Source of the DNA: Candidatus Magasanikiibacteriota bacterium
GTDB taxonomy: Bacteria; Patescibacteriota; Patescibacteriia; Magasanikbacterales; GWA2-37-8
Length of the DNA stretch: 50,195 nt
Assembly: GCA_009694865.1 (NCBI GenBank)
Contig: SICD01000003.1
Coordinates: 1 to 50,195 of the forward strand
Reading direction: 5' to 3'
Shown: one piece after another, positions 1 to 50,195 of the stretch
Position numbering within the stretch: the first letter of the stretch is position 1
Layout: each line of letters opens with the position of its first letter
Program-made: the position numbers and the translations under genes
The notes under the pieces: generated by a model
The model's input: only the letters and a program-made list of their open reading frames with translations
Database searches by the model: none
What the model was told of the DNA's origin: nothing

Positions 1-1133
1 TCCCCAAAACTATAAAAACGATACTTTTCTTTAACCGCTTCTTGATAACACCGCAAAATAAATGATCGATCGCCGACAAACGCCGCGACGAGCATCAACA
101 ATGTGGATTTTGGTAAATGAAAATTAGTAATAAGAGCGTCCACGATTTGGAATTTAAATTCGGGGGTGATGAAAATATTGATGTCGCCGGTGTAGGGTTG
201 GACTACGCTCCCACCACCCCCCACGGCTGCGGCCGCCCCTCCTCGGGCAGGAGGGGACAATAACGCCGCCCCTTCTAACGTGCGCACCGTCGTCGTCCCC
301 ACCGCCACCACGCGCCTCCCCTCTTGTTTCGCCTGATTGATCAAATCCGCATTCTTCGCCGTAATTTCCACCCATTCACTGTGCATTTTGTGATCTTCAA
401 CGCGCTCCGTTTTAACGGAGAGGAACGTGCCAAGGCCAACGTGAAGTGTCACCTCCGCAAACTGCACACCTTTCTTTTCTAATTTCTCAATCAACTCCGG
501 CGTAAAATGAAACCCCGCCGTTGGCGCCGCCACCGACCCTTCGTGCTTAGCGTACACCGTTTGGTACAACTCATCGAGATTCCCCCTCGAGGGGGGATTT
601 TGAATATACGGCGGCACCGGCACCTCACCATACAAATTCGCCTTCGCTCTGACCGCAAGATCGTCCTCCGCAAATTGCATAAGTATCGTTCCGTCCTTTT
701 CTTTCAACATCACCTCGGCTTCAAAATCGGAGGCAAACCGTATCTTCATCCCCAAACGGAGCTTTCGCCCCGGCTTCGCCAACACCTTCCACACGTATTT
801 ATTTTCCATTGGCCGCACCAAAAAAATTTCCACCGGACTGGAATTTATAAATTTTCCGGTGACATGCAGTTTGGCTTCCCGAGCGTCATCAATATCGTCT
901 GCTGGAATATCCAACAAAATTTCCCCGCGTAGCCGCGCCTTAAAAACTTTCGTATTATTCCACACCAACAAATCCCCTTCCTGGAGATAATTGATGATGT
1001 CAAAAAAATATTTGTGCTCAATTTTATGTACATCTTTGTCTATAACCATCAAACGCGAAATATCCCGGGGTTCAACGGGAGTTTGAGCGATTAAATCGGG
1101 GGGTAGGCTATAGTCGAAATCGGAAGTTAACAT
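1..1133 (-). CDS. queA: S-adenosylmethionine:tRNA ribosyltransferase-isomerase (3' end runs off the window)
   Basis: Read by hand because it is not in the ORF track (no stop in window). ATG at 1133 gives MLTSDFDYSLPPDLIAQTPVEPRDISRLM...; later RVVAVGTTTVRTLE, DALITNFHLPKSTLLMLV and YQEAVKEKYRFYSFG at the window edge. Confidence 0.95.
   Translation of the reverse strand, partial: MLTSDFDYSLPPDLIAQTPVEPRDISRLMVIDKDVHKIEHKYFFDIINYLQEGDLLVWNNTKVFKARLRGEILLDIPADDIDDAREAKLHVTGKFINSSPVEIFLVRPMENKYVWKVLAKPGRKLRLGMKIRFASDFEAEVMLKEKDGTILMQFAEDDLAVRAKANLYGEVPVPPYIQNPPSRGNLDELYQTVYAKHEGSVAAPTAGFHFTPELIEKLEKKGVQFAEVTLHVGLGTFLSVKTERVEDHKMHSEWVEITAKNADLINQAKQEGRRVVAVGTTTVRTLEGAALLSPPARGGAAAAVGGGGSVVQPYTGDINIFITPEFKFQIVDALITNFHLPKSTLLMLVAAFVGDRSFILRCYQEAVKEKYRFYSFG
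211..257 (-). repeat. CCCCTCCT-N5-AGGAGGGG palindromic element inserted in frame in queA
   Basis: Minus strand TCCCCTCCTGCCCGAGGAGGGGCGGCCGCAGCCGTGGGGGGTGGTGG encodes SPPARGGAAAAVGGGG; same core as 4160-4193. Confidence 0.75.
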
Positions 1134-1139
1134 AACAAT

Positions 1140-1253
1140 TTCCCGTACCACGTATCCCATATCCCGTACTCGAAACGTTGGGGTACGTGATACGGGTTAT
1201 GGGTTATGGGTTATGGGTTACGAGTTACGGGTTACGAGTTACGGGTTACGGGA
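1140..1253. repeat. Inverted pair of 7-mer tandem arrays between mltG stop and queA start
   Basis: TCCCGTA/TCCCATA units on the left; GGGTTAT/GGGTTAC/GAGTTAC units on the right, which are roughly the reverse complement. Confidence 0.85.
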
Positions 1254-2090
1254 TCACAAATACTTCTTATTCGCATTATGTTCCTCCAACGTCTTACCAT
1301 AATACATCTTTCCATCCCGCCCGCTCAAAAAATACCAATATTCATTTTTCTCTGGAGAGAGAGCGGCCTTAATCGATTCTAACCCCGGGTTAGAAATCGG
1401 CCCCGGCGGAAGCCCCGGATATTTATACGTATTCCATGGAGAATCCATATCACGTTCCTTGTTAGTAGTAAACACATCGCCAGTTCTGTCAACCGCATAA
1501 TGCACGCTGGAGTCAACCTGCAAGGCCCAGCCACGCCTGACGCGCCGCCACAAAATATCAGCCACCTTAGTGCGGTCTTCGTCGTGCTTTACTTCTCTCT
1601 CAACAATGCTCGCCATCGTAATTATTTCATGCACACTCGCCCCGCTTTTATTAACCGCCTTGTATATATCGGCCGTGAACTGTTTATCACGCTCCTTAAT
1701 TAACTTCTTAATAACATCCTCTAAGCGAGCATCCGCAAACACGCGGTAGGTCTCTGGCGCCAAATACCCTTCATAGCTAATGTTGCGCTCTTTAAATTGA
1801 GTTATTGATGTATCCAGTTCAATATGTGGGCCACGATTCGCCACCATCCGGTAATCCCGAGCAGGCTCGCCTGTGATTCTATAAACATCGTCTGTGGTAG
1901 ACGCAAATCCCTTTAACACCAAATATTCCGCCACCTGCCGCAAATTCCACCCCGGAATAATTGTTATAGTCACTTCCGGGCGAGGCGGAATAGGAATATA
2001 TACGGGATGAAAATGACGATATATTTTAAAAACAAAAAAACTGCCTCCGACGAAGAATATGAGAAGAAGGACTTTAGCGCGCAAGGACAT
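1254..2090 (-). CDS. mltG: Endolytic transglycosylase MltG
   Basis: N-terminal TM; EGYLAPETY, ASIVERE, LQVDSSVHY, SPWNTYKYPGLPPGPISNPG motifs. Confidence 0.95.
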   Translation of the reverse strand: MSLRAKVLLLIFFVGGSFFVFKIYRHFHPVYIPIPPRPEVTITIIPGWNLRQVAEYLVLKGFASTTDDVYRITGEPARDYRMVANRGPHIELDTSITQFKERNISYEGYLAPETYRVFADARLEDVIKKLIKERDKQFTADIYKAVNKSGASVHEIITMASIVEREVKHDEDRTKVADILWRRVRRGWALQVDSSVHYAVDRTGDVFTTNKERDMDSPWNTYKYPGLPPGPISNPGLESIKAALSPEKNEYWYFLSGRDGKMYYGKTLEEHNANKKYL

Positions 2091-2096
2091 AGTTTA

Positions 2097-2231
2097 AAAA
2101 TCCAAATTACAAATTTCAAATCAAATCCAAAATCACAATATCAAAATTTATAATATTGCTTTTCCGCCCAAGGCGGATCCGCCTTTGGCGGAGAGCTTGA
2201 TTTGAAATTTGGAATTTGTTATTTGACATTT
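2097..2231. repeat. Inverted CAAAT-type ~7-mer arrays with a nested double-hairpin element (2163-2192)
   Basis: AAATCCAAATTACAAATTTCAAATCAAATCC... versus TTTGATTTGAAATTTGGAATTTGTTATTTGACATTT; nested TCCGCCCAAGGCGGATCCGCCTTTGGCGGA. Confidence 0.8.
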
Positions 2232-2914
2232 TCACCCCAGTTTTCTCTCGCCCACTCAAGCCGCTCCGGCACACCAATATCTATCCACGGCTTATCGGAT
2301 TCGTACACAAAAAGATTTTTCATTTTAGGGAAAACATCGTATTCAATACTAAAAGCTTTTTCGGCTAGGAAATATTTTTTCGCTCCAAAGTTAAAAATAT
2401 AAATTCCTCCGTTTTGGTAACCCGGTTTGTGCACCCCTTCTTTTTCTTTAAATTTCGTGAGATGAAAATGCGTATCATATTCCAAAGTGCCATAGCTGGC
2501 TACGTCTTTTACCTTGGCCCCCAAAATAATCCCGTTGCTATCGGGAGGTAAATATTTCGTCATATCGGCCAAATCCACGGTAGTCAAAACATCTCCGTTC
2601 AAAATTATTGTTGATTCGTCTGGTTTGGTTACATATTCCCAAGCATGTTTTATCGCGCCTCCTGTTCCCAAACGTTCCTGTTCAACGGCATAAGTAAAAG
2701 TTACGCCATTTAAATGTAGGCCAACGCGCTCAAACAACACCTCCGACAAATGCCCGGCCGCTAAGACTACTTCAGTTATCCCGATCCCTTTTAATTTTTC
2801 TAACTGCCACTCCAAAACCGTCTTGCCTTTTATTTCCAGCAAGATTTTAGGAGTATCTTTGGCAATTTCGCCGAGGCGTGTAGACAGACCTCCGCACAAA
2901 ATAATGGCGTTCAT
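2219..2914 (-). CDS. Nucleotidyltransferase (sugar-phosphate NTP transferase family)
   Basis: AIILCGGLSTRL...PK signature; LGTGGAIK, LNGDV and WIDIG motifs. Confidence 0.9.
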   Translation of the reverse strand: MNAIILCGGLSTRLGEIAKDTPKILLEIKGKTVLEWQLEKLKGIGITEVVLAAGHLSEVLFERVGLHLNGVTFTYAVEQERLGTGGAIKHAWEYVTKPDESTIILNGDVLTTVDLADMTKYLPPDSNGIILGAKVKDVASYGTLEYDTHFHLTKFKEKEGVHKPGYQNGGIYIFNFGAKKYFLAEKAFSIEYDVFPKMKNLFVYESDKPWIDIGVPERLEWARENWGENVK

Positions 2915-2920
2915 ATGAAT

Positions 2921-3448
2921 TTACGACAACATCACCAAAACATAATAAGCACCCGTTGCGACCAAACCAGCCACGGCCATTCCACCCACGATATCAAAAG
3001 GATAATGAACGCCCGCGTACACCCGCCCCCAAGAAACCCATAACGCGAGCGGCCCGAGCCCATAGGCAAACGGCAAGTGAAATATCACCGCCATAAAAAA
3101 AATAAGCCAGGCCGACATACCGTGATCGGAAGGAAATGATTTCCAATTCATAAGCGGGGTAAACAAAAGTTTGCTTTCCGTGTGTGTCATATGCGGACGC
3201 GGCTCACGAACAATAAGACCAATAAAAAGATCCAAAAACCACCCCGCCGTCCAAGTAGTTCCCAAAAACAAAATCGGTATAATGACTGCCCGTTTGCTAG
3301 GGAGATAGGCGAACAGGTCGACGATCACAAACCATACCAGCATGGCCACTACCACCAATTCCGCCCCGGCCCGACCAAAGGCATCCAACCATTTGCTCGT
3401 GCCAACCAAGGCATTAATTCTTTTAAATAAACGGACATTAAAATTCAT
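2921..3448 (-). CDS. PAP2-family phosphatase (BcrC-like undecaprenyl-diphosphatase)
   Basis: REPRP, SFPSDH and GRVYAGVHYPFD motifs; several TM segments. Confidence 0.88.
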   Translation of the reverse strand: MNFNVRLFKRINALVGTSKWLDAFGRAGAELVVVAMLVWFVIVDLFAYLPSKRAVIIPILFLGTTWTAGWFLDLFIGLIVREPRPHMTHTESKLLFTPLMNWKSFPSDHGMSAWLIFFMAVIFHLPFAYGLGPLALWVSWGRVYAGVHYPFDIVGGMAVAGLVATGAYYVLVMLS

Positions 3449-3554
3449 ATGATTTTACGAAATCATGCGATTTAACGAAATTGTGCCGAGTAACGTCCAC
3501 TAAAGCTCGGCCCGCGCAACGTCCTTTGAGGCGCGGCGTCGCATGGTTTCACCC

Positions 3555-3583
3555 ATTCTACCATTGCTCGTCTCCCCTGACAA
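3555..3583 (-). promoter_or_regulatory. Sigma70-type promoter for the PAP2-NTPtransferase-mltG-queA run
   Basis: TTGTCA-17 nt-TAGAAT with extended TG on the minus strand. Confidence 0.6.
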
Positions 3584-3604
3584 GACCGCAAATTGCCCAA
3601 AAAC

Positions 3605-3633
3605 TTGAAAAATAAACCGTATTTTGCTACACT
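3605..3633 (+). promoter_or_regulatory. Sigma70-type promoter for tRNA-Ile and rluD
   Basis: TTGAAA-17 nt-TACACT with extended TG, 13 nt before the tRNA. Confidence 0.65.
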
Positions 3634-3646
3634 AGCGGCACCTCAA

Positions 3647-3719
3647 GGGCCTGTAACTCAGCGGTTAGAGTGCCACCCTTATAAGGTGGAAGTCGATGGT
3701 TCGATTCCATCCAGGCCCA
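3647..3719 (+). tRNA. tRNA-Ile (anticodon TAT)
   Basis: Cloverleaf: GGGCCTG/CAGGCCC acceptor, ACTC/GAGT D stem, CCACC-CTTATAA-GGTGG anticodon arm (TAT at 3680-3682), GATGG-TTCGATT-CCATC T arm, discriminator A; CCA not encoded. Confidence 0.95.
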
Positions 3720-3722
3720 CTT

Positions 3723-4847
3723 ATGAACAAAGACAAGAAAATAGTTGTCGCAAAAACCCACACCGGCGAACGCCTGGATCTTTTTTTAACTAAAAAATTA
3801 CGCCTCTCGCGCTCCCAAGTTCAAAAACTCATTGCACAAGAACAAATTACCCTCAAAGGAGCGTTGCCTAAAAAAATGGGTAGTGTGGTACGCACAGGCG
3901 ACTCTATTGTTGTCATTTCGAGCGGAGCGGAGCGCAGTCGAGAAATCTCGCCGTCAATACGAGATTCCTCCACTCGTCGCTTGGGCTCCTCGGTCGGAAT
4001 GACAACGCCAACGACGCGTGCAGTTGCCGAAACCCCCGATTACGTCGTCATTAACAAACCCACCGGTCTGCTCGTGCACCCGACCCAAGCAAAAGAAACC
4101 AACACGCTCGTAGCCTGGCTAATAAAAAAATATCCCAAAATTAAAAAAGTTGGCGATCATCCCCTCCTTACCAAGGAGGGGCGGGGGGTGGTTACCGAGG
4201 CCAAGACCTTTCGTCCTGGGATTGTCCATCGCCTCGATAAAGAAGCCTCCGGACTAATGGTGGTGGCAAAAACACAACCAATGTTTGATCTGCTGAAAGA
4301 CCAATTTAAAAATCGAACGATTGAAAAAGAATATTGGGTATTGGTACACGGAAGCGTCTCTAAAGATTGGGACATTCTTACCTTCCCGATTGCCCGCTCC
4401 GAGACGCACGAGAGAATGGCCGCTCGACCGCTCACGGCTTCGCAAACGACGGCAAACCCCTCTGTATCTCTTCTTGGTAAGGGGAGAATCGCGCAACCCC
4501 CTCCTTTCCAAGGAGGGGTGGGGGTGGTTGCCGAGGATGCTGGTGCCAAGGACGCCAAAACCGAATTTTTTGTCGAAAAACGTTTTGTTAATTTTACCCT
4601 GCTTCGTGTTATAATTCACACCGGCCGCATGCACCAAATCCGCGTCCACATGCTCGCGTACAATCACCCGCTGGTAGGCGACCCTTTGTACAAACAAATA
4701 AAACGTAAAAGTAAATGGGATGAAAAATTAGGTAGAATGTTCTTACATTCCACCAAATTATCATTTACCGATTTAACCGGTGAACGACAGACGTTTGAAT
4801 CGCCATTGCCGGAAGAGTTGGAGAAATTTTTAAAAACACTTTCATAA
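3723..4847 (+). CDS. rluD: RluA/RluD-family pseudouridine synthase with S4 domain, carrying three in-frame repeat insertions
   Basis: RLDLFL..SRSQVQKLI (S4), INKPTGLLVHP, RPGIVHRLDKEASG, TGRMHQIRVH and LVGDPLY. Start taken at ATG 3723 because the ORF-track start lies inside the tRNA. Confidence 0.9.
   Translation: MNKDKKIVVAKTHTGERLDLFLTKKLRLSRSQVQKLIAQEQITLKGALPKKMGSVVRTGDSIVVISSGAERSREISPSIRDSSTRRLGSSVGMTTPTTRAVAETPDYVVINKPTGLLVHPTQAKETNTLVAWLIKKYPKIKKVGDHPLLTKEGRGVVTEAKTFRPGIVHRLDKEASGLMVVAKTQPMFDLLKDQFKNRTIEKEYWVLVHGSVSKDWDILTFPIARSETHERMAARPLTASQTTANPSVSLLGKGRIAQPPPFQGGVGVVAEDAGAKDAKTEFFVEKRFVNFTLLRVIIHTGRMHQIRVHMLAYNHPLVGDPLYKQIKRKSKWDEKLGRMFLHSTKLSFTDLTGERQTFESPLPEELEKFLKTLS
3911..4004. 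mobile_element. TGTCAT...ATGACA MITE-like palindrome inside rluD
   Basis: Terminal inverted repeats GTCATTTCGA/TCGGAATGAC with internal AATCTC/GAGATT; encodes VISSGAERSREISPSIRDSSTRRLGSSVGMT; relatives are intergenic elsewhere in the window. Confidence 0.8.
4160..4193 (+). repeat. CCCCTCCT-N5-AGGAGGGG element in rluD
   Basis: TCCCCTCCTTACCAAGGAGGGGCGGGGGGTGGTT encodes PLLTKEGRGVV, just before RPGIVHRLD. Confidence 0.8.
4455..4529 (+). repeat. Paired CCCCT..AGGGG elements in rluD
   Basis: AACCCCTCTGTATCTCTTCTTGGTAAGGGGAGA followed by CCCCCTCCTTTCCAAGGAGGGGTGGGGGTGGTT (PPPFQGGVGVV). Confidence 0.75.
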
Positions 4848-4878
4848 GTAAAAAGAGGCCTGTGGCCTCTTTTTACTT
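4846..4878. terminator. Bidirectional intrinsic terminator
   Basis: AAGTAAAAAGAGGCC-TGT-GGCCTCTTTTTACTT between convergent genes. Confidence 0.85.
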
Positions 4879-5625
4879 TCCTATCCAATGAATATAATTC
4901 TTCTCAAGACAGGCGTACCCCATATTCAAGGCATACCCAAGTAACCCCGCGACAAAAATTGCCGCATAGAGCGTAGGCGTTTCGTACACCAGCTGCGCGT
5001 CTTGCATAATGCGCCCAATACCCAACGCGCTACCGCCGATCGACATTTCTCCAAGTACCGTGAGGATAAGCGAAAACGAAATCGCGAGCCTTAACGCGGT
5101 AGATAGATTCGGCAACACTTCCGGCAACACCACCGAAAAAAATAATTGTGTCCGCGACAACCCCAGGCTCTTCCCTACCAACCGTCGCGTTGGTGAGCAG
5201 TTCACCAAACTCATCATTGTGCTCACCGCCATCAGAAGCCCAACGATAATAATAATCAAAATTAATCGCGCCGCGTCTCCAATACCAAATAAAAGTAAGA
5301 GCAACGGAATAAATGCCGATGCCGGAATTGAACGAAAAAAATCTACCCACGGAAAAAGCACGCGCCGCATGGTTGGTATTAAACCAAGTAGCGAACCAAA
5401 GATAACGCCGAGAGTAACGCCGCTAACAAGCCCAGCAATAAAACGTAAAAACGTGAAACTAACCGCTGCCAAACCTTGTGGTGTGATAAAAAATTGTAGC
5501 ACCGCGCCAGCCACCGCAACGGGCGTCGGAATAAGCAAGCGGCTGATACCACCAAAAAGCACCAGCATTTCCCAAAGTGCTAAAAAAACAATCACCGAAA
5601 TGATAAAACCTAAACGTTGGCGCAT
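4873..5625 (-). CDS. NitT/TauT (SsuC-like) ABC transporter permease
   Basis: FFRSIPASAFIPLLLLLFGIG; EAA-like region SLGLSRTQLFFSVVLPEVLP; multiple TM segments. Confidence 0.9.
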   Translation of the reverse strand: MRQRLGFIISVIVFLALWEMLVLFGGISRLLIPTPVAVAGAVLQFFITPQGLAAVSFTFLRFIAGLVSGVTLGVIFGSLLGLIPTMRRVLFPWVDFFRSIPASAFIPLLLLLFGIGDAARLILIIIIVGLLMAVSTMMSLVNCSPTRRLVGKSLGLSRTQLFFSVVLPEVLPNLSTALRLAISFSLILTVLGEMSIGGSALGIGRIMQDAQLVYETPTLYAAIFVAGLLGYALNMGYACLEKNYIHWIGK

Positions 5626-6335
5626 AAAAATCCTTGTAAATGCTGAAACGCCTCACGATAAACCACATCAAACGCCGGTGTGCCAACAAGCTTGCTCCGC
5701 CCCAATCGCGGCAAAGGTGTTTTTACTTCCGCTACAATTTTACCGGGACTCGGGGAAAGAATAATAATCCTATCAGCCAAAAGTATTGCCTGCTCGAGCG
5801 TATGTGTCACCAACACCGTTGTCATTGGCCGCGTTGCCAGCACAGTAAGAAGCCGTTCCACCACCAAAAGACTGGTATAATAATCCAAAGCCGCGAATGG
5901 TTCATCCAACAAAAACAATTCCGGTTCCTGCGCCACGGCCCGGGCAATGGCCGTAAGTTGCGCGAGCCCGCCCGAAAGTTGATACGGATATTTATCGCAG
6001 TACTTTGTTAAACCAAGCATGGTCAATATCTCCTCTCCTCGTTCGTGAGTGTTATGAGCCCCGCGAATGGCCATTTTCACATGCTGTTCTACTGTCTGCC
6101 ATGGAAAAAGCGATTCGATCACATTTTGAAAGACAAACCCAACCGGCCGAGCGGGGCGAGAAATTTTTCCAGCCGTTGGCGCCTCAAACCCGGCCAACAT
6201 TTTTAGGAGCGTTGACTTACCGCAACCATTGGGTCCCATGATGGCCACAATTTCGCCAGGATTTACCGACAAAGAAATTCCTTCGAGCACCCGATGGCTA
6301 CCATAATTTTTTGAGACTCCTGCAAATTCTATCAT
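5610..6335 (-). CDS. NitT/TauT ABC transporter ATP-binding protein
   Basis: Walker A GPNGCGKST, LSGG signature, LLDEPFAALD, VTH. Confidence 0.92.
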   Translation of the reverse strand: MIEFAGVSKNYGSHRVLEGISLSVNPGEIVAIMGPNGCGKSTLLKMLAGFEAPTAGKISRPARPVGFVFQNVIESLFPWQTVEQHVKMAIRGAHNTHERGEEILTMLGLTKYCDKYPYQLSGGLAQLTAIARAVAQEPELFLLDEPFAALDYYTSLLVVERLLTVLATRPMTTVLVTHTLEQAILLADRIIILSPSPGKIVAEVKTPLPRLGRSKLVGTPAFDVVYREAFQHLQGFLCANV

Positions 6336-6359
6336 ACACACTTACTTGTTTGCGCATCT

Positions 6360-7334
6360 CTACAAAGAGAATGCCCCTTTCACATCCACCGATTTTTTTA
6401 ATTGTTTATCGTTATATAATAGGTCCGCCTCTTGTTGAACAGGTTCAAGCTTAATTTCCGTTTGCTTTATAAAGTATGGCAAACGAATGCTATCTAGCAC
6501 TCCCGCTTCAAACGGTAAAAACTTCGCAATTGCTGCTCTCGTTTCGGCCGGGTGACTATTAATAAAATCAATTGTTTCATCAGTCGCCTCTACTAGCGCC
6601 TTAGCCACGTCAGGGCGTTCACGTTTAAATCGCCCTGCCATAACACTCGCGGCATTAGGAAAATTAGGCATGACAAATTTATCAAAAAGTCCGCTTTCAA
6701 GAACACGGGTGGTATGTTGGGATTGGCCAATAGTGGCGAGCGGTTCGAGAACAATTACTGCCGCAACCTGGCCCGAGGCAAGCGCCGCGAGTTCAAGTTC
6801 AGGATTCATCTGCACCAATTCGGCCTCTTCGGGTTTAAAGAATGAGCTAACAGTCTTGCGGTACAAATACTGGGCCGTGGAGCCTTGAAAGGCTCCCACT
6901 TTTTTACCACGCAGATCAGCGATTGTGGCAATGGTTGAACTGGGCGTTACCAATAGATACGCGAGCGGCGCCACCGGCGTTTCATTCACTAGGCTAAAAG
7001 CAACCAACTCACCAGGCGATTTATCTTGTATTGTTAAAATAAGCGGGATGTTTACTCCACCAAGCGCAGCATCAACGCTACCGCCAATGAGTGCGTCCGT
7101 GAGCTGGTTAGTAGACGCAAACTGCACGGTTTTAACATCTAAACCATATTTCTCAAAAATTTTTTGTTCGATCCCCACAAACACGGGGGCATACAAATCG
7201 TGCGTACGGTAACCGATTATCACCGTCTGCGGCGCTACTGTTACCAACGACTCCGATTTTGTTTTAAACAAACCAACGGCAGCGATGGCCACAATGGCCA
7301 CAGCGGCAATCCCCATCCAAAGTTTTTTGGACAT
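6360..7334 (-). CDS. NitT/TauT/SsuA-like ABC substrate-binding protein
   Basis: N-terminal anchor; TIADLRGKKVG, ALASGQVAA and EP motifs; adjacent to the ATPase and permease. Confidence 0.88.
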   Translation of the reverse strand: MSKKLWMGIAAVAIVAIAAVGLFKTKSESLVTVAPQTVIIGYRTHDLYAPVFVGIEQKIFEKYGLDVKTVQFASTNQLTDALIGGSVDAALGGVNIPLILTIQDKSPGELVAFSLVNETPVAPLAYLLVTPSSTIATIADLRGKKVGAFQGSTAQYLYRKTVSSFFKPEEAELVQMNPELELAALASGQVAAVIVLEPLATIGQSQHTTRVLESGLFDKFVMPNFPNAASVMAGRFKRERPDVAKALVEATDETIDFINSHPAETRAAIAKFLPFEAGVLDSIRLPYFIKQTEIKLEPVQQEADLLYNDKQLKKSVDVKGAFSL

Positions 7335-7551
7335 ACGAGTTTGAGTTAACCTGCTCTATGGCAGGTAGGAATAAAATTTAAATTAGTTTTTATATTTCCT
7401 CCTCTCACCACTCAAATTTTTGAGAAGTCAGAGGAAGTGCCAGGGCAGTGCTGGCGGGTGTTTGATGCGCGGGAGTGCGCAGGCTGCCAGGGGATTCCGA
7501 CGGTAATCCGCCGTCGGTCGGAAAAAAGGAGCGACTGGAGCACCTCGCTCT

Positions 7552-8490
7552 TTAGAACTCCACCTTCCAGACGAATCCGAGCTTGAAGTCGCACACGTAC
7601 ATGCAGCTTCCGTCCGGGTGGAACCGCACGCAGCTCGGCTCACCGAAGCCGCACGCCACCGGCGGAACGAAGCGCATGTCGTACTTTTTGGTGACGCCAT
7701 CGGCATCGTGCGGCACGACCTTGACGCACTCGCCGCCGCGCTCAGCGACGTAGAGGTGGCCGTTCGTGGGGTGGGTGATCATGCCGAGGGGCTTCTTCAG
7801 GCCGTTGGCCAGAAACGGCATGTTGGGCGACCAGCTCGTGTGGTTCGTGATGTCGAAGACGGTCCCGAGACCGGCGTGGAGGTACAGCATCTTGCCCTGA
7901 TAGCCGACCGCCGTCCAGCAACCGCAGTCGCCCGCCTTGTTGCCGTTCATGCTCATCACGTACGGCATCTCGCGCAGGCCGTTGGGGAAGCCACGAACGC
8001 GGATCTTGTCCTCGCTGAAGCATCCACCCTCCTCCATGCGCACGAGTCCGTTCTCGAGCTGCACCGGTCCCGAATCCTCTCCCCCGCTGAAGGTGCAGAA
8101 CACCTCGCCCTGGTAGGAGAGCAAGCCGTACGGCCCCGGCACGCCAGCGAAGAACACGGGCGCCTCCATGGCGTCACCACCCTTCGTGATGTCCAGCACC
8201 ACGCCCCGACCCGTGTCGGAGATGAGGGTGCGGTTCCCCTGGTAGTTGGTGAGGAGCCCCGCCGGGTGGCGGAGATTCCAGGCGAACGGCTTGGCCCCGC
8301 GCATGTTGCCACCCTCGGTTACGTCCACGACGTAGCCGCCGCCGAAGGCGCTTGCGAGGAGCCGGCCATCCGGCGTCCACTCCATGTGCGTGATGCCGTG
8401 GACGCTGTGCGCGTGAATGGTCACGCGCTTGGGAGGGCGCAACGCCTCCTCATCGGGGGACAGACGAAAATCGAAGCTGAGATCGCCCAT
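7552..8490 (-). CDS. GC-rich beta-propeller protein (NHL/SMP-30-like repeats), function unknown
   Basis: Repeated blades LRHPAGL, LKKPLGMITHPTNGHLYVAE and FGEPSCVRFHPDGSCMYVCD; GGAGG SD; C/G-ending codons. Confidence 0.7.
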   Translation of the reverse strand: MGDLSFDFRLSPDEEALRPPKRVTIHAHSVHGITHMEWTPDGRLLASAFGGGYVVDVTEGGNMRGAKPFAWNLRHPAGLLTNYQGNRTLISDTGRGVVLDITKGGDAMEAPVFFAGVPGPYGLLSYQGEVFCTFSGGEDSGPVQLENGLVRMEEGGCFSEDKIRVRGFPNGLREMPYVMSMNGNKAGDCGCWTAVGYQGKMLYLHAGLGTVFDITNHTSWSPNMPFLANGLKKPLGMITHPTNGHLYVAERGGECVKVVPHDADGVTKKYDMRFVPPVACGFGEPSCVRFHPDGSCMYVCDFKLGFVWKVEF

Positions 8491-8618
8491 CGTTTTCCTC
8501 CAGGTACAAGATTGATCGCTCGCACGAGGCGAGGTTCACTGCCTGATTGCAGAGAACGTTTTACTATACCCCTAAACCAAACAAACGCCAATACTATCGA
8601 CAAAAGATATTAACATAC

Positions 8619-8647
8619 TTGACAAAATAGCTAGAATAAGGTATAAT
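8619..8647 (+). promoter_or_regulatory. Consensus sigma70 promoter of the TrmB-like gene
   Basis: TTGACA-17 nt-TATAAT; a divergent TTGGCG-17-TATAGT lies at 8591-8563 on the minus strand. Confidence 0.8.
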
Positions 8648-8744
8648 AAGAGTATTAAAATGTTGTCGGAAATATCGGCGTTTATTTGGCCAAACGGGCC
8701 TCACCCTCCGTCCCCCTCCTTGAGGAGAGGGGAAAACACATCAT

Positions 8745-9473
8745 ATGAAATTAGACACTATCCTCCAAACCTTCGGCCTGAAACCAAAAGAAGCCGCTAT
8801 CTATTTGGCCACTTTAGAATTGGGTTCCGGGTCAGTCCAAAAAATTGCGAGCAAGGCCGGTGTGATTCGTTCTACTACCTACGAAGTACTCGAAGTACTG
8901 CGCGAAAAAAGTTTGGTTACCACATTTTTAAAAAAACACATTCGTTACTATAGCGCCGAGGATCCAAACCAGATAGTACATTTTGCCGAAAGCCGGGTCG
9001 CCACTCTTAAAGAAGCCCTACCCGAACTCAATGCCTTGGTAGGCAAAAATCGCCGCCGACCAACGGTGCGATTCTATGAGGGCAAGGAAGAAATGGGAAT
9101 TGTATTCAACGAAATCCTCACTGAGGCTGACACGCTTATTGGTCTTAGCTCCACCGACGATTTGTTCCGTGAAATGGGCGAGGTACATAAACATTTTTTA
9201 GCCAAGCGCATAGCCAAAAAAATCCCGCTACGCGTTATTTTGCGTGACACACCCTTTGGACGCGAACGCCAACGTAAAGGGCCCCAAGAATTACGCGATG
9301 CCAGACTGATGAGCGCGGAGCAATCGTTTCACGGGCAAATGTATACTTGGAAAAATAAATTTGCTCAATTCTCGTTTAAAGATGATTTTGTCGCGGTTGT
9401 TACCGAAAGCAAAGAATTAGCCGACATGCAACGCGCCTTGTTTGAAAATTTGTGGGCCCTGCTACCTCGTTGA
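8745..9473 (+). CDS. TrmB-family HTH transcriptional regulator
   Basis: GLKPKEAAIYLATLELG...RSTTYEVLEVLREKSLV...YSAEDP; PTVRFYEGKE linker typical of this family. Confidence 0.88.
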   Translation: MKLDTILQTFGLKPKEAAIYLATLELGSGSVQKIASKAGVIRSTTYEVLEVLREKSLVTTFLKKHIRYYSAEDPNQIVHFAESRVATLKEALPELNALVGKNRRRPTVRFYEGKEEMGIVFNEILTEADTLIGLSSTDDLFREMGEVHKHFLAKRIAKKIPLRVILRDTPFGRERQRKGPQELRDARLMSAEQSFHGQMYTWKNKFAQFSFKDDFVAVVTESKELADMQRALFENLWALLPR

Positions 9474-9498
9474 CACCTGCATTAATTACGGCTACAAT
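9470..9498 (+). promoter_or_regulatory. Sigma70 promoter
   Basis: TTGACA-17 nt-TACAAT overlapping the TrmB stop codon. Confidence 0.7.
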
Positions 9499-9500
9499 AA

Positions 9501-9536
9501 CGCAATCGCGTTTAGGATTTAGAAATTAGTGCTTAG
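9501..9536 (+). repeat. Direct repeat copy 1 (copy 2 at 10622-10657)
   Basis: 34/36 identical to 10622-10657. Confidence 0.9.
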
Positions 9537-9561
9537 TCTTTATTTTTTAATAAAATTATAT

Positions 9562-10605
9562 ATGGAAGAATTTACCATCAAAGGCCTGGCAAAAATCAAC
9601 AACGAACGTAACCCTCCTGCCACTGATGTGGCAGAAACAGATCCTAACTCTAGCCAAGAAACAGCCGACAATCAAGCGGGTGAAACACCAGAAACCACCT
9701 ATGAAGCAAAAACCGGCCAAAATTTATTAAATTTGGAATTAAAGGCGAGGGACGAAAAAAGACGCGGCGAATTTGCTTTCTCACTAGAACAATTCGCGCG
9801 CATGGGCGGTCAACAACTGGTTGATCTGTTTGGCGTTGAAAACGTGTCCGATGCCCTTGATTCTTTTACAATAGATTTAAAACGCGCCCGTGAACCAAGT
9901 CTGTTAGATTTAGTCAGAAAATTAGAACCGGACAAAACCAAACGATCAGAGATATATCAAACCATTACCAAGCAAGCTGAAGACGCCGCTACTGCGTTTC
10001 AGCCATGGACACGTACGGCTAGCCAAAACTATTCTGATGCCGCCCCTAGCCCCGGATTTGCGCACTCGATAAAAATGCACATGGAAGCTTGCCGCACCCT
10101 TGATTCTGTTCTCGGCAGCCTTGGCAATATCGGAGGCAAAATACTAGATACTTTGCCAATCGGGTTTAGAATTAAAGCTGAACATCAAGGCGGTATTGGG
10201 TTTTTAAAGGACACTCTAGAACAGGACGGCACTGCCAAAACCTTAGACGTCGCCATTTCTGAATTGCGTGGTGACATTGCTACGGATGAGAGAGGTCGCA
10301 TTTCTGAAGCAATCAGAATGTTAACCGAATTGAACGAATGCATCCAGCGCCAAGAGGAAATGATTGATACCGCCGCCTGGGAAACAATTCGCCCGTCGGT
10401 AGAAAACATTGGTAAACTTATGAAAGATTCGGCCGGTAGTGAGCTCGAAGAAAATATCAGTCTCAGCGTAGCCGAAAGCATGATGAAAGAATTAGCACAA
10501 TTACGCCAACTTACCAACAAACAAAAAAACACCGCTACCGCCGAATTACACGCTTTAAAACAACGCGCCGAAATGGTTGCGCGACCGTATCACGCTATTC
10601 CATAA
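9562..10605 (+). CDS. Hypothetical helical/coiled-coil protein
   Basis: Long ORF; ATG after an AT-rich leader; no recognisable motif. Confidence 0.75.
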   Translation: MEEFTIKGLAKINNERNPPATDVAETDPNSSQETADNQAGETPETTYEAKTGQNLLNLELKARDEKRRGEFAFSLEQFARMGGQQLVDLFGVENVSDALDSFTIDLKRAREPSLLDLVRKLEPDKTKRSEIYQTITKQAEDAATAFQPWTRTASQNYSDAAPSPGFAHSIKMHMEACRTLDSVLGSLGNIGGKILDTLPIGFRIKAEHQGGIGFLKDTLEQDGTAKTLDVAISELRGDIATDERGRISEAIRMLTELNECIQRQEEMIDTAAWETIRPSVENIGKLMKDSAGSELEENISLSVAESMMKELAQLRQLTNKQKNTATAELHALKQRAEMVARPYHAIP

Positions 10606-10621
10606 AAAATCGCCACACTAT

Positions 10622-10657
10622 CGCAATCACGTTTAGAATTTAGAAATTAGTGCTTAG
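10622..10657 (+). repeat. Direct repeat copy 2 (gmk leader)
   Basis: CGCAATCACGTTTAGAATTTAGAAATTAGTGCTTAG. Confidence 0.9.
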
Positions 10658-10670
10658 AAATTTTTAATAT

Positions 10671-11237
10671 ATGGGTCTCCTCGTTGTCATCTCCTCCCCC
10701 TCCGGCGGCGGCAAAGACGCGGTTATCAATGCTCTGCTTGAACGGTTTTCCAACTCCGCGCGCTTTGTCACCACCACCTCGCGTCCGCCCCGCCCCGGCA
10801 ACCAAGAAGGCGTGGATTATCATTTTATTACTTCTGAAGAATTTGCGGCCAAAATTAAGCACAGCGATTTTATTGAATATAATCTTTATGCCGGGCATTA
10901 TTATGGAACGGAGAAAAGCCGTTTAGATGAAGCTCTTGAACGTAACAAACTCGTCCTCACGCAAATTGAGGTGAATGGCAAACACAATCTCGACAAAGCG
11001 AATATCCCCCACTTGGCTGTTTTCCTCCTCCCCGAAAGTTTAAACGTTCTTCGCCACCGCATTGAAAAACGCGGCGGGGTATCCGAAACTGACCTCAAAG
11101 AACGCCTGGCGATTGCGGAAAAAGAAATTGCTGCCTCGGGCGACTATGACTACCGCATTGTGAACGCCGAAGACAAATTAGACGAAACCATTGAAAAAAT
11201 AGCGGAAATAATCAAATCTCATTTATCCGGAAACTAA
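10671..11237 (+). CDS. gmk: Guanylate kinase
   Basis: SSPSGGGKD P-loop, TTTSRPPRPG, GVDYHF, HYYGT. Confidence 0.95.
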   Translation: MGLLVVISSPSGGGKDAVINALLERFSNSARFVTTTSRPPRPGNQEGVDYHFITSEEFAAKIKHSDFIEYNLYAGHYYGTEKSRLDEALERNKLVLTQIEVNGKHNLDKANIPHLAVFLLPESLNVLRHRIEKRGGVSETDLKERLAIAEKEIAASGDYDYRIVNAEDKLDETIEKIAEIIKSHLSGN

Positions 11238-11241
11238 ACCC

Positions 11242-11270
11242 TTGACGGAAAGTAGGAAATAGGCTAGAAT
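11242..11270 (+). promoter_or_regulatory. Sigma70 promoter for rplS
   Basis: TTGACG-17 nt-TAGAAT. Confidence 0.7.
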
Positions 11271-11285
11271 AGGGCAGTTATTTTG

Positions 11286-11369
11286 GGATAATGCGAATGG
11301 CCTTGAGGCTCACGAATCTTGCGAATATATTAGCATCATTCGTGGCGCACGAGCGCATTCGCATTATCC
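11286..11369 (+). repeat. Long imperfect hairpin built of GCGAAT/ATTCGC units in the rplS leader
   Basis: GGATAATGCGAATG (11286-11299) pairs perfectly with CATTCGCATTATCC (11356-11369); inner CACGAAT/ATTCGTG. Confidence 0.75.
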
Positions 11370-11390
11370 AAATCCATTGTAATAAATTAT

Positions 11391-11738
11391 ATGTCTGACA
11401 CAAATAACCAAACCGCCGACCAAAAGCAAACTTATAAACCAGGAATGGTAGTGCGCGTGCACCAAAAAGTGAAAGAAACCAACACCAAAGGCGAAGAAAA
11501 AGAACGTATTCAAATTTTTGAAGGGTTGATTATTGCCGCCAAACACGGCTCTGAAATTGGTGCCACTATCACCGTGCGCAAGGAAAGCGACGGCGTTGGC
11601 GTGGAACGCATCTTCCCCTTACGTTCGCCCGTAATTGATAAAATTGAAATCGTCCGCCAGTTCCAAGTCCGCCGCGCTAAATTAAACTTCATTAAAAATA
11701 CCGACTTTAAACGCAAAATGAAGGAAGTGAAGAAATAG
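11391..11738 (+). CDS. rplS: 50S ribosomal protein L19
   Basis: PGMVVRVHQKVKE, ERIQIFEG, TITVRK, GVGVERIFPL, VRRAKL. Confidence 0.97.
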   Translation: MSDTNNQTADQKQTYKPGMVVRVHQKVKETNTKGEEKERIQIFEGLIIAAKHGSEIGATITVRKESDGVGVERIFPLRSPVIDKIEIVRQFQVRRAKLNFIKNTDFKRKMKEVKK

Positions 11739-11769
11739 ATTTAGACTGATGTGGCGAGGATTTAAACAG

Positions 11770-11806
11770 ATTATAAAATCCGAGTAGTAAGCTCGGATTT
11801 TATAAT
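11770..11806. terminator. Bidirectional terminator
   Basis: ATTATAAAATCCGAG-TAGTAAG-CTCGGATTTTATAAT between convergent genes. Confidence 0.8.
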
Positions 11807-11813
11807 TTTTTCA

Positions 11814-12242
11814 CTATTCTTTATTATGCCAAGCGCTTTTTATGGCCACTTCAACCTCACTCTTATCCACGACTGAAGTAAATTCATTTTCCTCTAAAAC
11901 CACACTCAATATTCTACCTATCTCAACTGCCTGAGGCGAACTAATCCATGTACTATAATCTTTTAACACTCCCATTGCTTTTGCCTTTTCACCTGCCGAC
12001 ACACTTTTCTTTGCCTCCTTAGATAGTTCATCGGCACCGTCTTTGTATTTTTCTACGGTCGGCAAATCGCTCAACATTTCTAAATATTTTTGGCCCTGTT
12101 CTGCCTCTTTGCCTCGTTCATACTGAGCGTGAAACTCACCGCCACCAAAAGCTCCAACTAACCCCAACATTAAAGCCAGTCGTTGGACGGCCGGTGGCAG
12201 CTTTTTCTTTTCAACATAACTTAAAACTTGCTCTTTGCTCAT
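11814..12242 (-). CDS. Hypothetical protein with N-terminal hydrophobic segment
   Basis: Start taken at ATG 12242 (MSKEQVL...); the upstream ORF extension merely reads through repeats. Confidence 0.65.
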   Translation of the reverse strand: MSKEQVLSYVEKKKLPPAVQRLALMLGLVGAFGGGEFHAQYERGKEAEQGQKYLEMLSDLPTVEKYKDGADELSKEAKKSVSAGEKAKAMGVLKDYSTWISSPQAVEIGRILSVVLEENEFTSVVDKSEVEVAIKSAWHNKE

Positions 12243-12387
12243 ATTTTGATTAATTAAAAATAAAAACTCCTTATCCAAATAGTACTCTCTCTCTCTCTGG
12301 ATTGCAAGCAAAGCCTGTGGACAAAAAAAACGCCCAAAGGGGCGTTGTGACAATGTGACAATGTAACAATTGGACGATTGAGCGGAC

Positions 12388-12427
12388 AGAGATTCCTCGT
12401 CGCCGCGAAGCTCGCTCGGAATGACAA
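12388..12427. mobile_element. Half copy of the GTCAT/ATGAC MITE-like element next to an 8-mer GTGACAAT array
   Basis: AGAGATTCCTCGTCGCCGCGAAGCTCGCTCGGAATGACAA; GTGACAAT GTGACAAT GTAACAAT at 12347-12370. Confidence 0.65.
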
Positions 12428-12435
12428 TTGAAAAA

Positions 12436-15249
12436 CTACAAATACCGTCCCGTCCAACTTTTTTTATTTTTCTTAATATCCGCCGGCGTGCCTTCAACCA
12501 CCACTTCCCCGCCTTTGGTTCCGCCCTCGGGACCTAAATCAATCACCCAATCGCTACAGCGAATCACATCGGTATTATGCTCAATAATCACCACCGAATT
12601 GCCTTTGCTCACTAACTGACGAAGCACGCGCATTAATCGCTTGGTATCTTCAAAGTGAAGTCCGGTGGTAGGCTCATCTAAAATATACAACGTCTTGCCG
12701 GTGGAGGCGCGGGATAATTCTTGCGCGAGTTTAATGCGCTGGGCTTCACCGCCCGAAATGGTCGTGGCCGGCTGGCCCAATTCCACGTAACCCAAACCAA
12801 CTTCACGCAAAACATTTAATTTATCGGCAATCGCCGGAAATTCACTAAAAAAACTGTGCGCTTCTTCCACCGTCATCTTTAACACATCGGCAATGTGTTT
12901 ATTATGATAGTGAATTTCCAGCGCCTCTTGATTGTAACGGAGCCCGCCGCATTCCACACATTCCACATACACATCAGACAAAAATTGCATGGGGATGCGT
13001 ACATAGCCTTCACCGGCGCAGGCCTCACATCGACCACCTTTAACATTAAAACTAAATTTGCCCGCGTCATACGCCCGCATGCGCGCTTCCGTTAGCGAAG
13101 CAAACACATCACGAATGAGCGTAAACACACCAGTGTAGGTCGCCGGGTTACTACGTGGCGTGCGCCCAATGGGGCTTTGATCAATCGCGATCACCTTATC
13201 AATATTACCCAGCCCCTTAATTGTTTTGTGGGCACCAGGCTCCTCTTTGGCGCGGTAAAAATATTTAGATAAAGCTTTGCCTAAAATATCAATAATAAGA
13301 GTCGATTTCCCCGATCCGGAAACACCCGTAATCGACACCAACTTGCCTAACGGAATTTCAACATCAATATTTTTTAAATTAAAAGCGCTGGCGCCAATAA
13401 TACTTATTGATTTGCCAAGTAATTTCTTGGCCGCGGATTTTTTGGGGTAGAGCTCACTTAAATCCGCCTCCCCAAATAAATAATCAGCGGTGAGGGAATG
13501 TTGGCCGTTAGGCGTTTTGCCTTTAGCGGCAATTTTTTTAAAATCAGCTAACGTACCGGCGGCCAACACCTCGCCGCCATATACTCCCGCCCCCGGACCA
13601 ATATCAATTAAATAATCAGCGGCCAGCATCATAGCCGGATCGTGTTCCACAACGATGACAGAATTGCCTAGATCGCGCAAATATTTAAGTGTGTCAATAA
13701 GCTGTTGGTTATCACGCGGATGAAGACCTACCGAGGGCTCATCTAAAACATAAATAACACCGGTCAAACCAGCCGATAACTGCGATGCCAACCGCACGCG
13801 CGTCACCTCGCCACCCGACAAGGTGTTCATCGAACGAATTAAACTCAAATACCCCAAACCAACTCGCTCCAAATTTTCTAAACGCGGAATAATTTCTTTA
13901 ATCACCGGCTCTATTACTTCTATCTTGTCACCTTTAATCTTGTTAAGCGCCATAAGGCATTCCGTAACGCTTAAGTTGGAAAGTTCGGCAATAGTAAACT
14001 CCCCCACCCGCACCGCCAAGGATTCCGTCCGAAGGCGCTTGCCCTGGCAAATAGGACAAATTTTTTCCCGCATGTATTGTTCAATTTCTTTACGAACGTA
14101 ATCGGACGTGGTATCCAAATGCTTTTGCATTAAGTCGGGAATCACTCCGGCGAAACTCACTTTCTTATTCTCAATTTGGTATTGCTCTTCACCACTGCCG
14201 TACAAAATAATATCCAAAGTTTTCGAGGGTAAATCGGCCACCGGAATATGTGTAGAAAACCCGTGCCGTTCCGCCACGGCGGCCAGCATTTTTTGGTATA
14301 AACTTTGGTTGCCGGTAATTCTCGTCCACGGCTGAATGGCCCCCTCGGCCAGCGTCAGGCGGTTATTCGGGATAACCAAATTAGGATCTACTTCCATGGT
14401 AACACCCAAACCTGTGCACCGCGGGCAGGCCCCGTAAGGGCTATTAAAACTAAAACTCCGCAAATCAAGCGCCGGCAAAGCTTTACCGCACCGCGAGCAC
14501 AAACCAACCGTAGCAAACATATAATTCACGTCATTCGCGGCAATCATCACGAGCCCATTCGTGAGCTCCAAGGCCACTTCAATATAGCGGGTCGGATCCT
14601 CCTTTTTAATATCGACAATTTTACCAATCAAAAGTTCCACCGTGTAGTTGGTTTCGGCGGCAAAATAAAAACTAGCAAAATCATTAATTTTAAGAAGTTC
14701 TCCGTCAACTCGCACCCACTCATAACCAGATTTCTCTACCGTCTCGAGGAGCGCTTTAGCATCAACTCTGGTACCGCGAACGAGCGGCGCGTAAATCAAC
14801 ATTTCCTTGGCCGCGCGCGCGAGTTCTCGCGCTTTAGCGCTAATCGCCCCCGCCGAATACACATCTACCGCCACATGGCAATCGGGGCAATGTTGCACTC
14901 CGGCGCGCGCGAATAACAATCGCAGATAATCATAAATCTCGGTCACCGTGCCCACCGTGGAGCGGGGGTTCTGCGTGGACATTTTTTGATCAATCGCGAT
15001 GGTGGGCGACAGCCCTTCCATCCCGTCAATATCCGGCTTATCGCGCACTTCCATAAACTGCCGTGCGTAACTGGACAGTGACTCGGCGTACCGCCGCTGG
15101 CCTTCCACATAAATAGTATCAAACGCCAAACTGGATTTGCCGGAACCGGACAAACCCGTTATCACGACCAATTTATGCTTAGGGATATCAATGGTAACGT
15201 TTTTTAAATTATGGACGCGAGCGCCCCGGATACGTAACCGATCGTGCAT
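12436..15249 (-). CDS. uvrA: Excinuclease ABC subunit A
   Basis: [67 protein letters not shown]. Confidence 0.98.
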
Positions 15250-15296
15250 ACTAAAAAATAACACTGGAGTAAGCAAAGTCGCAGTATACACTATAA

Positions 15297-16751
15297 TTAC
15301 TTCATAAGCAAGTCCCCGTATAAACTAGTGCGCTTCGCGTCGCAAGCCGCACCATCAACAGCGCCTGGACAATCGATATCATAAATATCAGAAGCGGCAA
15401 ACATATCAAGTCGCATGCCTTTCTTTGCGACATCAATGGGAATAAAATATTGTTGAGAAATATCTTTCGCCTTTTTCTTAAAAAATTCATCATCACCCAA
15501 ATCCTTGGCCCGATAATTGCCTCCGGCACTATCCCCCGCGTATCCTATCCAATGATTTTCATCCTTTGAATCACAATCTTCGTTCATTTCAAATTTAATC
15601 ACCATGCCCTTAGCCCCACCCGCGCCGCATTGATTTGCCGCGCTGTCAATCACCAAGCCAGATGCCACCGCATAGTAGTTTTGGAAATCAGACAACGTAT
15701 ACGTCTTGTTGTTCGCGGCTTTAACTTCATTCATGGAACCATCCTTACACGCTATCCATAATTCATGCTCACCATCGCTATGTTTAAATGCCGTATCGAC
15801 TATTTCGGGTGTTTCCCAACCTTCAGCACTAAACGGGCTGGCCACCGCCGCGAGACAACCAGAATCCGTAAATTTCTCATTAGTAATACGCCCAACAATA
15901 GCGGCTTGCAAACAGCCCTTATTACCAATCGTGCCATCATCATGTATCTCGGTACAAATATTTCCGCTTTGGCAGATATTGCCAAAACACGTTTGTTCCC
16001 CGCCATCTTTAACAAAAAACCTGCGCCCGCAGGCCATTTCTTTTTCCCAAACAGGTTTGTCCTTATTATTTACATTATAATTTAAGTTGCCTGGCAAGAC
16101 TGGCTTACTCACTTGATCCTCTTTTTCGGTTGCCAAAGCAAACTGAGTGGTTGAGGACGCTACCTCGCAAAATTGTGGCAACAAGGCTCCCGTGCGCACC
16201 ATAAACACCTGTGGCAAACGAAAACTAACCAAAGCCGGATTAAGGGAGCTTAAAATAAAGTACGACATGTAAGCCAAAAACAGCCCCATCATGGCGCCAG
16301 CAATCCGTTTTTTAGCGCTCGTAATCGCCTCACTGTTGCCGCCCGATGTTACCCACTGCATTCCCGCCACAATAATCATAGCGACCGCAATAATCGCTGC
16401 CACTCCAATGGCGTAGCGATACATAATTTGGATAAATGTTCCGACGTTGCTAAATTCGCGTTTGCCGCCAAAGGAAATTTCGGTAGTGGTTTTACCGGCC
16501 GGCAAACATTTTCCCCAGTCGGCTCCCGCGCACGGTTCTTCACCAGTTACAAAACCTTCTCTTTTATCTTTATCATTCTTCATGTCACTAGAATCTTTAC
16601 GCGTAAATTTAGCGCGTTCAGCGGCACAATCATCTTTTTTCCAACACAACGGGTTAAGCTCGGGTGGAATTTTAGTTGCTTGAGCCAACGCAAAAGTAGG
16701 AAACACAAAAAACGACAAACCAATCATTACCGCGAACAAAAAACTACGCAT
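15297..16751 (-). CDS. CPR-type pilin-domain (VirB2/TrbC-like) membrane protein with Cys-rich extracellular region
   Basis: Signal peptide; [18 protein letters not shown]...AKKRI..A..GL...SYFIL..LNPALV pilin motif; many Cys downstream. Confidence 0.8.
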
Positions 16752-16789
16752 AAAAATACATTTACTTTAAATTACGAACCACTCGTTTT

Positions 16790-16920
16790 TGTCATCCTGA
16801 GCGGAGCGAAGGATCTCTGGCTCACTCGTCAATATACATATAACGCCAGTAATTGATTGGTAAGCCAGAGATTCTTCCGGAGTTTACACTGAACGTAGTG
16901 AACGTGTCGTCAGAATGACA
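16790..16920. mobile_element. TGTCAT...ATGACA MITE-like element (intergenic)
   Basis: GTCATCCTGAGCGGAGCGAAGGATCTCTGGCT...AGCCAGAGATTCTT...CAGAATGAC. Confidence 0.85.
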
Positions 16921-16954
16921 ATTGGCGCGTTTCGTAATTCAAAGATATTCGTGC

Positions 16955-17701
16955 TTACTTCTCTGGCAAAATATTTTTCAAATACTCCTCCCACACATTC
17001 ATAGGTACTACTCCTTCCACTTTTTCGCCATTGACAAAAAAAGTTGGCGTGCCGCGCACCCCAAAACGCAGAGCGTCAAAATAATCGGCTTTCACCACCC
17101 GTTTCGCTTCTGGTGAGTTTAAGCAACTTTCTATTTTAATCTCATTCAAATTTGCCTGTTTGGCAAAATCGGAAATTTCTTGCGGAGTAAGAGTATCGGA
17201 AACTGTATCTTGCGAGGCATACAATAAATCGTGCACCGGCCAAAATTTGTCTTGGCGCGCGGCGCAAACAGCCAACTCGGCCAAACGGGTCGCGCCCGGG
17301 TGCGTGGATTCAACTGGAATATGCCGAATAATTAAACGAACCGTATAACCATGCTTGGCCAACAGTGCTTCCATAATTGGCGCGGCCGCCCGACAATTCG
17401 GGCATTTAAAATCCACAAATTCCACAATCGTTATGGGCGCGCCCGGCCGCCCCAAGGCCGGAGCAGTTGGCAACTCCAGCGCCACTCGATCGATGGCGCC
17501 GGCTTTAACGGTATTGCGGGAGAGCGAAGAAGTAAAATTATCCACAAATTTGTTACTAAGCCAAGCGCCGTTACCATGGCGAATTTGCCACCAATACCAA
17601 CCGGTAAAACCGCCCACTACCAACGCAATAATAACAACAAAAGCCGCGAGGCTTATTAAAACTACCCCCCACCAGCGTTGGTACCACTTTGACAAAGACA
17701 T
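16955..17701 (-). CDS. DsbA/BdbD-like thiol-disulfide oxidoreductase
   Basis: TM anchor; EFVDFKCPNC (CxxC) and GVRGTPTFFVNG. Confidence 0.92.
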   Translation of the reverse strand: MSLSKWYQRWWGVVLISLAAFVVIIALVVGGFTGWYWWQIRHGNGAWLSNKFVDNFTSSLSRNTVKAGAIDRVALELPTAPALGRPGAPITIVEFVDFKCPNCRAAAPIMEALLAKHGYTVRLIIRHIPVESTHPGATRLAELAVCAARQDKFWPVHDLLYASQDTVSDTLTPQEISDFAKQANLNEIKIESCLNSPEAKRVVKADYFDALRFGVRGTPTFFVNGEKVEGVVPMNVWEEYLKNILPEK

Positions 17702-17704
17702 AAT

Positions 17705-17818
17705 TCCAAAATTCAAATGTCAAATTTCAAATCAAATCCAAAGTTCAAAATTCAAAATTCAAATTTGACATTTGAGTTTTGGGCTTTATTTGACATTTGG
17801 CATTTGTCATTTGATATT
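17705..17818. repeat. Inverted CAAAT-type 7-mer arrays directly upstream of the dsbA start
   Basis: CAAAATTCAAATGTCAAATTTCAAATC... versus TTTGACATTTGGCATTTGTCATTTGATATT. Confidence 0.85.
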
Positions 17819-17872
17819 CCGATCTTATTATATCATAAAACCAAAAAATGCAACACGCGGGAGGCTCGAAAG

Positions 17873-17901
17873 TTGACAAAAGAAAGAAGCTGTGTTATAC
17901 T
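17873..17901 (+). promoter_or_regulatory. Sigma70 promoter for secG
   Basis: TTGACA-17 nt-TATACT with extended TG. Confidence 0.75.
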
Positions 17902-17921
17902 TATTTCTACCGTTAACCTCT

Positions 17922-18146
17922 ATGAAAGAAACCATTATCTCCGTTCTCCAACTTGTTACCGCGAGCCTATTAATTATCGTTATTTTACTCCAACAAAAAG
18001 GCGCTGGTCTCGGCGGTGTGTTTGGCGGTTCCAGCAACATCTATTCTACTAAACGCGGGGTAGATAAAATACTTCATTACGCCACTGTAGTTATCGCGAT
18101 TATTTTCTTTGGCTCCTCTATTCTGCGTCTCATCGTAGCGAACTAA
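17922..18146 (+). CDS. secG: Preprotein translocase subunit SecG
   Basis: ILLQQKGAGLGGVFGG...TKRGVDKIL; two TM segments. Confidence 0.95.
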   Translation: MKETIISVLQLVTASLLIIVILLQQKGAGLGGVFGGSSNIYSTKRGVDKILHYATVVIAIIFFGSSILRLIVAN

Positions 18147-18180
18147 CCCTCGCGTTTCTTCTCTTCACTCGTCTTCCTTC

Positions 18181-20115
18181 TTGTTTGTGATTTTAAAACG
18201 AACAAAAAAACCAATCATTTCAACGACCGGACTTGATAAAAAATTAGTCGGCCGTCTCCGCTCTCGGATCCTGCCCGGACTCAAACAATTTAAATATCTC
18301 TCCGCTTTTCTTACGGCGCGAGAAAAACAAATTGTTCTTGGCGCGCTCGCAGTCATTATTATTACCAGTCTCGCCTGGGGTATATTATTTATCAAACATC
18401 ACCTGGTGAGCGGAGCCGGCCAGGGCGGCGCCTACTCCGAAGCGCTGGTCGGACAACCAAAATATCTTAATCCGCTATTCGCGAACGTGAGCGACATCGA
18501 CAGCGATCTCACCAGCCTTACCTATTCCGGTTTATTCGGATATGATGCCAACCAAAAACTGGTACCGATATTGGCAAAAAATATTACCACTAGCCCAGAC
18601 GGGAAAACGTATGACATCGAGATAAAAGACGGCGTAAAATGGGGAGATGGTGAAAATTTAACCGCTGATGATGTATTATTTACTTTTGAAACCGTTCAGA
18701 ACCCTGAAGTGGGCAGCCCGCTCTTTTCCAGCTTCCAAGGAATAAAAATAAAAAAAATCGACCAATCCACCATCCGTTTTACGCTTAAAGAACCCTTTGC
18801 TCCTTTTCTCCACAGTTTAACAGTAGGAATTCTACCCGAGCATCTCTGGGGAAACAACGCTCCGGGCGGACTAAAACTCGCCAAAAATAATTTGGAACCA
18901 ATGGGTACTGGAGCGTGGTTGTTTGACAAATTAACCAAAGATAACACGGGCACGATTACCAGTCTTTCTCTCAAACCAAACCCTTACTACGCGGGCACAA
19001 AAGCCCATTTTAATTTTCTTACTTTTAAATTTTTCAGCGATTTTGAAGGGGCTCTCGAAGCGCTCCGAAACCAAACGGTGCTGGCACTAAGCTTTGTGCC
19101 GGCGGAAGAAAAAGATAAACTTCCTCAAAAAAATTTCACCTTCTCCAATATCCATTTACCAGAATACACCGCGCTCTTTTTTAACAACTCACAGGCTCCC
19201 CTTTTAAAAAACGACGACTTGCGCGCCGCTTTACAAATTGGCATTGATAAGAATAGCTTAATAAAAACCGCCCTCCAAGGCGAAGGTGAGGTGGTGGATA
19301 ACCCTTTGTTAGGCTCCCTTAACACCACGGAATCATCAACCATACCCCTGGCTTTTGACGTGGCGGCGGGCAACGCGCTCTTAGATAAACATTGGGCACG
19401 AATCCAGCCGGAAGAATATTTTGCCTTGCGCCAAAAAGAAATAAACACCAATACCGCGCCCACCTCAACCGCTAATTCGGCCGGAACATCAACAACGAGT
19501 GCTGAAAAACTGCTGTCGACTGCGGAAACCAACGGGTTAATCCGGGCGGAAATGACACCTGATCAAGCATTTTTCCGCAAAACAAAAGATAACAAAACCA
19601 TACGGCTAAGCATCACCACGGTTGACACTTCCGACTACCTGGCGGTAGCAAAATTAATTGTACATTTTTGGCATGCTCTTGGCATTGCGGCTGATGTTGA
19701 GGTGGTAAGCCCCAGACAAATTGGGCGCGAAATTATTAAGCCTCGCGATTACGAAATTCTGTTGTATGGTGAAATTGTGGGAGCCGATCCTGATCCGTTT
19801 CCTTTCTGGCATTCTTCCCAAATAACTTTTCCGGGGCTTAACCTAAGCCTCTACGCTAATCGTAATGTCGATAAATGGCTCGAAGACGCCCGCGTAACGA
19901 ATGACGAAAGCAAACGCGCCGCGTTATACGCGAAATTTATCAAAGCGCTTGACACCGATCGGCCAGCCATTTTCTTATATTCACCCTACTCCACCCTTGT
20001 TACTAATGCCGCTCTTAAAGGCGTACGCTTGCCAAAAGATATCGTCTCGCCGACCGGACGCTTTGCAACCTTAGCGGAATGGTATTTGAATACCACCTGG
20101 CAGTGGCAGTGGTAA
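18181..20115 (+). CDS. Family-5 (peptide/nickel) ABC substrate-binding protein, membrane anchored
   Basis: GGAYSEALVGQPKYLNPL, LTADDVLFTF, FTLKEPFAPFL, PMGTGAW, DPFPFWHSSQ; start codon uncertain (TTG). Confidence 0.88.
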   Translation: MFVILKRTKKPIISTTGLDKKLVGRLRSRILPGLKQFKYLSAFLTAREKQIVLGALAVIIITSLAWGILFIKHHLVSGAGQGGAYSEALVGQPKYLNPLFANVSDIDSDLTSLTYSGLFGYDANQKLVPILAKNITTSPDGKTYDIEIKDGVKWGDGENLTADDVLFTFETVQNPEVGSPLFSSFQGIKIKKIDQSTIRFTLKEPFAPFLHSLTVGILPEHLWGNNAPGGLKLAKNNLEPMGTGAWLFDKLTKDNTGTITSLSLKPNPYYAGTKAHFNFLTFKFFSDFEGALEALRNQTVLALSFVPAEEKDKLPQKNFTFSNIHLPEYTALFFNNSQAPLLKNDDLRAALQIGIDKNSLIKTALQGEGEVVDNPLLGSLNTTESSTIPLAFDVAAGNALLDKHWARIQPEEYFALRQKEINTNTAPTSTANSAGTSTTSAEKLLSTAETNGLIRAEMTPDQAFFRKTKDNKTIRLSITTVDTSDYLAVAKLIVHFWHALGIAADVEVVSPRQIGREIIKPRDYEILLYGEIVGADPDPFPFWHSSQITFPGLNLSLYANRNVDKWLEDARVTNDESKRAALYAKFIKALDTDRPAIFLYSPYSTLVTNAALKGVRLPKDIVSPTGRFATLAEWYLNTTWQWQW

Positions 20116-20227
20116 CGTGACCTAGTTTATAAAGTTATCAAGTTATAAAGTTCTCAGATTGATAAATGCCACGAGCCTCGTTCGCACTTTATAAACTTTA
20201 TAACTTTACAAACTTGTAACTATCACG
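20116..20227. repeat. Inverted 8-9-mer AAAGTT/AACTTT arrays
   Basis: AGTTTATAAAGTTATCAAGTTATAAAGTT versus ACTTTATAAACTTTATAACTTTACAAACTTGTAACT; closed by CGTGA/TCACG. Confidence 0.8.
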
Positions 20228-20333
20228 GGGACGTGGCGGAATTGGTATACCCCGTCATCCGACGGGGCAGGCGCGTACGTCTCAGAAGCGTGGGGCATGC
20301 GCCCCACGCCCGGCGGATGCCGGGCGTATGGAG
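20227..20333 (+). pseudogene. Disrupted 5' part of a tRNA-Leu(CAG) with two palindromic insertions and no T arm
   Basis: TGGCGGAATTGGTATAC, CGCGTACGTCTCAGAAGCGT and ATGGAG match the intact gene at 20376 but are separated by hairpin inserts. Confidence 0.8.
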
Positions 20334-20375
20334 ACAGCGTGAATGATTATATTTTTACAAACAATTTAAAAATTA

Positions 20376-20457
20376 GGGCGAGTGGCGGAATTGGTATACG
20401 CGTACGTCTCAGAAGCGTATGGAGCAATCCTTGAGGGTTCGAGTCCCTCTTCGCCCA
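20376..20457 (+). tRNA. tRNA-Leu (anticodon CAG)
   Basis: GGGCGAG/TTCGCCC acceptor, TACGT-CTCAGAA-GCGTA anticodon arm, variable arm GGA-GCAA-TCC, GAGGG-TTCGAGT-CCCTC T arm. Confidence 0.95.
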
Positions 20458-20504
20458 CATATCTTAAATTATTTATTTTTAATTTCTTCTCGTAAGAAAA
20501 ATTT

Positions 20505-22343
20505 ATGTTAATTCCATCAGTACCCATCCCCGAGCGCAACCTGCCATCGCGCGAACGCCGTCGTTATGGCGCCGCTACTACTCGTCGCGCCGCTTCACCG
20601 AGCCATTCCGCGCCACACTCACATCACGCCACGCCACATCTTTCGGCAACTTCCGCGACTACCGTTCCCACTCTTGGCGCTGGATTAAAACTCCGCGTCG
20701 CCGTCCTCGGCGGCTTGGAGGAAGTGGGCCGCAATTGCACCTTATTTGAATATGGTGATGATATTATTATCGTTGATATGGGTTTGCAATTCCCCGAGGA
20801 AGACATGCCCGGAATCGATTACATCATTCCAAACATGAACTATCTCAAAGGTAAAGAAAAAAATATCCGCGGCGTCATTATTACCCACGGCCACTACGAT
20901 CACATCGGTGGCATTCCCCATATTATTCCCAATCTTGGCTACCCGCCCATTTACGCTCTTCCCATCACCAACGCCATCATTAAAAAACGACAGGATGATT
21001 ATAAAGGGCTACGTCCGCTGAATATTAACAACGTCAAAATTGATGATAAATTACAATTAGGAAAATTTTCAATCGAATTTTTCCACGTCAACCACAACAT
21101 CCCCGATTCCATGGGAATTGTGGTGCGCACCCCAGAAGGTGTCGTTATTCACACTGGCGATTGGAAATTTGACTACCAACCAGTTGGTGAAGCTCCGGCT
21201 GATTTGCAAAAGCTCGCCAAAATTGGCAGTGAAGGCGTGCTCGCGCTCATGAGCGACTCCACCAACGCCGCCCAAACCGGCCACCAAATGTCGGAAACGG
21301 AAATCGGCATCAACCTCGAAGAGCTCATCGCGAAAGCCCCCGGTCGCATTATCATTGGCGCTTTTTCATCGCTATTTTCCCGTATTAAACAACTCATTGA
21401 ATTCTCGGAAAAACTCGGCAAGGTGGTGGCCATTGGCGGTTACAGCATGAAAACCAACGTGGAAATTGCCAAAGAACTGGGCTACATGAAATTCAATCCC
21501 AAAACAATTGTTGATTTACGCAACATCGATAAATACCCACCCAATAAAGTGGTGATAATTTGCAGTGGCGCCCAAGGCGAAAAAAACGCGACCTTGATGA
21601 GAATAGCGAGCGGCGAACACCGCGATATTAAGATGATTGCGAGTGACACGGTGGTGTTCTCTTCATCCGTTATTCCGGGCAATGAGCGCACCATCCAACG
21701 ACTCAAAGACACCCTCTTCCGCAAAGTCGCTGAAGTTGTTCATAACGAAATGATGGATGTGCACGCTGGTGGCCACGCCAAAGCAGACGACATTAAACTC
21801 ATGATCCGCCTCCTCAACCCCAAATACTTCATTCCCCAACACGGCAACCACTTTATGTTGCGCTACAACGGCCGTATTGCTACCAGTATGGGCATGGCGA
21901 AAGAAAATGTTTTTATTGCCGATAACGGCCAAGTAATGGAATTCCAAAAAGGCATGGGCGTTCTCACCAAAGAAAAACTCACCACCGATTATGTATTCGT
22001 GGATGGCCTCGGCGTGAGCGACGAAACCAACGTTGTTCTGCGTGACCGCCAAGTCTTGGCCGAAGATGGCATGGTAGTTATTATCGCGACAGTTGATTCT
22101 AAAACCGGCAAACTAATTCAGAACCCCGATATCATCTCCCGCGGCTTTGTCTTCCTTAAATCCAACAAAGAACTCATCGAAGACCTACGCCACCGAATCA
22201 AAAAAATGGTCATCGAATCCGACCCCCTCAACTGGGCGGATACGAACTACATTAGAAATAAAATTCGCGACTACGTGGGACAGTTCTTGTTTACGAAGAC
22301 GGAAAAGAGACCGATGATTTTACCGGTGGTAATTGAGGTTTAG
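20505..22343 (+). CDS. rnj: Ribonuclease J
   Basis: LGGLEEVGRN, THGHYDHIGG, HTGDWKFD, HAGGHA, RPMILPVVIEV; low-complexity N-terminal extension. Confidence 0.96.
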   Translation: MLIPSVPIPERNLPSRERRRYGAATTRRAASPSHSAPHSHHATPHLSATSATTVPTLGAGLKLRVAVLGGLEEVGRNCTLFEYGDDIIIVDMGLQFPEEDMPGIDYIIPNMNYLKGKEKNIRGVIITHGHYDHIGGIPHIIPNLGYPPIYALPITNAIIKKRQDDYKGLRPLNINNVKIDDKLQLGKFSIEFFHVNHNIPDSMGIVVRTPEGVVIHTGDWKFDYQPVGEAPADLQKLAKIGSEGVLALMSDSTNAAQTGHQMSETEIGINLEELIAKAPGRIIIGAFSSLFSRIKQLIEFSEKLGKVVAIGGYSMKTNVEIAKELGYMKFNPKTIVDLRNIDKYPPNKVVIICSGAQGEKNATLMRIASGEHRDIKMIASDTVVFSSSVIPGNERTIQRLKDTLFRKVAEVVHNEMMDVHAGGHAKADDIKLMIRLLNPKYFIPQHGNHFMLRYNGRIATSMGMAKENVFIADNGQVMEFQKGMGVLTKEKLTTDYVFVDGLGVSDETNVVLRDRQVLAEDGMVVIIATVDSKTGKLIQNPDIISRGFVFLKSNKELIEDLRHRIKKMVIESDPLNWADTNYIRNKIRDYVGQFLFTKTEKRPMILPVVIEV

Positions 22344-22462
22344 ACCGACGTGCCTCGCCGAAGCCCACATGCGAAGGCGGGTGATTAAGGTGTGGGCGTG
22401 AATCAATAACTCAACCCGTACAAACATACTGGTGGAATTATTATTTTTATTCTCTACGCGAT

Positions 22463-23779
22463 ATGCGGAAACACATTGAAACTATCGCGCTTGCAGCGCT
22501 TATAGGAGGATGCGGTGTGCCCAGCACGCCAGAACAACCTATAAAACCACAGACTAACACTTCTGTTTATGAACATAAAAAAACAGTAGAAGAGAAAATA
22601 AAAAAAAATTATGAGAAAATTCTCGAGAATTACGAAAACTTGCGATCAACCAAAAAACGCCTCCAAGAAATTAAATTCACTACCGCCCAAGGAGAAGAGA
22701 CAGATGGGTTAAAAATGGTAGTGGGCATTCTCAATAAAGGATACGACCCTACAGGTGATAGTGACGCCTTGAAAAAACTTACTAATGATTATTTGCCCGG
22801 TGAAGATCCAAAAAATACATACATGCTTCGGGTGGCGCATGCTCTATGGGTAGAATCTCAAAATCTAGTTCCATGGTCTTTAAAAGATTACTCTTCCGAA
22901 CAGGTTGAACAGATGCTGCATGTCCCGGTTCGTGATGAAAAAGGGGAAATACGGATCGACGTTCGCCCCACCATGCCACTAAAAGATAAACAGGGGCACG
23001 ACTATTCTGAAGAGTGGGGTTTTCTTGAAAAGGAGACTGAATACAAGGCATATCCTCTTGCTCACAAGCTTATAGCTCATGATCAAAAAACAACGTTATA
23101 TAACATGATTAGGTGGTTAAAATCCAATGTCTTCCATGCTTATACTAATCAGGATGGCACTTCCTGGGACTGGGATCATTACGCTGACGGCAGACAACCC
23201 GATCCCTTAAAGCAGACGCTACTCAACGGAAAAGCACAATGGTTACCAGCCAATCTTGAACGTTATTTTGAAGAACGAATTTCAGGCTGTCATGAACCTG
23301 TTTTAGTGTTAGCAAACATGGCACGCTCATTAAACATCCCCGTAATGAATATCAACGTAGAAGGTCACGGTATAACGTACCTCCCTACCGAGGATCGATT
23401 TGTTCATGGTGATCATCTTTCCAACCACCCTATGGTTCCAACAGACTTGGTCCCTTTAACGCGAGCAGGTATAGCTGGTATAAAAGACGAGCCAATGCTT
23501 TTTGAAGAACAAAAAAGATTAGTGTTAGCACGCTTCAATAACGATATAACGGCTACAAATATAATTATGAGCTCTGAGATGAATAGAAAACAAAACAGTT
23601 TAGAGGTTCATACAAATGTAAATGGGTTGCCGAGCGACGAGGTGACAGCTGCCATACAAAAAGAGTTGCCACAATATGGATTAATTGCTAATAACAATAC
23701 TTATCGTTTGCAAGCTACATCCCTTTACCCAATTAGAACTCTAGAAGAGTTAAAAAAACCCGATTCAAACATTTGGTAA
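22463..23779 (+). CDS. Putative lipoprotein with transglutaminase-like (Cys-His-Asp) region
   Basis: LIGGC lipobox-like; SGCHEPVLVLANMARSLNIPV...EGHG...FVHGD resembles the transglutaminase-like core. Confidence 0.55.
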   Translation: MRKHIETIALAALIGGCGVPSTPEQPIKPQTNTSVYEHKKTVEEKIKKNYEKILENYENLRSTKKRLQEIKFTTAQGEETDGLKMVVGILNKGYDPTGDSDALKKLTNDYLPGEDPKNTYMLRVAHALWVESQNLVPWSLKDYSSEQVEQMLHVPVRDEKGEIRIDVRPTMPLKDKQGHDYSEEWGFLEKETEYKAYPLAHKLIAHDQKTTLYNMIRWLKSNVFHAYTNQDGTSWDWDHYADGRQPDPLKQTLLNGKAQWLPANLERYFEERISGCHEPVLVLANMARSLNIPVMNINVEGHGITYLPTEDRFVHGDHLSNHPMVPTDLVPLTRAGIAGIKDEPMLFEEQKRLVLARFNNDITATNIIMSSEMNRKQNSLEVHTNVNGLPSDEVTAAIQKELPQYGLIANNNTYRLQATSLYPIRTLEELKKPDSNIW

Positions 23780-23811
23780 GGATACATTAATTTTTTCTAC
23801 AATAAATTCCT

Positions 23812-24498
23812 ATGCAAAAAATATTTCTCGTCATGCTTGGCACTTTACTCCTGGCTGGAGCCGGGTGTAGTCGCCCAGCTACTCTAGCAACAGAAGATAA
23901 GGAGACAACCATAACTCCAACCCAACAAGTTGTTGCTCCAGTAAACCAACCAACAGAAAAAAACTGTGCTAACCTAGGCACGGGATGGAAATTATTTATA
24001 AGCAAGAAGCCTCGTTTGTCTTTTTGTTACCCGACTATTTGGGGTGTCCCAAAACCAGAAGAAACGACCATTAGCCCATCAGCTCGTCTAGGTACCGCCT
24101 GGCATATTAGCTTTAATACAAAAAGCGAAACCCCTCTCATTAGTATTTTTACCTCTAATTTTCAAAAGCTCGGAGATTCTGACGTGCCATCCTATTGTTG
24201 GGGCTGTATTAACCTAGCAAAGGACGAAACAGACATTCAGAAGGATCTTCTACAAGGATACTACAAACTTGGGGGAGAAAATGTGAGCTTGGAAGTTAAA
24301 AAATTAACTATCGATACCGCGCCTGCTTTAAAAACCAAAAGTAATTTTGTCTCTTGGCTTAGTCGGGATAAAATGAGTATTGTGGAGTGGTTTATTCCTC
24401 AAGCACGTTTGGGTGAGCAGACATATAATGTTGTAGTGTCGAGCGACCAAAAACAAGAGGCTGATACAGAACTATTGATAAATTCATTGGACCTATAA
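23812..24498 (+). CDS. Putative lipoprotein
   Basis: MQKIFLVMLGTLLLAGAGC lipobox; WKLF...LSFCYPTIW resembles PsbP-like surface proteins. Confidence 0.7.
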   Translation: MQKIFLVMLGTLLLAGAGCSRPATLATEDKETTITPTQQVVAPVNQPTEKNCANLGTGWKLFISKKPRLSFCYPTIWGVPKPEETTISPSARLGTAWHISFNTKSETPLISIFTSNFQKLGDSDVPSYCWGCINLAKDETDIQKDLLQGYYKLGGENVSLEVKKLTIDTAPALKTKSNFVSWLSRDKMSIVEWFIPQARLGEQTYNVVVSSDQKQEADTELLINSLDL

Positions 24499-24508
24499 TT
24501 TCTAGAAC

Positions 24509-24544
24509 ATAAAAAATCCGAACAATTAAGCTCGGATTTTTTAT
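24509..24544. terminator. Bidirectional terminator
   Basis: ATAAAAAATCCGA...TCGGATTTTTTAT. Confidence 0.8.
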
Positions 24545-24653
24545 TCTCTCACCGCTCTCGCTCGAATTCCAAAAAAATTGGAACCCCAGCGAGTTGGAGC
24601 GATAAGAAATTTTGTTGCCTCCACGTCGCCCCCGGTCTTCCGAAGCCTCCCCG

Positions 24654-24965
24654 CTACGCCGCTGGTCGCCGACTCTTCGGCAGATCGCGATAGTGTATGC
24701 GAATTCGCGACAGCTTGATGGTCAGACGAACGTCTTTTAGCGCCGGTAGGTTGTACCAACGGTCCATGAGGCACATGAACGCGCCTCCAAACGCCAAGAG
24801 GTACAGCAGGGTGAGCGGAGCCTGCCAGCGCGGGCCATACCACTCAAAATCGAGTGAAAAAGCCACGACCGCGCCGCCGGTGAGCGACAACAGAGTCGCG
24901 AGAAAGGCCCCCCACCCTCCCACAAGCAGGCGCTCTTTCGTGGAACGAAACCAAAATTCTTCCAT
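24654..24965 (-). CDS. Small GC-rich two-TM membrane protein
   Basis: GGAGGAG SD before ATG; own promoter TTGACC-17-TATAAC (25025-24997); two hydrophobic segments. Confidence 0.65.
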   Translation of the reverse strand: MEEFWFRSTKERLLVGGWGAFLATLLSLTGGAVVAFSLDFEWYGPRWQAPLTLLYLLAFGGAFMCLMDRWYNLPALKDVRLTIKLSRIRIHYRDLPKSRRPAA

Positions 24966-25039
24966 TGGCTCCTCCCTTTAGGTTGGTGTGCTTAAAGTTA
25001 TAACAAACGTCCCGACTTTGGTCAACCAACTACCGCTGG

Positions 25040-25068
25040 TTGACAAAACAATTTAAACATGGTATAAA
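25040..25068 (+). promoter_or_regulatory. rnpB promoter
   Basis: TTGACA-17 nt-TATAAA with extended TG, 6 nt before P1. Confidence 0.8.
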
Positions 25069-25074
25069 ACCCCT

Positions 25075-25564
25075 GTTCATTACAGGTAATCGAGCCGCAA
25101 TTGCGGCTAGGAAAGTCCGAACACCCCCAGTTTTTATTTCGCTACCTACTGGGAAAAGGATAGTGGGCAACACCCACCGTTCCGATGGCAACATCGGAAA
25201 AGGGACAGTGGCACAGAGACAATACTACTGCGCCTCGCCGTAGCTTTAGCGGAGGCGGGAAAACCCCGCCTACGCCAAGGCTTCGGCGAGGCAAAGGAAA
25301 GGTGAAAAGTGTATGGGAGTTGTGGCCCTCGAGACCACAGCTACGATACTCCGCCCTGGAGCAATCCTTGGCGTGTGCTAAACCCTATCTGGTGCAAGAG
25401 CAGCGTCTCTCGGAGTTATTCTGAGATTCGAAAAGTTCGCTCGCTACGCCTTGCCAAAATTTTAGGACGGCGGCAAGGCTGACCCCACGAGCAATCGTGA
25501 GGCTAGATAAATGATTACCATCCCGAATAACTCGGGAAACAAAATTCGGCTTATCGCAATGAAC
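25075..25564 (+). ncRNA. rnpB: RNase P RNA
   Basis: P1 GTTCATT/AATGAAC; AGGAAAGTCCGAAC, AGTGGCACAGA, GGTGAAA, AAACCC..GGTGCAAG, TAGATAAATGAT and ACAAAATTCGGCTTAT conserved blocks in the expected order. Confidence 0.93.
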
Positions 25565-25566
25565 AA

Positions 25567-25594
25567 AAAACACCGCCCGCAAGGGTGGTGTTTT
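25567..25594. terminator. Terminator after rnpB (bidirectional with ribH)
   Basis: AAAACACCGCCC-GCAA-GGGTGGTGTTTT. Confidence 0.85.
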
Positions 25595-25621
25595 GTTTCT
25601 AATTCCTGCCGGCAGACTGGT

Positions 25622-26086
25622 TTATTTCCTAACTTCCTTCACTATCCTCGCCGTCTGTAGCGCCGCCTCGGATGCTTCACCCCCAACATGGAGCCGAGCC
25701 ATCGCTTGTTCTGCGTTCTCGGTCGTCACCACCCCAAACCCCACCGGCAACCCGTAATCCATCATCACCCGAAGCACACCATCACTAACCATTTTGCACA
25801 CATAATCAAAATGCGGGGTATCGCCGCGAATCACCACACCAATCGCCACCAGACAATCAAACTTCTTGGTCTCGGCCAACGCTTTCAACACCACCGGAAT
25901 TTCCACGCTACCAGCCACGCGATGAACACTAATTTTATTCACCAGCACTCCATACTCACTTAGCTTGTTCCCAGCACTCTTTAAAAGCTCCTCTGTTATA
26001 TCACGATTAAACTGCGCCACCACAATACCAACGCGATACTTTTTGGCATCGAAAATTTTAAAATCTGCTTTAGTTGATTGCTGCAT
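25622..26086 (-). CDS. ribH: 6,7-dimethyl-8-ribityllumazine synthase
   Basis: GIVVAQFN, VAGSVEIP, GVVIRGDTPHFDYVC, PVGFGVVTTEN.EQA..R. Confidence 0.96.
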   Translation of the reverse strand: MQQSTKADFKIFDAKKYRVGIVVAQFNRDITEELLKSAGNKLSEYGVLVNKISVHRVAGSVEIPVVLKALAETKKFDCLVAIGVVIRGDTPHFDYVCKMVSDGVLRVMMDYGLPVGFGVVTTENAEQAMARLHVGGEASEAALQTARIVKEVRK

Positions 26087-26098
26087 ATAAACTTTTAT

Positions 26099-26192
26099 TT
26101 GTCATTTCGAATCCCCGTCGCAGGGGTGAGAAATCTCTGGCTCACTCAATCGTTGGTTGAGCCAGAGATCCCTCCTGTGGTCGGGATGACAA
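26099..26192. mobile_element. TGTCAT...ATGACA MITE-like element
   Basis: GTCATTTCGA...ATCTCTGGCTCACTC...GAGCCAGAGAT...TCGGGATGAC; shares ATCTCTGGCTCACTC with the 16790 copy. Confidence 0.85.
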
Positions 26193-26212
26193 GTGAAAAA
26201 TAATATAACAAT

Positions 26213-26788
26213 TTAACCATTTGACAATTTAGCAATATACTTCCCCACCACATCAAACTCCAAATTCACCAAATTCCCCACTCGCTTTTCCCCCATCGTC
26301 GTCCCTTTGAGCGTATACGGGATGAACGCCGCCGAAAACCAATTCGTGCCCACATCGACGACAGTCAAACTAATGCCGTCAACCGCAATCGACCCTTTCT
26401 CAACCAGAAATTTACTGTATTGTTTAGGGAAATGAACTCTGAACTCTGAACTCTGAACTCTGAACTTAGTTATCTCCCCCACCGCATCCACATGCCCCTG
26501 CACAATATGCCCATCCAAAAAATCAATTGGCCGAAGCGAACGCTCTAGATTAACTTTTTTTGGAACCTGATGCCCAAACGTCGTCCGCTTAAGCGTCTCT
26601 TCCATCAATTGTGTTTGATAAAAACCCTTCCCAACTTTCGTCACCGTCAAACACACCCCATCCGTCGCCACAGAATCTCCCGGTTTGAGTTTCCATTTTG
26701 CCGGCGTCGCAATTGTCAAAACCAATGAACCATTTTTGTGTTCATACTTTTTGACCACCGCAACTGATTGGATGATACCGGTAAACAT
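26213..26788 (-). CDS. ribE: Riboflavin synthase (alpha chain)
   Basis: MFTGII, GDSVATDGVCLTV, GHIVQGHVD, KGSIAVDGISLTV, VNLEFD. Confidence 0.96.
   Translation of the reverse strand: MFTGIIQSVAVVKKYEHKNGSLVLTIATPAKWKLKPGDSVATDGVCLTVTKVGKGFYQTQLMEETLKRTTFGHQVPKKVNLERSLRPIDFLDGHIVQGHVDAVGEITKFRVQSSEFRVHFPKQYSKFLVEKGSIAVDGISLTVVDVGTNWFSAAFIPYTLKGTTMGEKRVGNLVNLEFDVVGKYIAKLSNG
26433..26467. repeat. (TGAACTC)x4 + TGAACTT heptamer tract inside ribE
   Basis: Read directly; encodes KFRVQSSEFRVH. Confidence 0.9.
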
Positions 26789-26809
26789 ACATTGAGCTTG
26801 GCCATTTTG

Positions 26810-26914
26810 TTGTCATTCTGAGTGAAACGAAGAATCTAGTTGGCTGGCGTTGATAATGAACTAGATCCTTCGCGGAGTTTATACTGAGTGGAGCGAATGT
26901 GCTCAGGATGACAA
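26810..26914. mobile_element. TGTCAT...ATGACA MITE-like element that supplies the stop codon of the upstream ORF
   Basis: GTCATTCTGAGTGAAACGAAGAATCT...AGATCCTTCG...CTCAGGATGAC; overlaps 26903-26914. Confidence 0.85.
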
Positions 26915-27208
26915 TTGAAGTTGTTTTTCTATCCTCTCCATCTCCCCCTCTACCACCACCCCATCATAATCCCCCGAATGCGCCGTCACCCCCGCGTACA
27001 CCGGCGCCCGCTGGTCTAAATGCAAATTGAGAGAATAATTATCGCCTTTTTCTTCCACATACAAATGAAACCGCGGAAACAAATCGCGATCGAGCCGGCG
27101 GACAAAACTTTTTTCATGAGTTCGGCGATCCATGTGCAAGGCATAACCCAAGCGACGAATGGAACGGTCAGGGTCAGGCAGAGCCGATTGTAGAACAACT
27201 AATTGCAC
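26903..27208 (-). CDS. Conserved-looking hypothetical protein
   Basis: IRRLGY...SFVRRL...FPRFHLY...LNLHLDQ...HSGDYDG; compact and motif-rich. Confidence 0.75.
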   Translation of the reverse strand: MQLVVLQSALPDPDRSIRRLGYALHMDRRTHEKSFVRRLDRDLFPRFHLYVEEKGDNYSLNLHLDQRAPVYAGVTAHSGDYDGVVVEGEMERIEKQLQLSS

Positions 27209-27279
27209 AAAAATAAAGGTAGTAATAAATTTTTAAAAAAGAAAAGCCACCATGATGGTGGTTCTATTTTGTTGTTACC

Positions 27280-27510
27280 TTACTCACTGTCCAACAGCGT
27301 TTTAAACTCCTCCTTGCTTATTTGGGCTTGGCGAAGAATACTAAACAAAGTACCGAGCGGCAACGATTTATTGTGGACGGCAATGGTTATTTTTCGTCCA
27401 TCACTGTGTGCTAAACGTACATGACTGCCGGTTTGCCGCGTCACTACAAAACCACAGCGTTCCAATATTTTTATTAGCTCTTTGCCAAAAACTTGTGAAA
27501 AACCACCCAT
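27280..27510 (-). CDS. hicA: HicA-family mRNA interferase toxin
   Basis: ELIKILERCGF...RQTGSHVRL...VH...LPLGTLFSILRQA. Confidence 0.92.
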   Translation of the reverse strand: MGGFSQVFGKELIKILERCGFVVTRQTGSHVRLAHSDGRKITIAVHNKSLPLGTLFSILRQAQISKEEFKTLLDSE

Positions 27511-27513
27511 ACA

Positions 27514-27774
27514 TTAAGAGGTTCCATAACTAACATGGACCGACGTTAACATAGTCCTGTCGTCAGATTCGCTCTCAACAGTTTCCCCTTCGGATACAAG
27601 AGACTTAACATGAAAAGTAATGAGTTTTTTGATATTCTCAAGTGCCTCTTCAATGGTCTCGCCCTCGTCCGCTAGCCCGAGTCCGGGGCACTGTACTGAA
27701 TAACATGGTTCGTTAGTCCCGCTTCTACTGTCCGGCATTACGATGACATTATAGCGCAAATCTTTTACTAACAT
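27514..27774 (-). CDS. hicB: Short HicB-family antitoxin
   Basis: YSVQCPGLG...GETIEEALENIKKLI; upstream of hicA. Confidence 0.88.
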   Translation of the reverse strand: MLVKDLRYNVIVMPDSRSGTNEPCYSVQCPGLGLADEGETIEEALENIKKLITFHVKSLVSEGETVESESDDRTMLTSVHVSYGTS

Positions 27775-27966
27775 AAAATAGGGTACAAAAAATTACATAC
27801 ATATAGCTTAGTATAATAAAAATAAAAAAAAATGTCAAGGATGAATAAAACAGCAACTAAAAAATTAATTAATCGAGCCAGGTTGTCAAGTATTAAAAAA
27901 TGAAGTAAAATAAGAAGAACTAATCGAATCCGTGTAATCTTCACAAAATCCCTCTAAATCCGTGTT

Positions 27967-29394
27967 ATGAAACGTTTCGAACTCATCTTCACCTTTCTCC
28001 AACTCCCCATCGACTACCTCATGCTCCTCCTCGCTGGGGCCTCGGCCTACGCCCTCCGGTTTTCGCCATGGATTGTGGCGATTAGGCCAGTCTCTTTTGC
28101 GGCCAAGCTCTCGTGGGAGCGATATTGGCCCATTGTCGCATTAGTGGCGCTGGGCTGGCTGATTATTTTTGCTTTCTCTGGGTTATACAGTGCCAACCCC
28201 AACCGCAAACTCGCCCGAGATTTGACGCGCGTGGTGATGGCCTGCTGTACCGGTTTTTCCGCCATTACCATTTACGTGTTCTTCACCTTAGGCAAATTTG
28301 ACTCACGCTTTTTAGTGTTAGCCGGTTGGGGGCTCGCCATTATATTCGTCGCCCTGGGGAGAATGCTTTTGCACGGGTGCAAGGCGCTCCTTTACCGGGC
28401 GGGAGTCGGCCTCCGCCGCACCGTCATCATCGGCGGTGGCTCAATCGCCAACACCATCCAAAATACTTTTGCCTCACAGCGTCGATTAGGTTTTAACGTG
28501 GTAGAAACCTTCCCCCGCTTTTCCCGCACCAACGCGTCGGCCATGTTAAAATTAAAACCGGATGAAATAATTTTTACCGATCCCAAAGGCAACGAAACCG
28601 AAACCCTGGCCGCCATTGATTGGGCCAATATCCACCACATCACCTTTAAATACTCCGCCGATTTATTCGCCACCGTGTCGAGCAACATGATGGTCTCCAC
28701 CGTCGCGGGCATCCCCATTATCGAACTGCGCCGCACCCGCCTCACCGGCTGGGGTCGCATCACCAAACGCCTGTTCGACATCATCGGTGGACTGATACTT
28801 TTTACCATCTCCACTCCCCTATATTTAATTACCATCCTGATTATTTATATTGAAACCGGCCGCCCGGCCATTTACAAAAATGAACGCGTAGGGCAATACG
28901 GACACAAATTTTTCACTTTCAAATTTAGAACCATGTATCAAAAATTTTCCACCGGGCCACAATTTGGTCGCAGTGGCCAAGCGGCTTTAAAAACCGAAGC
29001 CAAACTCATTAAAACCCAAAACAGCAAATCCGGGCCAATTTATAAAATTAAAGATGACCCCAGAATCACTCCCGTAGGCCGCTGGCTCCGCAAATGGAGT
29101 TTGGACGAACTCCCACAGTTTTGGAATGTAATAAAAGGTGACATGAGCCTAGTTGGCCCCCGCCCCCATCAGCCGCGCGAAGTAGCCGGATACGAAAACG
29201 AGCACCAAGTTGTTTTTACCATCAAGCCAGGGCTAACCGGCCTCCCCCAAATTTCCGGCCGCAGTAATCTCACCTTTGAAGAAGAAATAAAGCTGGACGC
29301 GTTTTATATTGAAAATTGGAACGTGTATCTAGATTTCATAATTCTGGTTAAGACACCGTTTGTGGTCTTAAGAAAAACTGGCAGCATTGTGTGA
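27967..29394 (+). CDS. Polyprenyl glycosylphosphotransferase (sugar transferase, WcaJ/WbaP-like)
   Basis: [54 protein letters not shown]. Confidence 0.95.
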
Positions 29395-29424
29395 CACGAC
29401 AACACGACAACACATCAACACGCG
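29393..29424 (+). repeat. Left 8-mer array (AACACNNN x4)
   Basis: GACACGAC AACACGAC AACACATC AACACGCG. Confidence 0.9.
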
Positions 29425-29441
29425 AAAAATTGAAAAGGAGT

Positions 29442-29798
29442 ATGACTAAATTTCAGGATGAGCTAAAGAAAAAGATGCACCAGTACGTCAAATTGGTTTA
29501 TCACTGCACCAAAACTTTCCCCCGCGACGAGCTTTACGGTGTTACCAGCCAATTCCGACGCGCGACTCTATCGGTTATACTCAATTACATTGAAGGCTAC
29601 GCGCGTTTTAAATTGGGAACAAAATTGCAATTTTACGAAACGTCATACGGGTCGTTAAAGGAATCAAAATATTTGGTATATTTCAGTTGGACAGAAAAAT
29701 ATATTACCGAACTAAACTATAAAGAACTTGTATCGCTCGCGGACGAAATCGGTAGAATGTTATGGTCAGAAATAGAATTATTGCAAAATCAAAAATAA
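29442..29798 (+). CDS. Four-helix-bundle protein (23S rRNA-IVP / Avd-like family)
   Basis: TKTFPRDELYGVTSQFRRATLSVILNYIEGYAR...SYGSLKES signature; AAGGAG SD before ATG 29442. Confidence 0.9.
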   Translation: MTKFQDELKKKMHQYVKLVYHCTKTFPRDELYGVTSQFRRATLSVILNYIEGYARFKLGTKLQFYETSYGSLKESKYLVYFSWTEKYITELNYKELVSLADEIGRMLWSEIELLQNQK

Positions 29799-29813
29799 TA
29801 TTGTCACAATACT

Positions 29814-29853
29814 CACGTGTTGCAGTGTTGATGTGTTAAAGTGTTGAAGTGAT
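29814..29853 (+). repeat. Right 8-mer array (NNNGTGTT), inverted relative to the left array
   Basis: CACGTGTT GCAGTGTT GATGTGTT AAAGTGTT GAAGTGAT. Confidence 0.9.
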
Positions 29854-30975
29854 ATGCGATTAGCATTAGTACACGACTACCTCGCCCAAGACGGTGGCGC
29901 CGAACGCGTCCTTAAAGCCATTCACGAACTGTGGCCCGAAGCCCCAATTTTTTTATTATTTCACGATCGCCATAAAATGCCCCACTTCGTCGCGGCCGAC
30001 ATTCGCGAATCATTTCTGGCTAAACTACCGGGCGGGCGAAGCCACTATCAATGGTTCTTACCGTGGATGCCACTCGCGACCGAGCGCCTCAACCTGAGTG
30101 ATTTTGATGTGGTGCTTTCCGCCTCCAGCCTATTTGCCAAAGGTGTTATTACCCACCCTGGGACTCTCCATATTTCGTATTGCCATACCCCGCCGCGCTT
30201 TTTGTGGGGCGGAACGCACGAATACGTGGATGAGCTTAACTATGGCCGTTTAGTAAAAACTTTTTTGCCTCCCATTATTCACCGTCTGCGGCTCTGGGAT
30301 AAAATGAGCGCGGATCGTGTTGATCATTTTATTGCCAATTCTAAAACCGTCCAAAGCCGCATTGCCAAATACTACCGGCGCGACAGCCACCTCTTGTACC
30401 CGCCCACGGACACTGCTAGTTTTACTCCCAGTTTAGATATTGGTAACTATTTTGTCGCCGGTGGCCGGCTCGTGCCCTACAAACGCCTGGACCTGGTGGT
30501 GCGGGCATTTAATCGTTTGGGTCACCCCTTAAAAATTTTTGGCACCGGCCAGGAGCTAGATCAATTGCGCGCTATGGCCAAACCCCATATTGAATTTTTG
30601 GGTAGGATTACCGACGAAGATAAAGCTAAACTACTGGCCGGAGCCATGGCGTTTATCCACCCCCAACTGGAGGATTTTGGCATTACCCCCATTGAAAGTA
30701 TGGCCGCCGGCCGACCCGTTATTGCTTATGGCGAAGGCGGCGCTACCGAAACCGTCATTCCGGGAGAGACCGGCGTGCTCTTTCCCAAACAGTCGTGGGA
30801 ATCACTTTTAGACGCCGTAGTGCATTTTGAAGAAACCGCCTGGGACCAGAATAAAATCCGCGCCCACGCGGAAAAATTTGATGTGACTCATTTTAAAAAC
30901 CGCCTCGGGCAATTCGTGAACGACCGATACGAAGAATTTAAAACCGGCCTTCGTCAGCCGGCGTTGATACGATAA
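29854..30975 (+). CDS. GT4-family glycosyltransferase
   Basis: LVHDYLAQDGGAERV, GRLVPYKR, EDFGITPIESMAAGRPVIA. Confidence 0.95.
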   Translation: MRLALVHDYLAQDGGAERVLKAIHELWPEAPIFLLFHDRHKMPHFVAADIRESFLAKLPGGRSHYQWFLPWMPLATERLNLSDFDVVLSASSLFAKGVITHPGTLHISYCHTPPRFLWGGTHEYVDELNYGRLVKTFLPPIIHRLRLWDKMSADRVDHFIANSKTVQSRIAKYYRRDSHLLYPPTDTASFTPSLDIGNYFVAGGRLVPYKRLDLVVRAFNRLGHPLKIFGTGQELDQLRAMAKPHIEFLGRITDEDKAKLLAGAMAFIHPQLEDFGITPIESMAAGRPVIAYGEGGATETVIPGETGVLFPKQSWESLLDAVVHFEETAWDQNKIRAHAEKFDVTHFKNRLGQFVNDRYEEFKTGLRQPALIR

Positions 30976-32235
30976 TCACCCCCACCCCAAAATCTTTCCA
31001 AAAAAAGTAACTACGACGGCGAACAAAATAAGTACCGCGGCCACGCGCACCACCACGCTCATCCAGCCCTTTACCACATGCTTTTCTCCCATAATTTGTG
31101 GACTCTCGGAAAAAGTAATTAAAAAATAAAAAATCACCGGCAACATAGCGCCGTTTAAATAATCGGCGTACAAGGTAAGTTTAAACAGGTTAACTTGAGG
31201 GAATAACGCGGCGCCGAGCGCAAATACCAGCTGTAGAATAAAAAAAATGTAAAACGGCCGGCCTTTTTTAAAACTGGCGTTTAATGTCCGTTCATAGCCA
31301 AACAACTCGGTAAACACGTAGGCCGTGGCCAAAGGCACAATGGTAAGGCCAAGGAGCGACGCGCCAAACAGGCCGCTGGCAAACAAGGTGCCGGCAAACG
31401 GGCCAGCCAAGGGACGAATTGCCAAAGCGGCATCATACCCGCTCGTCACTGTGAGCCGGTTAACAAACAGGGTGGCGGTAACCGACAACGCGATCATCCA
31501 GGAAAAAAAATTAGTGAGTATTGCTCCGCCCACAATTTCCACGCGCTCCTCTGGCAACTGGGTGGCATGCAGGCCTTTGTCCACAATAAAACTGCTTACA
31601 AAAAATTGGCCCCAGGCGGTAATGGTGGTACCCAGAACCGCGATAAGCGAAAACCAGTAACTAATATCCCACACATTTATCTTGCGCGGGAACACAAAAC
31701 TTTCCCGCACCGCCTCGCCCCAGTTGGGGTGCACCAAAAACGCGGAAACAACGTAGGTGAGATAAAACAAAATCATTACTAAAAAAATCCGTTGCAAACG
31801 ACGAAAATTAAATTTAATAATTGCCGCCATTAAAACAAGGCACGTTGCCACCAACCCCCATTGCCAAGGGATATTAAAAATCTGAAGAGCGGCTTTAAGA
31901 CCGCTCATGTTTTGCAAGACCACGCCTTGGTTCACAATTAAATAAAAACCAAATACCGCCACCGCTACTTTAACGCCATAACGCTCGCGAATAAGCCCGC
32001 CTAACCCCTTGCCCGTAACAATGGAAATGCGCGCGCCAATTTCTTGCGTAACTGCCAAAAGAAGCGTGGTAGGCACAATTAAATACTGCGAAGCCATACC
32101 ATACATAGCCGCCGCCACGGTATAGGTAGCCACCCCGCCTGCGTCATTATCGGCCACGGCCGTAATAAGGCCCGGACCAATAACCGCCGCCATGGCAATA
32201 AGACGCGGCCAATGGTGTTTGAGTTTGTTTGACAT
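30976..32235 (-). CDS. NRAMP-family divalent metal transporter (Mg2+-type clade)
   Basis: GPGLITAVADNDAGGVATY, GTTITAW; many TM segments; paired with the MgtE-N/CBS gene. Confidence 0.88.
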   Translation of the reverse strand: MSNKLKHHWPRLIAMAAVIGPGLITAVADNDAGGVATYTVAAAMYGMASQYLIVPTTLLLAVTQEIGARISIVTGKGLGGLIRERYGVKVAVAVFGFYLIVNQGVVLQNMSGLKAALQIFNIPWQWGLVATCLVLMAAIIKFNFRRLQRIFLVMILFYLTYVVSAFLVHPNWGEAVRESFVFPRKINVWDISYWFSLIAVLGTTITAWGQFFVSSFIVDKGLHATQLPEERVEIVGGAILTNFFSWMIALSVTATLFVNRLTVTSGYDAALAIRPLAGPFAGTLFASGLFGASLLGLTIVPLATAYVFTELFGYERTLNASFKKGRPFYIFFILQLVFALGAALFPQVNLFKLTLYADYLNGAMLPVIFYFLITFSESPQIMGEKHVVKGWMSVVVRVAAVLILFAVVVTFFGKILGWG

Positions 32236-32247
32236 AGTAATATACTA

Positions 32248-32324
32248 TACACGAAACACATAGAATGACACACAAATCGCGCGTCATTGTGTAAGTATCG
32301 TGTATCATTATACGCGTATCGTGT
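32248..32324. repeat. Inverted ACACGA/TCGTGT 7-mer-type arrays between the CBS-gene stop and the NRAMP start
   Basis: TACACGAAACACATAGAATGACAC versus GTCATTGTGTAAGTATCGTGTATCATTATACGCGTATCGTGT. Confidence 0.7.
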
Positions 32325-33536
32325 TTACGCGTTCGGAACAAGATGTCGCATCACATCATCAATCGTTACCACTCCCACGAACTTGTGGTCTTTATCGAGT
32401 ACGGCCGCCGTATAAAGATCATATTTGGTCATTATCTTGATAACCTTGTTAATAGGATCATCAATTTTTAAAACCGTGTGGCGGGGCAAACGCTTCATAA
32501 TAGTTCTTAAGGCTTCTCCGGAACTCGCCAAAAGCAACCGACGCAATGATACTGACCCCTTAAACAGACCTTCCACGTCGGTAATGTACACATGAACCAA
32601 GGAACGAAGCCGTGGCGAGAGACGACGAACTTCATCAATGGTCTGCAGGACCGTCCACTCGGGCCGCGCGGCTACGTGCTCGGTAGTCATAAGGCCGCCC
32701 GCGCTATCTTCGGGGTAACTAATAAGTTTTTTAACCTTGGTGAGCTTACTACCCTGCAAATACGACAAAAATTCCTTGGCTTCCTCGCGGGGTAACATTT
32801 TTAAAAGATCAACCGTCTCATCCACCGACATTTGTTCCACAATTTTGGCGGCACGCTCCGGACCCAAATAATGGATAAGCGTCTTTTGAATATGCGGATC
32901 CATTTCCTCCAGCACGTGAGCGGCGGCTTTGGCATCTAAACTCCGCACCAGTCGGCTCCCCTGCTTTAAACTCAAATCTTCCACAATATTAGCCAGGTCG
33001 GCCGGGTGAATTTTAACCAAATCTTTTAAAATAGTATCCAATTTTAAAACCCCCTTAACCAATTGCGCGTTACGCCAATCAATCAAATTCACTTTCCACA
33101 AATCAAAAATATCCAGCCTGCCCATCCCAAGACGGCGTAAAATGCCTTTAAAACTCACGTCAATTCCTAAAACACACAACTCGTTCTCAAACGACCCTAA
33201 GCGCAAATCATTCACCCGCACCACCCGCGCGCCCTCAACGTCCACAATTTGTTCATCTAAAATATCACGGCTAAGCCACACATCACCCTCGCTGGCAATG
33301 CCTTCCGGGATGGTTTTAAACAAATGTTTTAAAGTAATTTCTTCGCGGCTGACGTTAGCTACATACGCGTAGGAAATAAAAAAACGGCGGCGCGTTCGCC
33401 GTTCCTCCATCAATAAAAATAACAGAGGCGGATATTCCCCCGAAACCGGCGCGACCACAACGTCAATAAGCCGCCCGACTTTCGTATCAGAACTATCGCG
33501 AATAGGACGTTTTAATAACTCGCTTAAATAGAGCAT
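32325..33536 (-). CDS. PRC-barrel / MgtE N-domain / CBS protein
   Basis: MLYLSELL..P, ILDEQIVDVEGARVVRVNDL, HPADLA, YPEDSAGGLMT, GVVTIDDVM. Confidence 0.9.
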   Translation of the reverse strand: MLYLSELLKRPIRDSSDTKVGRLIDVVVAPVSGEYPPLLFLLMEERRTRRRFFISYAYVANVSREEITLKHLFKTIPEGIASEGDVWLSRDILDEQIVDVEGARVVRVNDLRLGSFENELCVLGIDVSFKGILRRLGMGRLDIFDLWKVNLIDWRNAQLVKGVLKLDTILKDLVKIHPADLANIVEDLSLKQGSRLVRSLDAKAAAHVLEEMDPHIQKTLIHYLGPERAAKIVEQMSVDETVDLLKMLPREEAKEFLSYLQGSKLTKVKKLISYPEDSAGGLMTTEHVAARPEWTVLQTIDEVRRLSPRLRSLVHVYITDVEGLFKGSVSLRRLLLASSGEALRTIMKRLPRHTVLKIDDPINKVIKIMTKYDLYTAAVLDKDHKFVGVVTIDDVMRHLVPNA

Positions 33537-33668
33537 ACTTAGTGTATCAACAAATTACCCCTATAATAATACTCTGCAAAAAAATAAAACGCAAGACTGA
33601 TATTTTGTAAAATCCCAAAAATAGTGTATAATAAACACGTTTTATCCCTTGCTTCTAAGTCACTTTTC

Positions 33669-36101
33669 ATGCCTCGCGAAAAATCTTACCGCCAACTGCG
33701 CCGTTGCGGCACTTGCCAAAAAGCTGGCCACAACAAAGCTACTTGCCCAGAATCTGGACGAGCCTGTCCAGAGGCGCTTATAACAACACCGGCCCACCCT
33801 CGCCTCCTCATCCCAGCGCCACCGTTGAAATTTTTTGTGCATCACGTTAGCCACCCACCCGTCGCCTCTCCGCATATTATTGATACCAGAAATAGCGAAA
33901 CGAGTGTATGGAAAAACGTGAAAGCCTCGGCCCCCGAAGCTTCCAAAAAACCACTGTACCATTTTTATCACGAACTTAAACAGACTGAGAGTATCGCTGA
34001 TTACGAAACGCCAATTCCCAATTCAAAAAAAACCAGCGACAAAAAACCATCCCGCTTCACAACGCTCCAAACTAAATGGGGCGGGGTGGGCGATCGTTTA
34101 AAAGAAAAAATAAAAACCCGTTTCTCGAAACAACCGGTATTGTTTTCAAACATAAACCTACGCTGGGCAGTGCCAGTAATAGTGCTGGTTATAATAATGC
34201 CCCGCGCGGCCTGGGGCTATTTTACCAGTCTTAAAAATGACACCGAAATAATCGCCAAACACAGCCAAGCCGGTTTTATGGCACTCCAAGAATCAACCAA
34301 CGCCCTCAAACGGGCAAATTTTGAGGAGGCGGAAACTACCACGGCCGCGGCGCTCCAAAAATTTAACGAAGCCACCACCTTACTCTCCCAAAAACATCAG
34401 TGGCTCAAAACCATCGCCTCAACTTTGCCGTTTGTTGGTGAAAAAATAACAGGTCGAGAAAAATTAGTAATCGCGGGGCAAAAAATCGCGCTCGGAAACA
34501 GCTACTTACTAGATAGCCTTTCAAACGACACCACTCTCGCCTCTTCCACCATAATTAATCGCTTGAATAAAATTTTAGCCGCGGTTGACTATGCTCTTCC
34601 TAACTACCAAATGGCCCTCGAACAACTGGAGGCTGCCGATCCAAAAATCATTCCGGTGGAATACCAGACGACCTTTCAAGATATAAAAAAAATATTTGGC
34701 GCGGCGGTGCACGATGTAACGGTGTTAAGCGCTCTCAAGACCCCGCTCCGGGAATTATTGGGGGGCAATGGCCGCCGCCGCTTCCTAATTATTTTTCAAA
34801 ATCAGCATGAACTCCGCGCTACTGGTGGATTTATGGGGAGCTACGCTATTATGGAAGTAAAAAACGGACAAATTAACAGTTTCAACGTGCCGCCCGGCGG
34901 CAGTTATGATGTGCAAGGACAACTCGATACTTACCTTATTCCACCCACCCCGCTCCTCTTAAATAATAAGCGCTGGGAATTTCAAGACGCCAATTGGTTT
35001 CCCGACTTCCCCACCAGCGCCGAAAAAATACTCTGGTTTTATCGTCATAGCCGAGGAATAAGTGTGGATGGAGTAATTGCTGTAAACAGTAGCGTGCTTG
35101 AGAGAATACTCGGCGTATTTGGGCCTCTGGTCGACCATAATAGAGGCGTAACTCTGCAGGCCAAGAACTCGTTGGCCATCTTAGAAAAGATCATCGAAAC
35201 CGGCCCGGAGAAAAAAGCTAACAAACCAAAACAGATCCTCACCGACCTCGCGCCTAATCTCCTGGCCACTACTTTAAACGCTACCGGCGCGTCGCTTTTC
35301 CACTTGTTAGAAGAATGCGCCGCGGCTTTGGAGCAGAAAGAAATTCAAATATACAGCGTTGACAACGTCACCGAAGATTCAATTGCCGCCCTCGGCTGGG
35401 CCGGCGCTATTTTGCCTACCCAAGGCAACCAAGATTATCTCCTAGCAATTAATACCAACATCCAAGGAGAGAAATCAGACCGTGACATGAAACAAACTAT
35501 TAGCCACCAGTCGCTCATTCAACCCAACGGTGAAATTATAAATACGGTCACCATTACCCGCGAACACACCGGCGCTTTTGGCGAAAAACTGTACGGCACA
35601 ACCAACATTGATTACTTGCGTCTTTATGTGCCCACGGATTCCACCCTGCTTTCGGTGGGAGGATTCAGCTGGCCGGACGATGGGCTATTTCGCGCGCCTG
35701 ACCCCTGGACGCGCCCCGACTCCGATTTAATTAAAAATGAAATTGAAGTGGGAATTGATCCGCGCTCGGGCACGCGTATTACGAAAGAATTTGGCAAATA
35801 TGCTTTTGGCAATTGGATGATTACAGAACCAGGAAAAACCAGCCGTCTAGAATTTGTTTATCGTTTGCCATTTAAAGCCTTCTCCGACACAAAAACCAGC
35901 GCTTTACAACTCGTCGCGCAACGACAATCTGGCTCCGAAACATCATTTGAAAGTCAAATTATTTTTCCCGATGGCTGGGAACCAGTCTGGCAGGATGGCT
36001 CAAATTTGGTTCCTGCCTGGAACGGCGCCCATATTCCCAACCAGCCTCTAAAGCGGGACACCGTGTGGAGCTTGCTTATGAAAAAGAAATTCCTGCCATA
36101 A
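33669..36101 (+). CDS. DUF4012-domain membrane protein with N-terminal CCHC zinc knuckle
   Basis: FLIIFQNQHELRATGGFMGSY, DANWFPDFPTSA, VDGVIAVN, YLRLYVP; N-terminal CGTCQKAGHNKATC. Confidence 0.85.
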   Translation: MPREKSYRQLRRCGTCQKAGHNKATCPESGRACPEALITTPAHPRLLIPAPPLKFFVHHVSHPPVASPHIIDTRNSETSVWKNVKASAPEASKKPLYHFYHELKQTESIADYETPIPNSKKTSDKKPSRFTTLQTKWGGVGDRLKEKIKTRFSKQPVLFSNINLRWAVPVIVLVIIMPRAAWGYFTSLKNDTEIIAKHSQAGFMALQESTNALKRANFEEAETTTAAALQKFNEATTLLSQKHQWLKTIASTLPFVGEKITGREKLVIAGQKIALGNSYLLDSLSNDTTLASSTIINRLNKILAAVDYALPNYQMALEQLEAADPKIIPVEYQTTFQDIKKIFGAAVHDVTVLSALKTPLRELLGGNGRRRFLIIFQNQHELRATGGFMGSYAIMEVKNGQINSFNVPPGGSYDVQGQLDTYLIPPTPLLLNNKRWEFQDANWFPDFPTSAEKILWFYRHSRGISVDGVIAVNSSVLERILGVFGPLVDHNRGVTLQAKNSLAILEKIIETGPEKKANKPKQILTDLAPNLLATTLNATGASLFHLLEECAAALEQKEIQIYSVDNVTEDSIAALGWAGAILPTQGNQDYLLAINTNIQGEKSDRDMKQTISHQSLIQPNGEIINTVTITREHTGAFGEKLYGTTNIDYLRLYVPTDSTLLSVGGFSWPDDGLFRAPDPWTRPDSDLIKNEIEVGIDPRSGTRITKEFGKYAFGNWMITEPGKTSRLEFVYRLPFKAFSDTKTSALQLVAQRQSGSETSFESQIIFPDGWEPVWQDGSNLVPAWNGAHIPNQPLKRDTVWSLLMKKKFLP

Positions 36102-36132
36102 ATTACTTACTATTTATCCTAAACAAATTAGT

Positions 36133-38034
36133 ATGACCGACGAAACTCCGCTGACCGCAAACATTCCACTCTCGAAAAATGAACCGCCCAAAAAAAAACG
36201 GGCTCCGGTTAAACGGCGCACGCCAACCAACACTAAAAAACCAGCCTCCGCGGAAAAATCAGTATCACGGTCCGAAGTTGACCAGACTCTAACGTCTTTA
36301 TATGCCAACAACAGTTCCGATAATGATGTCCGAACAATAAAAATTAAAAAATCTTCTTTCCTTGGCCGTCTCTTCTCACGTCTCTTGATAGCCGTAATAA
36401 TCATTGGACTAATTATGTGGGTTGGGACAAAATTAAACTATAATAATAAAATTACCAGCAAAGAATCAAGTCTAAAAGTTGAAATCCAAGGGCCCAGCGA
36501 AGTTGTTCTTGGCGCTGAAAATACCTTTACTGTTTTTTTTACCAACAACGATTCCGTTCCCCTAACCAATATTACCCTTAATATCAAATACCCCGGCGGT
36601 TTTGTTTTAATCTCCAGTTCTTTGCCCGCCACTAACGACAAACAGAACGAGTGGTCGCTAGGGACACTGGCCCCACACGCGGCGAGCTCTCTCACGCTCA
36701 TTGGAGCAGAATTTGCTCCCCTTGGACAAAATGAATCATGGCGAACGTTTATCAAATTTCACCCCAGCAACTTTAATTCCGAACTCCAAACCACCGCTAC
36801 ACTCCCCCTAGCAGTAAAAAGCTCCCCGCTCTCCGTAACTATCACCGGCCCCGACACAGCATCGGTTGGAAAGGATGTTGCCTATACATTTACCGTTAAA
36901 AATGACAGTAAAACACCATTTCTTAATCTCTCACTCGCGCCAGAATGGGGGGGGAATTTTTCTATCACTTCATCTACGCCGCCCTTGGTTAAAAATCGCT
37001 GGATGACTTCAGCCGTCCCTAAGGTCGGCATATTCAAACTGCTGGGTAAGTTCACTGATGCCGCCAACGCGACCAGCTCAATCTCCGCCCGCCTTTCCCT
37101 CACCCCAGAAGGCGCGGCGATGCCACTAACGGTTGGCGACGCCACCCTCTTAACAACCATCAATAAAAATAATATTGATTTAAACATGGCTATCAACGGC
37201 ATCATCGGCAATTTTTCGGCCGCTCCCGGAGACATTCTAAACACTACCGTCCGTCTAAAAAATAACAGCGACCATGATTTAAAAAATGGGATAATTTCCC
37301 TAGCCTTTGATGCTCCGGCCAATGACAAAAAACAAAGCCTGCTCGACTGGAACGAACTAATTGAACCTTACAACGCGAATGTCTTTGGCAAACAACTGGA
37401 GGGCGGACTGCGTCGCGGTACTATTTCCTGGGATAGTAAAAAAATTCCCGGCCTGGCTAAAATAAAACCCGGCGACGAAATTACCATTGATGTTCGCCTG
37501 CCCATAAAATCCGGAAAAAACTTTGATCTCTCGGCGCTGACTCAAAATACAATACTCGCGAGTGGCAGTTTCACCTACAACGGCACAACTGGCGCTGAGG
37601 AATCGCTTCTGACGAACAGCCCAGCCATTACGCTTAATTCTGATCTTGATTTGAGCGTGCAAAACAAAGTCGGAACAAACAGCGACGGCCAAAAACAATT
37701 TAGCGAACAATGGTTGCTTACCAACTCTTTCCATCAGCTTAAAAATATTACCCTCTCTGCCGATGTCTTTGGCGATGTGCTTTTTTCCTACGCCAGCTCA
37801 TCGGTCGGCGCCGGCACCGTCAACTATGACACCCCCAACAAAAAACTCACCTGGCATATTCCCGACATGCCCGTGAGCGTGGACACATTGGCGTTTCCTT
37901 TTTCCATAATTATAAACAAAAATAATCCCACCCAGAATACCCTCATCGCTAAAGTCCACGTCAGCGCCGAAGATACCGTCACCGGCCAAACTATCGATTT
38001 CTTTGGCGACGAAATTTCACTCCCTACTAACTAA
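36133..38034 (+). CDS. Membrane-anchored protein with repeated Ig-like (DUF11-type) domains
   Basis: One TM, then GPSEVVLG...FTNND..PLTN...YPGGF and GPDTASVG...YTFTVKN repeats. Confidence 0.7.
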   Translation: MTDETPLTANIPLSKNEPPKKKRAPVKRRTPTNTKKPASAEKSVSRSEVDQTLTSLYANNSSDNDVRTIKIKKSSFLGRLFSRLLIAVIIIGLIMWVGTKLNYNNKITSKESSLKVEIQGPSEVVLGAENTFTVFFTNNDSVPLTNITLNIKYPGGFVLISSSLPATNDKQNEWSLGTLAPHAASSLTLIGAEFAPLGQNESWRTFIKFHPSNFNSELQTTATLPLAVKSSPLSVTITGPDTASVGKDVAYTFTVKNDSKTPFLNLSLAPEWGGNFSITSSTPPLVKNRWMTSAVPKVGIFKLLGKFTDAANATSSISARLSLTPEGAAMPLTVGDATLLTTINKNNIDLNMAINGIIGNFSAAPGDILNTTVRLKNNSDHDLKNGIISLAFDAPANDKKQSLLDWNELIEPYNANVFGKQLEGGLRRGTISWDSKKIPGLAKIKPGDEITIDVRLPIKSGKNFDLSALTQNTILASGSFTYNGTTGAEESLLTNSPAITLNSDLDLSVQNKVGTNSDGQKQFSEQWLLTNSFHQLKNITLSADVFGDVLFSYASSSVGAGTVNYDTPNKKLTWHIPDMPVSVDTLAFPFSIIINKNNPTQNTLIAKVHVSAEDTVTGQTIDFFGDEISLPTN

Positions 38035-38961
38035 AAAATTCTTCACTAATTTTTCCGCCGCGGTAACAAATTCGTCTGTAATCCAATTAATTCGCTGATC
38101 TCGTTTAAACCAGGTCAGCTGTCGTTTCGCGTAACGCCGCGTTTCTGTCTTAATAATAACGATAGCGTCTTCAAGCGTACATTCTCCCCGCCAATAACTC
38201 CCTATTTGCTTATACCCAATACTACTCATGCTCGGCAAATTCCAATCATAACATTGCTTCATCAAAATTTCAGTTTCTCTTACCAAACCACGCCTTATCT
38301 GTTCGTCAACGCGCCCCTCCAAACGCGCTATTAGTTCATTCTTTTCCCAAGCTAGTCCAATCTGCAAAGTGTTAACCAGCGGAGCGGCCATCCGGCGCTG
38401 ATGGACGAATGATTCACCGCTCAAAATATTCACTTCCAAAGCCCGCGTCACTCGGCGTGGATTATTCATATCAACAAATTTAGCGGCTTCGGGGTCAAGG
38501 CTTGTTAAAAGCGCGCGCAAGTCCGAAAGCGGCTTCTCTTCCAAACTCCGGCGTAATTTTTTATTGGGCGCGATTTTTGGCATATCCAAATTATCCACCA
38601 CCGCCCAAATATATAAGCCGGTGCCCCCCACTAAAAACGGGATTTTGCCCCGCGCGGTAATATCTTGAATCGCCGCGCACGCCAAGGCTTTAAATTCCGC
38701 CACGCTCATCTCATACCCGGGATCAACCATGTCCATTCCATAATGCGGGATCCCCTCGACCACATATATTGCCCGCCCACCAACCGTTTGCCATTCCCCA
38801 GCGGGCTTAGCGGTACCAATATCCATCTTTTTAAAAATCTGGCGCGAATCCGCGGAAATAATTTCGCCATTAAATTTTCGCGCTAACGAAATGGCCAAAT
38901 CCGTCTTGCCAGAAGCCGTAGGGCCAAGTATAACGACTAATTTAGGAAGGTGATTTTTCAT
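38017..38961 (-). CDS. miaA: tRNA dimethylallyltransferase
   Basis: GPTASGKT, ISADSRQ, DIGTAK, VGGTGLY, TRRYAKRQLTWF. Confidence 0.97.
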   Translation of the reverse strand: MKNHLPKLVVILGPTASGKTDLAISLARKFNGEIISADSRQIFKKMDIGTAKPAGEWQTVGGRAIYVVEGIPHYGMDMVDPGYEMSVAEFKALACAAIQDITARGKIPFLVGGTGLYIWAVVDNLDMPKIAPNKKLRRSLEEKPLSDLRALLTSLDPEAAKFVDMNNPRRVTRALEVNILSGESFVHQRRMAAPLVNTLQIGLAWEKNELIARLEGRVDEQIRRGLVRETEILMKQCYDWNLPSMSSIGYKQIGSYWRGECTLEDAIVIIKTETRRYAKRQLTWFKRDQRINWITDEFVTAAEKLVKNFLVSRE

Positions 38962-39012
38962 ATACACACTATTCTAATCGCCATCTGCTAAACCGTCAAA
39001 TACTCCAACCAC

Positions 39013-39041
39013 TTGACAAACGGTCAATTTTATGCTATAAT
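39013..39041 (+). promoter_or_regulatory. Perfect consensus sigma70 promoter
   Basis: TTGACA-17 nt-TATAAT with extended TG; divergent from the miaA promoter (TTGACG-17-TAGAAT). Confidence 0.8.
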
Positions 39042-39121
39042 TACTCTTGTAATTGGCTTAAATAAGCCAAATTAGCTAATCTTAGGTCCCTGCCTAAGCC
39101 AAGCTTTAATCTTTACATACT

Positions 39122-39211
39122 ATGGGAGAAGTAGCTAACCCAGCGGAAAACCAGCTCTTTAGAGTAAAAACACCTGAAGAAAAATTTTTTGACGATTCCG
39201 CTTTTAACTAA
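39122..39211 (+). CDS. Putative 29-aa small ORF (or gene remnant)
   Basis: MGEVANPAENQLFRVKTPEEKFFDDSAFN*, between the consensus promoter and a terminator. Confidence 0.4.
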   Translation: MGEVANPAENQLFRVKTPEEKFFDDSAFN

Positions 39212-39233
39212 CAGATTCTCACAACCTCTATAC

Positions 39234-39270
39234 AAAAAAATCTCTCCCGATTATTTGGGAGAGATTTTTT
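39234..39270. terminator. Bidirectional terminator (thrS / small unit)
   Basis: AAAAAAATCTCTCCC-GATTATTT-GGGAGAGATTTTTT. Confidence 0.88.
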
Positions 39271-39272
39271 AT

Positions 39273-41027
39273 TTACCGTCTTTCTCGTATTTCTGCTTTT
39301 ACCTTTTCAATAAATTCATTCTTAACCATCTTCAATTGTTCCTCGACACCACGCACGCGTATCGTCCATTCTCCGCCTTCGAGCTCCCTGTCCCCCACCA
39401 CCACAATATACGGAATTTTTTGTTTAGCCGCATTGCGCACTTTTTTACCAATAGATTCATCAGCATCATCCATCGCAGCGCGGATACCGGCCCTCTGAAA
39501 TTCCTCCAAAAGTTTTTTGGCTCCATCCACGTGCTTTTCAGAAACCGGCGCGAGCATTACCTGCACGGGTGAAAGCCAAACCGGAAACGCGCCGGCGTAG
39601 TGTTCGATAAGAAACGCCATAATGCGCTCAATCGCTCCGATGGAAGATCGATGGACTACCACCGCCCGTTTTTCCGTTCCGTCTTCGGCGTTATATTTCA
39701 AATCAAACCGCTCTGGCATGCACAGATCATACTGCACAGTAAAGGCGGTGTCTTCCTTGCCGTTCACGTTTTTCATCTGAATATCCACTTTCGGACCATA
39801 AAAGGCGGCTTCGCCAGGCGCTTCCACAAAACGACTACCCCGAGCAGTCAAATGCTTTCGGAGCAAATCTTCTGCCTTCTCCCAACCCGCGTCATTCTTG
39901 TAATATTTTTCTGAATTGGAGCGGTCGCCGAGTGAAAGCCGATACCAATACTCGGTGCCGTGTACCAAACCAAATACGCCAGCGATATATTCAATCAAAT
40001 CTAACGCCTTGCCCACTTCCGCCACGGCTTGCTCTTCCGAAGCACAAATAATGTGGGCATCAGCGAGGCAAAATGCGCGGACTCGCTGTAAACCGGAAAG
40101 CTCGCCCGATTGTTCGTAACGATACAACTGCGCCAATTCCGCAATTCTCACCGGCAATTCGCGGTAGCTGTGCGGTTTACGGAGGTAGAGCTCAAAATGA
40201 TGCGGGCAGGTCATGGGTCGGAGCATGAATTCCTCGTCATCAATTTTTATGGGCGCGTACATGGAATCTTTATAGTGCGGATAATGCCCGGATTTTTTAT
40301 ACAAATCAAGCTTGGCAATATCCGGCGTTCTCACGTGCAAATACCCGCGACGAAGTTCCTCATCAACAATAAACCGCTCCAATTCACGCCGTATCGTGGC
40401 GCCTTTTTCCGTCCACAAGGGCAACCCTTTGCCGACGCTTTCGGAAAAAGTAAATAAATCCAGCTCCTTGCCCAATTTTTTATGGTCTCGCATTTTAGCT
40501 TCTTCCAACATCGTTAAATGTTTCTGAAGTTCATCTTTAGTTGGAAAACAGGTGCCATAAATGCGCGTCAGCATTTTATTTTTCTCACTCCCGCGCCAAT
40601 ACGCTCCTGCCACGGACATGAGTTTAAAATGTTTAATTTCATCTTTAGGGTGTTCCAAATGCCCGCCTTTGCAGAGGTCGAGAAATTCACCCTGCTTGGT
40701 TTCGGTAATCATTTTCCCCTGCATCGCAAACTCATCAATCAATTCGGATTTATAAATATTCCAAGCAAAATCTTTTTTCGCCTGCGCTACCGGCACTTCT
40801 TGAATAGCAAAAGTATCCCAAGTTTTTAAAACTTCTCGCATCTTATTTTCTATTTTCTCAAAATCTTCCTCGGAGATTTTTACCTCTCCCATATCAAAAT
40901 CCTGATAAAAACCGTCCTCTATGGAAGGGCCAATGGCATTTTGCGCGCTCGGCCAAATACTTCGCACGGAGGCGGCCAAAAGATGAGCGCAGGAGTGGCG
41001 GAGATTGTTTAGGTGTTCTTGGTCCAT
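39273..41027 (-). CDS. thrS: Threonine--tRNA ligase (short form lacking the N-terminal TGS domain)
   Basis: LRHSCAHLLA, DLCKGGH, RDHKKLGKEL, LRPMTCPHH, GEAAFYGPK, VHRSSIGAIER. Confidence 0.97.
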   Translation of the reverse strand: MDQEHLNNLRHSCAHLLAASVRSIWPSAQNAIGPSIEDGFYQDFDMGEVKISEEDFEKIENKMREVLKTWDTFAIQEVPVAQAKKDFAWNIYKSELIDEFAMQGKMITETKQGEFLDLCKGGHLEHPKDEIKHFKLMSVAGAYWRGSEKNKMLTRIYGTCFPTKDELQKHLTMLEEAKMRDHKKLGKELDLFTFSESVGKGLPLWTEKGATIRRELERFIVDEELRRGYLHVRTPDIAKLDLYKKSGHYPHYKDSMYAPIKIDDEEFMLRPMTCPHHFELYLRKPHSYRELPVRIAELAQLYRYEQSGELSGLQRVRAFCLADAHIICASEEQAVAEVGKALDLIEYIAGVFGLVHGTEYWYRLSLGDRSNSEKYYKNDAGWEKAEDLLRKHLTARGSRFVEAPGEAAFYGPKVDIQMKNVNGKEDTAFTVQYDLCMPERFDLKYNAEDGTEKRAVVVHRSSIGAIERIMAFLIEHYAGAFPVWLSPVQVMLAPVSEKHVDGAKKLLEEFQRAGIRAAMDDADESIGKKVRNAAKQKIPYIVVVGDRELEGGEWTIRVRGVEEQLKMVKNEFIEKVKAEIRERR

Positions 41028-41052
41028 AGCGTTGAGATTTCAACTATATAAA

Positions 41053-41478
41053 TTAATTATATTCTTCATACTCAATTTTCATCCCGCCTCTCTCAAACTC
41101 CCCAACCAATTCATTTATAACCTGACCATAATTAAGAAACACCGGAATGGTAAAATTCGATCCTTCTTCTCTCGCTAATTCCACTATTTTATTTGCTACA
41201 GCCAAATATGATGGTGGGCCAGATTTTTCGAAAACAGAAAAACTGATTCTTTGTTCTATGGCTAAACGTAAATTTTCGTTAGTACAGTGCCCGCGCAACA
41301 ATTTAATACACTTAAGTTTTTGGGCCGGGCTGCCTTCAAATTTTTTTATAATTATTCTGTATTGCTTAATTGTTTCCGACTTATCTTTTGCGGAGTCTTC
41401 TCTGCGCTGTTTATTTGCTGCCTCCCTCAAGTACGCAAAAGGGTCTTCATTACGAGTAGAAAATGGTGGTTTGGACAT
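41053..41478 (-). CDS. Hypothetical protein between the T-box and thrS
   Basis: 141-aa AT-rich ORF with ATG just after the T-box terminator. Confidence 0.65.
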   Translation of the reverse strand: MSKPPFSTRNEDPFAYLREAANKQRREDSAKDKSETIKQYRIIIKKFEGSPAQKLKCIKLLRGHCTNENLRLAIEQRISFSVFEKSGPPSYLAVANKIVELAREEGSNFTIPVFLNYGQVINELVGEFERGGMKIEYEEYN

Positions 41479-41495
41479 AAATAAGAGTTAAAAAT

Positions 41496-41685
41496 AAAAA
41501 AAACCCGATAAGCCTAAAACAGGCCGTATCGGGGTCTGTGATAAATCACGGACGGTTCCACCCGAAAGTTTCGCTCATTCACCAGCTGTCATCCCGACCG
41601 AAGTGCAGGGATCCCTCGACTTCGCTCGGGATGACAGTTGAATTTATTCACAGCGAGATTGGTAGTCTCGCATCAACCAGACTGA
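41496..41685 (-). promoter_or_regulatory. Thr T-box riboswitch (transcription attenuator)
   Basis: Antiterminator TCGGG-TGGAACC-GTCCGTGAT..ATCACAGAC-CCCGA overlaps terminator CCCGATA..TATCGGG-T8; ACC lies in the loop of a 5' hairpin; upstream of thrS. Confidence 0.85.
41587..41636. mobile_element. Short TGTCAT...ATGACA element inside the T-box leader
   Basis: TGTCATCCCGACCGAAGT...ACTTCGCTCGGGATGACA. Confidence 0.8.
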
Positions 41686-41689
41686 ATCT

Positions 41690-41718
41690 ACTATACAAAA
41701 TAATGAATTGACTGTCAA
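41690..41718 (-). promoter_or_regulatory. Promoter of the T-box/thrS unit
   Basis: TTGACA-17 nt-TATAGT. Confidence 0.75.
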
Positions 41719-41720
41719 GG

Positions 41721-41825
41721 GATTGCCACGTCCCCCGCAGCTGCGGGGTCCTCGCAATGACACAATTGGCCGCCGCTCACAATCTTCTAATCTTTTCCGC
41801 CCGAGGCGGATCAGCCTTGGGCTGA
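41721..41825. repeat. Cluster of palindromic elements
   Basis: GATTGCCACG...CTCGCAATGAC half element (41721-41761) and TCCGCCCGAGGCGGATCAGCCTTGGGCTGA (41796-41825; same family as 2163-2192). Confidence 0.7.
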
Positions 41826-41831
41826 TAATCT

Positions 41832-42980
41832 TCACTGGACATTTTTTACGATCACTTTAATCTTATCCGGCACGCTCGGCGCGCTTAACATCCACGAGGG
41901 CGAAAACTTAACATCCACCTGGGCCACATGCTCCAGCCCCAAAACATAACGTTCAATATCGGCTTTTTTCTTGCTCAAAAAGTGTTCGGCGCTTAAGGCG
42001 TCCCCATTAGCCTCCAGCGTTACCCCCACATCTTGGCGGACGCTTAATTCAGCTGTGCCCTCTTTAGCGTTAAAACTAACCACCGTTACCTGCGGCGCGC
42101 CTGCGCCGGCCGCCACAAAGCGCTCGGCTCCCGCGTCAACTTTATCGGCAATTTGTTTATTTACCAAAGCGACAAGCTCGCTCGCGGTATAGCGCACCAC
42201 CACAATCGTGCTGGTACCGCTCACGGTAAAACCGGTCACTTCTTCACCGGCTTTGTGGTCAGCCTTGGCGTGGCTATCTAATACCGTTACAATCTGTGCC
42301 ATTTGATCATCGCTGTCTTTGAGACTCTTCCGAAACGCTTCTTCAACCTTTTGTTTATAGGCAAGTTCGGCGCTCTTAATATCATCGGCGCTTAAAATGG
42401 CTAAACTGGCCACGCCGCCGCTCATTGGGGCAGTACTCTCGGCAAAAATAACCTTTTGTTTGTCGGTAACCAGACCCGGAATAGTAAATGAACTGGGGGC
42501 AATATCATAGGCGGCGCCTTTTTGGTCCGCATACACCCGCGCCGTAATCTGGCCATTGGCCGGGACAGTAACACCTTCGCTTAATCGGAACAATGCCCCG
42601 CCCGGAGTGAGGAAACGCGTCGTTTTAACCAGGGACTGTGCGGTCTTGGTTTTATTAAAAATAACCACCGCGCCAGTCGCTATTCCCGCTACAGTCTTAT
42701 TGCCGGTCGGGTGAAAATCTTCGCTCCACGGAAAAATTTGAGATTGCACACTACCCACCACACTGCTCGCGGCCACCACTTTTGCGCCCACACCAACCGC
42801 CAAGGCGATGCTCTTGATGTCATTTTTCGCCACAATGGTAATGACGGCCTTTTTGGAGGTCATAAAAATAACCAGTGCCAAAAGAATAATAGTGACAGCC
42901 AAAAAAGATAAGGCAATAATTTTATAAAACTTCACCGATGGCTCCAAAGGAGGTTGAGTAGCAAGACGATACGTTATCAT
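41832..42980 (-). CDS. Membrane-anchored protein with baseplate-J-like region (CPR-common)
   Basis: TM; ATGAVVIFN...QSLVKTTRF..G.LFRL...VTVPA...VYADQ.G..Y.I....FTIPGL. Confidence 0.65.
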   Translation of the reverse strand: MITYRLATQPPLEPSVKFYKIIALSFLAVTIILLALVIFMTSKKAVITIVAKNDIKSIALAVGVGAKVVAASSVVGSVQSQIFPWSEDFHPTGNKTVAGIATGAVVIFNKTKTAQSLVKTTRFLTPGGALFRLSEGVTVPANGQITARVYADQKGAAYDIAPSSFTIPGLVTDKQKVIFAESTAPMSGGVASLAILSADDIKSAELAYKQKVEEAFRKSLKDSDDQMAQIVTVLDSHAKADHKAGEEVTGFTVSGTSTIVVVRYTASELVALVNKQIADKVDAGAERFVAAGAGAPQVTVVSFNAKEGTAELSVRQDVGVTLEANGDALSAEHFLSKKKADIERYVLGLEHVAQVDVKFSPSWMLSAPSVPDKIKVIVKNVQ

Positions 42981-43026
42981 AGATCAAAATACAGTAAAAA
43001 ATGATTACAATTATAGTATAACATAA

Positions 43027-43136
43027 AAATGCCAAAATCCCAATGACAAATGTCAAATCAAGCTCAAAATCCAAAAACGTGTCGTCAATTTGAACTTTGA
43101 CATTGATTTGGCATTTGAAATTTGTTATTTGAAATT
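43027..43136. repeat. Inverted CAAAT-type 7-mer arrays after the pilB stop
   Basis: CCAATGACAAATGTCAAATCAA versus TTGATTTGGCATTTGAAATTTGTTATTTGAAATT. Confidence 0.85.
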
Positions 43137-43140
43137 CACG

Positions 43141-44883
43141 TCATTCCGCCACCCGGAAAACTTCTTCAATCGTCGTAATTTTGTCCAAAGCCTTCAAAAG
43201 CCCGTCTTGCACCATCGTCACCATTCCATTTTTAACCGCCATTTCCTGGATGGTATATTCAGAAACTTTACTGCTCAAAATAACCTCTTCAATTTCTTTC
43301 GAGAGATGGAAAATTTCATAAATACTAATGCGCCCTTTATATCCCAAACCACTGCAAGCCGAGCACCCGGCGCCTTTATAAAAATGGAGATTATTTAGAT
43401 CAAACGATAGCTTTTCTTTTTCGGGCAATGCTTCCAAAATTCCTTTCACCCGCGCCAAACGTTCGGGGTCCAGCGTCTCTTCGATTTTGCAAACTTCGCA
43501 AATTCGACGCACCAAGCGTTGTCCAATCACCGCGTTAAGGGCCGGCGCGAGCAAAAACGGTTTGACCCCCATTGATAAAAACCTGGGGATAACCCCCGCC
43601 GCGCTGTTGGTGTGGATAGTGGACAGCATAAGATGACCGGTGAGCGCCGCTTGGATGGCGATTTCCGCGGTTTCTAAATCCCGAATTTCGCCGACCATGC
43701 AAATATCCGGATCTTGACGCAAAATACTGCGGAGCCCCTTGGCAAAACTATAATCATGGCTCGCGTCCACCTGGCTTTGGTTGATTCCATTCATTTTAAT
43801 TTCAATCGGGTCTTCCAAAGTAATAATTTTTACCCCAGGCTTATTTAATTCATGTAACACAGCGTACATAGTGGTAGTTTTACCACTACCCGTGGGACCA
43901 GTGGTAATAACCATGCCATTAGGACGTAAAATTTCCCGTTTTAATTCTTCGTACACTGTGCCGCGCAGACCCAGTTCATCAAAACTCACACCCTTACTGC
44001 CGCTATGCAAAATACGCATCACCACGCTCTCGCCATGAATAGTAGGCAAGGTCGAAACGCGAATATCCAGACTCCCCCCCGATAGTTGCAAAGTAACACG
44101 GCCATCCTGCGGACGATCGGTAACATTAATTTTAAGCGCCGCCAACAATTTTATGCGCGATACAAACCGTTGCCACTGCTCTTTTGGCAAATGCGCTACA
44201 TCGTGAAGGATACCATCAATACGATACCGAACGGCAATATCATCCTGCTCGGCCTCAATATGAATATCGGTAGCGTTAACCTTAAGCGCCGACGCCACCA
44301 CCAGCGTTAAAATATCGGTAATGGTAACATTGCGAAATGACTCCTCCAAACTTTGCAGATTATCCACCCCCGCCACATATTTTTCTAAATCTTCATCGGT
44401 AATAATAAAATCTTTCGAAATTGGTTTTACGATTGGTAAATTGCCATACAATTTTAAAACCCTTTCCAAACTATGCGGCGACATAAGATATGGCCTCACG
44501 GTGGCGTGAAATCGCTCGCCAAGCTGATACAAAACATCATCCAATTCCGACCGCGGCTCTACCACGCCCACCCGCATTTCTTCCGGCGTAAAATAAAAAC
44601 AGGCTATCCCCTCCGCGCGCGCCTGATTCTCGGGGATGGCTCGCAGTGCCTCCGCCGATACCGGAAACGCGCTCAAATCAATATGCGGCATCCCCAATTT
44701 ACGCGCCTCTTCCGCCACCAGTATTTCTTTTTCTTTCAAGGTAATTTCTTCCATTTTGCTCGCAAAAATTTGCTGGGCGCTGTGAGTAGTGTTGCCTTTA
44801 GCGCCCCGGGAACCGCCCGATGCTTTAGTTGGCACACCACTCTTGCTTCTGCTAATATCACTAATTGAAGGAAAATCGGACAT
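43141..44883 (-). CDS. pilB: Type IV pilus assembly ATPase (PilB/GspE family)
   Basis: ATDIHIE, PQDGR, GPTGSGKTTT, TLEDPIE, LRQDPD, AALTGHLMLSTIHTN, CxxC pairs. Confidence 0.9.
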   Translation of the reverse strand: MSDFPSISDISRSKSGVPTKASGGSRGAKGNTTHSAQQIFASKMEEITLKEKEILVAEEARKLGMPHIDLSAFPVSAEALRAIPENQARAEGIACFYFTPEEMRVGVVEPRSELDDVLYQLGERFHATVRPYLMSPHSLERVLKLYGNLPIVKPISKDFIITDEDLEKYVAGVDNLQSLEESFRNVTITDILTLVVASALKVNATDIHIEAEQDDIAVRYRIDGILHDVAHLPKEQWQRFVSRIKLLAALKINVTDRPQDGRVTLQLSGGSLDIRVSTLPTIHGESVVMRILHSGSKGVSFDELGLRGTVYEELKREILRPNGMVITTGPTGSGKTTTMYAVLHELNKPGVKIITLEDPIEIKMNGINQSQVDASHDYSFAKGLRSILRQDPDICMVGEIRDLETAEIAIQAALTGHLMLSTIHTNSAAGVIPRFLSMGVKPFLLAPALNAVIGQRLVRRICEVCKIEETLDPERLARVKGILEALPEKEKLSFDLNNLHFYKGAGCSACSGLGYKGRISIYEIFHLSKEIEEVILSSKVSEYTIQEMAVKNGMVTMVQDGLLKALDKITTIEEVFRVAE

Positions 44884-44964
44884 ATGATTTTACTCTCGCG
44901 AGGAAAATCACTTCGCAGCGACCCACCGGGAGCGGAGAAGATTCCTCTGAAACATATAATTAAA

Positions 44965-45093
44965 AAATCCTAAATTCGAATATCGAAATCCGAAACAAAT
45001 TTCAAATGTCAAATCAAATTCAAAACCCCAAACCCAAATTTGCCATTTAGACTTTGGATTTGATTTGACATTTGTTATTTGGATTTTGAAATT
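44965..45093. repeat. Inverted 7-mer arrays upstream of pilB
   Basis: AAATCCTAAATTCGAATATCGAAATCCGAAACAAATTTCAAATGTCAAATCAAAT versus ATTTGATTTGACATTTGTTATTTGGATTT. Confidence 0.85.
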
Positions 45094-45120
45094 ATAATTT
45101 TAATCTATCACTTCGAGCAA

Positions 45121-46074
45121 CTAACGCTTCAAAATCTTGCCTGCCCAATGCGCCACCCTGCTAGCAAGCCCCTCATGGTACATATGCATAAACAAATACA
45201 TCCAAGCGCTGGTGGTAAAGGCGTTAAATATCGCTCCCAAAAATGCTATCACCAGCACAAACAAAAATACATAGGCCGCCACCGAAATCGCGAGTATGGT
45301 AAGATAACCGGTAAAACCGGCCGCCACGGAAAGAAAAAAAGAGGGAATAAGCACTAAAAATGACCCAAACCACAGAGCGGCGAAAACCAAGGCGTTACAT
45401 AAAAGCAACATAATGGAAAGCTCGAGCGATACCAGCACATGCCGGCGGAACAAATGCCAACCCTCGGCCAGCGCATCAATGAGGCCTTGATTATCTACTA
45501 TGCAATAACCTAAAGTAAAAATAGCGACGGTAGAAATAGCGAGCGCTAAAAATACTCCCGCGGCAATAACTAAAACTTGCAGAAAAAAACCCATAATGCT
45601 GATACCGCCGACGACAGCCATTAATTCAATAATGGCCCACAAAATAATGCTAAGTAACAATTTTTCTAAAACATTAATTCCTAAAATGCGCCAAAAATGT
45701 TTGACTCCTTGCCGCCAGGCGTTGTGGATGCTCAAAACGGTATGGACGTTAAAATAATGTACCGCCGTGGCAATAAGCGCCCCTTCGGCGCAGACCGAAG
45801 CGGCCACAATAAATAAAATAAGCGCGGCCACAATAAAGCTTATCCAGCCAAACCACAAAAATTGATCGGGACTCACAATATGAATCGCCCCCCACGAAGC
45901 CGGCCACCAGGAATTATCCTCAAAAAAAATTTTACTAATAAGCTGACCCAAAAAATTACTTAACCCAAACTGTCCTAAAAAAATAGATAGCAACCCCAAA
46001 ACCCACATGCTTTTGTGGTGCCACGTTAATTTCCAAGCGTGACCCAAAGCCTCGCGATAAGTTGGTTCTTGCAT
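45121..46074 (-). CDS. Multi-pass membrane protein of unknown function
   Basis: AWKLTWHHKSMWVLG...AWRQGVKHFWRILG; about 7 TM segments. Confidence 0.8.
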   Translation of the reverse strand: MQEPTYREALGHAWKLTWHHKSMWVLGLLSIFLGQFGLSNFLGQLISKIFFEDNSWWPASWGAIHIVSPDQFLWFGWISFIVAALILFIVAASVCAEGALIATAVHYFNVHTVLSIHNAWRQGVKHFWRILGINVLEKLLLSIILWAIIELMAVVGGISIMGFFLQVLVIAAGVFLALAISTVAIFTLGYCIVDNQGLIDALAEGWHLFRRHVLVSLELSIMLLLCNALVFAALWFGSFLVLIPSFFLSVAAGFTGYLTILAISVAAYVFLFVLVIAFLGAIFNAFTTSAWMYLFMHMYHEGLASRVAHWAGKILKR

Positions 46075-46121
46075 ATACGTAAGCAGATTATGTTTGTAAG
46101 CAGATTAAGTATACCATACCC

Positions 46122-46150
46122 TTGACAAACGAGCCAAAGTACGCTAGGAT
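46122..46150 (+). promoter_or_regulatory. Sigma70 promoter of the OmpA-domain gene
   Basis: TTGACA-17 nt-TAGGAT. Confidence 0.65.
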
Positions 46151-46234
46151 ACTAAGCTGTGTTTTAACACAGCACACCCCCAAACAACCGCTTTTTCCAT
46201 AAAGTGGTTACAACCAATTTCCAAGGAGGACCCC

Positions 46235-47257
46235 ATGCCCCTGCCCACCTGCCTCGTGATTCTCGCGATCGCTCTCGCCAGCTCCACGACCAGCGGCTGT
46301 GCTTGGACCCAGACCAGCGCCAAAATCACGGCCAACCAGGTCGCGATGTCGCGCGAACACAACGAAAAGGGGAAAGCGCTCTACATCCAGGGGCGCTACC
46401 AGGAAGCGATCGTGGAATTCGAAAAAGCTTACGAAAACCTCGACGCTCCGGAGTACCTCTTCAACTTGGCGCGGGCCTACGACAGCGCGAAGCAGTACGA
46501 AGACGCTTTGCGTTTCTATCGCGCCTACCTGGCCAAGGGTACGTTGCCAGAGTCGCCCCAGCGCCAGGCGATGGTACAAAAAATCGCGGAGGTGGAGAAG
46601 TTGATCCCACCGGCGACCATACCGCCCCCGCCATCGCCCCCCGAACGAGCGCCACCCCCGCCCGTGCCCCCTGACATCGACCAGGACGGCGTGCCGAACG
46701 AACAGGACGAGTGCCGTTACACCCCGGCCGGCCAGCACCCCGACCCTCGACCGGAATTCCACGGGTGCCCCATTCGCGATCGCGATGAGGACACGGTGCT
46801 CGACCGCGAAGACGCCTGCCCCGACCAGCGTGGCGCGCCCGACCCCAACCCCAAGAAGAACGGGTGCCCTGGGTTGGTGGAAGTGCGGTACGACTACATC
46901 ACCCCCGTGGCTCACACCGCCTTCTTCGCACCAGGCAAGGACAAGCTCCTACGAAAGAGCTTCCCGGTGCTCCTAGCGGTGGTGGATGCCCTCATTGCCA
47001 GCCCCCAAATCAAAAAAATTGCCATCGAAGCCCACACAGACGGCCGCGGGAATCCAAAAAAGAACCTGGATCTCTCCGAGCGAAGGGCGATAAATGTGAG
47101 ACGATGGATTGTGGAGTCCAGTGATCGGGGAAGATTCCCAACAGCGATGGAAATGCGCGGCTACGGGGGCAGTCGGCCAGTAATGTTCAACACCACAAGG
47201 GAAGGACGCGCCAGGAACAACCGAATCGAGTTCCACATCATCGAAATGACCCAATAG
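46235..47257 (+). CDS. Secreted TPR + Pro linker + thrombospondin-type-3-like repeats + OmpA C-terminal domain protein
   Basis: Signal peptide; GRYQEAIVEFEKAY..YLFNLARAY (TPR); DIDQDGVPNEQDEC and DRDEDTVLDREDACP; IEAHTD..G....NLDLSERRA and GRARNNRIEF (OmpA_C); AAGGAGG SD. Confidence 0.88.
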   Translation: MPLPTCLVILAIALASSTTSGCAWTQTSAKITANQVAMSREHNEKGKALYIQGRYQEAIVEFEKAYENLDAPEYLFNLARAYDSAKQYEDALRFYRAYLAKGTLPESPQRQAMVQKIAEVEKLIPPATIPPPPSPPERAPPPPVPPDIDQDGVPNEQDECRYTPAGQHPDPRPEFHGCPIRDRDEDTVLDREDACPDQRGAPDPNPKKNGCPGLVEVRYDYITPVAHTAFFAPGKDKLLRKSFPVLLAVVDALIASPQIKKIAIEAHTDGRGNPKKNLDLSERRAINVRRWIVESSDRGRFPTAMEMRGYGGSRPVMFNTTREGRARNNRIEFHIIEMTQ

Positions 47258-47391
47258 CCTACCACCAACCCCGAGCCTGACGGAGCCTCGGGACAACGGT
47301 GGGTGATGGGCGCAATATATTAAATTAGTTCTTTAAAAGCTCCGTCATCCACTTGAGTTTGTCTCTACGAGACAATTTCCAGTGGAAACAA

Positions 47392-47427
47392 AATCCCGGT
47401 CGCCTAAGGCGACCGGGATTATTTTTT
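47392..47427. terminator. Intrinsic terminator
   Basis: AATCCCGGTCGCC-TAA-GGCGACCGGGATT-ATTTTTT. Confidence 0.85.
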
Positions 47428-47434
47428 AAAATAA

Positions 47435-48016
47435 TTATTTTATATATGACTTGGCATCTTTTATTAACTGCCGGTCAACTTCTAAACCGGCCCACGCTAC
47501 CATTTTCACGTCAGCTAAATTACTTAATGCCATATTTACGAGCACGCCCTTGGCTTTCAATAAATCAAGCCTGCTAATAAAATCTTTTTCAGACGTTCTT
47601 TCTTTGTATGCTTCCAAGACTGCCTGCATTTCCCGTTTCGTACCAGGATCAAAATCTCCACGTTCTTCTGGTTCAGCCGCCACTATTCGTAAATCGGGGC
47701 GGCGTTTTTCCTCTACCTTTTTTTCTGGTGGAGCAAATTCTAACCCACGCCCTTCCGCTTTGGCGGCATGTAACCCGCTTATAAGCATGGCGTAATCTTT
47801 GTCTCCAAAATAATTTTGGAGGAATTTCTTAACATCAGGATCCGTAATCGCCACATCAACGGTAAAACCGCGATCCGCCAAATAGTTAGCCTTATTTTGT
47901 AACGGCAATTTTCGCGTGGTATGCAAATGATCTTCTAAAATAAGTATCCGTTGCGTGATGGCATCAACCGGTTGCGCGGTATCATTAACCGCGCTAAGTC
48001 TGTCTGGAGAAGGCAT
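47435..48016 (-). CDS. Hypothetical protein
   Basis: 193-aa ORF directly downstream of ftsH; no motif recognised. Confidence 0.7.
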   Translation of the reverse strand: MPSPDRLSAVNDTAQPVDAITQRILILEDHLHTTRKLPLQNKANYLADRGFTVDVAITDPDVKKFLQNYFGDKDYAMLISGLHAAKAEGRGLEFAPPEKKVEEKRRPDLRIVAAEPEERGDFDPGTKREMQAVLEAYKERTSEKDFISRLDLLKAKGVLVNMALSNLADVKMVAWAGLEVDRQLIKDAKSYIK

Positions 48017-48037
48017 ACAATAAAAAATTAAAATAAA

Positions 48038-49918
48038 TTATTCTTGTATCGTAATCCCTGGGGCGCCACTAAACGCTTTGGTCTGCGGCACGCCCATAAT
48101 GGTTTCAATTTCCGATTGTTCCAGCGTTTCTTTTTCTAAGAGACTTACCACCATTTTTTCTAGTGTAGCACGATTTGCCTCAATTGTCTGCTTTGCCACA
48201 CCCTCTGCCTCTATCATAATTCGTTTAATTTCGGAGTCAATGGCTTCGGCGGTTTTGTCGCTATAATCACGCTCTTCGCCCGTGCGACCACCCATAAACA
48301 CCATATCTTCTTGTTCGCCAAAAGTGCGCGGTCCTAGGGTATCACTCATGCCATAACGCGTTACCATATTATGCGCAATGTGCGTGGCATTTTTAAGGTC
48401 ACTCGAAGGGCCGGTAGAAATTTGCATGTCGCCAAAAATCATTTTTTCTACCACATAACCACCCAAGGCCATGGCTAATTCATCTTTAAACTGGGCCAAA
48501 GTATGGTAATGGCGGTCGTAATCCGGCATCTTTAATGTATAACCACCAGCCTGGCCACGGGAGATAATAGAAACTTTACGCACCGGATCGGAGTGCGGCA
48601 AAAGGTAACCCACAATCGCGTGCCCGGCTTCGTGATAGGCGGTCATTTTTTTCTCATGATCAGAAATAATCCGGCTTTTGCGCTCGGGACCGAGGAGCAC
48701 TTTTTCGATACTCTCCAAAACTTCTTTCTCACCAATTTCGGTAAGCACCCGGCGCACTGCCAAAATAGCCGCTTCGTTTAAAAGATTCGCTAAATCCGCA
48801 CCGGAAAACCCAGGCGTACGTTCGGCAACTTTACGAATACTCACACCCACAGCCAACTTTTTATTACGAGCATGAATACCCAAAATTTCTTCACGATCTT
48901 TAATGTCTGGGAGATCAATCACGACGCGGCGATCAAAACGACCTGGTCGAAGGAGCGCTGGATCTAAAACGTCGGGACGATTGGTAGCGGCCATAACGAT
49001 AACACCTAAGTTAGGTTCAAACCCATCCATCTCCACTAGGATCTGGTTCAGGGTTTGTTCACGCTCATCATGCCCACCGCCCATACCGGCTCCGCGTCGG
49101 CGGCCCACCGCGTCAATTTCGTCGATGAAGACAATGGACGGAGCCGCTTTTTTGGCTTTTGCAAATAAATCACGTACACGAGAAGCGCCCACCCCCACAA
49201 ACATTTCCACAAATTCCGATCCGCTCATGTGAAAAAACGGCACGTTAGCTTCGCCAGCCACCGCTTTGGCGAGCAAGGTTTTGCCGGTACCAGGCGAACC
49301 AGTTAACAACACGCCTTTAGGAATTTTCGCTCCCATGTCGGTAAACTTTTTCTGGTCTTTTAAAAAATCCACCACTTCCACCAATTCTTCTTTGGCTTCT
49401 TTCGCGCCCGCCACATCGTTAAATGTTTTTTTGTCTTTAGCGTCTTCTGGTTTTACTTGGCGAGAGTTACTTTGTCCAAATCCCATCGCTTTGTTATTCA
49501 TCCCCTGCACACCGCGCGACATAAAATAAATTATCGCGACAAATAAAATAAGCGGCAAAATACTGGGGAGCAAATTAAGCAGCCAAAACTTCCAGGAACT
49601 TTCATCCTGCACTTCCACCGGCAGAGTCTTGCGTGCTTCATCCGTCACCCCATAATTTTTAATAATATCGCCAAACGATTCTTGCGGTTCTTTTTTCACC
49701 TGTTGTGGCTTGGCTTTATCGTCTTTCAGCGCTACTTCTAACATATCGCCCTTCACGACAATTTTTTTCACCGCGCCGGCATTAATTTCTTCCACCAGCT
49801 TGCCCACCCCAATCACCTCTGGTTTAAGGCTACTACCCCCGCGGAGCATGCTCAAAACACCCGCGATTAAAAACAGGCAGAGAAAAATAACAATAAAATT
49901 TTTAAGAAAGTTTCTCAT
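48038..49918 (-). CDS. ftsH: ATP-dependent zinc metalloprotease FtsH
   Basis: Two TM segments, [43 protein letters not shown]. Confidence 0.98.
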
Positions 49919-50116
49919 ATAGTATTCCCCGCTGTGAGCGGGGTAGGGGTGTGTGAACCGCCGGGGGTATTAATTCACATTCTACTAAATAATTTACCAC
50001 ACAATGAAATCAACTTTACTCTATTTTCTCTAAAAATGCAAGGGTACGTTGTAGATACAAATAACGGTTACCGAAACCTATCGGGTAGATACTAATTCGG
50101 TTACCATGGTGATCAT

Positions 50117-50195
50117 ATGAATATGACCACCAAAAACAACATCTACAGCGAACATTTGTCGGAATGGCTTAAAGCCAGAAAGGACAAAAAGAAAC
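50117..50195 (+). CDS. Partial ORF at the window end, possibly the N-terminus of an integrase/transposase-like protein
   Basis: MNMTTKNNIYSEHLSEWLKARKDKKK... open to the edge; preceded by repeated CGGTTACC and GGGTA motifs (50042-50105) that could mark an element end. Confidence 0.35.
   Translation, partial: MNMTTKNNIYSEHLSEWLKARKDKKK

Follow-up and report, generated by a model that had tools for sequence, protein, structure and literature searches.

The inverted short-period arrays that stand without a gene at gene junctions in this bacterium, a member of Candidatus Magasanikiibacteriota, are probably the non-coding members of families of hairpin-armed mini-cassettes, which we take to be selfish and dependent on a cargo protein; we put the probability of this reading at about 0.65. 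The cargo is one of two unrelated small genes, encoding either a four-helix-bundle "IVS protein" (PF05635; IVP) or a nuclease-like, PD-(D/E)XK-like GxxExxY protein (PF13366). On our best reading, which draws on analogy, the elements would resemble rRNA intervening sequences in build and REPIN/RAYT systems in distribution. Below, the window is the whole 50,195-nt stretch of DNA that was analysed, G000 is its genome, C-numbers are G000 contigs, and other G-numbers are relatives.

An earlier note on this DNA had described, at eight gene-less sites, short-period arrays followed by a spacer and the reverse-complement array. This architecture is real. The named junctions hold inverted arrays of 7- to 9-nt units (Table 1), and periodicity is clear at six of the eight sites; those at 11283 and 32247 form good hairpins, are weakly periodic by our own measure, and have no Tandem Repeats Finder row at a minimum score of 30. 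At the first site, the pair 1141-1176/1180-1256 was detected by our own periodic-array scan, and the unequal lengths of its arms suggest one-sided slippage. The short hairpin at 32247 may, tentatively, be related to the reference cassette 2.4 kb away.

Table 1. Arrays, hairpins, and reference cassette in the window (TRF, Tandem Repeats Finder).
Feature	Position	Strand	Arms and arrays	Context
Gene-less inverted arrays	1141-1256	no strand	left arm CCCGTAY-type, ~5 units, 1141-1176; right arm GGGTTAC x10.4, period 7, 1180-1252 (TRF)	fills the gap from queA start (true ATG 1133) to YceG-like gene stop
Gene-less hairpin, CAAATNN family	2094-2231	no strand	arrays 2097-2147, 2200-2231 (TRF); inverted arms 2103-2124/2197-2218, 95% (inverted-repeat search)	between YceG-like gene start and NTP-transferase gene stop; GC-rich double hairpin (~2150-2196) nested within loop
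Solo array, (T/A)TTAG-type	9511-9536	+	direct copy of 10632-10660	directly downstream of promoter-like site 9470-9498
Solo array, TTTAGAA x2.7	10632-10660	+	10632-10650, period 7 (TRF)	
Gene-less hairpin, GCGAAT words	11283-11372	no strand	arms 11283-11327/11328-11372, 76%	rplS (L19) 5′ leader; begins ~13 nt past promoter-like site 11242-11270
Solo array, TGTGACAA x3.1	12339-12380	no strand	12346-12370, period 8 (TRF)	between stop of gene 12436-15291 (-) and canonical GC-stem/T-run terminator (12346-12329)
Gene-less hairpin, CAAATNN family	17702-17819	no strand	arrays 17709-17765, 17788-17818 (TRF); inverted arms 17713-17766/17761-17814	flanked by divergent genes
Gene-less hairpin, AAAGTTAT family	20123-20219	no strand	arrays 20127-20152, 20186-20215 (TRF); inverted arms 20127-20152/20194-20219	directly past solute-binding-protein gene stop
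Solo array, CAATTTAR units	26197-26239	no strand		
Weak solo array, AATCCGT words	27920-27966	no strand	no TRF row	abuts ATG 27967
Reference cassette	29391-29854	+	ACACGACA-type arms 29391-29426, 29816-29854; arrays 29394-29422, 29817-29851 (TRF); inverted arms 29395-29421/29825-29851	encloses PF05635/TIGR02436 four-helix-bundle ORF at 29442-29798; between sugar-transferase and glycosyltransferase genes
Short hairpin, ACACGA/ACACAT words	32247-32305	no strand	arms 32247-32269/32283-32305	
Gene-less hairpin, CAAATNN family	43028-43136	no strand	arms 43028-43075/43089-43136; array 43087-43136 (TRF)	upstream of pilB-like ATPase gene junction
Gene-less hairpin, CAAATNN family	44965-45093	no strand	core 44996-45081, outer AAATCCG-type units; array 44965-45024 (TRF); inverted arms 44996-45024/45053-45081, 90%	

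Across the genome we found 172 periodic segments, whereas three simulations with a second-order Markov model gave 3, 4, and 9. Of the 172, 50 have an inverted partner whose score exceeds the null's 99th percentile; simulated DNA gave no inverted pairs. The placement at gene ends claimed earlier holds: 41 of the 50 paired segments are intergenic, against about 17% of the genome by our own crude gene calls (p = 5e-24), and the arrays occupy the whole spacer between stop and start codons. Most are found ahead of starts or where both neighboring genes run in the same direction; divergent genes flank 11 of the 50. Convergent junctions carry arrays in 0 of 87 cases in a strict scan and 2 of 63 in a sensitive one, a weak depletion (p = 0.10 to 0.016).

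The link to cargo genes is close. Inverted periodic arrays flank all seven PF05635 genes and all three PF13366 genes in G000; visual inspection showed the same flanks at 25 of the 28 PF05635 loci of relatives. Samples from eight relatives without PF05635 and PF13366 yielded no paired arrays in 739,645 nt; those from eight cargo-bearing genomes yielded 24 in 677,703 nt, with at least two in seven of the eight (Mann-Whitney p = 0.0007, a statistic that ignores relatedness). Unpaired periodic segments numbered 0 to 7 per 100 kb in cargo-less genomes and 7 to 31 in cargo-bearing ones. By eye, the empty sites in the G029 and G030 samples mostly bear units of their own genome's IVP cassettes. Paired arrays were absent from the samples of two cargo-bearing genomes, G009 (100 kb) and G007 (65 kb). 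Simple joint invasion and joint loss of gene and arrays would also produce an association of the two.

The earlier note had reasoned that architecture rather than sequence is recognized or generated. This does not stand, because the gene-less sites form families with the arms of resident cassettes, the units follow the IVP phylogeny (Mantel rho 0.19, p = 0.0008, n = 30), and one inner arm shows higher conservation across two taxonomic families than does the gene next to it: G000 and G039 share 90% identity in the inner 5′ arm, 48 to 80% within the gene, and 20 to 40% outside the arms. Covariation of unit and protein is also expected under plain co-inheritance.

Four of the window's empty sites, those at 2094, 17702, 43028, and 44996, fall in the CAAATNN family, one of whose 17 members carries an IVP gene (G000:C37:4512-4966); to this extent, the proposed kinship of empty sites with gene-bearing cassettes is borne out. 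The inner arm at 43028 has in common with that of the C37 cassette an irregular string of about 29 nt, nearly identical. One of five members of the AATTTCTAA family likewise has an IVP gene, and the C19 IVP cassette shares the AATTTCTAA unit, yet was left unclustered by the family clustering. Each of the three GxxExxY cassettes in G000 has one or two gene-less relatives with matching arms. The arms at 11283-11372 match a GxxExxY cassette (G000:C25:30326-30646), not an IVP one, and thus not every empty site comes from a four-helix-bundle cassette. No family cluster has two cargo copies. The AAAGTTAT cluster of 10 elements (by our own reading 2 with a GTTTATT unit and 8 of AAAGTTAT type) has no cargo copy in G000; in G015 (locus L022), the same arms accompany a truncated IVP gene. 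Similarly, the GGCTTGG family has no cargo gene in G000 and a cargo copy in G001 (L011), and the site at 1141 belongs to a two-member family without a cargo copy in G000. The AAAGTTAT, AAGATTA, and CCCGTAA families lack a cognate gene in G000, which is 94.7% complete. Unit numbers differ among members of one family, and arm complementarity was no greater than that of unit-shuffled arms in 28 of 38 elements; pairing in most elements rests on the common unit core, not on a mirror copy.

One can envision a reading of these patterns that needs no mobility, in which IVP and GxxExxY are sequence-specific nucleic-acid binders, for example a ring protein reading 4 to 6 tandem units, and the arrays their regulon. 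A cargo gene inside its own site would then reflect autoregulation. The presence of one gene per unit family cluster, the agreement of units with the protein tree, the conservation of one arm above the flanked gene, and complementarity that comes mostly from the unit core all fit, as does the slight rarity of arrays at convergent junctions. For 2GSC, the nearest relative with a solved structure, a single entry lists five chains of the same sequence, and the Xanthomonas S23p structure is called a homopentamer in the sections of the Coxiella IVS paper drawn on here (PMC4990558). We nevertheless find this reading unlikely. It would require one site architecture to serve two unrelated protein folds, the three families without a cognate gene would be sites lacking a reader, and the housekeeping genes at the target junctions are unrelated and show no shared theme. 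Furthermore, array sites are not conserved between genera, and the convergent depletion is weak.

The empty sites had also been described as empty or decayed versions of the reference cassette. Comparison with relatives supports this in part. A four-helix-bundle gene does occur at some orthologous junctions: at that of 1140-1253, G021 has a single array next to a truncated PF05635 gene, and at that of the reference cassette, G030 has an IVP cassette. The unit at orthologous junctions was in no case that of G000. The reference-cassette junction has arrays in five of seven genomes. G000 and G030 each have an IVP cassette there, not the same one; G001 has a GxxExxY cassette, which argues against an origin from four-helix-bundle cassettes only; G014 and G002 have arrays without a gene, and G007 and G021 have nothing. 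G021 and G015 (L022) hold decay intermediates. No coding remnants were found in the gene-less sites of G000, so that for single window sites "decayed" and "never gene-bearing" look the same. The hairpin at 44996 is missing in all five relatives compared (gaps of 14 to 61 nt), G001 retaining only outer left units. No target-site duplication was seen by eye at the junctions compared, and no insertion polymorphism was found in the contigs of four metagenome runs.

The arrays lie in gaps that are probably transcribed, either from stop to start inside operons or in 5′ leaders. In G000, the cargo gene is sense to its upstream neighbor in 9 of 10 cases and to its downstream neighbor in 10 of 10; in relatives, the counts are 24 of 24 and 23 of 24 loci. 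When the cassette RNA is folded, the arms form the closing stem in the minimum-free-energy and the centroid structure alike (z = -3.5), and the folding energies of 33 gene-less hairpins range from -17.5 to -79.6 kcal/mol. The arms are expected, on these folds, to pair with each other and leave the cargo in the loop, much like the ORF-bearing intervening sequences of 23S rRNA. The location of the arrays and their stable folding would also suit RNA structures owned by the host, hairpins that arose where they stand and punctuate operons as mRNA stabilizers, RNase III processing sites, or attenuators, with the small genes lodging there later. An RNase III gene was found in the genome, and several genomes have arrays at the same places, namely, the rplS leader (G000, G014, and G002) and the cassette junction. 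A positional test also favored this at a middle threshold (6/31 versus 1/45, p = 0.016), but was not significant at the strict (2/22 versus 2/54) or loose (8/31 versus 5/45) one. Given eight relatives with no paired arrays in 740 kb sampled and the absence of the 44996 hairpin from every relative compared, we hold host ownership to be rather improbable. In addition, multi-copy families have irregular arm strings in common, which points to copying rather than local origin.

Slippage, by which simple-sequence repeats would expand in AT-rich spacers independently of the small genes, with palindromes arising by chance or local inverted duplication, is disfavored and appears very improbable: unequal arms (about 5 units versus 10.4 at 1141-1256), varying unit number within families, and a perfect heptamer run in a coding gene (26433-26466) are in keeping with it, but non-periodic irregularities recur in copies at separate loci, arrays flank all 10 cargo genes, and neither cargo-less genome samples nor simulated DNA hold inverted pairs. 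Equally far-fetched are unusual, repeat-built intrinsic terminators, despite hairpins after stop codons and T-rich right arms in the CAAATNN family, since a terminator scan calls none of four inverted arrays in 1-20000, the genome uses canonical GC-stem/T-run terminators (Table 1), most arrays have co-oriented neighbors or stand ahead of starts, 11 of 50 have divergent ones, and one begins just past a promoter-like site.

We found no published description of these hairpin-armed elements in the literature searched. The nearest in build are the ORF-bearing 23S rRNA intervening sequences (IVS) of Coxiella burnetii (helix 45), Leptospira, and others, as the consulted sections of PMC4990558 present them. 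There, the two ends are complementary and pair into a stem, with an S23p/PF05635 ORF in the loop, and the element is transcribed within a host transcript; in Coxiella, tandem heptamers (GACAGAT) adjoin the ORF in copy numbers that differ between strains, RNase III cleaves inside the stem, and the IVS is regarded as a selfish element with a decaying ORF. In contrast, the elements described here occur in mRNA leaders and in the spacers that separate protein-coding genes rather than in rRNA, most copies are gene-less, a second, unrelated cargo (GxxExxY) occurs in the same build, and whole arms are tandem arrays, with many unit families per genome. In distribution they resemble REPIN/RAYT systems, so far as the portions of PMC3116915 and PMC3337134 used here describe those: dispersed intergenic hairpins in sequence families, at most one protein gene per family flanked by matching repeats, sampled genomes without the gene also without the repeats, and gene-less families that look like relics. 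They differ in that the associated proteins are not HUH/Y1 transposases, the arms are tandem 7- to 9-nt arrays rather than single REP palindromes, and the hairpin loop holds the cargo; movement is here a proposal.

We propose that the mini-cassettes spread or persist only with the help of the cargo protein, which would recognize the repeated units of its own family, much as a REPIN population depends on its RAYT, but with other proteins. In an operon transcript, the stem would bring the upstream stop and downstream start together again and might be cut by RNase III, so that an insertion may do little harm. Empty sites and solo arrays could come from the copying of arms and from internal deletion of cassettes. 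We know of no transposase-like activity for the PF05635 or PF13366 family.

Two other comparisons bear on the parts. The STRR heptanucleotide repeats of heterocystous cyanobacteria are also tandem heptamers in intergenic DNA, of unknown function; the organism here is not a cyanobacterium, and its genome is 0.99 Mb. Avd, which accompanies diversity-generating retroelements as an accessory protein, belongs by its fold to the same four-helix-bundle superfamily, but the window protein scores 33.7 bits against the Avd model NF033474, short of its 80-bit cutoff. In a further difference, a reverse transcriptase was not found in 8 of 17 PF05635-carrying genomes, and G015 has only a subthreshold match.

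Half copies had been claimed as well. Those at 12346-12370, 10632-10650, and 9511-9536 were found, and that at 27920-27966 is weak; its AATCCGT words resemble the arms of a GxxExxY cassette (C50:13681-14147). The solo array at 26197 was missing from the earlier list, and its CAATTTAR unit forms a full hairpin in G001 (L037:6254-6332).

The gene-less inverted arrays of the window are, we conclude, non-coding members, partly relics, of hairpin-armed cassettes in which a cargo gene lies between two such arrays. In the genome under study (G000; 987 kb in 55 contigs, 94.7% complete, with the window as contig C18), inverted periodic arrays lie on both sides of all seven PF05635 genes, which encode the four-helix-bundle "IVS protein" (IVP), and each gene has a unit of its own. 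The three GxxExxY genes (PF13366/TIGR04256), a second cargo unrelated to IVP and not considered in the earlier note, are all flanked by inverted periodic arrays as well. Of 28 PF05635 loci in related genomes, 25 were judged by eye to be flanked likewise; the other three are L010 (a spurious frame), L021, and L023 (a reverse-transcriptase-like ORF). In a profile search, the ORF of the reference cassette matched PF05635 at 85.5 bits and TIGR02436 at 81.2 bits.

The arrays themselves are far from chance expectation. Our own scan found 172 periodic segments in G000; three Markov-2 simulations gave 3, 4, and 9. Reciprocal inverted pairs numbered 16 in the genome and 0 in the simulations. A partner search placed the inverted partner of 50 of the 172 segments above the 99th percentile of the null; 41 of these 50 are intergenic, against an intergenic share of about 17% of the genome by crude gene calls (p = 5e-24). 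A first, strict detector overlooked sites 11283, 32247, 43028, and 44996 and several arrays of relatives. A second, more sensitive one, calibrated on genic windows (false positives, 1 in 1,500 genic 150-nt windows), called 50 of 540 intergenic gaps positive, including a few non-periodic GC-rich palindromes (C16:10491, C4:17165, and C53:21219). Within the window (see table), six of the eight empty junctions proposed earlier are clearly periodic, and the arrays occupy the whole gap between a stop codon and the start of the following gene. Sites 11283 and 32247 make good hairpins, but their periodicity is weak. Among the proposed half copies, 12346-12370 and 10632-10650 are well supported, and the second of these is directly duplicated at 9511-9536; 27920-27966 is weak. 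No Rfam family was found at any array, the Rfam matches in the window being two tRNAs and the RNase P RNA. For annotation, about 50 junctions in this 1-Mb genome carry such elements, and start codons are displaced in naive ORF calls; for example, queA was called from an array-internal ATG (1160), although its full Pfam match begins with the ATG at 1133.

Features of the window. Array positions are period 7-9 arrays from Tandem Repeats Finder, with a slash between paired arms; a repeat search paired the same arrays as inverted arms and added two hairpins.
Position	Feature	Unit or family	Observation
1180-1252	array (site 1141)	CCCGTAA	family without cargo copy in G000
2097-2147/2200-2231	arrays (site 2094)	CAAATNN	
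~2150-2196	GC-rich palindromic element		within the loop of a gene-less hairpin
9511-9536 and 10632-10660	two direct copies of one ~45-nt stretch	(T/A)TTAG heptads	precede consecutive genes; a promoter-like site lies immediately before each copy
11283-11372	hairpin (added)	arms of C25:30326	clusters with the arms of this GxxExxY cassette
17709-17765/17788-17818	arrays (site 17702)	CAAATNN	
20127-20152/20186-20215	arrays (site 20123)	AAAGTTAT	family without cargo copy in G000
20230-20375	tRNA-like 5' half (GGGGACGTGGCGGAATTGGTATAC...), then GC-rich hairpins		upstream of intact tRNA, 20376-20457
25074-25569	bacterial RNase P RNA (RF00010)		124 bits; 496 nt matched, 367-position model
26433-26466	perfect heptamer run	(TGAACTC) x4.9	in frame in riboflavin-synthase-like gene 26213-26788 (-), residues 108-119 (KFRVQSSEFRVH)
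29394-29422/29817-29851	arms of reference cassette		
32247-32305	hairpin (added)		
43087-43136	array (site 43028)	CAAATNN	
44965-45024	array (site 44996)	CAAATNN	

Clustering of 64 elements on shared 6-mers ties gene-less pairs to particular cassettes. The CAAATNN family has 17 members, one of which (on contig C37) contains an IVP gene; its four window sites have irregular, non-periodic inner strings in common and therefore are copies of one another rather than independent products of slippage. Kinship of the empties with an IVP cassette, as suggested earlier, is supported for this family, but the site at 11283-11372 matches GxxExxY arms instead. Each of the two remaining GxxExxY cassettes is likewise matched in its arms by empties, one by C50:10891 and the other by C35:12525 and C52:20375. 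Besides the two families so marked in the table, AAGATTA and GGCTTGG lack a cargo copy in G000. In G001, a sister species, an IVP gene (locus L011) lies between GGCTTGG arms, and the arms of the family at window site 20123 surround a truncated, 56-codon IVP gene in G015 (L022). A tblastn search with seven IVP proteins found no coding remnants in the G000 empties, only translations of the arrays themselves.

Several elements depart from the plain arm-gene-arm form. In one IVP subfamily (C37:4512-4966 and loci L029 and L019 of relatives), the CAAATGN unit of the 5' arm provides the ATG and first codons, so that the arm overlaps the coding sequence. At L028 in the relative G002 (about 1330-1470 of the locus), an empty hairpin adjoins an IVP cassette with the same unit; the order arm-loop-arm-gene-arm suggests tandem insertion or arm duplication. 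A GC-rich palindromic element lies in the loop of a second gene-less hairpin, at C11:53219-53437, and the G039 cassette at L034 has one in the stretch that separates arm from gene. Other small elements thus seem to be drawn to hairpin tips. Paired arrays at C50:4331-4412 and C50:25353-25514 fall within long ORFs by crude gene calls and may be in-frame insertions or wrong calls.

The earlier note had proposed checking orthologous junctions in relatives for a four-helix-bundle gene between arrays of the same unit. At the junction of the reference cassette, between sugar transferase and glycosyltransferase genes, G000 has an IVP cassette; the G030 one differs in unit and contains an internal stop, G001 carries a GxxExxY cassette built on yet a third unit, G014 and G002 have gene-less arrays, and G007 and G021 have a gap of 1 to 17 nt. 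For 1140-1253, the orthologous junction holds CAAAT-type empties in G014 and, in G021, one array with the C-terminal half of an IVP gene. An IVP gene or its remnant is thus present in G030 and G021, but G001 carries the other cargo, and the G000 unit was never found at orthologous junctions of the relatives compared. The G000 and G030 proteins belong to one five-member clade (support 92/82) but are not sisters; vertical inheritance of the cassette at this junction is not supported. In the rplS leader, arrays with differing units are found in G000, G014, and G002, each time behind a promoter-like site. None of the five relatives compared has the 44996-45081 hairpin; the outer left units are all that G001 retains. 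Positional coincidence of arrays at orthologous junctions depends on threshold (2/22 versus 2/54, 6/31 versus 1/45, and 8/31 versus 5/45), and we rest no conclusion on it.

Arrays and cargo genes also go together across genomes. PF05635 is found in 17 of 41 related genomes and PF13366 in 7, all within those 17 (Fisher p = 0.0009, relatedness ignored). We sampled 34 to 100 kb per genome from contig starts chosen blind to content. Eight genomes without either gene (739,645 nt) gave no paired arrays and 0 to 7 periodic segments per 100 kb, whereas eight with the genes (677,703 nt) gave 24 paired arrays and 7 to 31 segments per 100 kb; seven of the latter had at least two paired arrays (Mann-Whitney p = 0.0007, uncorrected for relatedness). 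There were none in 100 kb of G009 and none in a syntenic 65 kb of G007. In the samples from G029 and G030, most empties bear, by eye, units of the IVP cassettes of their own genome.

It had further been suggested that architecture rather than sequence is recognized or generated. This is contradicted by the following comparisons. Sister proteins in the IVP tree have similar units (L011/L015, GGCTT; L008/L012, GTATT; L032/L020, AATTTTT; G000-C37/L034, CAAAT), the pair L014/L026 being an exception. Protein identity correlates with shared repeated 6-mers (Mantel rho 0.19, p = 0.0008, n = 30). When G000 is set against G039, which belongs to another taxonomic family, identity amounts to 90% in the inner 5' arm, 48-80% in the gene, and 20-40% outside the arms. 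Shuffling unit order in one arm lowered mean complementarity from 17.1 to 14.8, significantly in 10 of 38 elements; in most elements, arm pairing rests on the shared unit core. These results would fit either recognition by the protein or simple co-inheritance.

We imagine that a PF05635 or GxxExxY gene and the arrays of its own unit form a self-maintaining replicator of the REPIN/RAYT type, built on entirely different proteins, and we give this reading, its copying and harmless-stem steps included, a tentative chance of about three in ten. An oligomeric cargo protein would recognize its family's unit in runs of four to six, the nucleic acid being single-stranded or a hairpin, and help the hairpin to be copied into transcribed operons, between the stop of one gene and the start of the next, where the stem would render insertion nearly harmless. 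In distribution, cassettes and empties are similar to REPINs and their RAYT gene (PMC3116915, PMC3337134): both form dispersed intergenic hairpin families, with a single-copy gene flanked by matching repeats and with the repeats missing, here in the DNA sampled, where the gene is missing. The cargo differs, being PF05635 and PF13366/TIGR04256 rather than an HUH Y1 (IS200/IS605-like) transposase.

As regards mobilization as a MITE by an autonomous transposon, the elements have inverted ends; by eye, no clear target-site duplication was seen at the compared junctions, including the cassette junction and 44965-45093, and a profile search found no transposase family among the cargo genes. Retro-mobility by a reverse transcriptase is unlikely, as is a role like that of Avd in diversity-generating retroelements: at least 8 of the 17 PF05635-bearing genomes have no RVT_1 match (G001, G007, G012, G017, G018, G022, G029, G037, and G039 were so named; G015 has a sub-threshold match only), and the window protein scores 33.7 bits against the Avd model, whose cutoff is 80. 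Contigs of four DNA runs, which cannot reveal rare variants, contained no presence/absence variant at 27000-46999, and an X1 contig spans the reference cassette unchanged; this argues neither for nor against mobility. Joints at arrays in metagenome contigs occurred only between the 43077 and 45053 arms, which we read as other CAAATNN-family copies in the metagenome.

Cargo genes are sense to the upstream neighbor at 24/24 loci of relatives and to the downstream one at 23/24; the G000 figures are 9/10 and 10/10. With the second detector, 37/402 tandem, 11/75 divergent, and 2/63 convergent gaps were positive; scarcity at convergent junctions is a trend only (0/87 by strict scan, p = 0.016; 2/63 by sensitive scan, p = 0.10). 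In the cassette RNA (29385-29860), the two arrays form the closing stem in both minimum-free-energy and centroid folds (z = -3.5), and gene-less sites are predicted to fold as long imperfect hairpins. Like an ORF-bearing 23S rRNA IVS, complementary ends are thus predicted to enclose the ORF as a stem, with arms at all seven PF05635 genes, and the reference-cassette ORF is of the S23p/PF05635 family, although gene-less copies and GxxExxY cassettes lack such an ORF; unlike an IVS, the insertion lies between protein-coding genes, not in a 23S (or 16S) rRNA helix. In Coxiella, RNase III cleaves the IVS stem, and the S23p ORF has tandem heptamers beside it (PMC4990558). An RNase III gene (rnc) is present in G000. 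Intrinsic terminators were rejected: a terminator scan called none of the four inverted arrays in 1-20000, and canonical GC-stem/T-run terminators exist elsewhere in the scanned DNA, one beside the solo array at 12346.

We know of no established function for either of two widespread small families, the four helix bundle/23S rRNA IVS protein and GxxExxY, and of no explanation for the short tandem heptamer repeats of bacterial intergenic DNA. G000 links these three puzzles through a common repeat-built hairpin, arms shared with empties, and the absence of paired hairpins from sampled cargo-less neighbors. In the openly available papers searched, we found no description of cassettes or gene-less copies outside rRNA. 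If the replicator reading is true, the IVS protein family would gain a first function, and rRNA intervening sequences would be one landing site of many. It might also account for repeats such as STRRs, tandem heptanucleotide arrays in the intergenic DNA of heterocystous cyanobacteria; tandem 7-9-mers are present in intergenic DNA here, and the host group is a different one.

In the G001 orthologue of the riboflavin-synthase-like gene, a different, longer loop takes the place of the heptamer run. The RNase P RNA, given the length of its match relative to the model, probably carries insertions.

Follow-up and report, generated by a model that had tools for sequence, protein, structure and literature searches.

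A hairpin-plugged tRNA-Leu(CAG) stub in a Candidatus Magasanikiibacteriota genome, the probable relic of a tRNA-embedded GIY-YIG hairpin cassette

The stub, the intact gene and the locus in relatives

The window, i.e. the whole 50,195-nt stretch of DNA that was analysed, is contig C18 of a Candidatus Magasanikiibacteriota genome (G000) of 987 kb in 55 contigs, with 46.5% G+C, 40 tRNA genes and a completeness of 94.7%. Its RNase P is of class A by Rfam, i.e. that of a bacterial host. Within the window, a partial copy of a tRNA-Leu(CAG) gene interrupted by hairpins, hereafter the stub, precedes a complete gene with the same anticodon. The features of the locus are as follows.

20117..20226 (no strand assigned): AT-rich imperfect inverted repeat adjoining the stub, of a repeat family found beside many tRNA genes (from sequence)
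20227..20333 (+ strand): the stub, apparently the displaced 5' part of an older tRNA-Leu(CAG) (by alignment to the intact gene; no tRNA call; absent from 11 of 11 relatives)
20227..20233 (+ strand): acceptor 5' strand of the stub, GGGGACG, one base from the family majority allele GCGGACG
20250..20271 (+ strand): 22-nt hairpin unit inserted on the 3' side of the D arm, CCCCGTC and GACGGGG around ATCC, followed by CAGG
20290..20325 (+ strand): 36-nt double hairpin that interrupts the 3' strand of the anticodon stem, GTGGGGC and GCCCCAC around ATGC, followed by GCCCGGC and GCCGGGC around GGAT
20334..20375 (+ strand): AT-rich spacer of 42 nt between the stub and the intact gene, ORF-free (from sequence)
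20376..20458 (+ strand): intact tRNA-Leu(CAG) of the GGGCGAG...TTCGCCC allele type (ARAGORN; Rfam 53.7 bits)

The stub aligned to nt 1 to 49 of the intact gene and was composed of 49 tRNA-derived nt, in pieces of 23, 18 and 8, and 58 inserted nt. The first insert (CCCCGTCATCCGACGGGGCAGG, 22 nt, 20250-20271, with a border ambiguous by 1 nt) had been placed at about 20251-20271 in the first-pass annotation, and the second (GTGGGGCATGCGCCCCACGCCCGGCGGATGCCGGGC, 36 nt, 20290-20325) is the same double hairpin that had been put at 20292-20327, now shifted by 2 nt. With both inserts removed, linear positions 8 to 49 of the two copies were identical (42/42), as had been claimed for the D and anticodon arms. 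The acceptor 5' strands were also found to differ as described, at 3 of 7 bases (GGGGACG in the stub, GGGCGAG in the intact gene). Likeness to the intact gene was lost after ATGGAG, which leaves the stub without the T arm, already noted as missing, and without a 3' acceptor strand.

The stub was not called a tRNA by ARAGORN, at the Rfam gathering score or at the permissive Rfam threshold of E <= 0.1. Judged as a functional tRNA gene it falls short and its neighbour at 20376-20458 does not, in agreement with the earlier description of the upstream copy as dead. Rfam searches of the window locus and nine related G000 loci returned intact tRNAs and weak chance matches only. As DNA, the double hairpin was predicted to fold at -18.7 kcal/mol (z = -3.5; 0/200 shuffles as good) and the first hairpin at -8.7 kcal/mol (z = -2.4). 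A simple scan of 19950-20560 for promoters and terminators found none, and the stub hairpins were therefore not regarded as intrinsic terminators.

Stub DNA was recovered in Logan contigs of three DNA runs from two studies; one of these runs is possibly the assembly's own source. The contigs covered 20186-20411 (X1), 20186-20700 (X2) and 20186-20422 (X3) with 0 differences and 0 gaps, and a single X2 contig (record 10, 20186-20700) spanned the whole stub. Because the contigs of all three runs match with 0 differences, the stub is real DNA. Metagenome contig depth jumps at the AT-rich inverted repeat (20117-20226), further copies of which were located in G000 at C1:8217-8296, C46:28523-28595, C48:29113-29160 and C35:605-642, and also in genomes G001, G015, G023 and G009.

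When the locus was compared in relatives, as had been proposed, the same upstream and downstream genes flanked a single uninterrupted tRNA-Leu(CAG) in 11 of 11, and the stub was found in none. Since both flanks are syntenic throughout, there is no island at the locus, only about 150 extra bases. The AT-rich element that adjoins the stub in the window adjoins the single tRNA-Leu(CAG) in G015 and G009. From these alignments, the stub appears to lie where the tRNA-Leu(CAG) gene formerly sat. Among the 11 relatives, the acceptor allele was GCGGACG in eight, including the same-genus G001, GGGCGAG in two (G016 and G020) and GGGCGCG in one. The best match of the intact gene was the tRNA-Leu(CAG) of G016, a member of another genus (97% identity). 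Because it carries GGGCGAG with a matching 3' strand and has its best match in G016, the intact gene represents another allele than the source of the stub, and the differing acceptor strand of the stub is the signature of a different allele, not of decay. The complete gene of this other allele type, 42 nt downstream, to judge by its sequence does the job, and the suggestion that a second complete copy (20376-20458) replaces the dead one was upheld.

The sole informative interior site is position 16, with T in both the stub and the intact copy but C in the same-genus G001. Arrival with the new allele, or homogenisation, may thus account for the interior of the stub. Since interior positions 8 to 49, position 16 included, equal those of the intact copy, only the position and the acceptor strand can safely be ascribed to an "old resident gene". 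A second allele replacement was seen on C22 of G000, where the dead left copy of tRNA-Arg(CCT) is 100% identical to the gene of G003 over 54 nt and the intact gene is 94% identical to that of G004.

Hairpin units and small GIY-YIG genes at other loci

Earlier scans of G000 for partial tRNA copies with 11-mers and 8-mers drowned in chance matches and were replaced by a scan of tRNA gene flanks for exact matches of at least 9 nt, blind to hairpins. It returned partial copies beside 7 of the 40 tRNA genes: Leu(CAG) in the window, Leu(GAG) on C30, Arg(GCG) on C55, Asp(GTC) on C38, Arg(CCT) on C22, Ser(TGA) on C11 and Glu(TTC) on C50. All seven partial copies were interrupted by GC-rich hairpins. 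Of 345 GC-rich hairpins, 14 lay in the dead copies (969 nt in all), a 41-fold excess over expectation; genome-wide, 204 GC-rich perfect hairpins were counted in G000 versus 21 in a block shuffle. At four of the seven loci (C30, C38, C50 and C55), a GIY-YIG ORF of 81 to 89 aa lay between the stub and the intact tRNA, and the C30 ORF is a GIY-YIG domain (Pfam PF01541, E = 1.7e-16).

Small GIY-YIG genes were detected in 60 of 61 genomes of the family, with about 270 matches, and were most numerous in G000 (14). Among the 30 best-scoring loci, most fell into groups without a neighbouring tRNA; genes of the cassette type (MYYVYIL..) sat directly at tRNA genes. Eleven cassette-type loci found without use of the hairpins could be assessed, and seven of these (C30, C38, C50, C55, L037, L051 and L054) had a stub, a hairpin, an ORF and a tRNA in that layout. 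As to other cassette-type loci, L029, L044 and C31 had other tRNA-linked layouts, C11:55576 had no adjacent tRNA and L055 began at a contig end. The usual layout of the cassette, as read from these loci, is a broken tRNA copy with GC hairpins, then a single-domain GIY-YIG gene of ~85 aa and then an intact tRNA.

The type of hairpin appeared to track the subfamily of the GIY-YIG ORF. "LLSLKDK-type" ORFs were accompanied by the double hairpin in 5 of 5 cases, four of these loci having been found by searching for the double hairpin, and the Leu-type ORFs of C30 and L051 were accompanied by CCTGCC palindromes. The cassette nucleases matched the UPF0213 structures 1zg2 (E = 2e-8) and 1ywl. The cassette ORFs matched no specific NCBIfam model and gave only sub-threshold matches to group I intron endonucleases.

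The double-hairpin pattern of the window, searched with <= 2 mismatches, occurred in 7 of 240 genomes of the order, from three families, and the reversed control gave 0. Its exact consensus was present at 14 loci of the species-genome collection, 7 of which were already known from the preceding hairpin searches. In 17 aligned copies from other genomes or loci, 98.7% of cells were paired and 10 of 14 pairs were invariant; one pair covaried (UA 9, AU 4, CG 3), and the middle base of the loops (ATNC, GNAT) was hypervariable, taking all four values. The 36-nt unit of the window was identical to the one in the cassette of G119 (L022) and differed by 1 to 2 nt from its counterparts at L024 and L075. 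The 22-nt unit was 1 nt away from a copy in the left tRNA-Ser stub of L075, where it lies beside a double hairpin, and was also found at C11:42204 of G000. On this distribution, the three hairpins of the stub appear to be two discrete mobile units, of 22 and 36 nt, whose families accompany small tRNA-borne cassettes in Patescibacteria.

Most double-hairpin copies sat within a displaced tRNA piece, in its T loop. In 17 other contexts their flanks were mostly the two halves of the T loop, TTC on one side and GAATCC on the other, in either orientation. The first-pass annotation had pointed to GCGT at both ends of the insert. That repeat is present in the window copy, but it is not a target-site duplication, because the flanks of the other copies differ.

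At L022, L024, L054 and L075, a stub, the double hairpin, a GIY-YIG ORF and an intact tRNA-Ser followed one another, and L025 showed the same order with a shortened ORF. At L072, L068, L065 and L023, 3' partial copies with the double hairpin in the T loop lay downstream of the live tRNA, three of them in tandem at L072. Relative to the tRNA, double hairpins occurred on either strand. Some copies lie away from nuclease genes, and the hairpins may therefore move on their own: in G112 the 36-nt unit lies in frame within a 521-aa ABC-F-like ORF, and at L018 the double hairpin is intergenic. On contig C16 of G039, the 22-nt unit directly follows a second, diverged copy of codons 1 to 13 of a radA-like gene; hence the layout of old front end, hairpin and new front end is not limited to tRNA genes.

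Origin of the stub

The window locus shares with the ORF-bearing cassettes a partial copy beside an intact tRNA of the same anticodon, and GC hairpins; a single-domain GIY-YIG ORF between the two copies is lacking. As the 42-nt gap has no ORF, the locus was filed as a relic and not as a full member. No GIY-YIG match was obtained on contig C18. In local alignments of the spacer (20334-20375) with the starts and ends of 13 cassette ORFs, 35/300 and 111/300 shuffles scored as well, and the idea that the spacer is a collapsed GIY-YIG gene was dropped on that account. Since no such ORF is present and the spacer is unlike the ORF ends, it is by hairpin units and layout that the locus is assigned to the cassettes. 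The stub is thus probably the front part of a tRNA-Leu(CAG) that was pushed aside when the gene was replaced. Plugged with two mobile hairpin units, it is best taken as the ORF-less relic of a tRNA-embedded GIY-YIG hairpin cassette. That the cassette of the window lost, or never had, its nuclease gene is the best explanation for its present form. G012 has the left piece and the double hairpin of the same-genus G079, but without the ORF, which by comparison of the two sequences would be a precedent for the ORF-less state.

In the proposed mechanism, a cassette of hairpin, nuclease gene and tRNA (or part of a tRNA) would recombine into a resident tRNA gene, with homology provided by the conserved tRNA sequence. 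The front end of the resident gene would be pushed upstream, and the cassette's own tRNA would keep the host supplied with a working gene. By analogy with the Ssn nucleases discussed below, the enzyme would recognise the hairpins as single-stranded DNA and cut beside them. The cut would fall in tRNA-derived sequence, and the resulting recombinogenic end would start recombination. Later loss of the ORF would leave a stub such as that in the window. Recognition of the hairpins as single-stranded DNA, suggested by the same analogy, is the leading guess as to their role; alternatively, they may break up the direct repeat so that the cassette escapes deletion, may split the nuclease target in the stub, or may prevent wrong pairing between the surplus 5' half and the live tRNA where both are on one transcript. 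The first-pass annotation had proposed, as one possibility, palindrome insertion as the first, inactivating event. That order found no support: every comparable copy is also 3'-truncated, and the hairpins would have been part of the replacement's package.

Redundancy followed by decay would also lead to such a stub, and we consider it a distinctly less probable course. A second tRNA-Leu(CAG) allele would have arrived by lateral transfer or duplication, and the old gene would have lost its 3' part and then been colonised by autonomous mini-palindromes preferring tRNA-like DNA, no nuclease cassette ever having been present here. The ORF-free locus, with its spacer unlike cassette ORF ends, fits this course. 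So do the double hairpins found without a neighbouring nuclease gene in the ABC-F-like ORF, at the intergenic L018 and in the tandem 3' copies (L072, L068), and the insertion flanks (TTC/GAA), which suggest a target preference of the hairpins' own. It would, however, leave unexplained that all stubs are truncated with a complete copy directly or almost directly beside them, that hairpin type and GIY-YIG subfamily match, and that the ORF is still present at four of the seven such loci of G000; moreover, ORF loss does occur, as in G012 versus G079. A search for the Y1 (HUH) transposase domain PF01797 gave 0 matches in G000, at its completeness of 94.7% (control positive in 6 of 14 known genomes), which is evidence against an IS200/RAYT-type mover and sets the units apart from REP/RAYT or IS200/IS605-derived hairpin elements.

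Retention of the stub for a role in RNA is unlikely. It might, for instance, serve the tRNA transcript as a structured leader, with hairpins that stabilise this transcript or prevent mispairing between the spare 5' half and the genuine tRNA's 3' half. The tRNA-derived pieces are identical at 42/42 positions and yet the acceptor strand, which would be able to pair with the live 3' strand, is changed. The RNA of the stub is predicted to fold at -59.3 kcal/mol (z = -3.05), more stably than shuffles, and hairpin pairing is conserved across the 17 copies, with one covarying pair. The native upstream element precedes the stub, so that co-transcription is plausible. On the other hand, no such leader occurs at the locus in any of the 11 relatives, and the acceptor strand is unchanged at four of the seven stub loci of G000. 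The same hairpins also occur within a protein-coding gene and in both orientations to the tRNA, which fits DNA-level elements instead. No RNA run contained the locus, the six listed having only small shares of the sequence words (0.04 to 0.12), and the simple scan had returned neither promoter nor terminator.

That the stub is a tRNA whose inserts are removed, or one half (5') of a split tRNA, is highly improbable. Taking out both inserts does restore perfect D and anticodon arms, but it yields positions 1 to 49 only, without T arm and 3' acceptor strand. No 3' half (T-arm motif then CGTCCCC) was found in G000 (0 candidates), a search that the first-pass annotation had suggested while rating removable inserts as the less likely reading, and rightly so. 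There was no Rfam tRNA match at E <= 0.1, a complete gene for this anticodon follows after 42 nt, and the 36-nt unit is read through in frame in the 521-aa ORF. Finally, flanking repeats interrupt short-read contigs at 20185-20222 and 20382-20420, but an assembly artefact, the caveat raised in the first-pass annotation, is excluded for all practical purposes by the error-free coverage of the stub in three runs from two studies and by the X2 contig across it.

Among known systems, the mobile GIY-YIG ORF and double-hairpin elements (DHE) of Allomyces are closest to the cassette in layout. In work by Paquin, Laforest and Lang (1994/2000), a free-standing GIY-YIG gene of Allomyces mitochondria reportedly enters a host gene and brings a replacement gene end, the old end being left as a pseudogene. 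That system is mitochondrial, targets a protein gene (atp6) and duplicates its 3' end, whereas the cassette lies on a bacterial chromosome in tRNA genes and mostly displaces the 5' end. Mitochondrial double-hairpin elements measure 26 to 79 nt. The 36-nt unit, with two 7-bp G+C-rich stems and occurrences in 7 of 240 genomes in different contexts, conforms to them in a likeness of shape only. Rickettsia palindromic elements (RPE) and the GC clusters of yeast mitochondria are short palindromes that insert in RNA genes and, in frame, in protein genes. They share in-frame insertion with the 36-nt unit (G112); RPE are longer and the sequences differ. We know of no link of either to tRNA stubs or to a GIY-YIG gene. 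The available part of one article mentions the GC clusters and cites the DHE of Allomyces mitochondria as G+C-rich, mobile and not removed from transcripts (PMC2800124).

Two further systems share the association with tRNA genes. SegB of phage T4 is a free-standing GIY-YIG homing endonuclease in a tRNA gene cluster and drives the preferential inheritance of its tRNA region. Both are GIY-YIG genes among tRNA genes, but SegB is multi-domain and from a phage, and the cassette nuclease is single-domain and bacterial. To our knowledge, neither hairpin units nor a broken tRNA copy have been described for SegB. At integrase att sites, it is the 3' end of the tRNA that is repeated, beyond an integrase-bearing island. 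These sites and the window have in common a partial tRNA copy beside an intact tRNA; the repeat in the window is the 5' part, 42 nt away. An att scar of the integrase type was rejected on these two points and because both flanks are syntenic in 11 of 11 relatives. Of the integration scar proposed earlier, the scar of a mobile-DNA event was retained, and the integrase-type att scar was not.

Of published systems, the closest is Ssn (Chenal et al. 2025, PMC11893778), likewise a small single-domain GIY-YIG gene with hairpin repeats. In the available part of that article, Ssn nucleases are described as single-domain GIY-YIG proteins of about 90 aa (94 aa) whose gene is accompanied by hairpin-forming repeats of 20 to 50 nt (NTS/SRM), a layout that its authors liken to an insertion sequence. 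Ssn is reported there to bind the repeats only as single-stranded DNA and to cut a few nt upstream (PMC11893778). The core of the first window hairpin, GTCATYC, resembles the start of the published NTS (CGTCATTC) (PMC11893778). The published SRM pattern HGTCWY..RNCYNB, in turn, had 8 matches in G000 versus 3 to 9 in shuffles, none of them at 20227-20333. The cassette nucleases are nearest to UPF0213 structures and are likened to Ssn by size, domain and hairpin company. In contrast to the cassettes, tRNA is never mentioned in the main text of the Ssn paper, as far as it was available, nor is there gene-end duplication or gene replacement in it (PMC11893778). In a full-text search of the main texts of open-access articles, no account came up of GIY-YIG hairpin cassettes within tRNA genes of bacteria.

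Implications for tRNA genes of Patescibacteria

More tentatively, the hairpin units could be the sites recognised by a hitherto undescribed class of mini GIY-YIG nucleases homing into tRNA genes. The near-universal conservation of tRNAs would provide the homology arms, and the replacement tRNA, or part of a tRNA, would make insertion harmless. Such homing might drive the turnover of tRNA alleles across genera of Patescibacteria, with hairpin-plugged stubs as its fossil record; we hold this wider scheme to be possible rather than probable. If it is true, it would account for the stray palindromes and the odd incomplete tRNA copies of many metagenome-assembled genomes, and annotators would label such stubs as relics instead of tRNA pseudogenes whose origin is unknown. 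It would also provide natural pairs of tiny nucleases and short DNA hairpins as candidates for site-specific single-strand cutters. The tRNA genes of these ultra-small bacteria would then house a compact selfish element that spares its host by bringing a replacement for the gene it breaks, by a route that differs from the usual intron or intein path of homing endonuclease genes, and whole tRNA alleles would be swapped between genera.

tRNA loci with cassettes and partial copies

Cassettes, as the term is used here, comprise a broken tRNA copy with GC hairpins, a single-domain GIY-YIG ORF (~85 aa), and an intact tRNA. Beyond the window, the source genome (G000) contained the following related loci.

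C50:1-700 (L060): tRNA-Glu(TTC) cassette whose stub measures 11 nt, with hairpins and a GIY-YIG ORF
C11:57175-57548 (L061): tRNA-Ser(TGA) with an upstream 5' stub and a downstream 3' partial copy
C31:5703-6160: tRNA-Met(CAT), then two rounds of paired hairpins, then a cassette-type GIY-YIG ORF

On the 3' side of the live tRNA-Glu(TTC), at least two tandem units were found to reach the contig end, each composed of a 20-nt spacer and tRNA positions 23-75, the anticodon loop of which contains a ~47-nt double hairpin. At the tRNA-Ser(TGA) locus, the stub and the 3' partial copy shared the same 48-nt anticodon-loop insert, TCACCC..GGGTGA plus TCCCCC GCGA GGGGGA, and no ORF was observed between them. 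The paired hairpins following tRNA-Met(CAT), ACGACGC TTA GCGTCGT and TCACGC TTA GCGTGA, terminated in CACCA, and the layout of this locus is a downstream-oriented form of the cassette.

Dispersed repeats and a second GIY-YIG type

Three families of paired GC hairpins, with ~90-105 nt between partners, were present on many contigs of the same genome.

CCCCGC TTGG GCGGGG with TTCCCCGC CCAA GCGGGGAA
CCCCCC TCGA GGGGGG, two copies
CCCTCTCC TCGA GGAGAGGG, two copies

Each family was represented by several loci (examples of paired hairpins are C2:10444-10547, C49:3841-3948, and C16:1333-1424) and resembles a miniature inverted-repeat element. Separately, two facing hairpins, TGTCATTCCCGCGAAAGCGGGAATCCAG and its partner, were located at C50:10108-10170 and were nearly identical to the Neisseria NTS consensus given in the paper on Ssn GIY-YIG nucleases (PMC11893778). 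A second type of GIY-YIG ORF (..YVGVTNNLERRI..), numbering approximately six in the genome, may be Ssn-like.

Beside the tRNA-Leu(CAG) stub, a repeat of a different composition was observed.

Window 20117-20226: AT-rich imperfect inverted repeat, TATAAAGTTATCAAGTTATAAAGTT ... ACTTTATAAACTTTATAACTTTACAAACTTGTAAC

Members of its family adjoin many tRNA genes in the source genome as well as in G001, G015, G023, and G009. The element coincides with a break point of metagenome contigs, where depth rises from ~8 to 200-400. It may be promoter DNA or, alternatively, a small mobile element.

Uncommon anticodons and an enlarged RNase P RNA

The noncoding RNAs identified included the following.

Window 3647-3720: tRNA-Ile, anticodon TAT (ARAGORN; Rfam, 74.7 bits)
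G000 C35:170-258: tRNA-Ser, anticodon ACT (ARAGORN)
G002 C8:334-422 (L015): tRNA-Ser, anticodon ACT (ARAGORN)
Window 25074-25569: RNase P RNA, class A (124 bits)

Reading of AUA by a tRNA-Ile that bears TAT is uncommon in bacteria. The ACT anticodon, with A at position 34, is likewise unusual, and the ARAGORN calls for it, in G000 and G002, span two genera. The RNase P RNA is 496 nt long compared with the 367 positions of the model; its extra stretches measure 22 nt, 49 nt, and several shorter lengths, and some of them are GC-rich hairpins.

Hairpin units of the window at protein-coding genes

The two hairpin units inserted in the window's tRNA-Leu(CAG) stub were also found at protein-coding genes in other genomes.

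G112 C29 (L021), 1499-1534, minus strand: 36-nt double hairpin
G039 C16 (L017), ~5780-5860: radA-like gene with its first 13 codons duplicated and diverged

The double hairpin lies in frame within a 521-aa ABC-F-like ORF, contributing 12 codons (ARHTPGEGRMPL) upstream of a Walker A motif. At the radA-like gene, the order is MKSSNLFICSKCD, the 22-nt hairpin, and then MKQGNLFICSKCDAQ..., which is the layout of stub, hairpin, and new front end with a protein-coding gene as the host.

What the first reader, a model, noticed from the sequence alone, without database searches (positions are those of the whole stretch)
29391..29853. Four-helix-bundle gene packaged in inverted 8-mer arrays, inserted exactly at a stop/start junction: candidate new cassette-type element
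Seen: the left array AACACNNN x4 begins at the TGA of the sugar-transferase gene. The right array NNNGTGTT x4-5 is its reverse complement (e.g. AACACATC/GATGTGTT) and ends at the ATG of the GT4 gene. GTGA occurs at both ends (29391-29394 and 29849-29852), so deleting the unit restores a tight ...GTGA-T-ATG junction. The passenger has its own AAGGAG SD. Known: this protein family occurs in 23S rRNA intervening sequences, where it sits in an excised stem-loop, and is related to the DGR accessory protein Avd. Inference: the arrays form a long stem that loops out the gene in mRNA or ssDNA. That would make it an IVS-like or mobile cassette in a protein-coding operon, with no transposase in the window.
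Basis: partly seen in the sequence, partly recalled or inferred. Interest (0 to 1): 0.85.

Follow-up and report, generated by a model that had tools for sequence, protein, structure and literature searches.

The report
Selfish gene cassette boxed by word-repeats
A small gene, of the kind known from insertions in ribosomal RNA genes, sits here between two sugar-transferase genes, boxed by mirror-image runs of a repeated short DNA word; the same packaging surrounds nearly every relative of this gene examined, which points to an undescribed family of mobile cassettes.

Summary
Window 29394-29425 (ACACNNNA x4) and 29813-29851 (GTGTTNNN x4-5) are inverted 8-nt arrays. They box a 118-aa PF05635 four-helix-bundle gene (29442-29798) between the stop of a Bac_transf gene and the ATG of a GT4 gene.

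It is an insertion. In 19 of 29 relatives' loci the two host genes abut. The same junction elsewhere holds a different cassette (PDDEXK_3, same genus), a decayed PF05635 cassette (another family) and gene-less array hairpins.

The packaging is general. Flanking inverted arrays occur at 63 of 66 PF05635 loci in 26 related genomes (controls 2 of 388) and at 68 of 77 loci from named, mostly Patescibacteria, records (controls 12 of 438).

Array words travel with the protein lineage to unrelated loci. They stay conserved where four-fold codon sites are saturated. The window's subfamily uses AACAY words at 7-8 nt spacing.

The genome also holds about 26 gene-less array hairpins, some sharing words with resident cassettes.

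The closest known thing is the Coxiella 23S rRNA intervening sequence, which has the same protein family, a 28-bp stem of heptamer repeats and proven RNase III cutting.

Not shown here: RNA cleavage, protein-array binding, or the enzyme of mobility. No wobble-pair bias and no target duplication were found.

The parts
27967..29394 (+). Upstream host gene: polyprenyl-phosphate sugar transferase (Bac_transf + CoA_binding_3), 475 aa. Its TGA stop is at 29392-29394.
   Evidence: ORF list. Pfam PF02397 E 2e-59. Orthologues lie directly upstream of the GT4 gene in relatives.
29394..29425 (+). Left word array: four 8-nt units ACACGACA / ACACGACA / ACACATCA / ACACGCGA (core AACAC, variable 3-nt spacer).
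   Evidence: the repeat finder family D2 and inverted pairs I1-I4. Pattern test 5 hits against 0.02 expected. TRF period 8, 3.6 copies.
29435..29440 (+). AAGGAG, a Shine-Dalgarno-like hexamer only 1 nt upstream of the ATG.
   Evidence: Read from the sequence. The spacing is shorter than usual, so its function is uncertain.
29442..29798 (+). Passenger gene: 118-aa four-helix-bundle protein of family PF05635 (23S rRNA IVS protein / S23p; Avd-like), basic (pI 9.06).
   Evidence: Pfam E 2.5e-24, and bAvd E 3.9e-9 below its cut-off. AlphaFold model pLDDT 97.8 with four helices. Foldseek best hit 2gsc, TM 0.90, then 2rld, 4dwl, 8ub7. pI.
29813..29851 (+). Right word array: reverse complement of the left words (GTGTTGCA / GTGTTGAT / GTGTTAAA / GTGTTGAA / GTGA-), ending 2 nt before the GT4 start.
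   Evidence: the repeat finder family D1 and inverted pairs I1-I4. TRF period 8, 4.4 copies. RNA duplex with the left arm -36.8 kcal/mol, 0 of 500 shuffles as stable.
29854..30975 (+). Downstream host gene: GT4-type glycosyltransferase, 373 aa. No Shine-Dalgarno-like motif is visible between the array and the ATG.
   Evidence: ORF list. Pfam Glycos_transf_1 E 2.6e-25. An orthologue was found in 60 of 60 relatives.

Best explanation
The segment from about 29394 to 29851 is one discrete selfish cassette that was inserted into a formerly tight stop/start junction of a glycosylation operon.

What it consists of. It is a PF05635 gene between two arms. Each arm is a tandem array of about four copies of a 7-9-nt word, and the arms are in inverted orientation.

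Shown here:
- It belongs to a large class with exactly this anatomy.
- Gene and arrays move together as a unit to unrelated intergenic junctions and between genomes.
- The array sequence, not only its pairing, is conserved within each protein lineage. The window's lineage uses AACAY.
- The class leaves gene-less array hairpins as internal-deletion derivatives.

Inferred:
- The arrays are cis sites read by the cassette's own basic protein. Solved relatives of this protein are pentameric rings, and an arm has about four words.
- In the operon transcript the arms pair into a stem of about 26 bp that RNase III cuts, as in 23S rRNA intervening sequences. That would release the passenger mRNA and make the insertion tolerable.

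The enzyme that moves the DNA is unknown.
For: Insertion.
- The host genes abut in 19 of 29 relatives' loci.
- The same junction holds a PDDEXK_3 cassette in the same-genus genome G001.
- It holds a PF05635 pseudogene cassette in G042.
- 7 of 8 enlarged junctions hold significant inverted repeats, 5 of them periodic.

Generality.
- All 7 PF05635 genes of this genome are boxed by inverted arrays of different words.
- 63 of 66 loci in 26 genomes score IR >= 22, against 2 of 388 shifted controls.
- 68 of 77 loci from named records do so, against 12 of 438 controls.
- 226 of 286 flanks have an array: period 7 (144), 8 (68) or 9 (12), median 4.0 copies and 30 nt.

Movement as a unit.
- Pairs with 50-70% amino-acid identity have similar arrays in 27% of 96 pairs, and all 3 pairs above 70% do. 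Below 35% identity the figure is 0-1%. Their flanks are unrelated in all but one of the 30 most array-similar pairs.
- PF05635 is patchy: 26 of 61 genomes carry it, with 0-7 copies.

Sequence-specific constraint.
- In 65 pairs with at least 55% amino-acid identity at non-homologous loci, four-fold sites are 0.34-0.39 identical (baseline 0.33). The arms are 0.65-0.81 identical (baseline 0.37-0.40).
- In the window's subfamily AACAT occurs 1.04 times per locus on the left and 1.19 on the right (reverse complement), against 0.10 in controls. Word spacing is 7 (85 cases) or 8 (94 cases).

Derivatives.
- 225 arrays in 987 kb, against 9 rows in a shuffled genome.
- 26 inverted pairs have loops of 6-153 nt and 6 have loops of 381-399 nt.
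- The solo hairpin at C35:13231-13300 uses the window's words. Solos at C16 and L044 share inner sequence with full cassettes.

Co-occurrence. Arrays with an inverted partner per 100 kb number 0, 0, 2, 0 in four genomes without the genes, and 11, 6, 0, 7 in four genomes with them.

RNA route.
- Arm duplex -36.8 kcal/mol.
- The passenger is co-oriented with its neighbours in 57 of 61 and 56 of 58 cases, against a baseline of 0.76.
- An RNase III gene is present.
- The Coxiella IVS has the same anatomy and a proven RNase III cut (PMC4990558).

Protein.
- Fold matches pentameric 2gsc and 2rld, and Avd.
- Avd binds a defined RNA element (bioRxiv 10.1101/2023.10.23.563531, passages).
- Median pI 9.3.
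Against: - No strand-specific wobble signal. Mismatches in aligned arms are 79 sense-strand G.U against 99 A.C, with 214 transversions and 2514 matches. Selection on an RNA stem is therefore not visible.
- No target-site duplication: k=3, 1 observed against 3.1 expected; k=4, 2 against 0.7.
- No catalytic activity is known for PF05635, and no transposase lies in the cassette.
- PDDEXK_3 cassettes have the same packaging (23 of 25). The Coxiella heptamer GACAGAT looks like PDDEXK_3-type words. A simple one-family-one-word rule therefore fails.
- Linkage alone can explain the covariation of word and protein. Only the excess conservation argues for recognition.
- One PF05635-positive genome (G027) had no paired arrays in the 100 kb sampled. 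G+C content partly confounds that comparison.
- 3 of 66 and 9 of 77 loci lack the repeat.
- AAGGAG lies 1 nt from the ATG.
Confidence: 0.6

Rival explanations
1. Purely RNA-level intervening sequence. The arms matter only as a stem that RNase III cuts. The words and the protein play no part in recognition. The element spreads only by ordinary recombination of flanking DNA.
For: The arm duplex is stable and the whole fold pairs the arms. Stems are stable in most cassettes: median -32.5 kcal/mol, and z < -3 in 44 of 66. RNase III is present. There is a Coxiella precedent, in which the ORF even seems unexpressed (PMC4990558). A left arm's own right arm is its best partner in 20 of 77 elements.
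Against: Arm sequence is conserved far beyond what pairing needs, while four-fold sites are saturated. There is no G.U over A.C bias. Cassettes with the same words sit at unrelated loci, which flank recombination cannot produce. Word spacing is fixed at 7-8 nt.
Confidence: 0.15
2. Ordinary terminal-inverted-repeat transposon remnants (MITE-like), moved in trans by a conventional transposase elsewhere in the genome. The small gene is mere cargo.
For: Inverted ends, gene-less derivatives and many copies. The genome has one rve and one DDE_Tnp_1 gene.
Against: There are many different word families per genome but only two transposase hits. The DDE gene has its own, unrelated inverted repeats. No Y1 transposase was found. 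No target duplication was found. The words follow the lineage of the 'cargo' protein across distant hosts. Arrays of 7-9-nt words are not typical transposase ends (recalled).
Confidence: 0.1
3. A host-useful gene, for example a defence or stress gene, with operator repeats. The arrays are binding sites for autoregulation by DNA looping or by blocking translation, not ends of a mobile element.
For: The left array lies directly upstream of the ATG. The words are lineage-specific and conserved. The protein is basic and of a nucleic-acid-binding family.
Against: This does not explain the gene-less hairpins, the patchy presence, pseudogenes at the same site, the different passengers at one junction, or why the arms abut the neighbours' stop and start. 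It can, however, coexist with mobility.
Confidence: 0.1
4. Chance low-complexity sequence or an assembly artefact.
For: None beyond the AT-rich, repetitive look of many arrays.
Against: Pattern test: 5 hits against 0.02 expected. Controls. Independent contigs of two runs span the cassette unchanged. The same anatomy occurs in dozens of independent assemblies.
Confidence: 0.01

Closest known systems
23S rRNA intervening sequence (IVS) with an S23p ORF, as in Coxiella burnetii helix 45 (PMC4990558; Leptospira IVS is cited there)
   Same: Same protein family (PF05635) as passenger and about the same size (428 nt against about 460 nt). [quoted passage not shown] Tandem heptamers (GACAGAT x3-4) lie in the arm just upstream of the ATG. 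It is regarded as a selfish element of unknown mobility.
   Different: This one lies between two protein-coding genes, not in rRNA. RNase III cutting is proven there and untested here. The literature seen treats the heptamers as a strain-variable detail, not as a lineage-specific hallmark. Gene-less derivatives and other passengers are not described there.
REPIN-RAYT systems (recalled, not read here)
   Same: System logic. Dispersed intergenic hairpin repeats occur in families. The gene of the presumed trans-acting protein is itself flanked by its cognate repeats in inverted orientation. The repeats sit at gene ends.
   Different: RAYT is an HUH Y1 transposase, and none was found in this genome. 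Here the protein is a four-helix bundle or a small PD-(D/E)XK protein, the repeats are tandem word arrays, and the genes are multi-copy and patchy.
Avd, the accessory protein of diversity-generating retroelements
   Same: Same fold (Foldseek 4dwl and 8ub7, TM about 0.8). Basic pentameric barrel. It binds a defined RNA element.
   Different: There is no adjacent reverse transcriptase or template/variable repeat. The only RVT_1 hit is weak and on another contig. The bAvd Pfam score is below its cut-off.
MITEs and subterminal-repeat DNA transposons
   Same: Inverted ends made of repeated short motifs, and internal-deletion derivatives that outnumber the full copies.
   Different: No transposase gene and no target-site duplication. 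The period of 7-9 nt is much shorter than typical transposase sites (recalled).
Integron gene cassettes
   Same: A single promoterless ORF plus a structured, sequence-variable recombination-like site, inserted co-directionally in an expressed array.
   Different: Integron cassettes carry one attC at the 3' end and insert at attI beside an integrase. Here two arms flank the ORF and the sites are scattered. No integrase search was made.

Membership tests
PF05635 / 23S_rRNA_IVP (S23p) protein family | Score above Pfam's gathering cut-off | tested here: met
   86 bits against a cut-off of 33.8, E 2.5e-24.
PF05635 / 23S_rRNA_IVP (S23p) protein family | Four-helix-bundle fold like 2gsc and 2rld | tested here: met
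   Model pLDDT 97.8 with helices 3-23, 28-53, 58-84, 90-117. TM 0.90 to 2gsc.
PF05635 / 23S_rRNA_IVP (S23p) protein family | Homopentameric ring | not tested
   2gsc and 2rld have five chains each, and the pentamer is stated in PMC4990558. No oligomer prediction was run, because the tool takes at most 4 copies.
rRNA intervening sequence (IVS) | Lies inside an rRNA gene helix | tested here: not met
   It lies between two protein genes. Rfam finds only RNase P RNA and two tRNAs in the window.
rRNA intervening sequence (IVS) | Bordered by complementary ends that form a long stem | tested here: met
   (-36.8 kcal/mol, 0 of 500 shuffles as stable).
rRNA intervening sequence (IVS) | Excised from the transcript by RNase III | not testable with these tools
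   An RNase III gene is present at C25:21727-22119. No RNA run holds the locus.
TIR transposon / MITE | Terminal inverted repeats | tested here: met
TIR transposon / MITE | Target-site duplication | tested here: not met
   In 131 elements: k=3, 1 observed against 3.1 expected; k=4, 2 against 0.7. The repeat ends are fuzzy, so a 2-nt duplication (21 against 11.8) cannot be excluded.
TIR transposon / MITE | Cognate transposase, in the element or in trans | tested here: inconclusive
   There is none in the cassette. The genome has one rve and one DDE_Tnp_1 hit and no Y1_Tnp. Other transposase families were not searched.
DGR accessory protein (Avd) | Adjacent reverse transcriptase and template/variable repeats | tested here: not met
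   The only RVT_1 hit is on contig C53, at 36 bits. The bAvd score of 37.4 is below its cut-off of 40.
REPIN-RAYT | Y1 HUH transposase (RAYT) flanked by its repeats | tested here: not met
   No PF01797 match in the genome, which is 94.7% complete.

The most novel reading that the evidence does not exclude
PF05635 rings, and in parallel the small PDDEXK_3 proteins, are the sequence-specific trans-acting factors of an unrecognised class of transposase-less mobile cassettes. Each subunit reads one 7-9-nt word of an array. Full cassettes mobilise or maintain swarms of gene-less array hairpins that pervade small Patescibacteria genomes, in the manner of REPIN-RAYT systems. On this reading, the classical 23S rRNA intervening sequences are simply the members that landed in rRNA.
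Probability: 0.35. Interest if true: 0.9.

Novelty: new variant of a known kind. Interest (0 to 1): 0.8.

Why it matters
rRNA intervening sequences and their S23p proteins have lacked a function or a mobility mechanism for some 30 years. This locus and its relatives show that the same unit lives mainly outside rRNA.

They also give it a defining anatomy: inverted arrays of lineage-specific words, about four per arm, at 7-9 nt. And they suggest a concrete partner for the protein, namely its own arrays.

That turns an open question into simple binding, cleavage and mobility assays.

It would also explain a large share of the intergenic repeats in ultra-small genomes (225 arrays in 987 kb here). 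That matters for annotation, for operon-expression models and for understanding the origin of Avd in diversity-generating retroelements.

Tried and rejected
- RNA evidence: no RNA holder is listed for the locus.
- Population variants: contigs of two DNA runs span 28900-30265/30400 with no difference and no joint. A third run covers only 30206-30400. No empty allele was seen. One of these runs may be the source of the window.
- Wobble test for an RNA stem: no bias.
- Target duplication: none. I rejected GTGA as a general signature.
- Rfam: no family at the locus.
- Wider taxa: alignments A1 (22 sequences) and A2 (8 sequences) were too diverse for the search for related loci. The 3-sequence alignment A3 worked but reaches only the window's own subfamily. 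Bacteroidota, cyanobacterial and Leptospira members were therefore not examined.
- Literature searches found no description of PF05635 cassettes between protein genes, of inverted word arrays as their hallmark, or of such hairpins in Patescibacteria. Only listings and the passages named were read. Supplements are closed and may hold relevant tables, for example in PMC11270868. Most subscription papers are not held.
- The papers PMC47033, PMC196815 and PMC176976 are not held. What I say about Leptospira comes from PMC4990558.
- I considered terminators for the gene-less hairpins and rejected the idea. 4 of 26 lie between divergent genes and 16 between co-directional genes, and I saw no T-run requirement (T-runs were judged by eye only).
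- The gene calls are my own crude ORF calls. The figure '96 arrays inside ORFs' is unreliable for that reason.
- Rows dropped. From the 70 PF05635 matches I left out 4: G055:C68:24935, G055:C29:3 and G026:C3:234 (at contig ends or on a 602-nt contig) and the 46-residue fragment G021:C50:15458. From the 80 loci I left out 3 with no downstream flank (L149, L157, L218).
Full report
**The observation.**
The sequence is as described.
- The left array, 29394-29425, has four 8-nt units (ACACGACA, ACACGACA, ACACATCA, ACACGCGA). It starts on the last base of the TGA of the upstream gene.
- The right array, 29817-29851 (inverted arm from 29813), carries the complementary GTGTT words at period 8. It ends 2 nt before the ATG at 29854.
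- A three-word pattern with at most one mismatch hits 5 times in 50 kb, all within the two arrays. 0.02 hits were expected.
- The ORF 29442-29798 is PF05635 (E 2.5e-24). The neighbours are a Bac_transf sugar transferase and a GT4-type glycosyltransferase.
- The arms make an RNA duplex of -36.8 kcal/mol, against -12.9 +/- 3.8 for shuffled arms (0 of 500). The 486-nt fold pairs them (z = -3.0).
- Two details need correction. AAGGAG is only 1 nt from the ATG. The GTGA at both ends, though present, is not a general signature.

**It is an insertion, and the junction is reused.**
The GT4 orthologue was found in 60 of 60 relatives. In the 29 loci fetched, the transferase gene lies directly upstream.
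- In 19 loci, stop and start are within about 20 nt or overlap.
- In 7 loci the spacer is 80-140 nt and holds a significant inverted repeat, periodic in 5 (L033, L036, L044, L047, L050).
- L038 has a 75-nt spacer without a repeat. L035 has a 1.3-kb insert with a large ORF.
- In the same-genus genome G001 the junction holds a different passenger, a PDDEXK_3 gene (E 5.7e-20) boxed by inverted CCGAAT-type arrays.
- In G042, of another family, it holds a PF05635 gene with an in-frame TAA, boxed by AAGTAAC-type arrays that run from the TAG of the transferase to 5 nt before the GT4 ATG.

**The packaging is the rule for this gene family.**
- The window's genome (987 kb, 55 contigs, 46.5% G+C) has 7 PF05635 genes. 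All are flanked by inverted periodic arrays, each with different words.
- I scored the 110 nt upstream against the reverse complement of the 110 nt downstream. 63 of 66 loci from 26 genomes reach 22 or more (median 35.5). Same-geometry windows shifted within the same loci do so in 2 of 388 cases. Four of the 70 matches were left out, as listed under Tried and rejected.
- For the window's own protein subfamily, 80 loci came from named records. Most are Patescibacteria of many classes. A few are labelled Gammaproteobacteria, Bdellovibrionales, Ignavibacteriota, Aminicenantia or Dehalococcoidales. 68 of 77 testable loci reach the threshold, against 12 of 438 controls.
- TRF finds an array in 226 of 286 flanks: period 7 (144), 8 (68), 9 (12); median 4.0 copies and 30 nt.
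- The passenger is co-oriented with the upstream ORF in 57 of 61 cases and with the downstream ORF in 56 of 58. The baseline for adjacent ORFs in this genome is 0.76. The arms mostly lie within a few nt of the neighbours' stop and start.

**Gene and arrays are one unit that moves.**
- PF05635 is patchy: 26 of 61 genomes, 0-7 copies.
- Among 1953 pairs of elements, array similarity rises with protein identity. Similar arrays occur in 0-1% of pairs below 35% identity, 27% of 96 pairs at 50-70%, and 3 of 3 above 70%.
- Of the 30 most array-similar pairs, all but one have unrelated flanks.
- The arrays are conserved as sequence. In 65 pairs with at least 55% amino-acid identity at non-homologous loci, four-fold sites are at saturation (0.34-0.39; unrelated pairs 0.33). 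The arms are 0.65-0.81 identical (unrelated pairs 0.37-0.40).
- In the window's subfamily the words are AACAT/AACAC on the coding strand upstream and their complement downstream. They are about ten-fold enriched and spaced 7 (85 cases) or 8 nt (94 cases).
- Within an element the two arms match each other better than arms of other elements of the same subfamily do (median 32 against 16). An element's own right arm is the best partner in 20 of 77.

**Gene-less copies.**
- TRF finds 225 arrays of period 6-10 in the genome, against 9 rows in a block-shuffled copy.
- 32 inverted pairs have both arms called. Their loops are either 6-153 nt (26 pairs) or 381-399 nt (6 pairs: five PF05635 cassettes and one PDDEXK_3 cassette).
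- The hairpin at C35:13231-13300 uses the window's CACATCAA / GTGTTGCA words. The one at C16:658-763 shares words and inner sequence with the cassette on C37.
- The hairpin at the G035 junction (L044) shares words and the start-codon region with that genome's full cassette. These look like internal-deletion derivatives.
- In 100-kb samples, four genomes without PF05635 or PDDEXK_3 had 0, 0, 2 and 0 arrays with an inverted partner. Four genomes with PF05635 had 11, 6, 0 and 7. The window's genome has 9.2 per 100 kb. The sample is small, the genomes are related and G+C content partly confounds the comparison.
- PDDEXK_3 genes are packaged the same way: 23 of 25 loci, controls 1 of 135, with words such as ACGGATT, ACAGATT, ACGAAT.
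- Small GIY-YIG and DUF559 genes in this genome are boxed by other, non-periodic inverted repeats.

**The protein.**
- The model is a confident four-helix bundle (pLDDT 97.8).
- Its best structural matches are the five-chain entries 2gsc (TM 0.90) and 2rld, then Avd (4dwl) and the DGR ribonucleoprotein 8ub7. The only sequence match in the PDB is 2gsc.
- Passages of PMC4990558 state that the Xanthomonas homologue is a homopentameric toroid.
- Passages of bioRxiv 10.1101/2023.10.23.563531 state that Avd is a positively charged pentameric barrel that contacts a defined 'Avd-binding RNA'.
- The cassette proteins are basic (median pI 9.3; window 9.06).
- Q37, S44, N48, E51 and E74 are invariant in 22 diverse members.

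**How it most likely works.**
Shown: the element is a discrete, reusable insertion; gene and arrays are linked and move together; the words are conserved by lineage; derivatives exist; the potential stem is stable.

Inferred: a factor that differs between cassette lineages must read the words, and the only lineage-specific product is the passenger protein. An arm has about four words and solved homologues are pentamers, so one ring per arm is a natural model.

By analogy, the arms pair in the transcript and are cut by RNase III, whose gene is present. In the Coxiella IVS a 28-bp stem is cut by RNase III in vitro, with ends mapped by RACE, and three to four tandem heptamers lie just upstream of the ATG.

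Against the RNA part: arm mismatches show no G.U excess (79 against 99 A.C). Against a classical transposon: there is no target duplication and no Y1 transposase, with only single rve and DDE hits elsewhere. The only RVT_1 hit is weak and remote. The catalyst of DNA movement is unknown.

**Comparison and novelty.**
The closest known object is the S23p-bearing 23S rRNA IVS. This element fails the defining feature of lying in rRNA, but otherwise matches its anatomy. The CPR rRNA-insertion survey (PMC11270868, passages) records 23S_rRNA_IVP ORFs inside rRNA insertions, not between protein genes.

In system logic it resembles REPIN-RAYT (recalled), but without the HUH transposase. My searches found no description of the intergenic cassettes, the word arrays as a hallmark, or the hairpin swarms. 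The library is partial and supplements were closed.

I file it as a new variant of a known kind. There is a real chance, about one in three, that it represents a new class of mobile element whose specificity factor is the four-helix-bundle ring.

That the genome is a Patescibacteria (CPR) member is my inference. It rests on its size and on the named records that carry the closest cassette proteins. No tool named the organism.

Noticed in passing
window 2097-2231, 17709-17818, 20127-20215, 44965-45024 (also single arrays at 1180-1252, 26202-26236, 26433-26466, 43087-43136): Further short tandem word arrays of period 7-9 in the same window. Four are close inverted pairs (gene-less hairpins, loops 22-52 nt or adjacent). 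1180-1252 is GGGTTAC x10.4 with no partner found.
   Followed up: partly
G000 contigs C29:4983-5502, C23:9092-9473, C48:18573-18953; C36:7146-7834, C5:9870-10367: Small GIY-YIG genes (96-119 aa) and DUF559 genes are also boxed by inverted repeats. These repeats are non-periodic: a TGTCATTCTGAGCG...GAAGAATC type, and G/C-rich CCCTCTCC types. The first type also flanks ordinary genes (YidD, DUF2304, RuvA), so it is a dispersed REP-like repeat.
   Followed up: partly
G000 C50:13681-14147, C55:8853-9340, C25:30326-30646; 22 further loci in relatives: PDDEXK_3 (GxxExxY-type) genes are packaged in inverted word arrays just like PF05635 genes (23 of 25 loci). Many of their words share an ACRRAT core, which resembles the Coxiella IVS heptamer GACAGAT.
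   Followed up: partly
window 29854 and the starts of genes downstream of other cassettes: The right arm usually ends 0-15 nt before the next gene's ATG, and by eye no Shine-Dalgarno motif fits in between. In empty junctions an AGGAG-like motif lies in the last codons of the transferase gene. How the downstream gene is translated after the insertion is unexplained; a near-leaderless mRNA after stem cleavage is one idea.
   Followed up: no
window 27280-27774, minus strand: Two small overlapping ORFs (76 and 86 aa) just upstream of the transferase gene look by eye like a HicA/HicB-type toxin-antitoxin pair. This is recalled resemblance; no search was run.
   Followed up: no
window 25074-25569; 3647-3719; 20376-20457: RNase P RNA class A (124 bits) and two tRNA genes.
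   Followed up: no
L035 (G016), 1.3 kb between the transferase and GT4 genes: In one relative the same junction holds a 1335-nt insert with a long ORF. I saw no flanking arrays and did not identify it.
   Followed up: no
G000 C54:23435-24460: A 20-nt perfect inverted repeat encloses the genome's only DDE_Tnp_1 hit. It looks like an ordinary insertion sequence, unrelated to the word arrays.
   Followed up: no

Follow-up and report, generated by a model that had tools for sequence, protein, structure and literature searches.

A probable, strongly reduced T-box leader, with its specifier in an apical loop and an intrinsic terminator at its end, upstream of ORF141 and thrS in a Magasanikbacterales genome

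Introduction

Can a T-box leader that acts on transcription work with a Stem I reduced to a single short hairpin? The question is raised by the region upstream of thrS, the gene for threonine--tRNA ligase, in a genome of Candidatus Magasanikiibacteriota bacterium (Patescibacteriota; Magasanikbacterales), which we analysed within a stretch of 50,195 nt (GenBank assembly GCA_009694865.1, contig SICD01000003.1, positions 1 to 50,195), hereafter called the window. According to the available text of one review, transcriptional T-boxes generally need a long Stem I with an elbow-binding motif, whereas intermediate and ultrashort Stem I forms are a feature of T-boxes that act on translation, most of them actinobacterial (PMC7583486); a second review, in its accessible part, sets short against long Stem I in the same way (PMC11297988). 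The elbow contact of a long Stem I is described as letting the tRNA bind fast enough, before polymerase reaches the terminator (PMC7583486, PMC11297988). With a truncated Stem I, tRNA binding is reported to be barely detectable unless Stem II is present (PMC7583486), while the discriminator core is essentially identical across known T-boxes (PMC7583486). As far as the text available from these two sources goes, the experimentally described apical-loop T-boxes all act on translation (PMC7583486, PMC11297988).

A first-pass annotation, made from the letters of the DNA, had read the leader as an ultrashort-Stem-I T-box that works by termination, a combination that it did not recognise as described. 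The two reviews, in their available text, agree with this last point in tying short Stem I to translation, and measured against them the pairing of an apical-loop specifier with a terminator is unusual (PMC7583486, PMC11297988). A search of the accessible literature returned no paper that joins the T-box with this phylum; the search covered the main text of papers, and the supplementary tables of the TBDB might list such leaders. The short-Stem-I model of the TBDB was, according to the available text of its description, run only on Actinobacteria and on hits of the Rfam T-box model RF00230, and because its search was so restricted it would be expected to miss leaders of the kind described here (PMC7778990).

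Results

Leader anatomy and alternative folds

The leader lies on the minus strand, downstream of a gene that terminates at 41832 (Table 1). Its promoter is kept in the congener L003, and transcription would start near 41683, so that the ultrashort hairpin regarded as Stem I begins about 12 nt past the predicted start. This hairpin is at the place where the first-pass annotation had put its Stem I candidate, and it covaries in 28 relatives, as described below. Five bases of its loop, UACCA, are complementary to U33-G34-G35-U36-A37 of tRNA-Thr(GGU), a tRNA whose own loop is AUGGUAA. Between Stem I and the discriminator runs a linker of 15 A/U-rich nucleotides, a repeat hairpin and a further 20 nt. 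We also considered whether Stem I of the window has a K-turn at its base, together with a possible 5-bp closing helix (GUUGA/UCAAC), and set both aside after finding them not conserved in L003 or L106, the latter being the locus with the closest ThrS among those compared.

Table 1. Features of the leader and of the reading frames that follow it, in window coordinates.
Feature	Position	Strand	Sequence or remark
Promoter, near-consensus sigma-70 type	41690..41718	-	TTGACA-17-TATAGT; 11/12 positions match
Stem I, ultrashort	41653..41671	-	6-bp hairpin with 7-nt apical loop: GCGAGA (41671-41666), loop CUACCAA (41665-41659), UCUCGC (41658-41653)
Putative specifier	41661..41663	-	ACC (Thr), then A; in Stem I apical loop
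Palindromic element	41583..41640		58 nt; 29-nt arms, 86% complementary; inverted dimer of a repeat unit (TGTCATCCCGA...)
String GAAUGAGCGAAACUU		-	Between the 58-nt palindrome (41640-41583) and UCGGG of A1
Purine string	41566..41580	-	GAAUGAG-CG-AAACUU; agrees with the Stem III flanking motif RRRNG ... AA
Helix A1 5' strand and T-box bulge	41554..41565	-	UCGGG (41565-41561) pairs with CCCGA (41533-41529); 7-nt bulge UGGAACC (41560-41554); from sequence, fold, model and covariation
Helix A2 hairpin	41534..41553	-	GUCCGUG-AUUUAU-CACAGAC; one C.A mismatch
Antiterminator, overall	41565-41529	-	UCGGG/UGGAACC/A2/CCCGA
Intrinsic terminator	41496..41533	-	CCCGAUA.CGGCCU...AGGCU.UAUCGGG + U8; hairpin 41533-41504, -16.6 kcal/mol; U8 41503-41496
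ORF141	41053..41478	-	141-aa orphan; first ORF past the terminator
thrS	39273..41027	-	Threonine--tRNA ligase; Pfam; TIGR00418 646.5 bits against a cut-off of 383.65

The first five nucleotides of the terminator hairpin are the 3' strand of A1, and the antiterminator and the terminator are mutually exclusive because that strand is the start of the terminator 5' arm. When the terminator 3' arm is left out, the minimum-energy fold is the antiterminator, at -12.4 kcal/mol; with the arm present, the terminator fold wins. The earlier reading of a UGGAACC bulge with both of its helices, exclusive with a U8 terminator, thus agrees both with the coordinates and with the alternative folds. Upstream of A1, the purine string has the flanking motif described for Stem III in the available text of the TBDB paper (PMC7778990), and in the window leader the flanks AUGAG and AAA stand just 2 nt apart, with no hairpin of 4 bp or more between them and no stable Stem III. 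Likewise, we found neither a distal Stem I elbow platform nor a Stem II domain in the window.

Reading frames downstream of the leader

The first-pass annotation had matched the ACC triplet to a downstream thrS. The codon assignment holds, and the next ORF proves to be another one, ORF141, which intervenes before thrS. It has no Pfam family and no match in 40 relatives, and it found only itself among 5.8 billion clusters. Its start codon lies 18 nt past the U tract, in A/U-rich sequence, and 25 nt separate its end from the start of thrS, a gap in which no promoter-like site was found on the same strand. The genome carries tRNA-Thr genes with the anticodons GGT and TGT, and the discriminator base is U in both, which fits the bulge UGGA; a discriminator U in tRNA-Thr(GGT) had been named beforehand as one of the properties to look for. 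The discriminator bases in this genome are U73 for tRNA-Thr, U73 for tRNA-Gly and A73 for tRNA-Ile.

Recognition by covariance models

Running an Rfam T-box model on the window had also been proposed, and here the outcome was negative. RF00230, whose gathering threshold is 93 bits, gave nothing at gathering score in the window and nothing at E up to 10 in the leader region, and in the whole genome its best match lay elsewhere than at the leader (E = 8.69). The same model did match five of 20 related leaders (L076, L088, L064, L055 and L033) below threshold, at 29.9-54.1 bits, the best being L076 with 54.1 bits and E = 5.4e-9. Because these matches are significant yet below the threshold, they tie the leader class to the T-box family and also account for its being missed by annotation. 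A match of the mir-M7 model at the leader region (28 bits; gathering score 91) was discarded as the palindrome fitting a hairpin model.

ThrS is present in all 41 related genomes, and GGGTGGAACC with a following hairpin occurs upstream of thrS in 16 of 30 thrS loci, the window's own counted. From 13 of these 16 loci we made a covariance model, called R1, that spans just the discriminator (purine string, A1, bulge and A2). In the 0.99-Mb genome R1 has a single match, the window leader, at 65.1 bits and E = 5.7e-15, a score in the upper part of its family. By comparison, the genome holds 31 GGTGGNACC sites, and by eye the window leader was the sole one seen with a hairpin and then a U run.

Within the family, R1 matches 82 of 100 genomes, mostly once each, and within the order 99 of 151, with 46/59 in family f1, 49/58 in f5 and 3/7 in f8; it matched 0/26 genomes in seven other families of the order. 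Among 151 genomes sampled from the phylum there were matches in nine. Seven distant matches in the phylum all precede ThrS-like ORFs, as judged by eye from the N-terminal sequence, and these seven leaders have short hairpins with ACC or ACU and then A in the apical loop, followed by later hairpins and U runs. An exact-pattern scan of named genomes placed leaders in Candidatus Magasanikbacteria, Magasanikiibacteriota, Kerfeldbacteria, Peribacteria, Gracilibacteria and the Patescibacteria group. The matches of this kind of scan in G+C-rich genomes of other phyla (Streptomyces etc.) were rejected as chance, being without a U run and without thrS. The architecture is not confined to this one genome and belongs to a large, clade-wide class. 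The reading of an ultrashort-Stem-I T-box that terminates is itself supported, by codon tracking, by covariation and by the terminators of the relatives.

Those terminators are a general feature of the class. At least 46 of 58 sites in relatives have a terminator-like hairpin with a U-rich tail. The automated rule for terminators was negative at the other 12 of 58 sites, some of which are chance sites in coding regions and some of which are real leaders in which hairpin and U run stand one or two unpaired bases apart (L003, L010). In the ileS leaders the terminators are weak, at -1 to -5 kcal/mol.

Covariation and tracking of codon and bulge

Pairing in Stem I was assessed in a set of 28 distinct thrS-type leaders, picked by the loop motif YYACCAR with no filter on pairing and including three spurious rows (L067, L144 and the second of two sites in L026). 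Over the seven pairs that flank the loop, 81.1% of cells in this set were paired compared with 50.8% in shuffles, and 0 of 500 shuffles reached 81.1%. Cells in which both bases had changed numbered 61, against 19.2 in shuffles, and controls in which the partner strand was slid reached at most 47.4% paired. For A1 and A2, in 85 leaders whose alignment was fitted to the model, 95.0% of cells were paired against 79.3% in shuffles, with 153 double-change cells against 42.6 and at most 62.5% paired in slid controls; as the relatives are kin, the shuffle controls overstate the significance of such differences. At A2, changes on both sides were seen among the relatives at all seven pairs.

Some genomes of the order have two or three leaders, and the extra ones precede glyS or ileS, genes named by NCBIfam models (glycine--tRNA ligase NF003211, 642 bits; ileS TIGR00392, 597 bits on a partial ORF). 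Co-variation of the loop codon with the synthetase in relatives, a further check proposed with the first-pass annotation, could thus be followed in thrS, glyS and ileS leaders, and it was borne out. We scored 110 distinct leaders automatically, requiring a hairpin of 4 bp or more with 6-9 nt in its loop and a purine after the codon. A Thr triplet, either in a hairpin loop or in the internal-loop form GGUACY, was present in 70 of 77 thrS leaders, and the bulge was UGGA in 76 of them. The 22 glyS leaders had GGC in 11 and GGA in 10, with UGGA in all 22, while the five ileS leaders all had AUC together with the bulge UGGU. Six other leaders stand outside these groups, three having no matching gene nearby and three a gene far downstream.

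The triplets found in relatives were thus ACC or ACU with thrS, GGC or GGA with glyS and AUC with ileS, and non-cognate triplets stayed at background level (for example, ACC in 3 of 22 glyS leaders). In the first hairpin of glyS leaders, loops such as UUGGCGC, AUUGGCA and CCGGCAC take the place that ACC has in thrS leaders, as does UUAUCAG in ileS leaders. The frame U-codon-A is often kept in the glyS and ileS loops; in the thrS set those positions are fixed by the choice of motif. The codon follows the gene and the bulge base follows the discriminator base; therefore, both of the variable T-box positions track the tRNA.

Judged from these data, the leader is of the T-box kind by its discriminator, its specifier logic and its descent, and lies outside the usual definition in Stem I, in Stem III and in its Rfam score. 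We consider it probable that it is a genuine T-box leader in strongly reduced form and that it controls the ORF141-thrS transcript through antitermination dependent on tRNA-Thr, with tRNA binding, charge sensing and termination all inferred from the sequence and its relatives.

A series of leader forms

The thrS leaders of the relatives fall into forms of different length. A long form, mostly in family f5, carries the specifier in an internal loop of a long Stem I whose distal stem is also long. An intermediate form, Type B, which is found in many members of the window's family, runs GAGA-ACCAGCCCAG-hairpin-UAUGGUACCAC-UCUC. In the apical-loop form, Type A, to which the window and others belong, the same basal helix CGAGA/UCUCG is closed directly by CUACCAA, and Type A looks as if it were Type B with its distal part deleted. 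In fuller Type A leaders there are also a helix that closes the hairpin, the motif GAUUGA, two further small hairpins and GRCUAAGC. These additions are missing in the window, in its congener L003 and in L127, L150 and L193, all of which consist of Stem I, a short linker and the discriminator. Among relatives, a G+C-rich Stem III is seen in the leaders of glyS and in some of those of thrS. On the evidence of this comparison, the window leader, with its Stem I, linker and discriminator, is among the most reduced forms.

A repeat in the linker

The palindromic element in the middle of the leader had been called a MITE. A palindrome of a dispersed family is indeed present: its ends, TGTCATCCCGA, are part of an intergenic repeat family, of which GTCATCCCGA has 69 copies in 0.99 Mb, where simple arithmetic over both strands predicts about 2 for a 10-mer. 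Of a related repeat, GTCATTGCGAG, there are 44 copies, and one of these lies at 41760-41720, just upstream of the promoter. The element shares with REP-like elements and MITEs its many copies, its palindromic form, its intergenic location and its terminal inverted repeats. No target-site duplication was seen here against the empty site in the repeat-free L003 leader, an alignment too diverged to show one, and the element is at most a putative MITE.

The insertion is not unique to this genome, as is seen in L106, where a shorter hairpin with the same ends stands at the same place, together with a near-identical A2 helix. The palindrome is absent from L003. In ThrS, L106 is 79.6% identical to the window over 225 aa and L003 64.7%; in the leader, the 5' part of the window resembles L003 and the 3' part resembles L106. 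A repeat in a leader could impair the switch. As a closed hairpin within the linker, however, the palindrome need not disturb it.

Discussion

A working switch or a remnant

The strongest alternative is that the leader is a T-box in decay, inherited by the lineage in working order, which in this genus has lost its Stem II-like hairpins and Stem III, has taken up a repeat, and by now would serve as an attenuator that is constitutive and partly leaky and has ceased to respond to tRNA-Thr. Two of the hairpins of fuller Type A leaders (hairpins 2 and 3) and their GRCUAAGC are indeed missing from the window and L003, a stable Stem III is lacking, the linker carries the repeat, and the dependence of truncated Stem I on Stem II that is reported in the available text of PMC7583486 points the same way. 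Against this, the window, L003 and L106 all keep Stem I with its loop CUACCAA intact, as well as the purine string, the bulge and A1/A2, and the R1 score of the window is high for its family. Moreover, the equally minimal leaders L127, L150 and L193 come from unrelated lineages, a pattern that would be unexpected under decay. We regard decay as unlikely.

A proposed mechanism

If the leader is instead a working T-box, as we prefer to read it, the RNA would start a few bases past the promoter and the 6-bp hairpin would form first. The ACC in its 7-nt loop would then be offered to the anticodon GGU of tRNA-Thr. This loop may be read as having the form of an anticodon loop (Y-U-NNN-A-R; C-U-ACC-A-A), and each of the five bases U33-A37 could find its partner in UACCA, giving a loop-loop contact. 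Complementary anticodon loops pair stably, and for that reason a hairpin of this kind might be enough. The linker that follows would carry just the self-contained repeat hairpin, and then the discriminator would emerge. With uncharged tRNA-Thr bound, CCCGA would be kept out of the terminator, so that polymerase could read into ORF141 and thrS. With charged tRNA, or with none, the stabler terminator and its U8 would be expected to bring polymerase to a stop at about 41496-41503.

More tentatively, and at a confidence that we would place slightly short of an even chance, a T-box may work in transcription with two tRNA contacts, namely loop-loop kissing of up to five bases and pairing of UGGA with the 3' UCCA of the tRNA, and may need neither an elbow platform nor Stem II, a pseudoknot or Stem III. 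If true, the leader would be a minimal natural tRNA-sensing switch of about 100 nt without the repeat. Furthermore, an order of Patescibacteria would then hold a natural series of Stem I reduction (long, intermediate and apical-loop) for thrS, glyS and ileS, lying below the Rfam threshold. The question of how small a tRNA sensor can be would become testable with a short RNA.

In the precedents known from the two reviews, apical-loop T-boxes act on translation, and one could imagine a translational or dual-level switch here as well, in which the 3' hairpin hides a ribosome-binding site as in the actinobacterial short-Stem-I ileS leaders (PMC7583486, PMC11297988, as far as their available text extends). 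We think this very unlikely, given that U8 follows directly on the hairpin, that the hairpin contains no purine-rich run resembling a Shine-Dalgarno sequence, that the start codon lies beyond the U tract in A/U-rich sequence, and that a hairpin with a U run is the rule in relatives. That the whole is an ordinary intrinsic terminator of the upstream gene containing TGGAACC by chance would fit with how common TGGNACC-like strings are and with the lack of an Rfam match, and is made wholly improbable by the near-consensus promoter between the upstream gene and the leader, by the single strong genome match of R1, by the recurrence of the leader in most genomes of the family before thrS-, glyS- and ileS-type genes, and by the covariation.

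Two implications follow for the phylum. Riboswitch censuses that depend on Rfam thresholds miss T-boxes in Patescibacteria. In addition, bacteria of this group have few known regulators, and yet appear to have direct feedback of tRNA charge on thrS, and in relatives on glyS and ileS.

Comparison with known T-boxes

The canonical T-boxes (RF00230; Bacillus subtilis glyQS, tyrS and thrS) have much in common with the window leader: a codon followed by a purine, with C in the third position; a 7-nt bulge that separates A1 from A2 and has UGGN at its 5' edge; a string of purines preceding A1; a strand common to the antiterminator and a terminator that ends in a U run; and control of an aminoacyl-tRNA synthetase gene. 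They differ in Stem I, which is about 100 nt there and a 19-nt hairpin here, and in the codon, which lies in a side loop there and in the apical loop here. The window leader is also without the distal double T-loop platform, Stem II, Stem IIA/B and a stable Stem III. T-boxes of the glyQS type resemble the window leader in lacking a Stem II domain and in having a G+C-rich codon-anticodon pair, a pair that may make Stem II dispensable in glyQS according to the available text of PMC7583486. glyQS retains Stem III as well as a long Stem I that carries the elbow platform, and the window has neither.

The ultrashort ileS T-boxes of Actinobacteria (structures from M. tuberculosis and N. farcinica), as far as the available descriptions show, share with the window the apical-loop specifier, the missing elbow contact and the discriminator core. 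They differ in having a Shine-Dalgarno sequestrator and in depending on Stem II (S-turn) and on the IIA/B pseudoknot, whereas the window has a terminator with U8, the gene thrS with its ACC codon, and no Stem II domain. By its predicted structure, then, the leader is distinct from the known short-Stem-I class in using a terminator and in missing Stem II. The ileS leaders of the relatives (L055, L058, L060, L064 and L067) resemble the actinobacterial form in UUAUCAG, in a long second stem and in CGGGUAAGCCCG, and are unlike it at the 3' end, where they carry a hairpin followed by U6-7. Set beside these known systems, a conserved and covarying class of this kind would be a natural counter-example to the requirement of a long Stem I in T-boxes that act by termination.

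Mosaic Structure of the thrS Leader

Judged by its sequence, the thrS leader of the window (41496-41720) is a mosaic of features found in two relatives, L003, a congener whose leader is free of the repeat, and L106, a close relative with a similar repeat hairpin. L003 (ThrS identity 64.7%) matches it in the promoter and Stem I, the short hairpin bearing the specifier triplet, while L106 (79.6% over 225 aa) matches it in the 3′ half of the repeat, the purine string, and the antiterminator helix A2. The Stem I of L106 is of an intermediate type, and turnover of Stem I types seems to be rapid among close relatives.

Short palindromic repeats of two abundant families occur genome-wide: GTCATCCCGAG, with 44 copies (69 for its 10-mer), and GTCATTGCGAG, also with 44 copies. 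One repeat copy (window 41720-41760) lies directly against the promoter of the thrS leader, at its −35 box. Within the leader, the GUCUG at the 5′ end (41677-41683, minus strand) and the CAGAC that forms the 3′ arm of A2 (41534-41538, minus strand) are complementary, and the two are paired in the full-length minimum-energy fold (RNAfold); this complementarity may be a coincidence.

Genomic Context of the T-Box and thrS

The pilus-like locus and thrS form a conserved synteny. The 382-aa ORF upstream of the leader has no Pfam or NCBIfam family, and its C-terminal end, ...KVIVKNV, is found again ahead of the thrS leader in many relatives. The slot between T-box and thrS is filled by a GNAT acetyltransferase of ~180 aa in many relatives (L005, L008, L015, L018, L025, L041, L046, L049, L051, L059; Acetyltransf_3, E = 2.2e-25, in L005) and by a phosphoribosyltransferase in L010. 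In these relatives, the GNAT gene would be under tRNA-Thr control. Elsewhere in the window, the RNase P RNA probably carries insertions, since its match spans 496 nt against a 367-position model.

Features of the window and their coordinates
Feature	Position	Strand	Remarks
Bacterial RNase P RNA class A	25074-25569	+	124.2 bits; gathering score 100
Orphan ORF, 141 aa	41053-41478	−	Between T-box and thrS
ORF, 382 aa	41832-42980	−	Upstream of thrS leader; follows ATPase
T2SSE/PilB-like ATPase	43141-44883	−	

T-Box Leaders of Other Genes

In genomes labelled Peribacteria or Gracilibacteria, the T-box leaders of three loci (L078, L084, L119) present Gly codons in apical loops CCGGCAC or UUGGAAC and precede non-synthetase genes. 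The downstream ORF of L078 is formyltetrahydrofolate deformylase-like (NF004684, 279.8 bits; translated with code 25); in L078 and L084 the distance from the T-box motif to the start of this deformylase-like ORF is ~450 nt, and a short stretch separates the ORF from the terminator. The ileS leaders of the relatives L055, L058, L060, L064, and L067 combine the loop UUAUCAG with an extended second stem, CGGGUAAGCCCG, and a UGGUACC bulge. They look like the ileS leaders of Actinobacteria, yet each ends in a hairpin of low stability (−1 to −5 kcal/mol) followed by U6-7.
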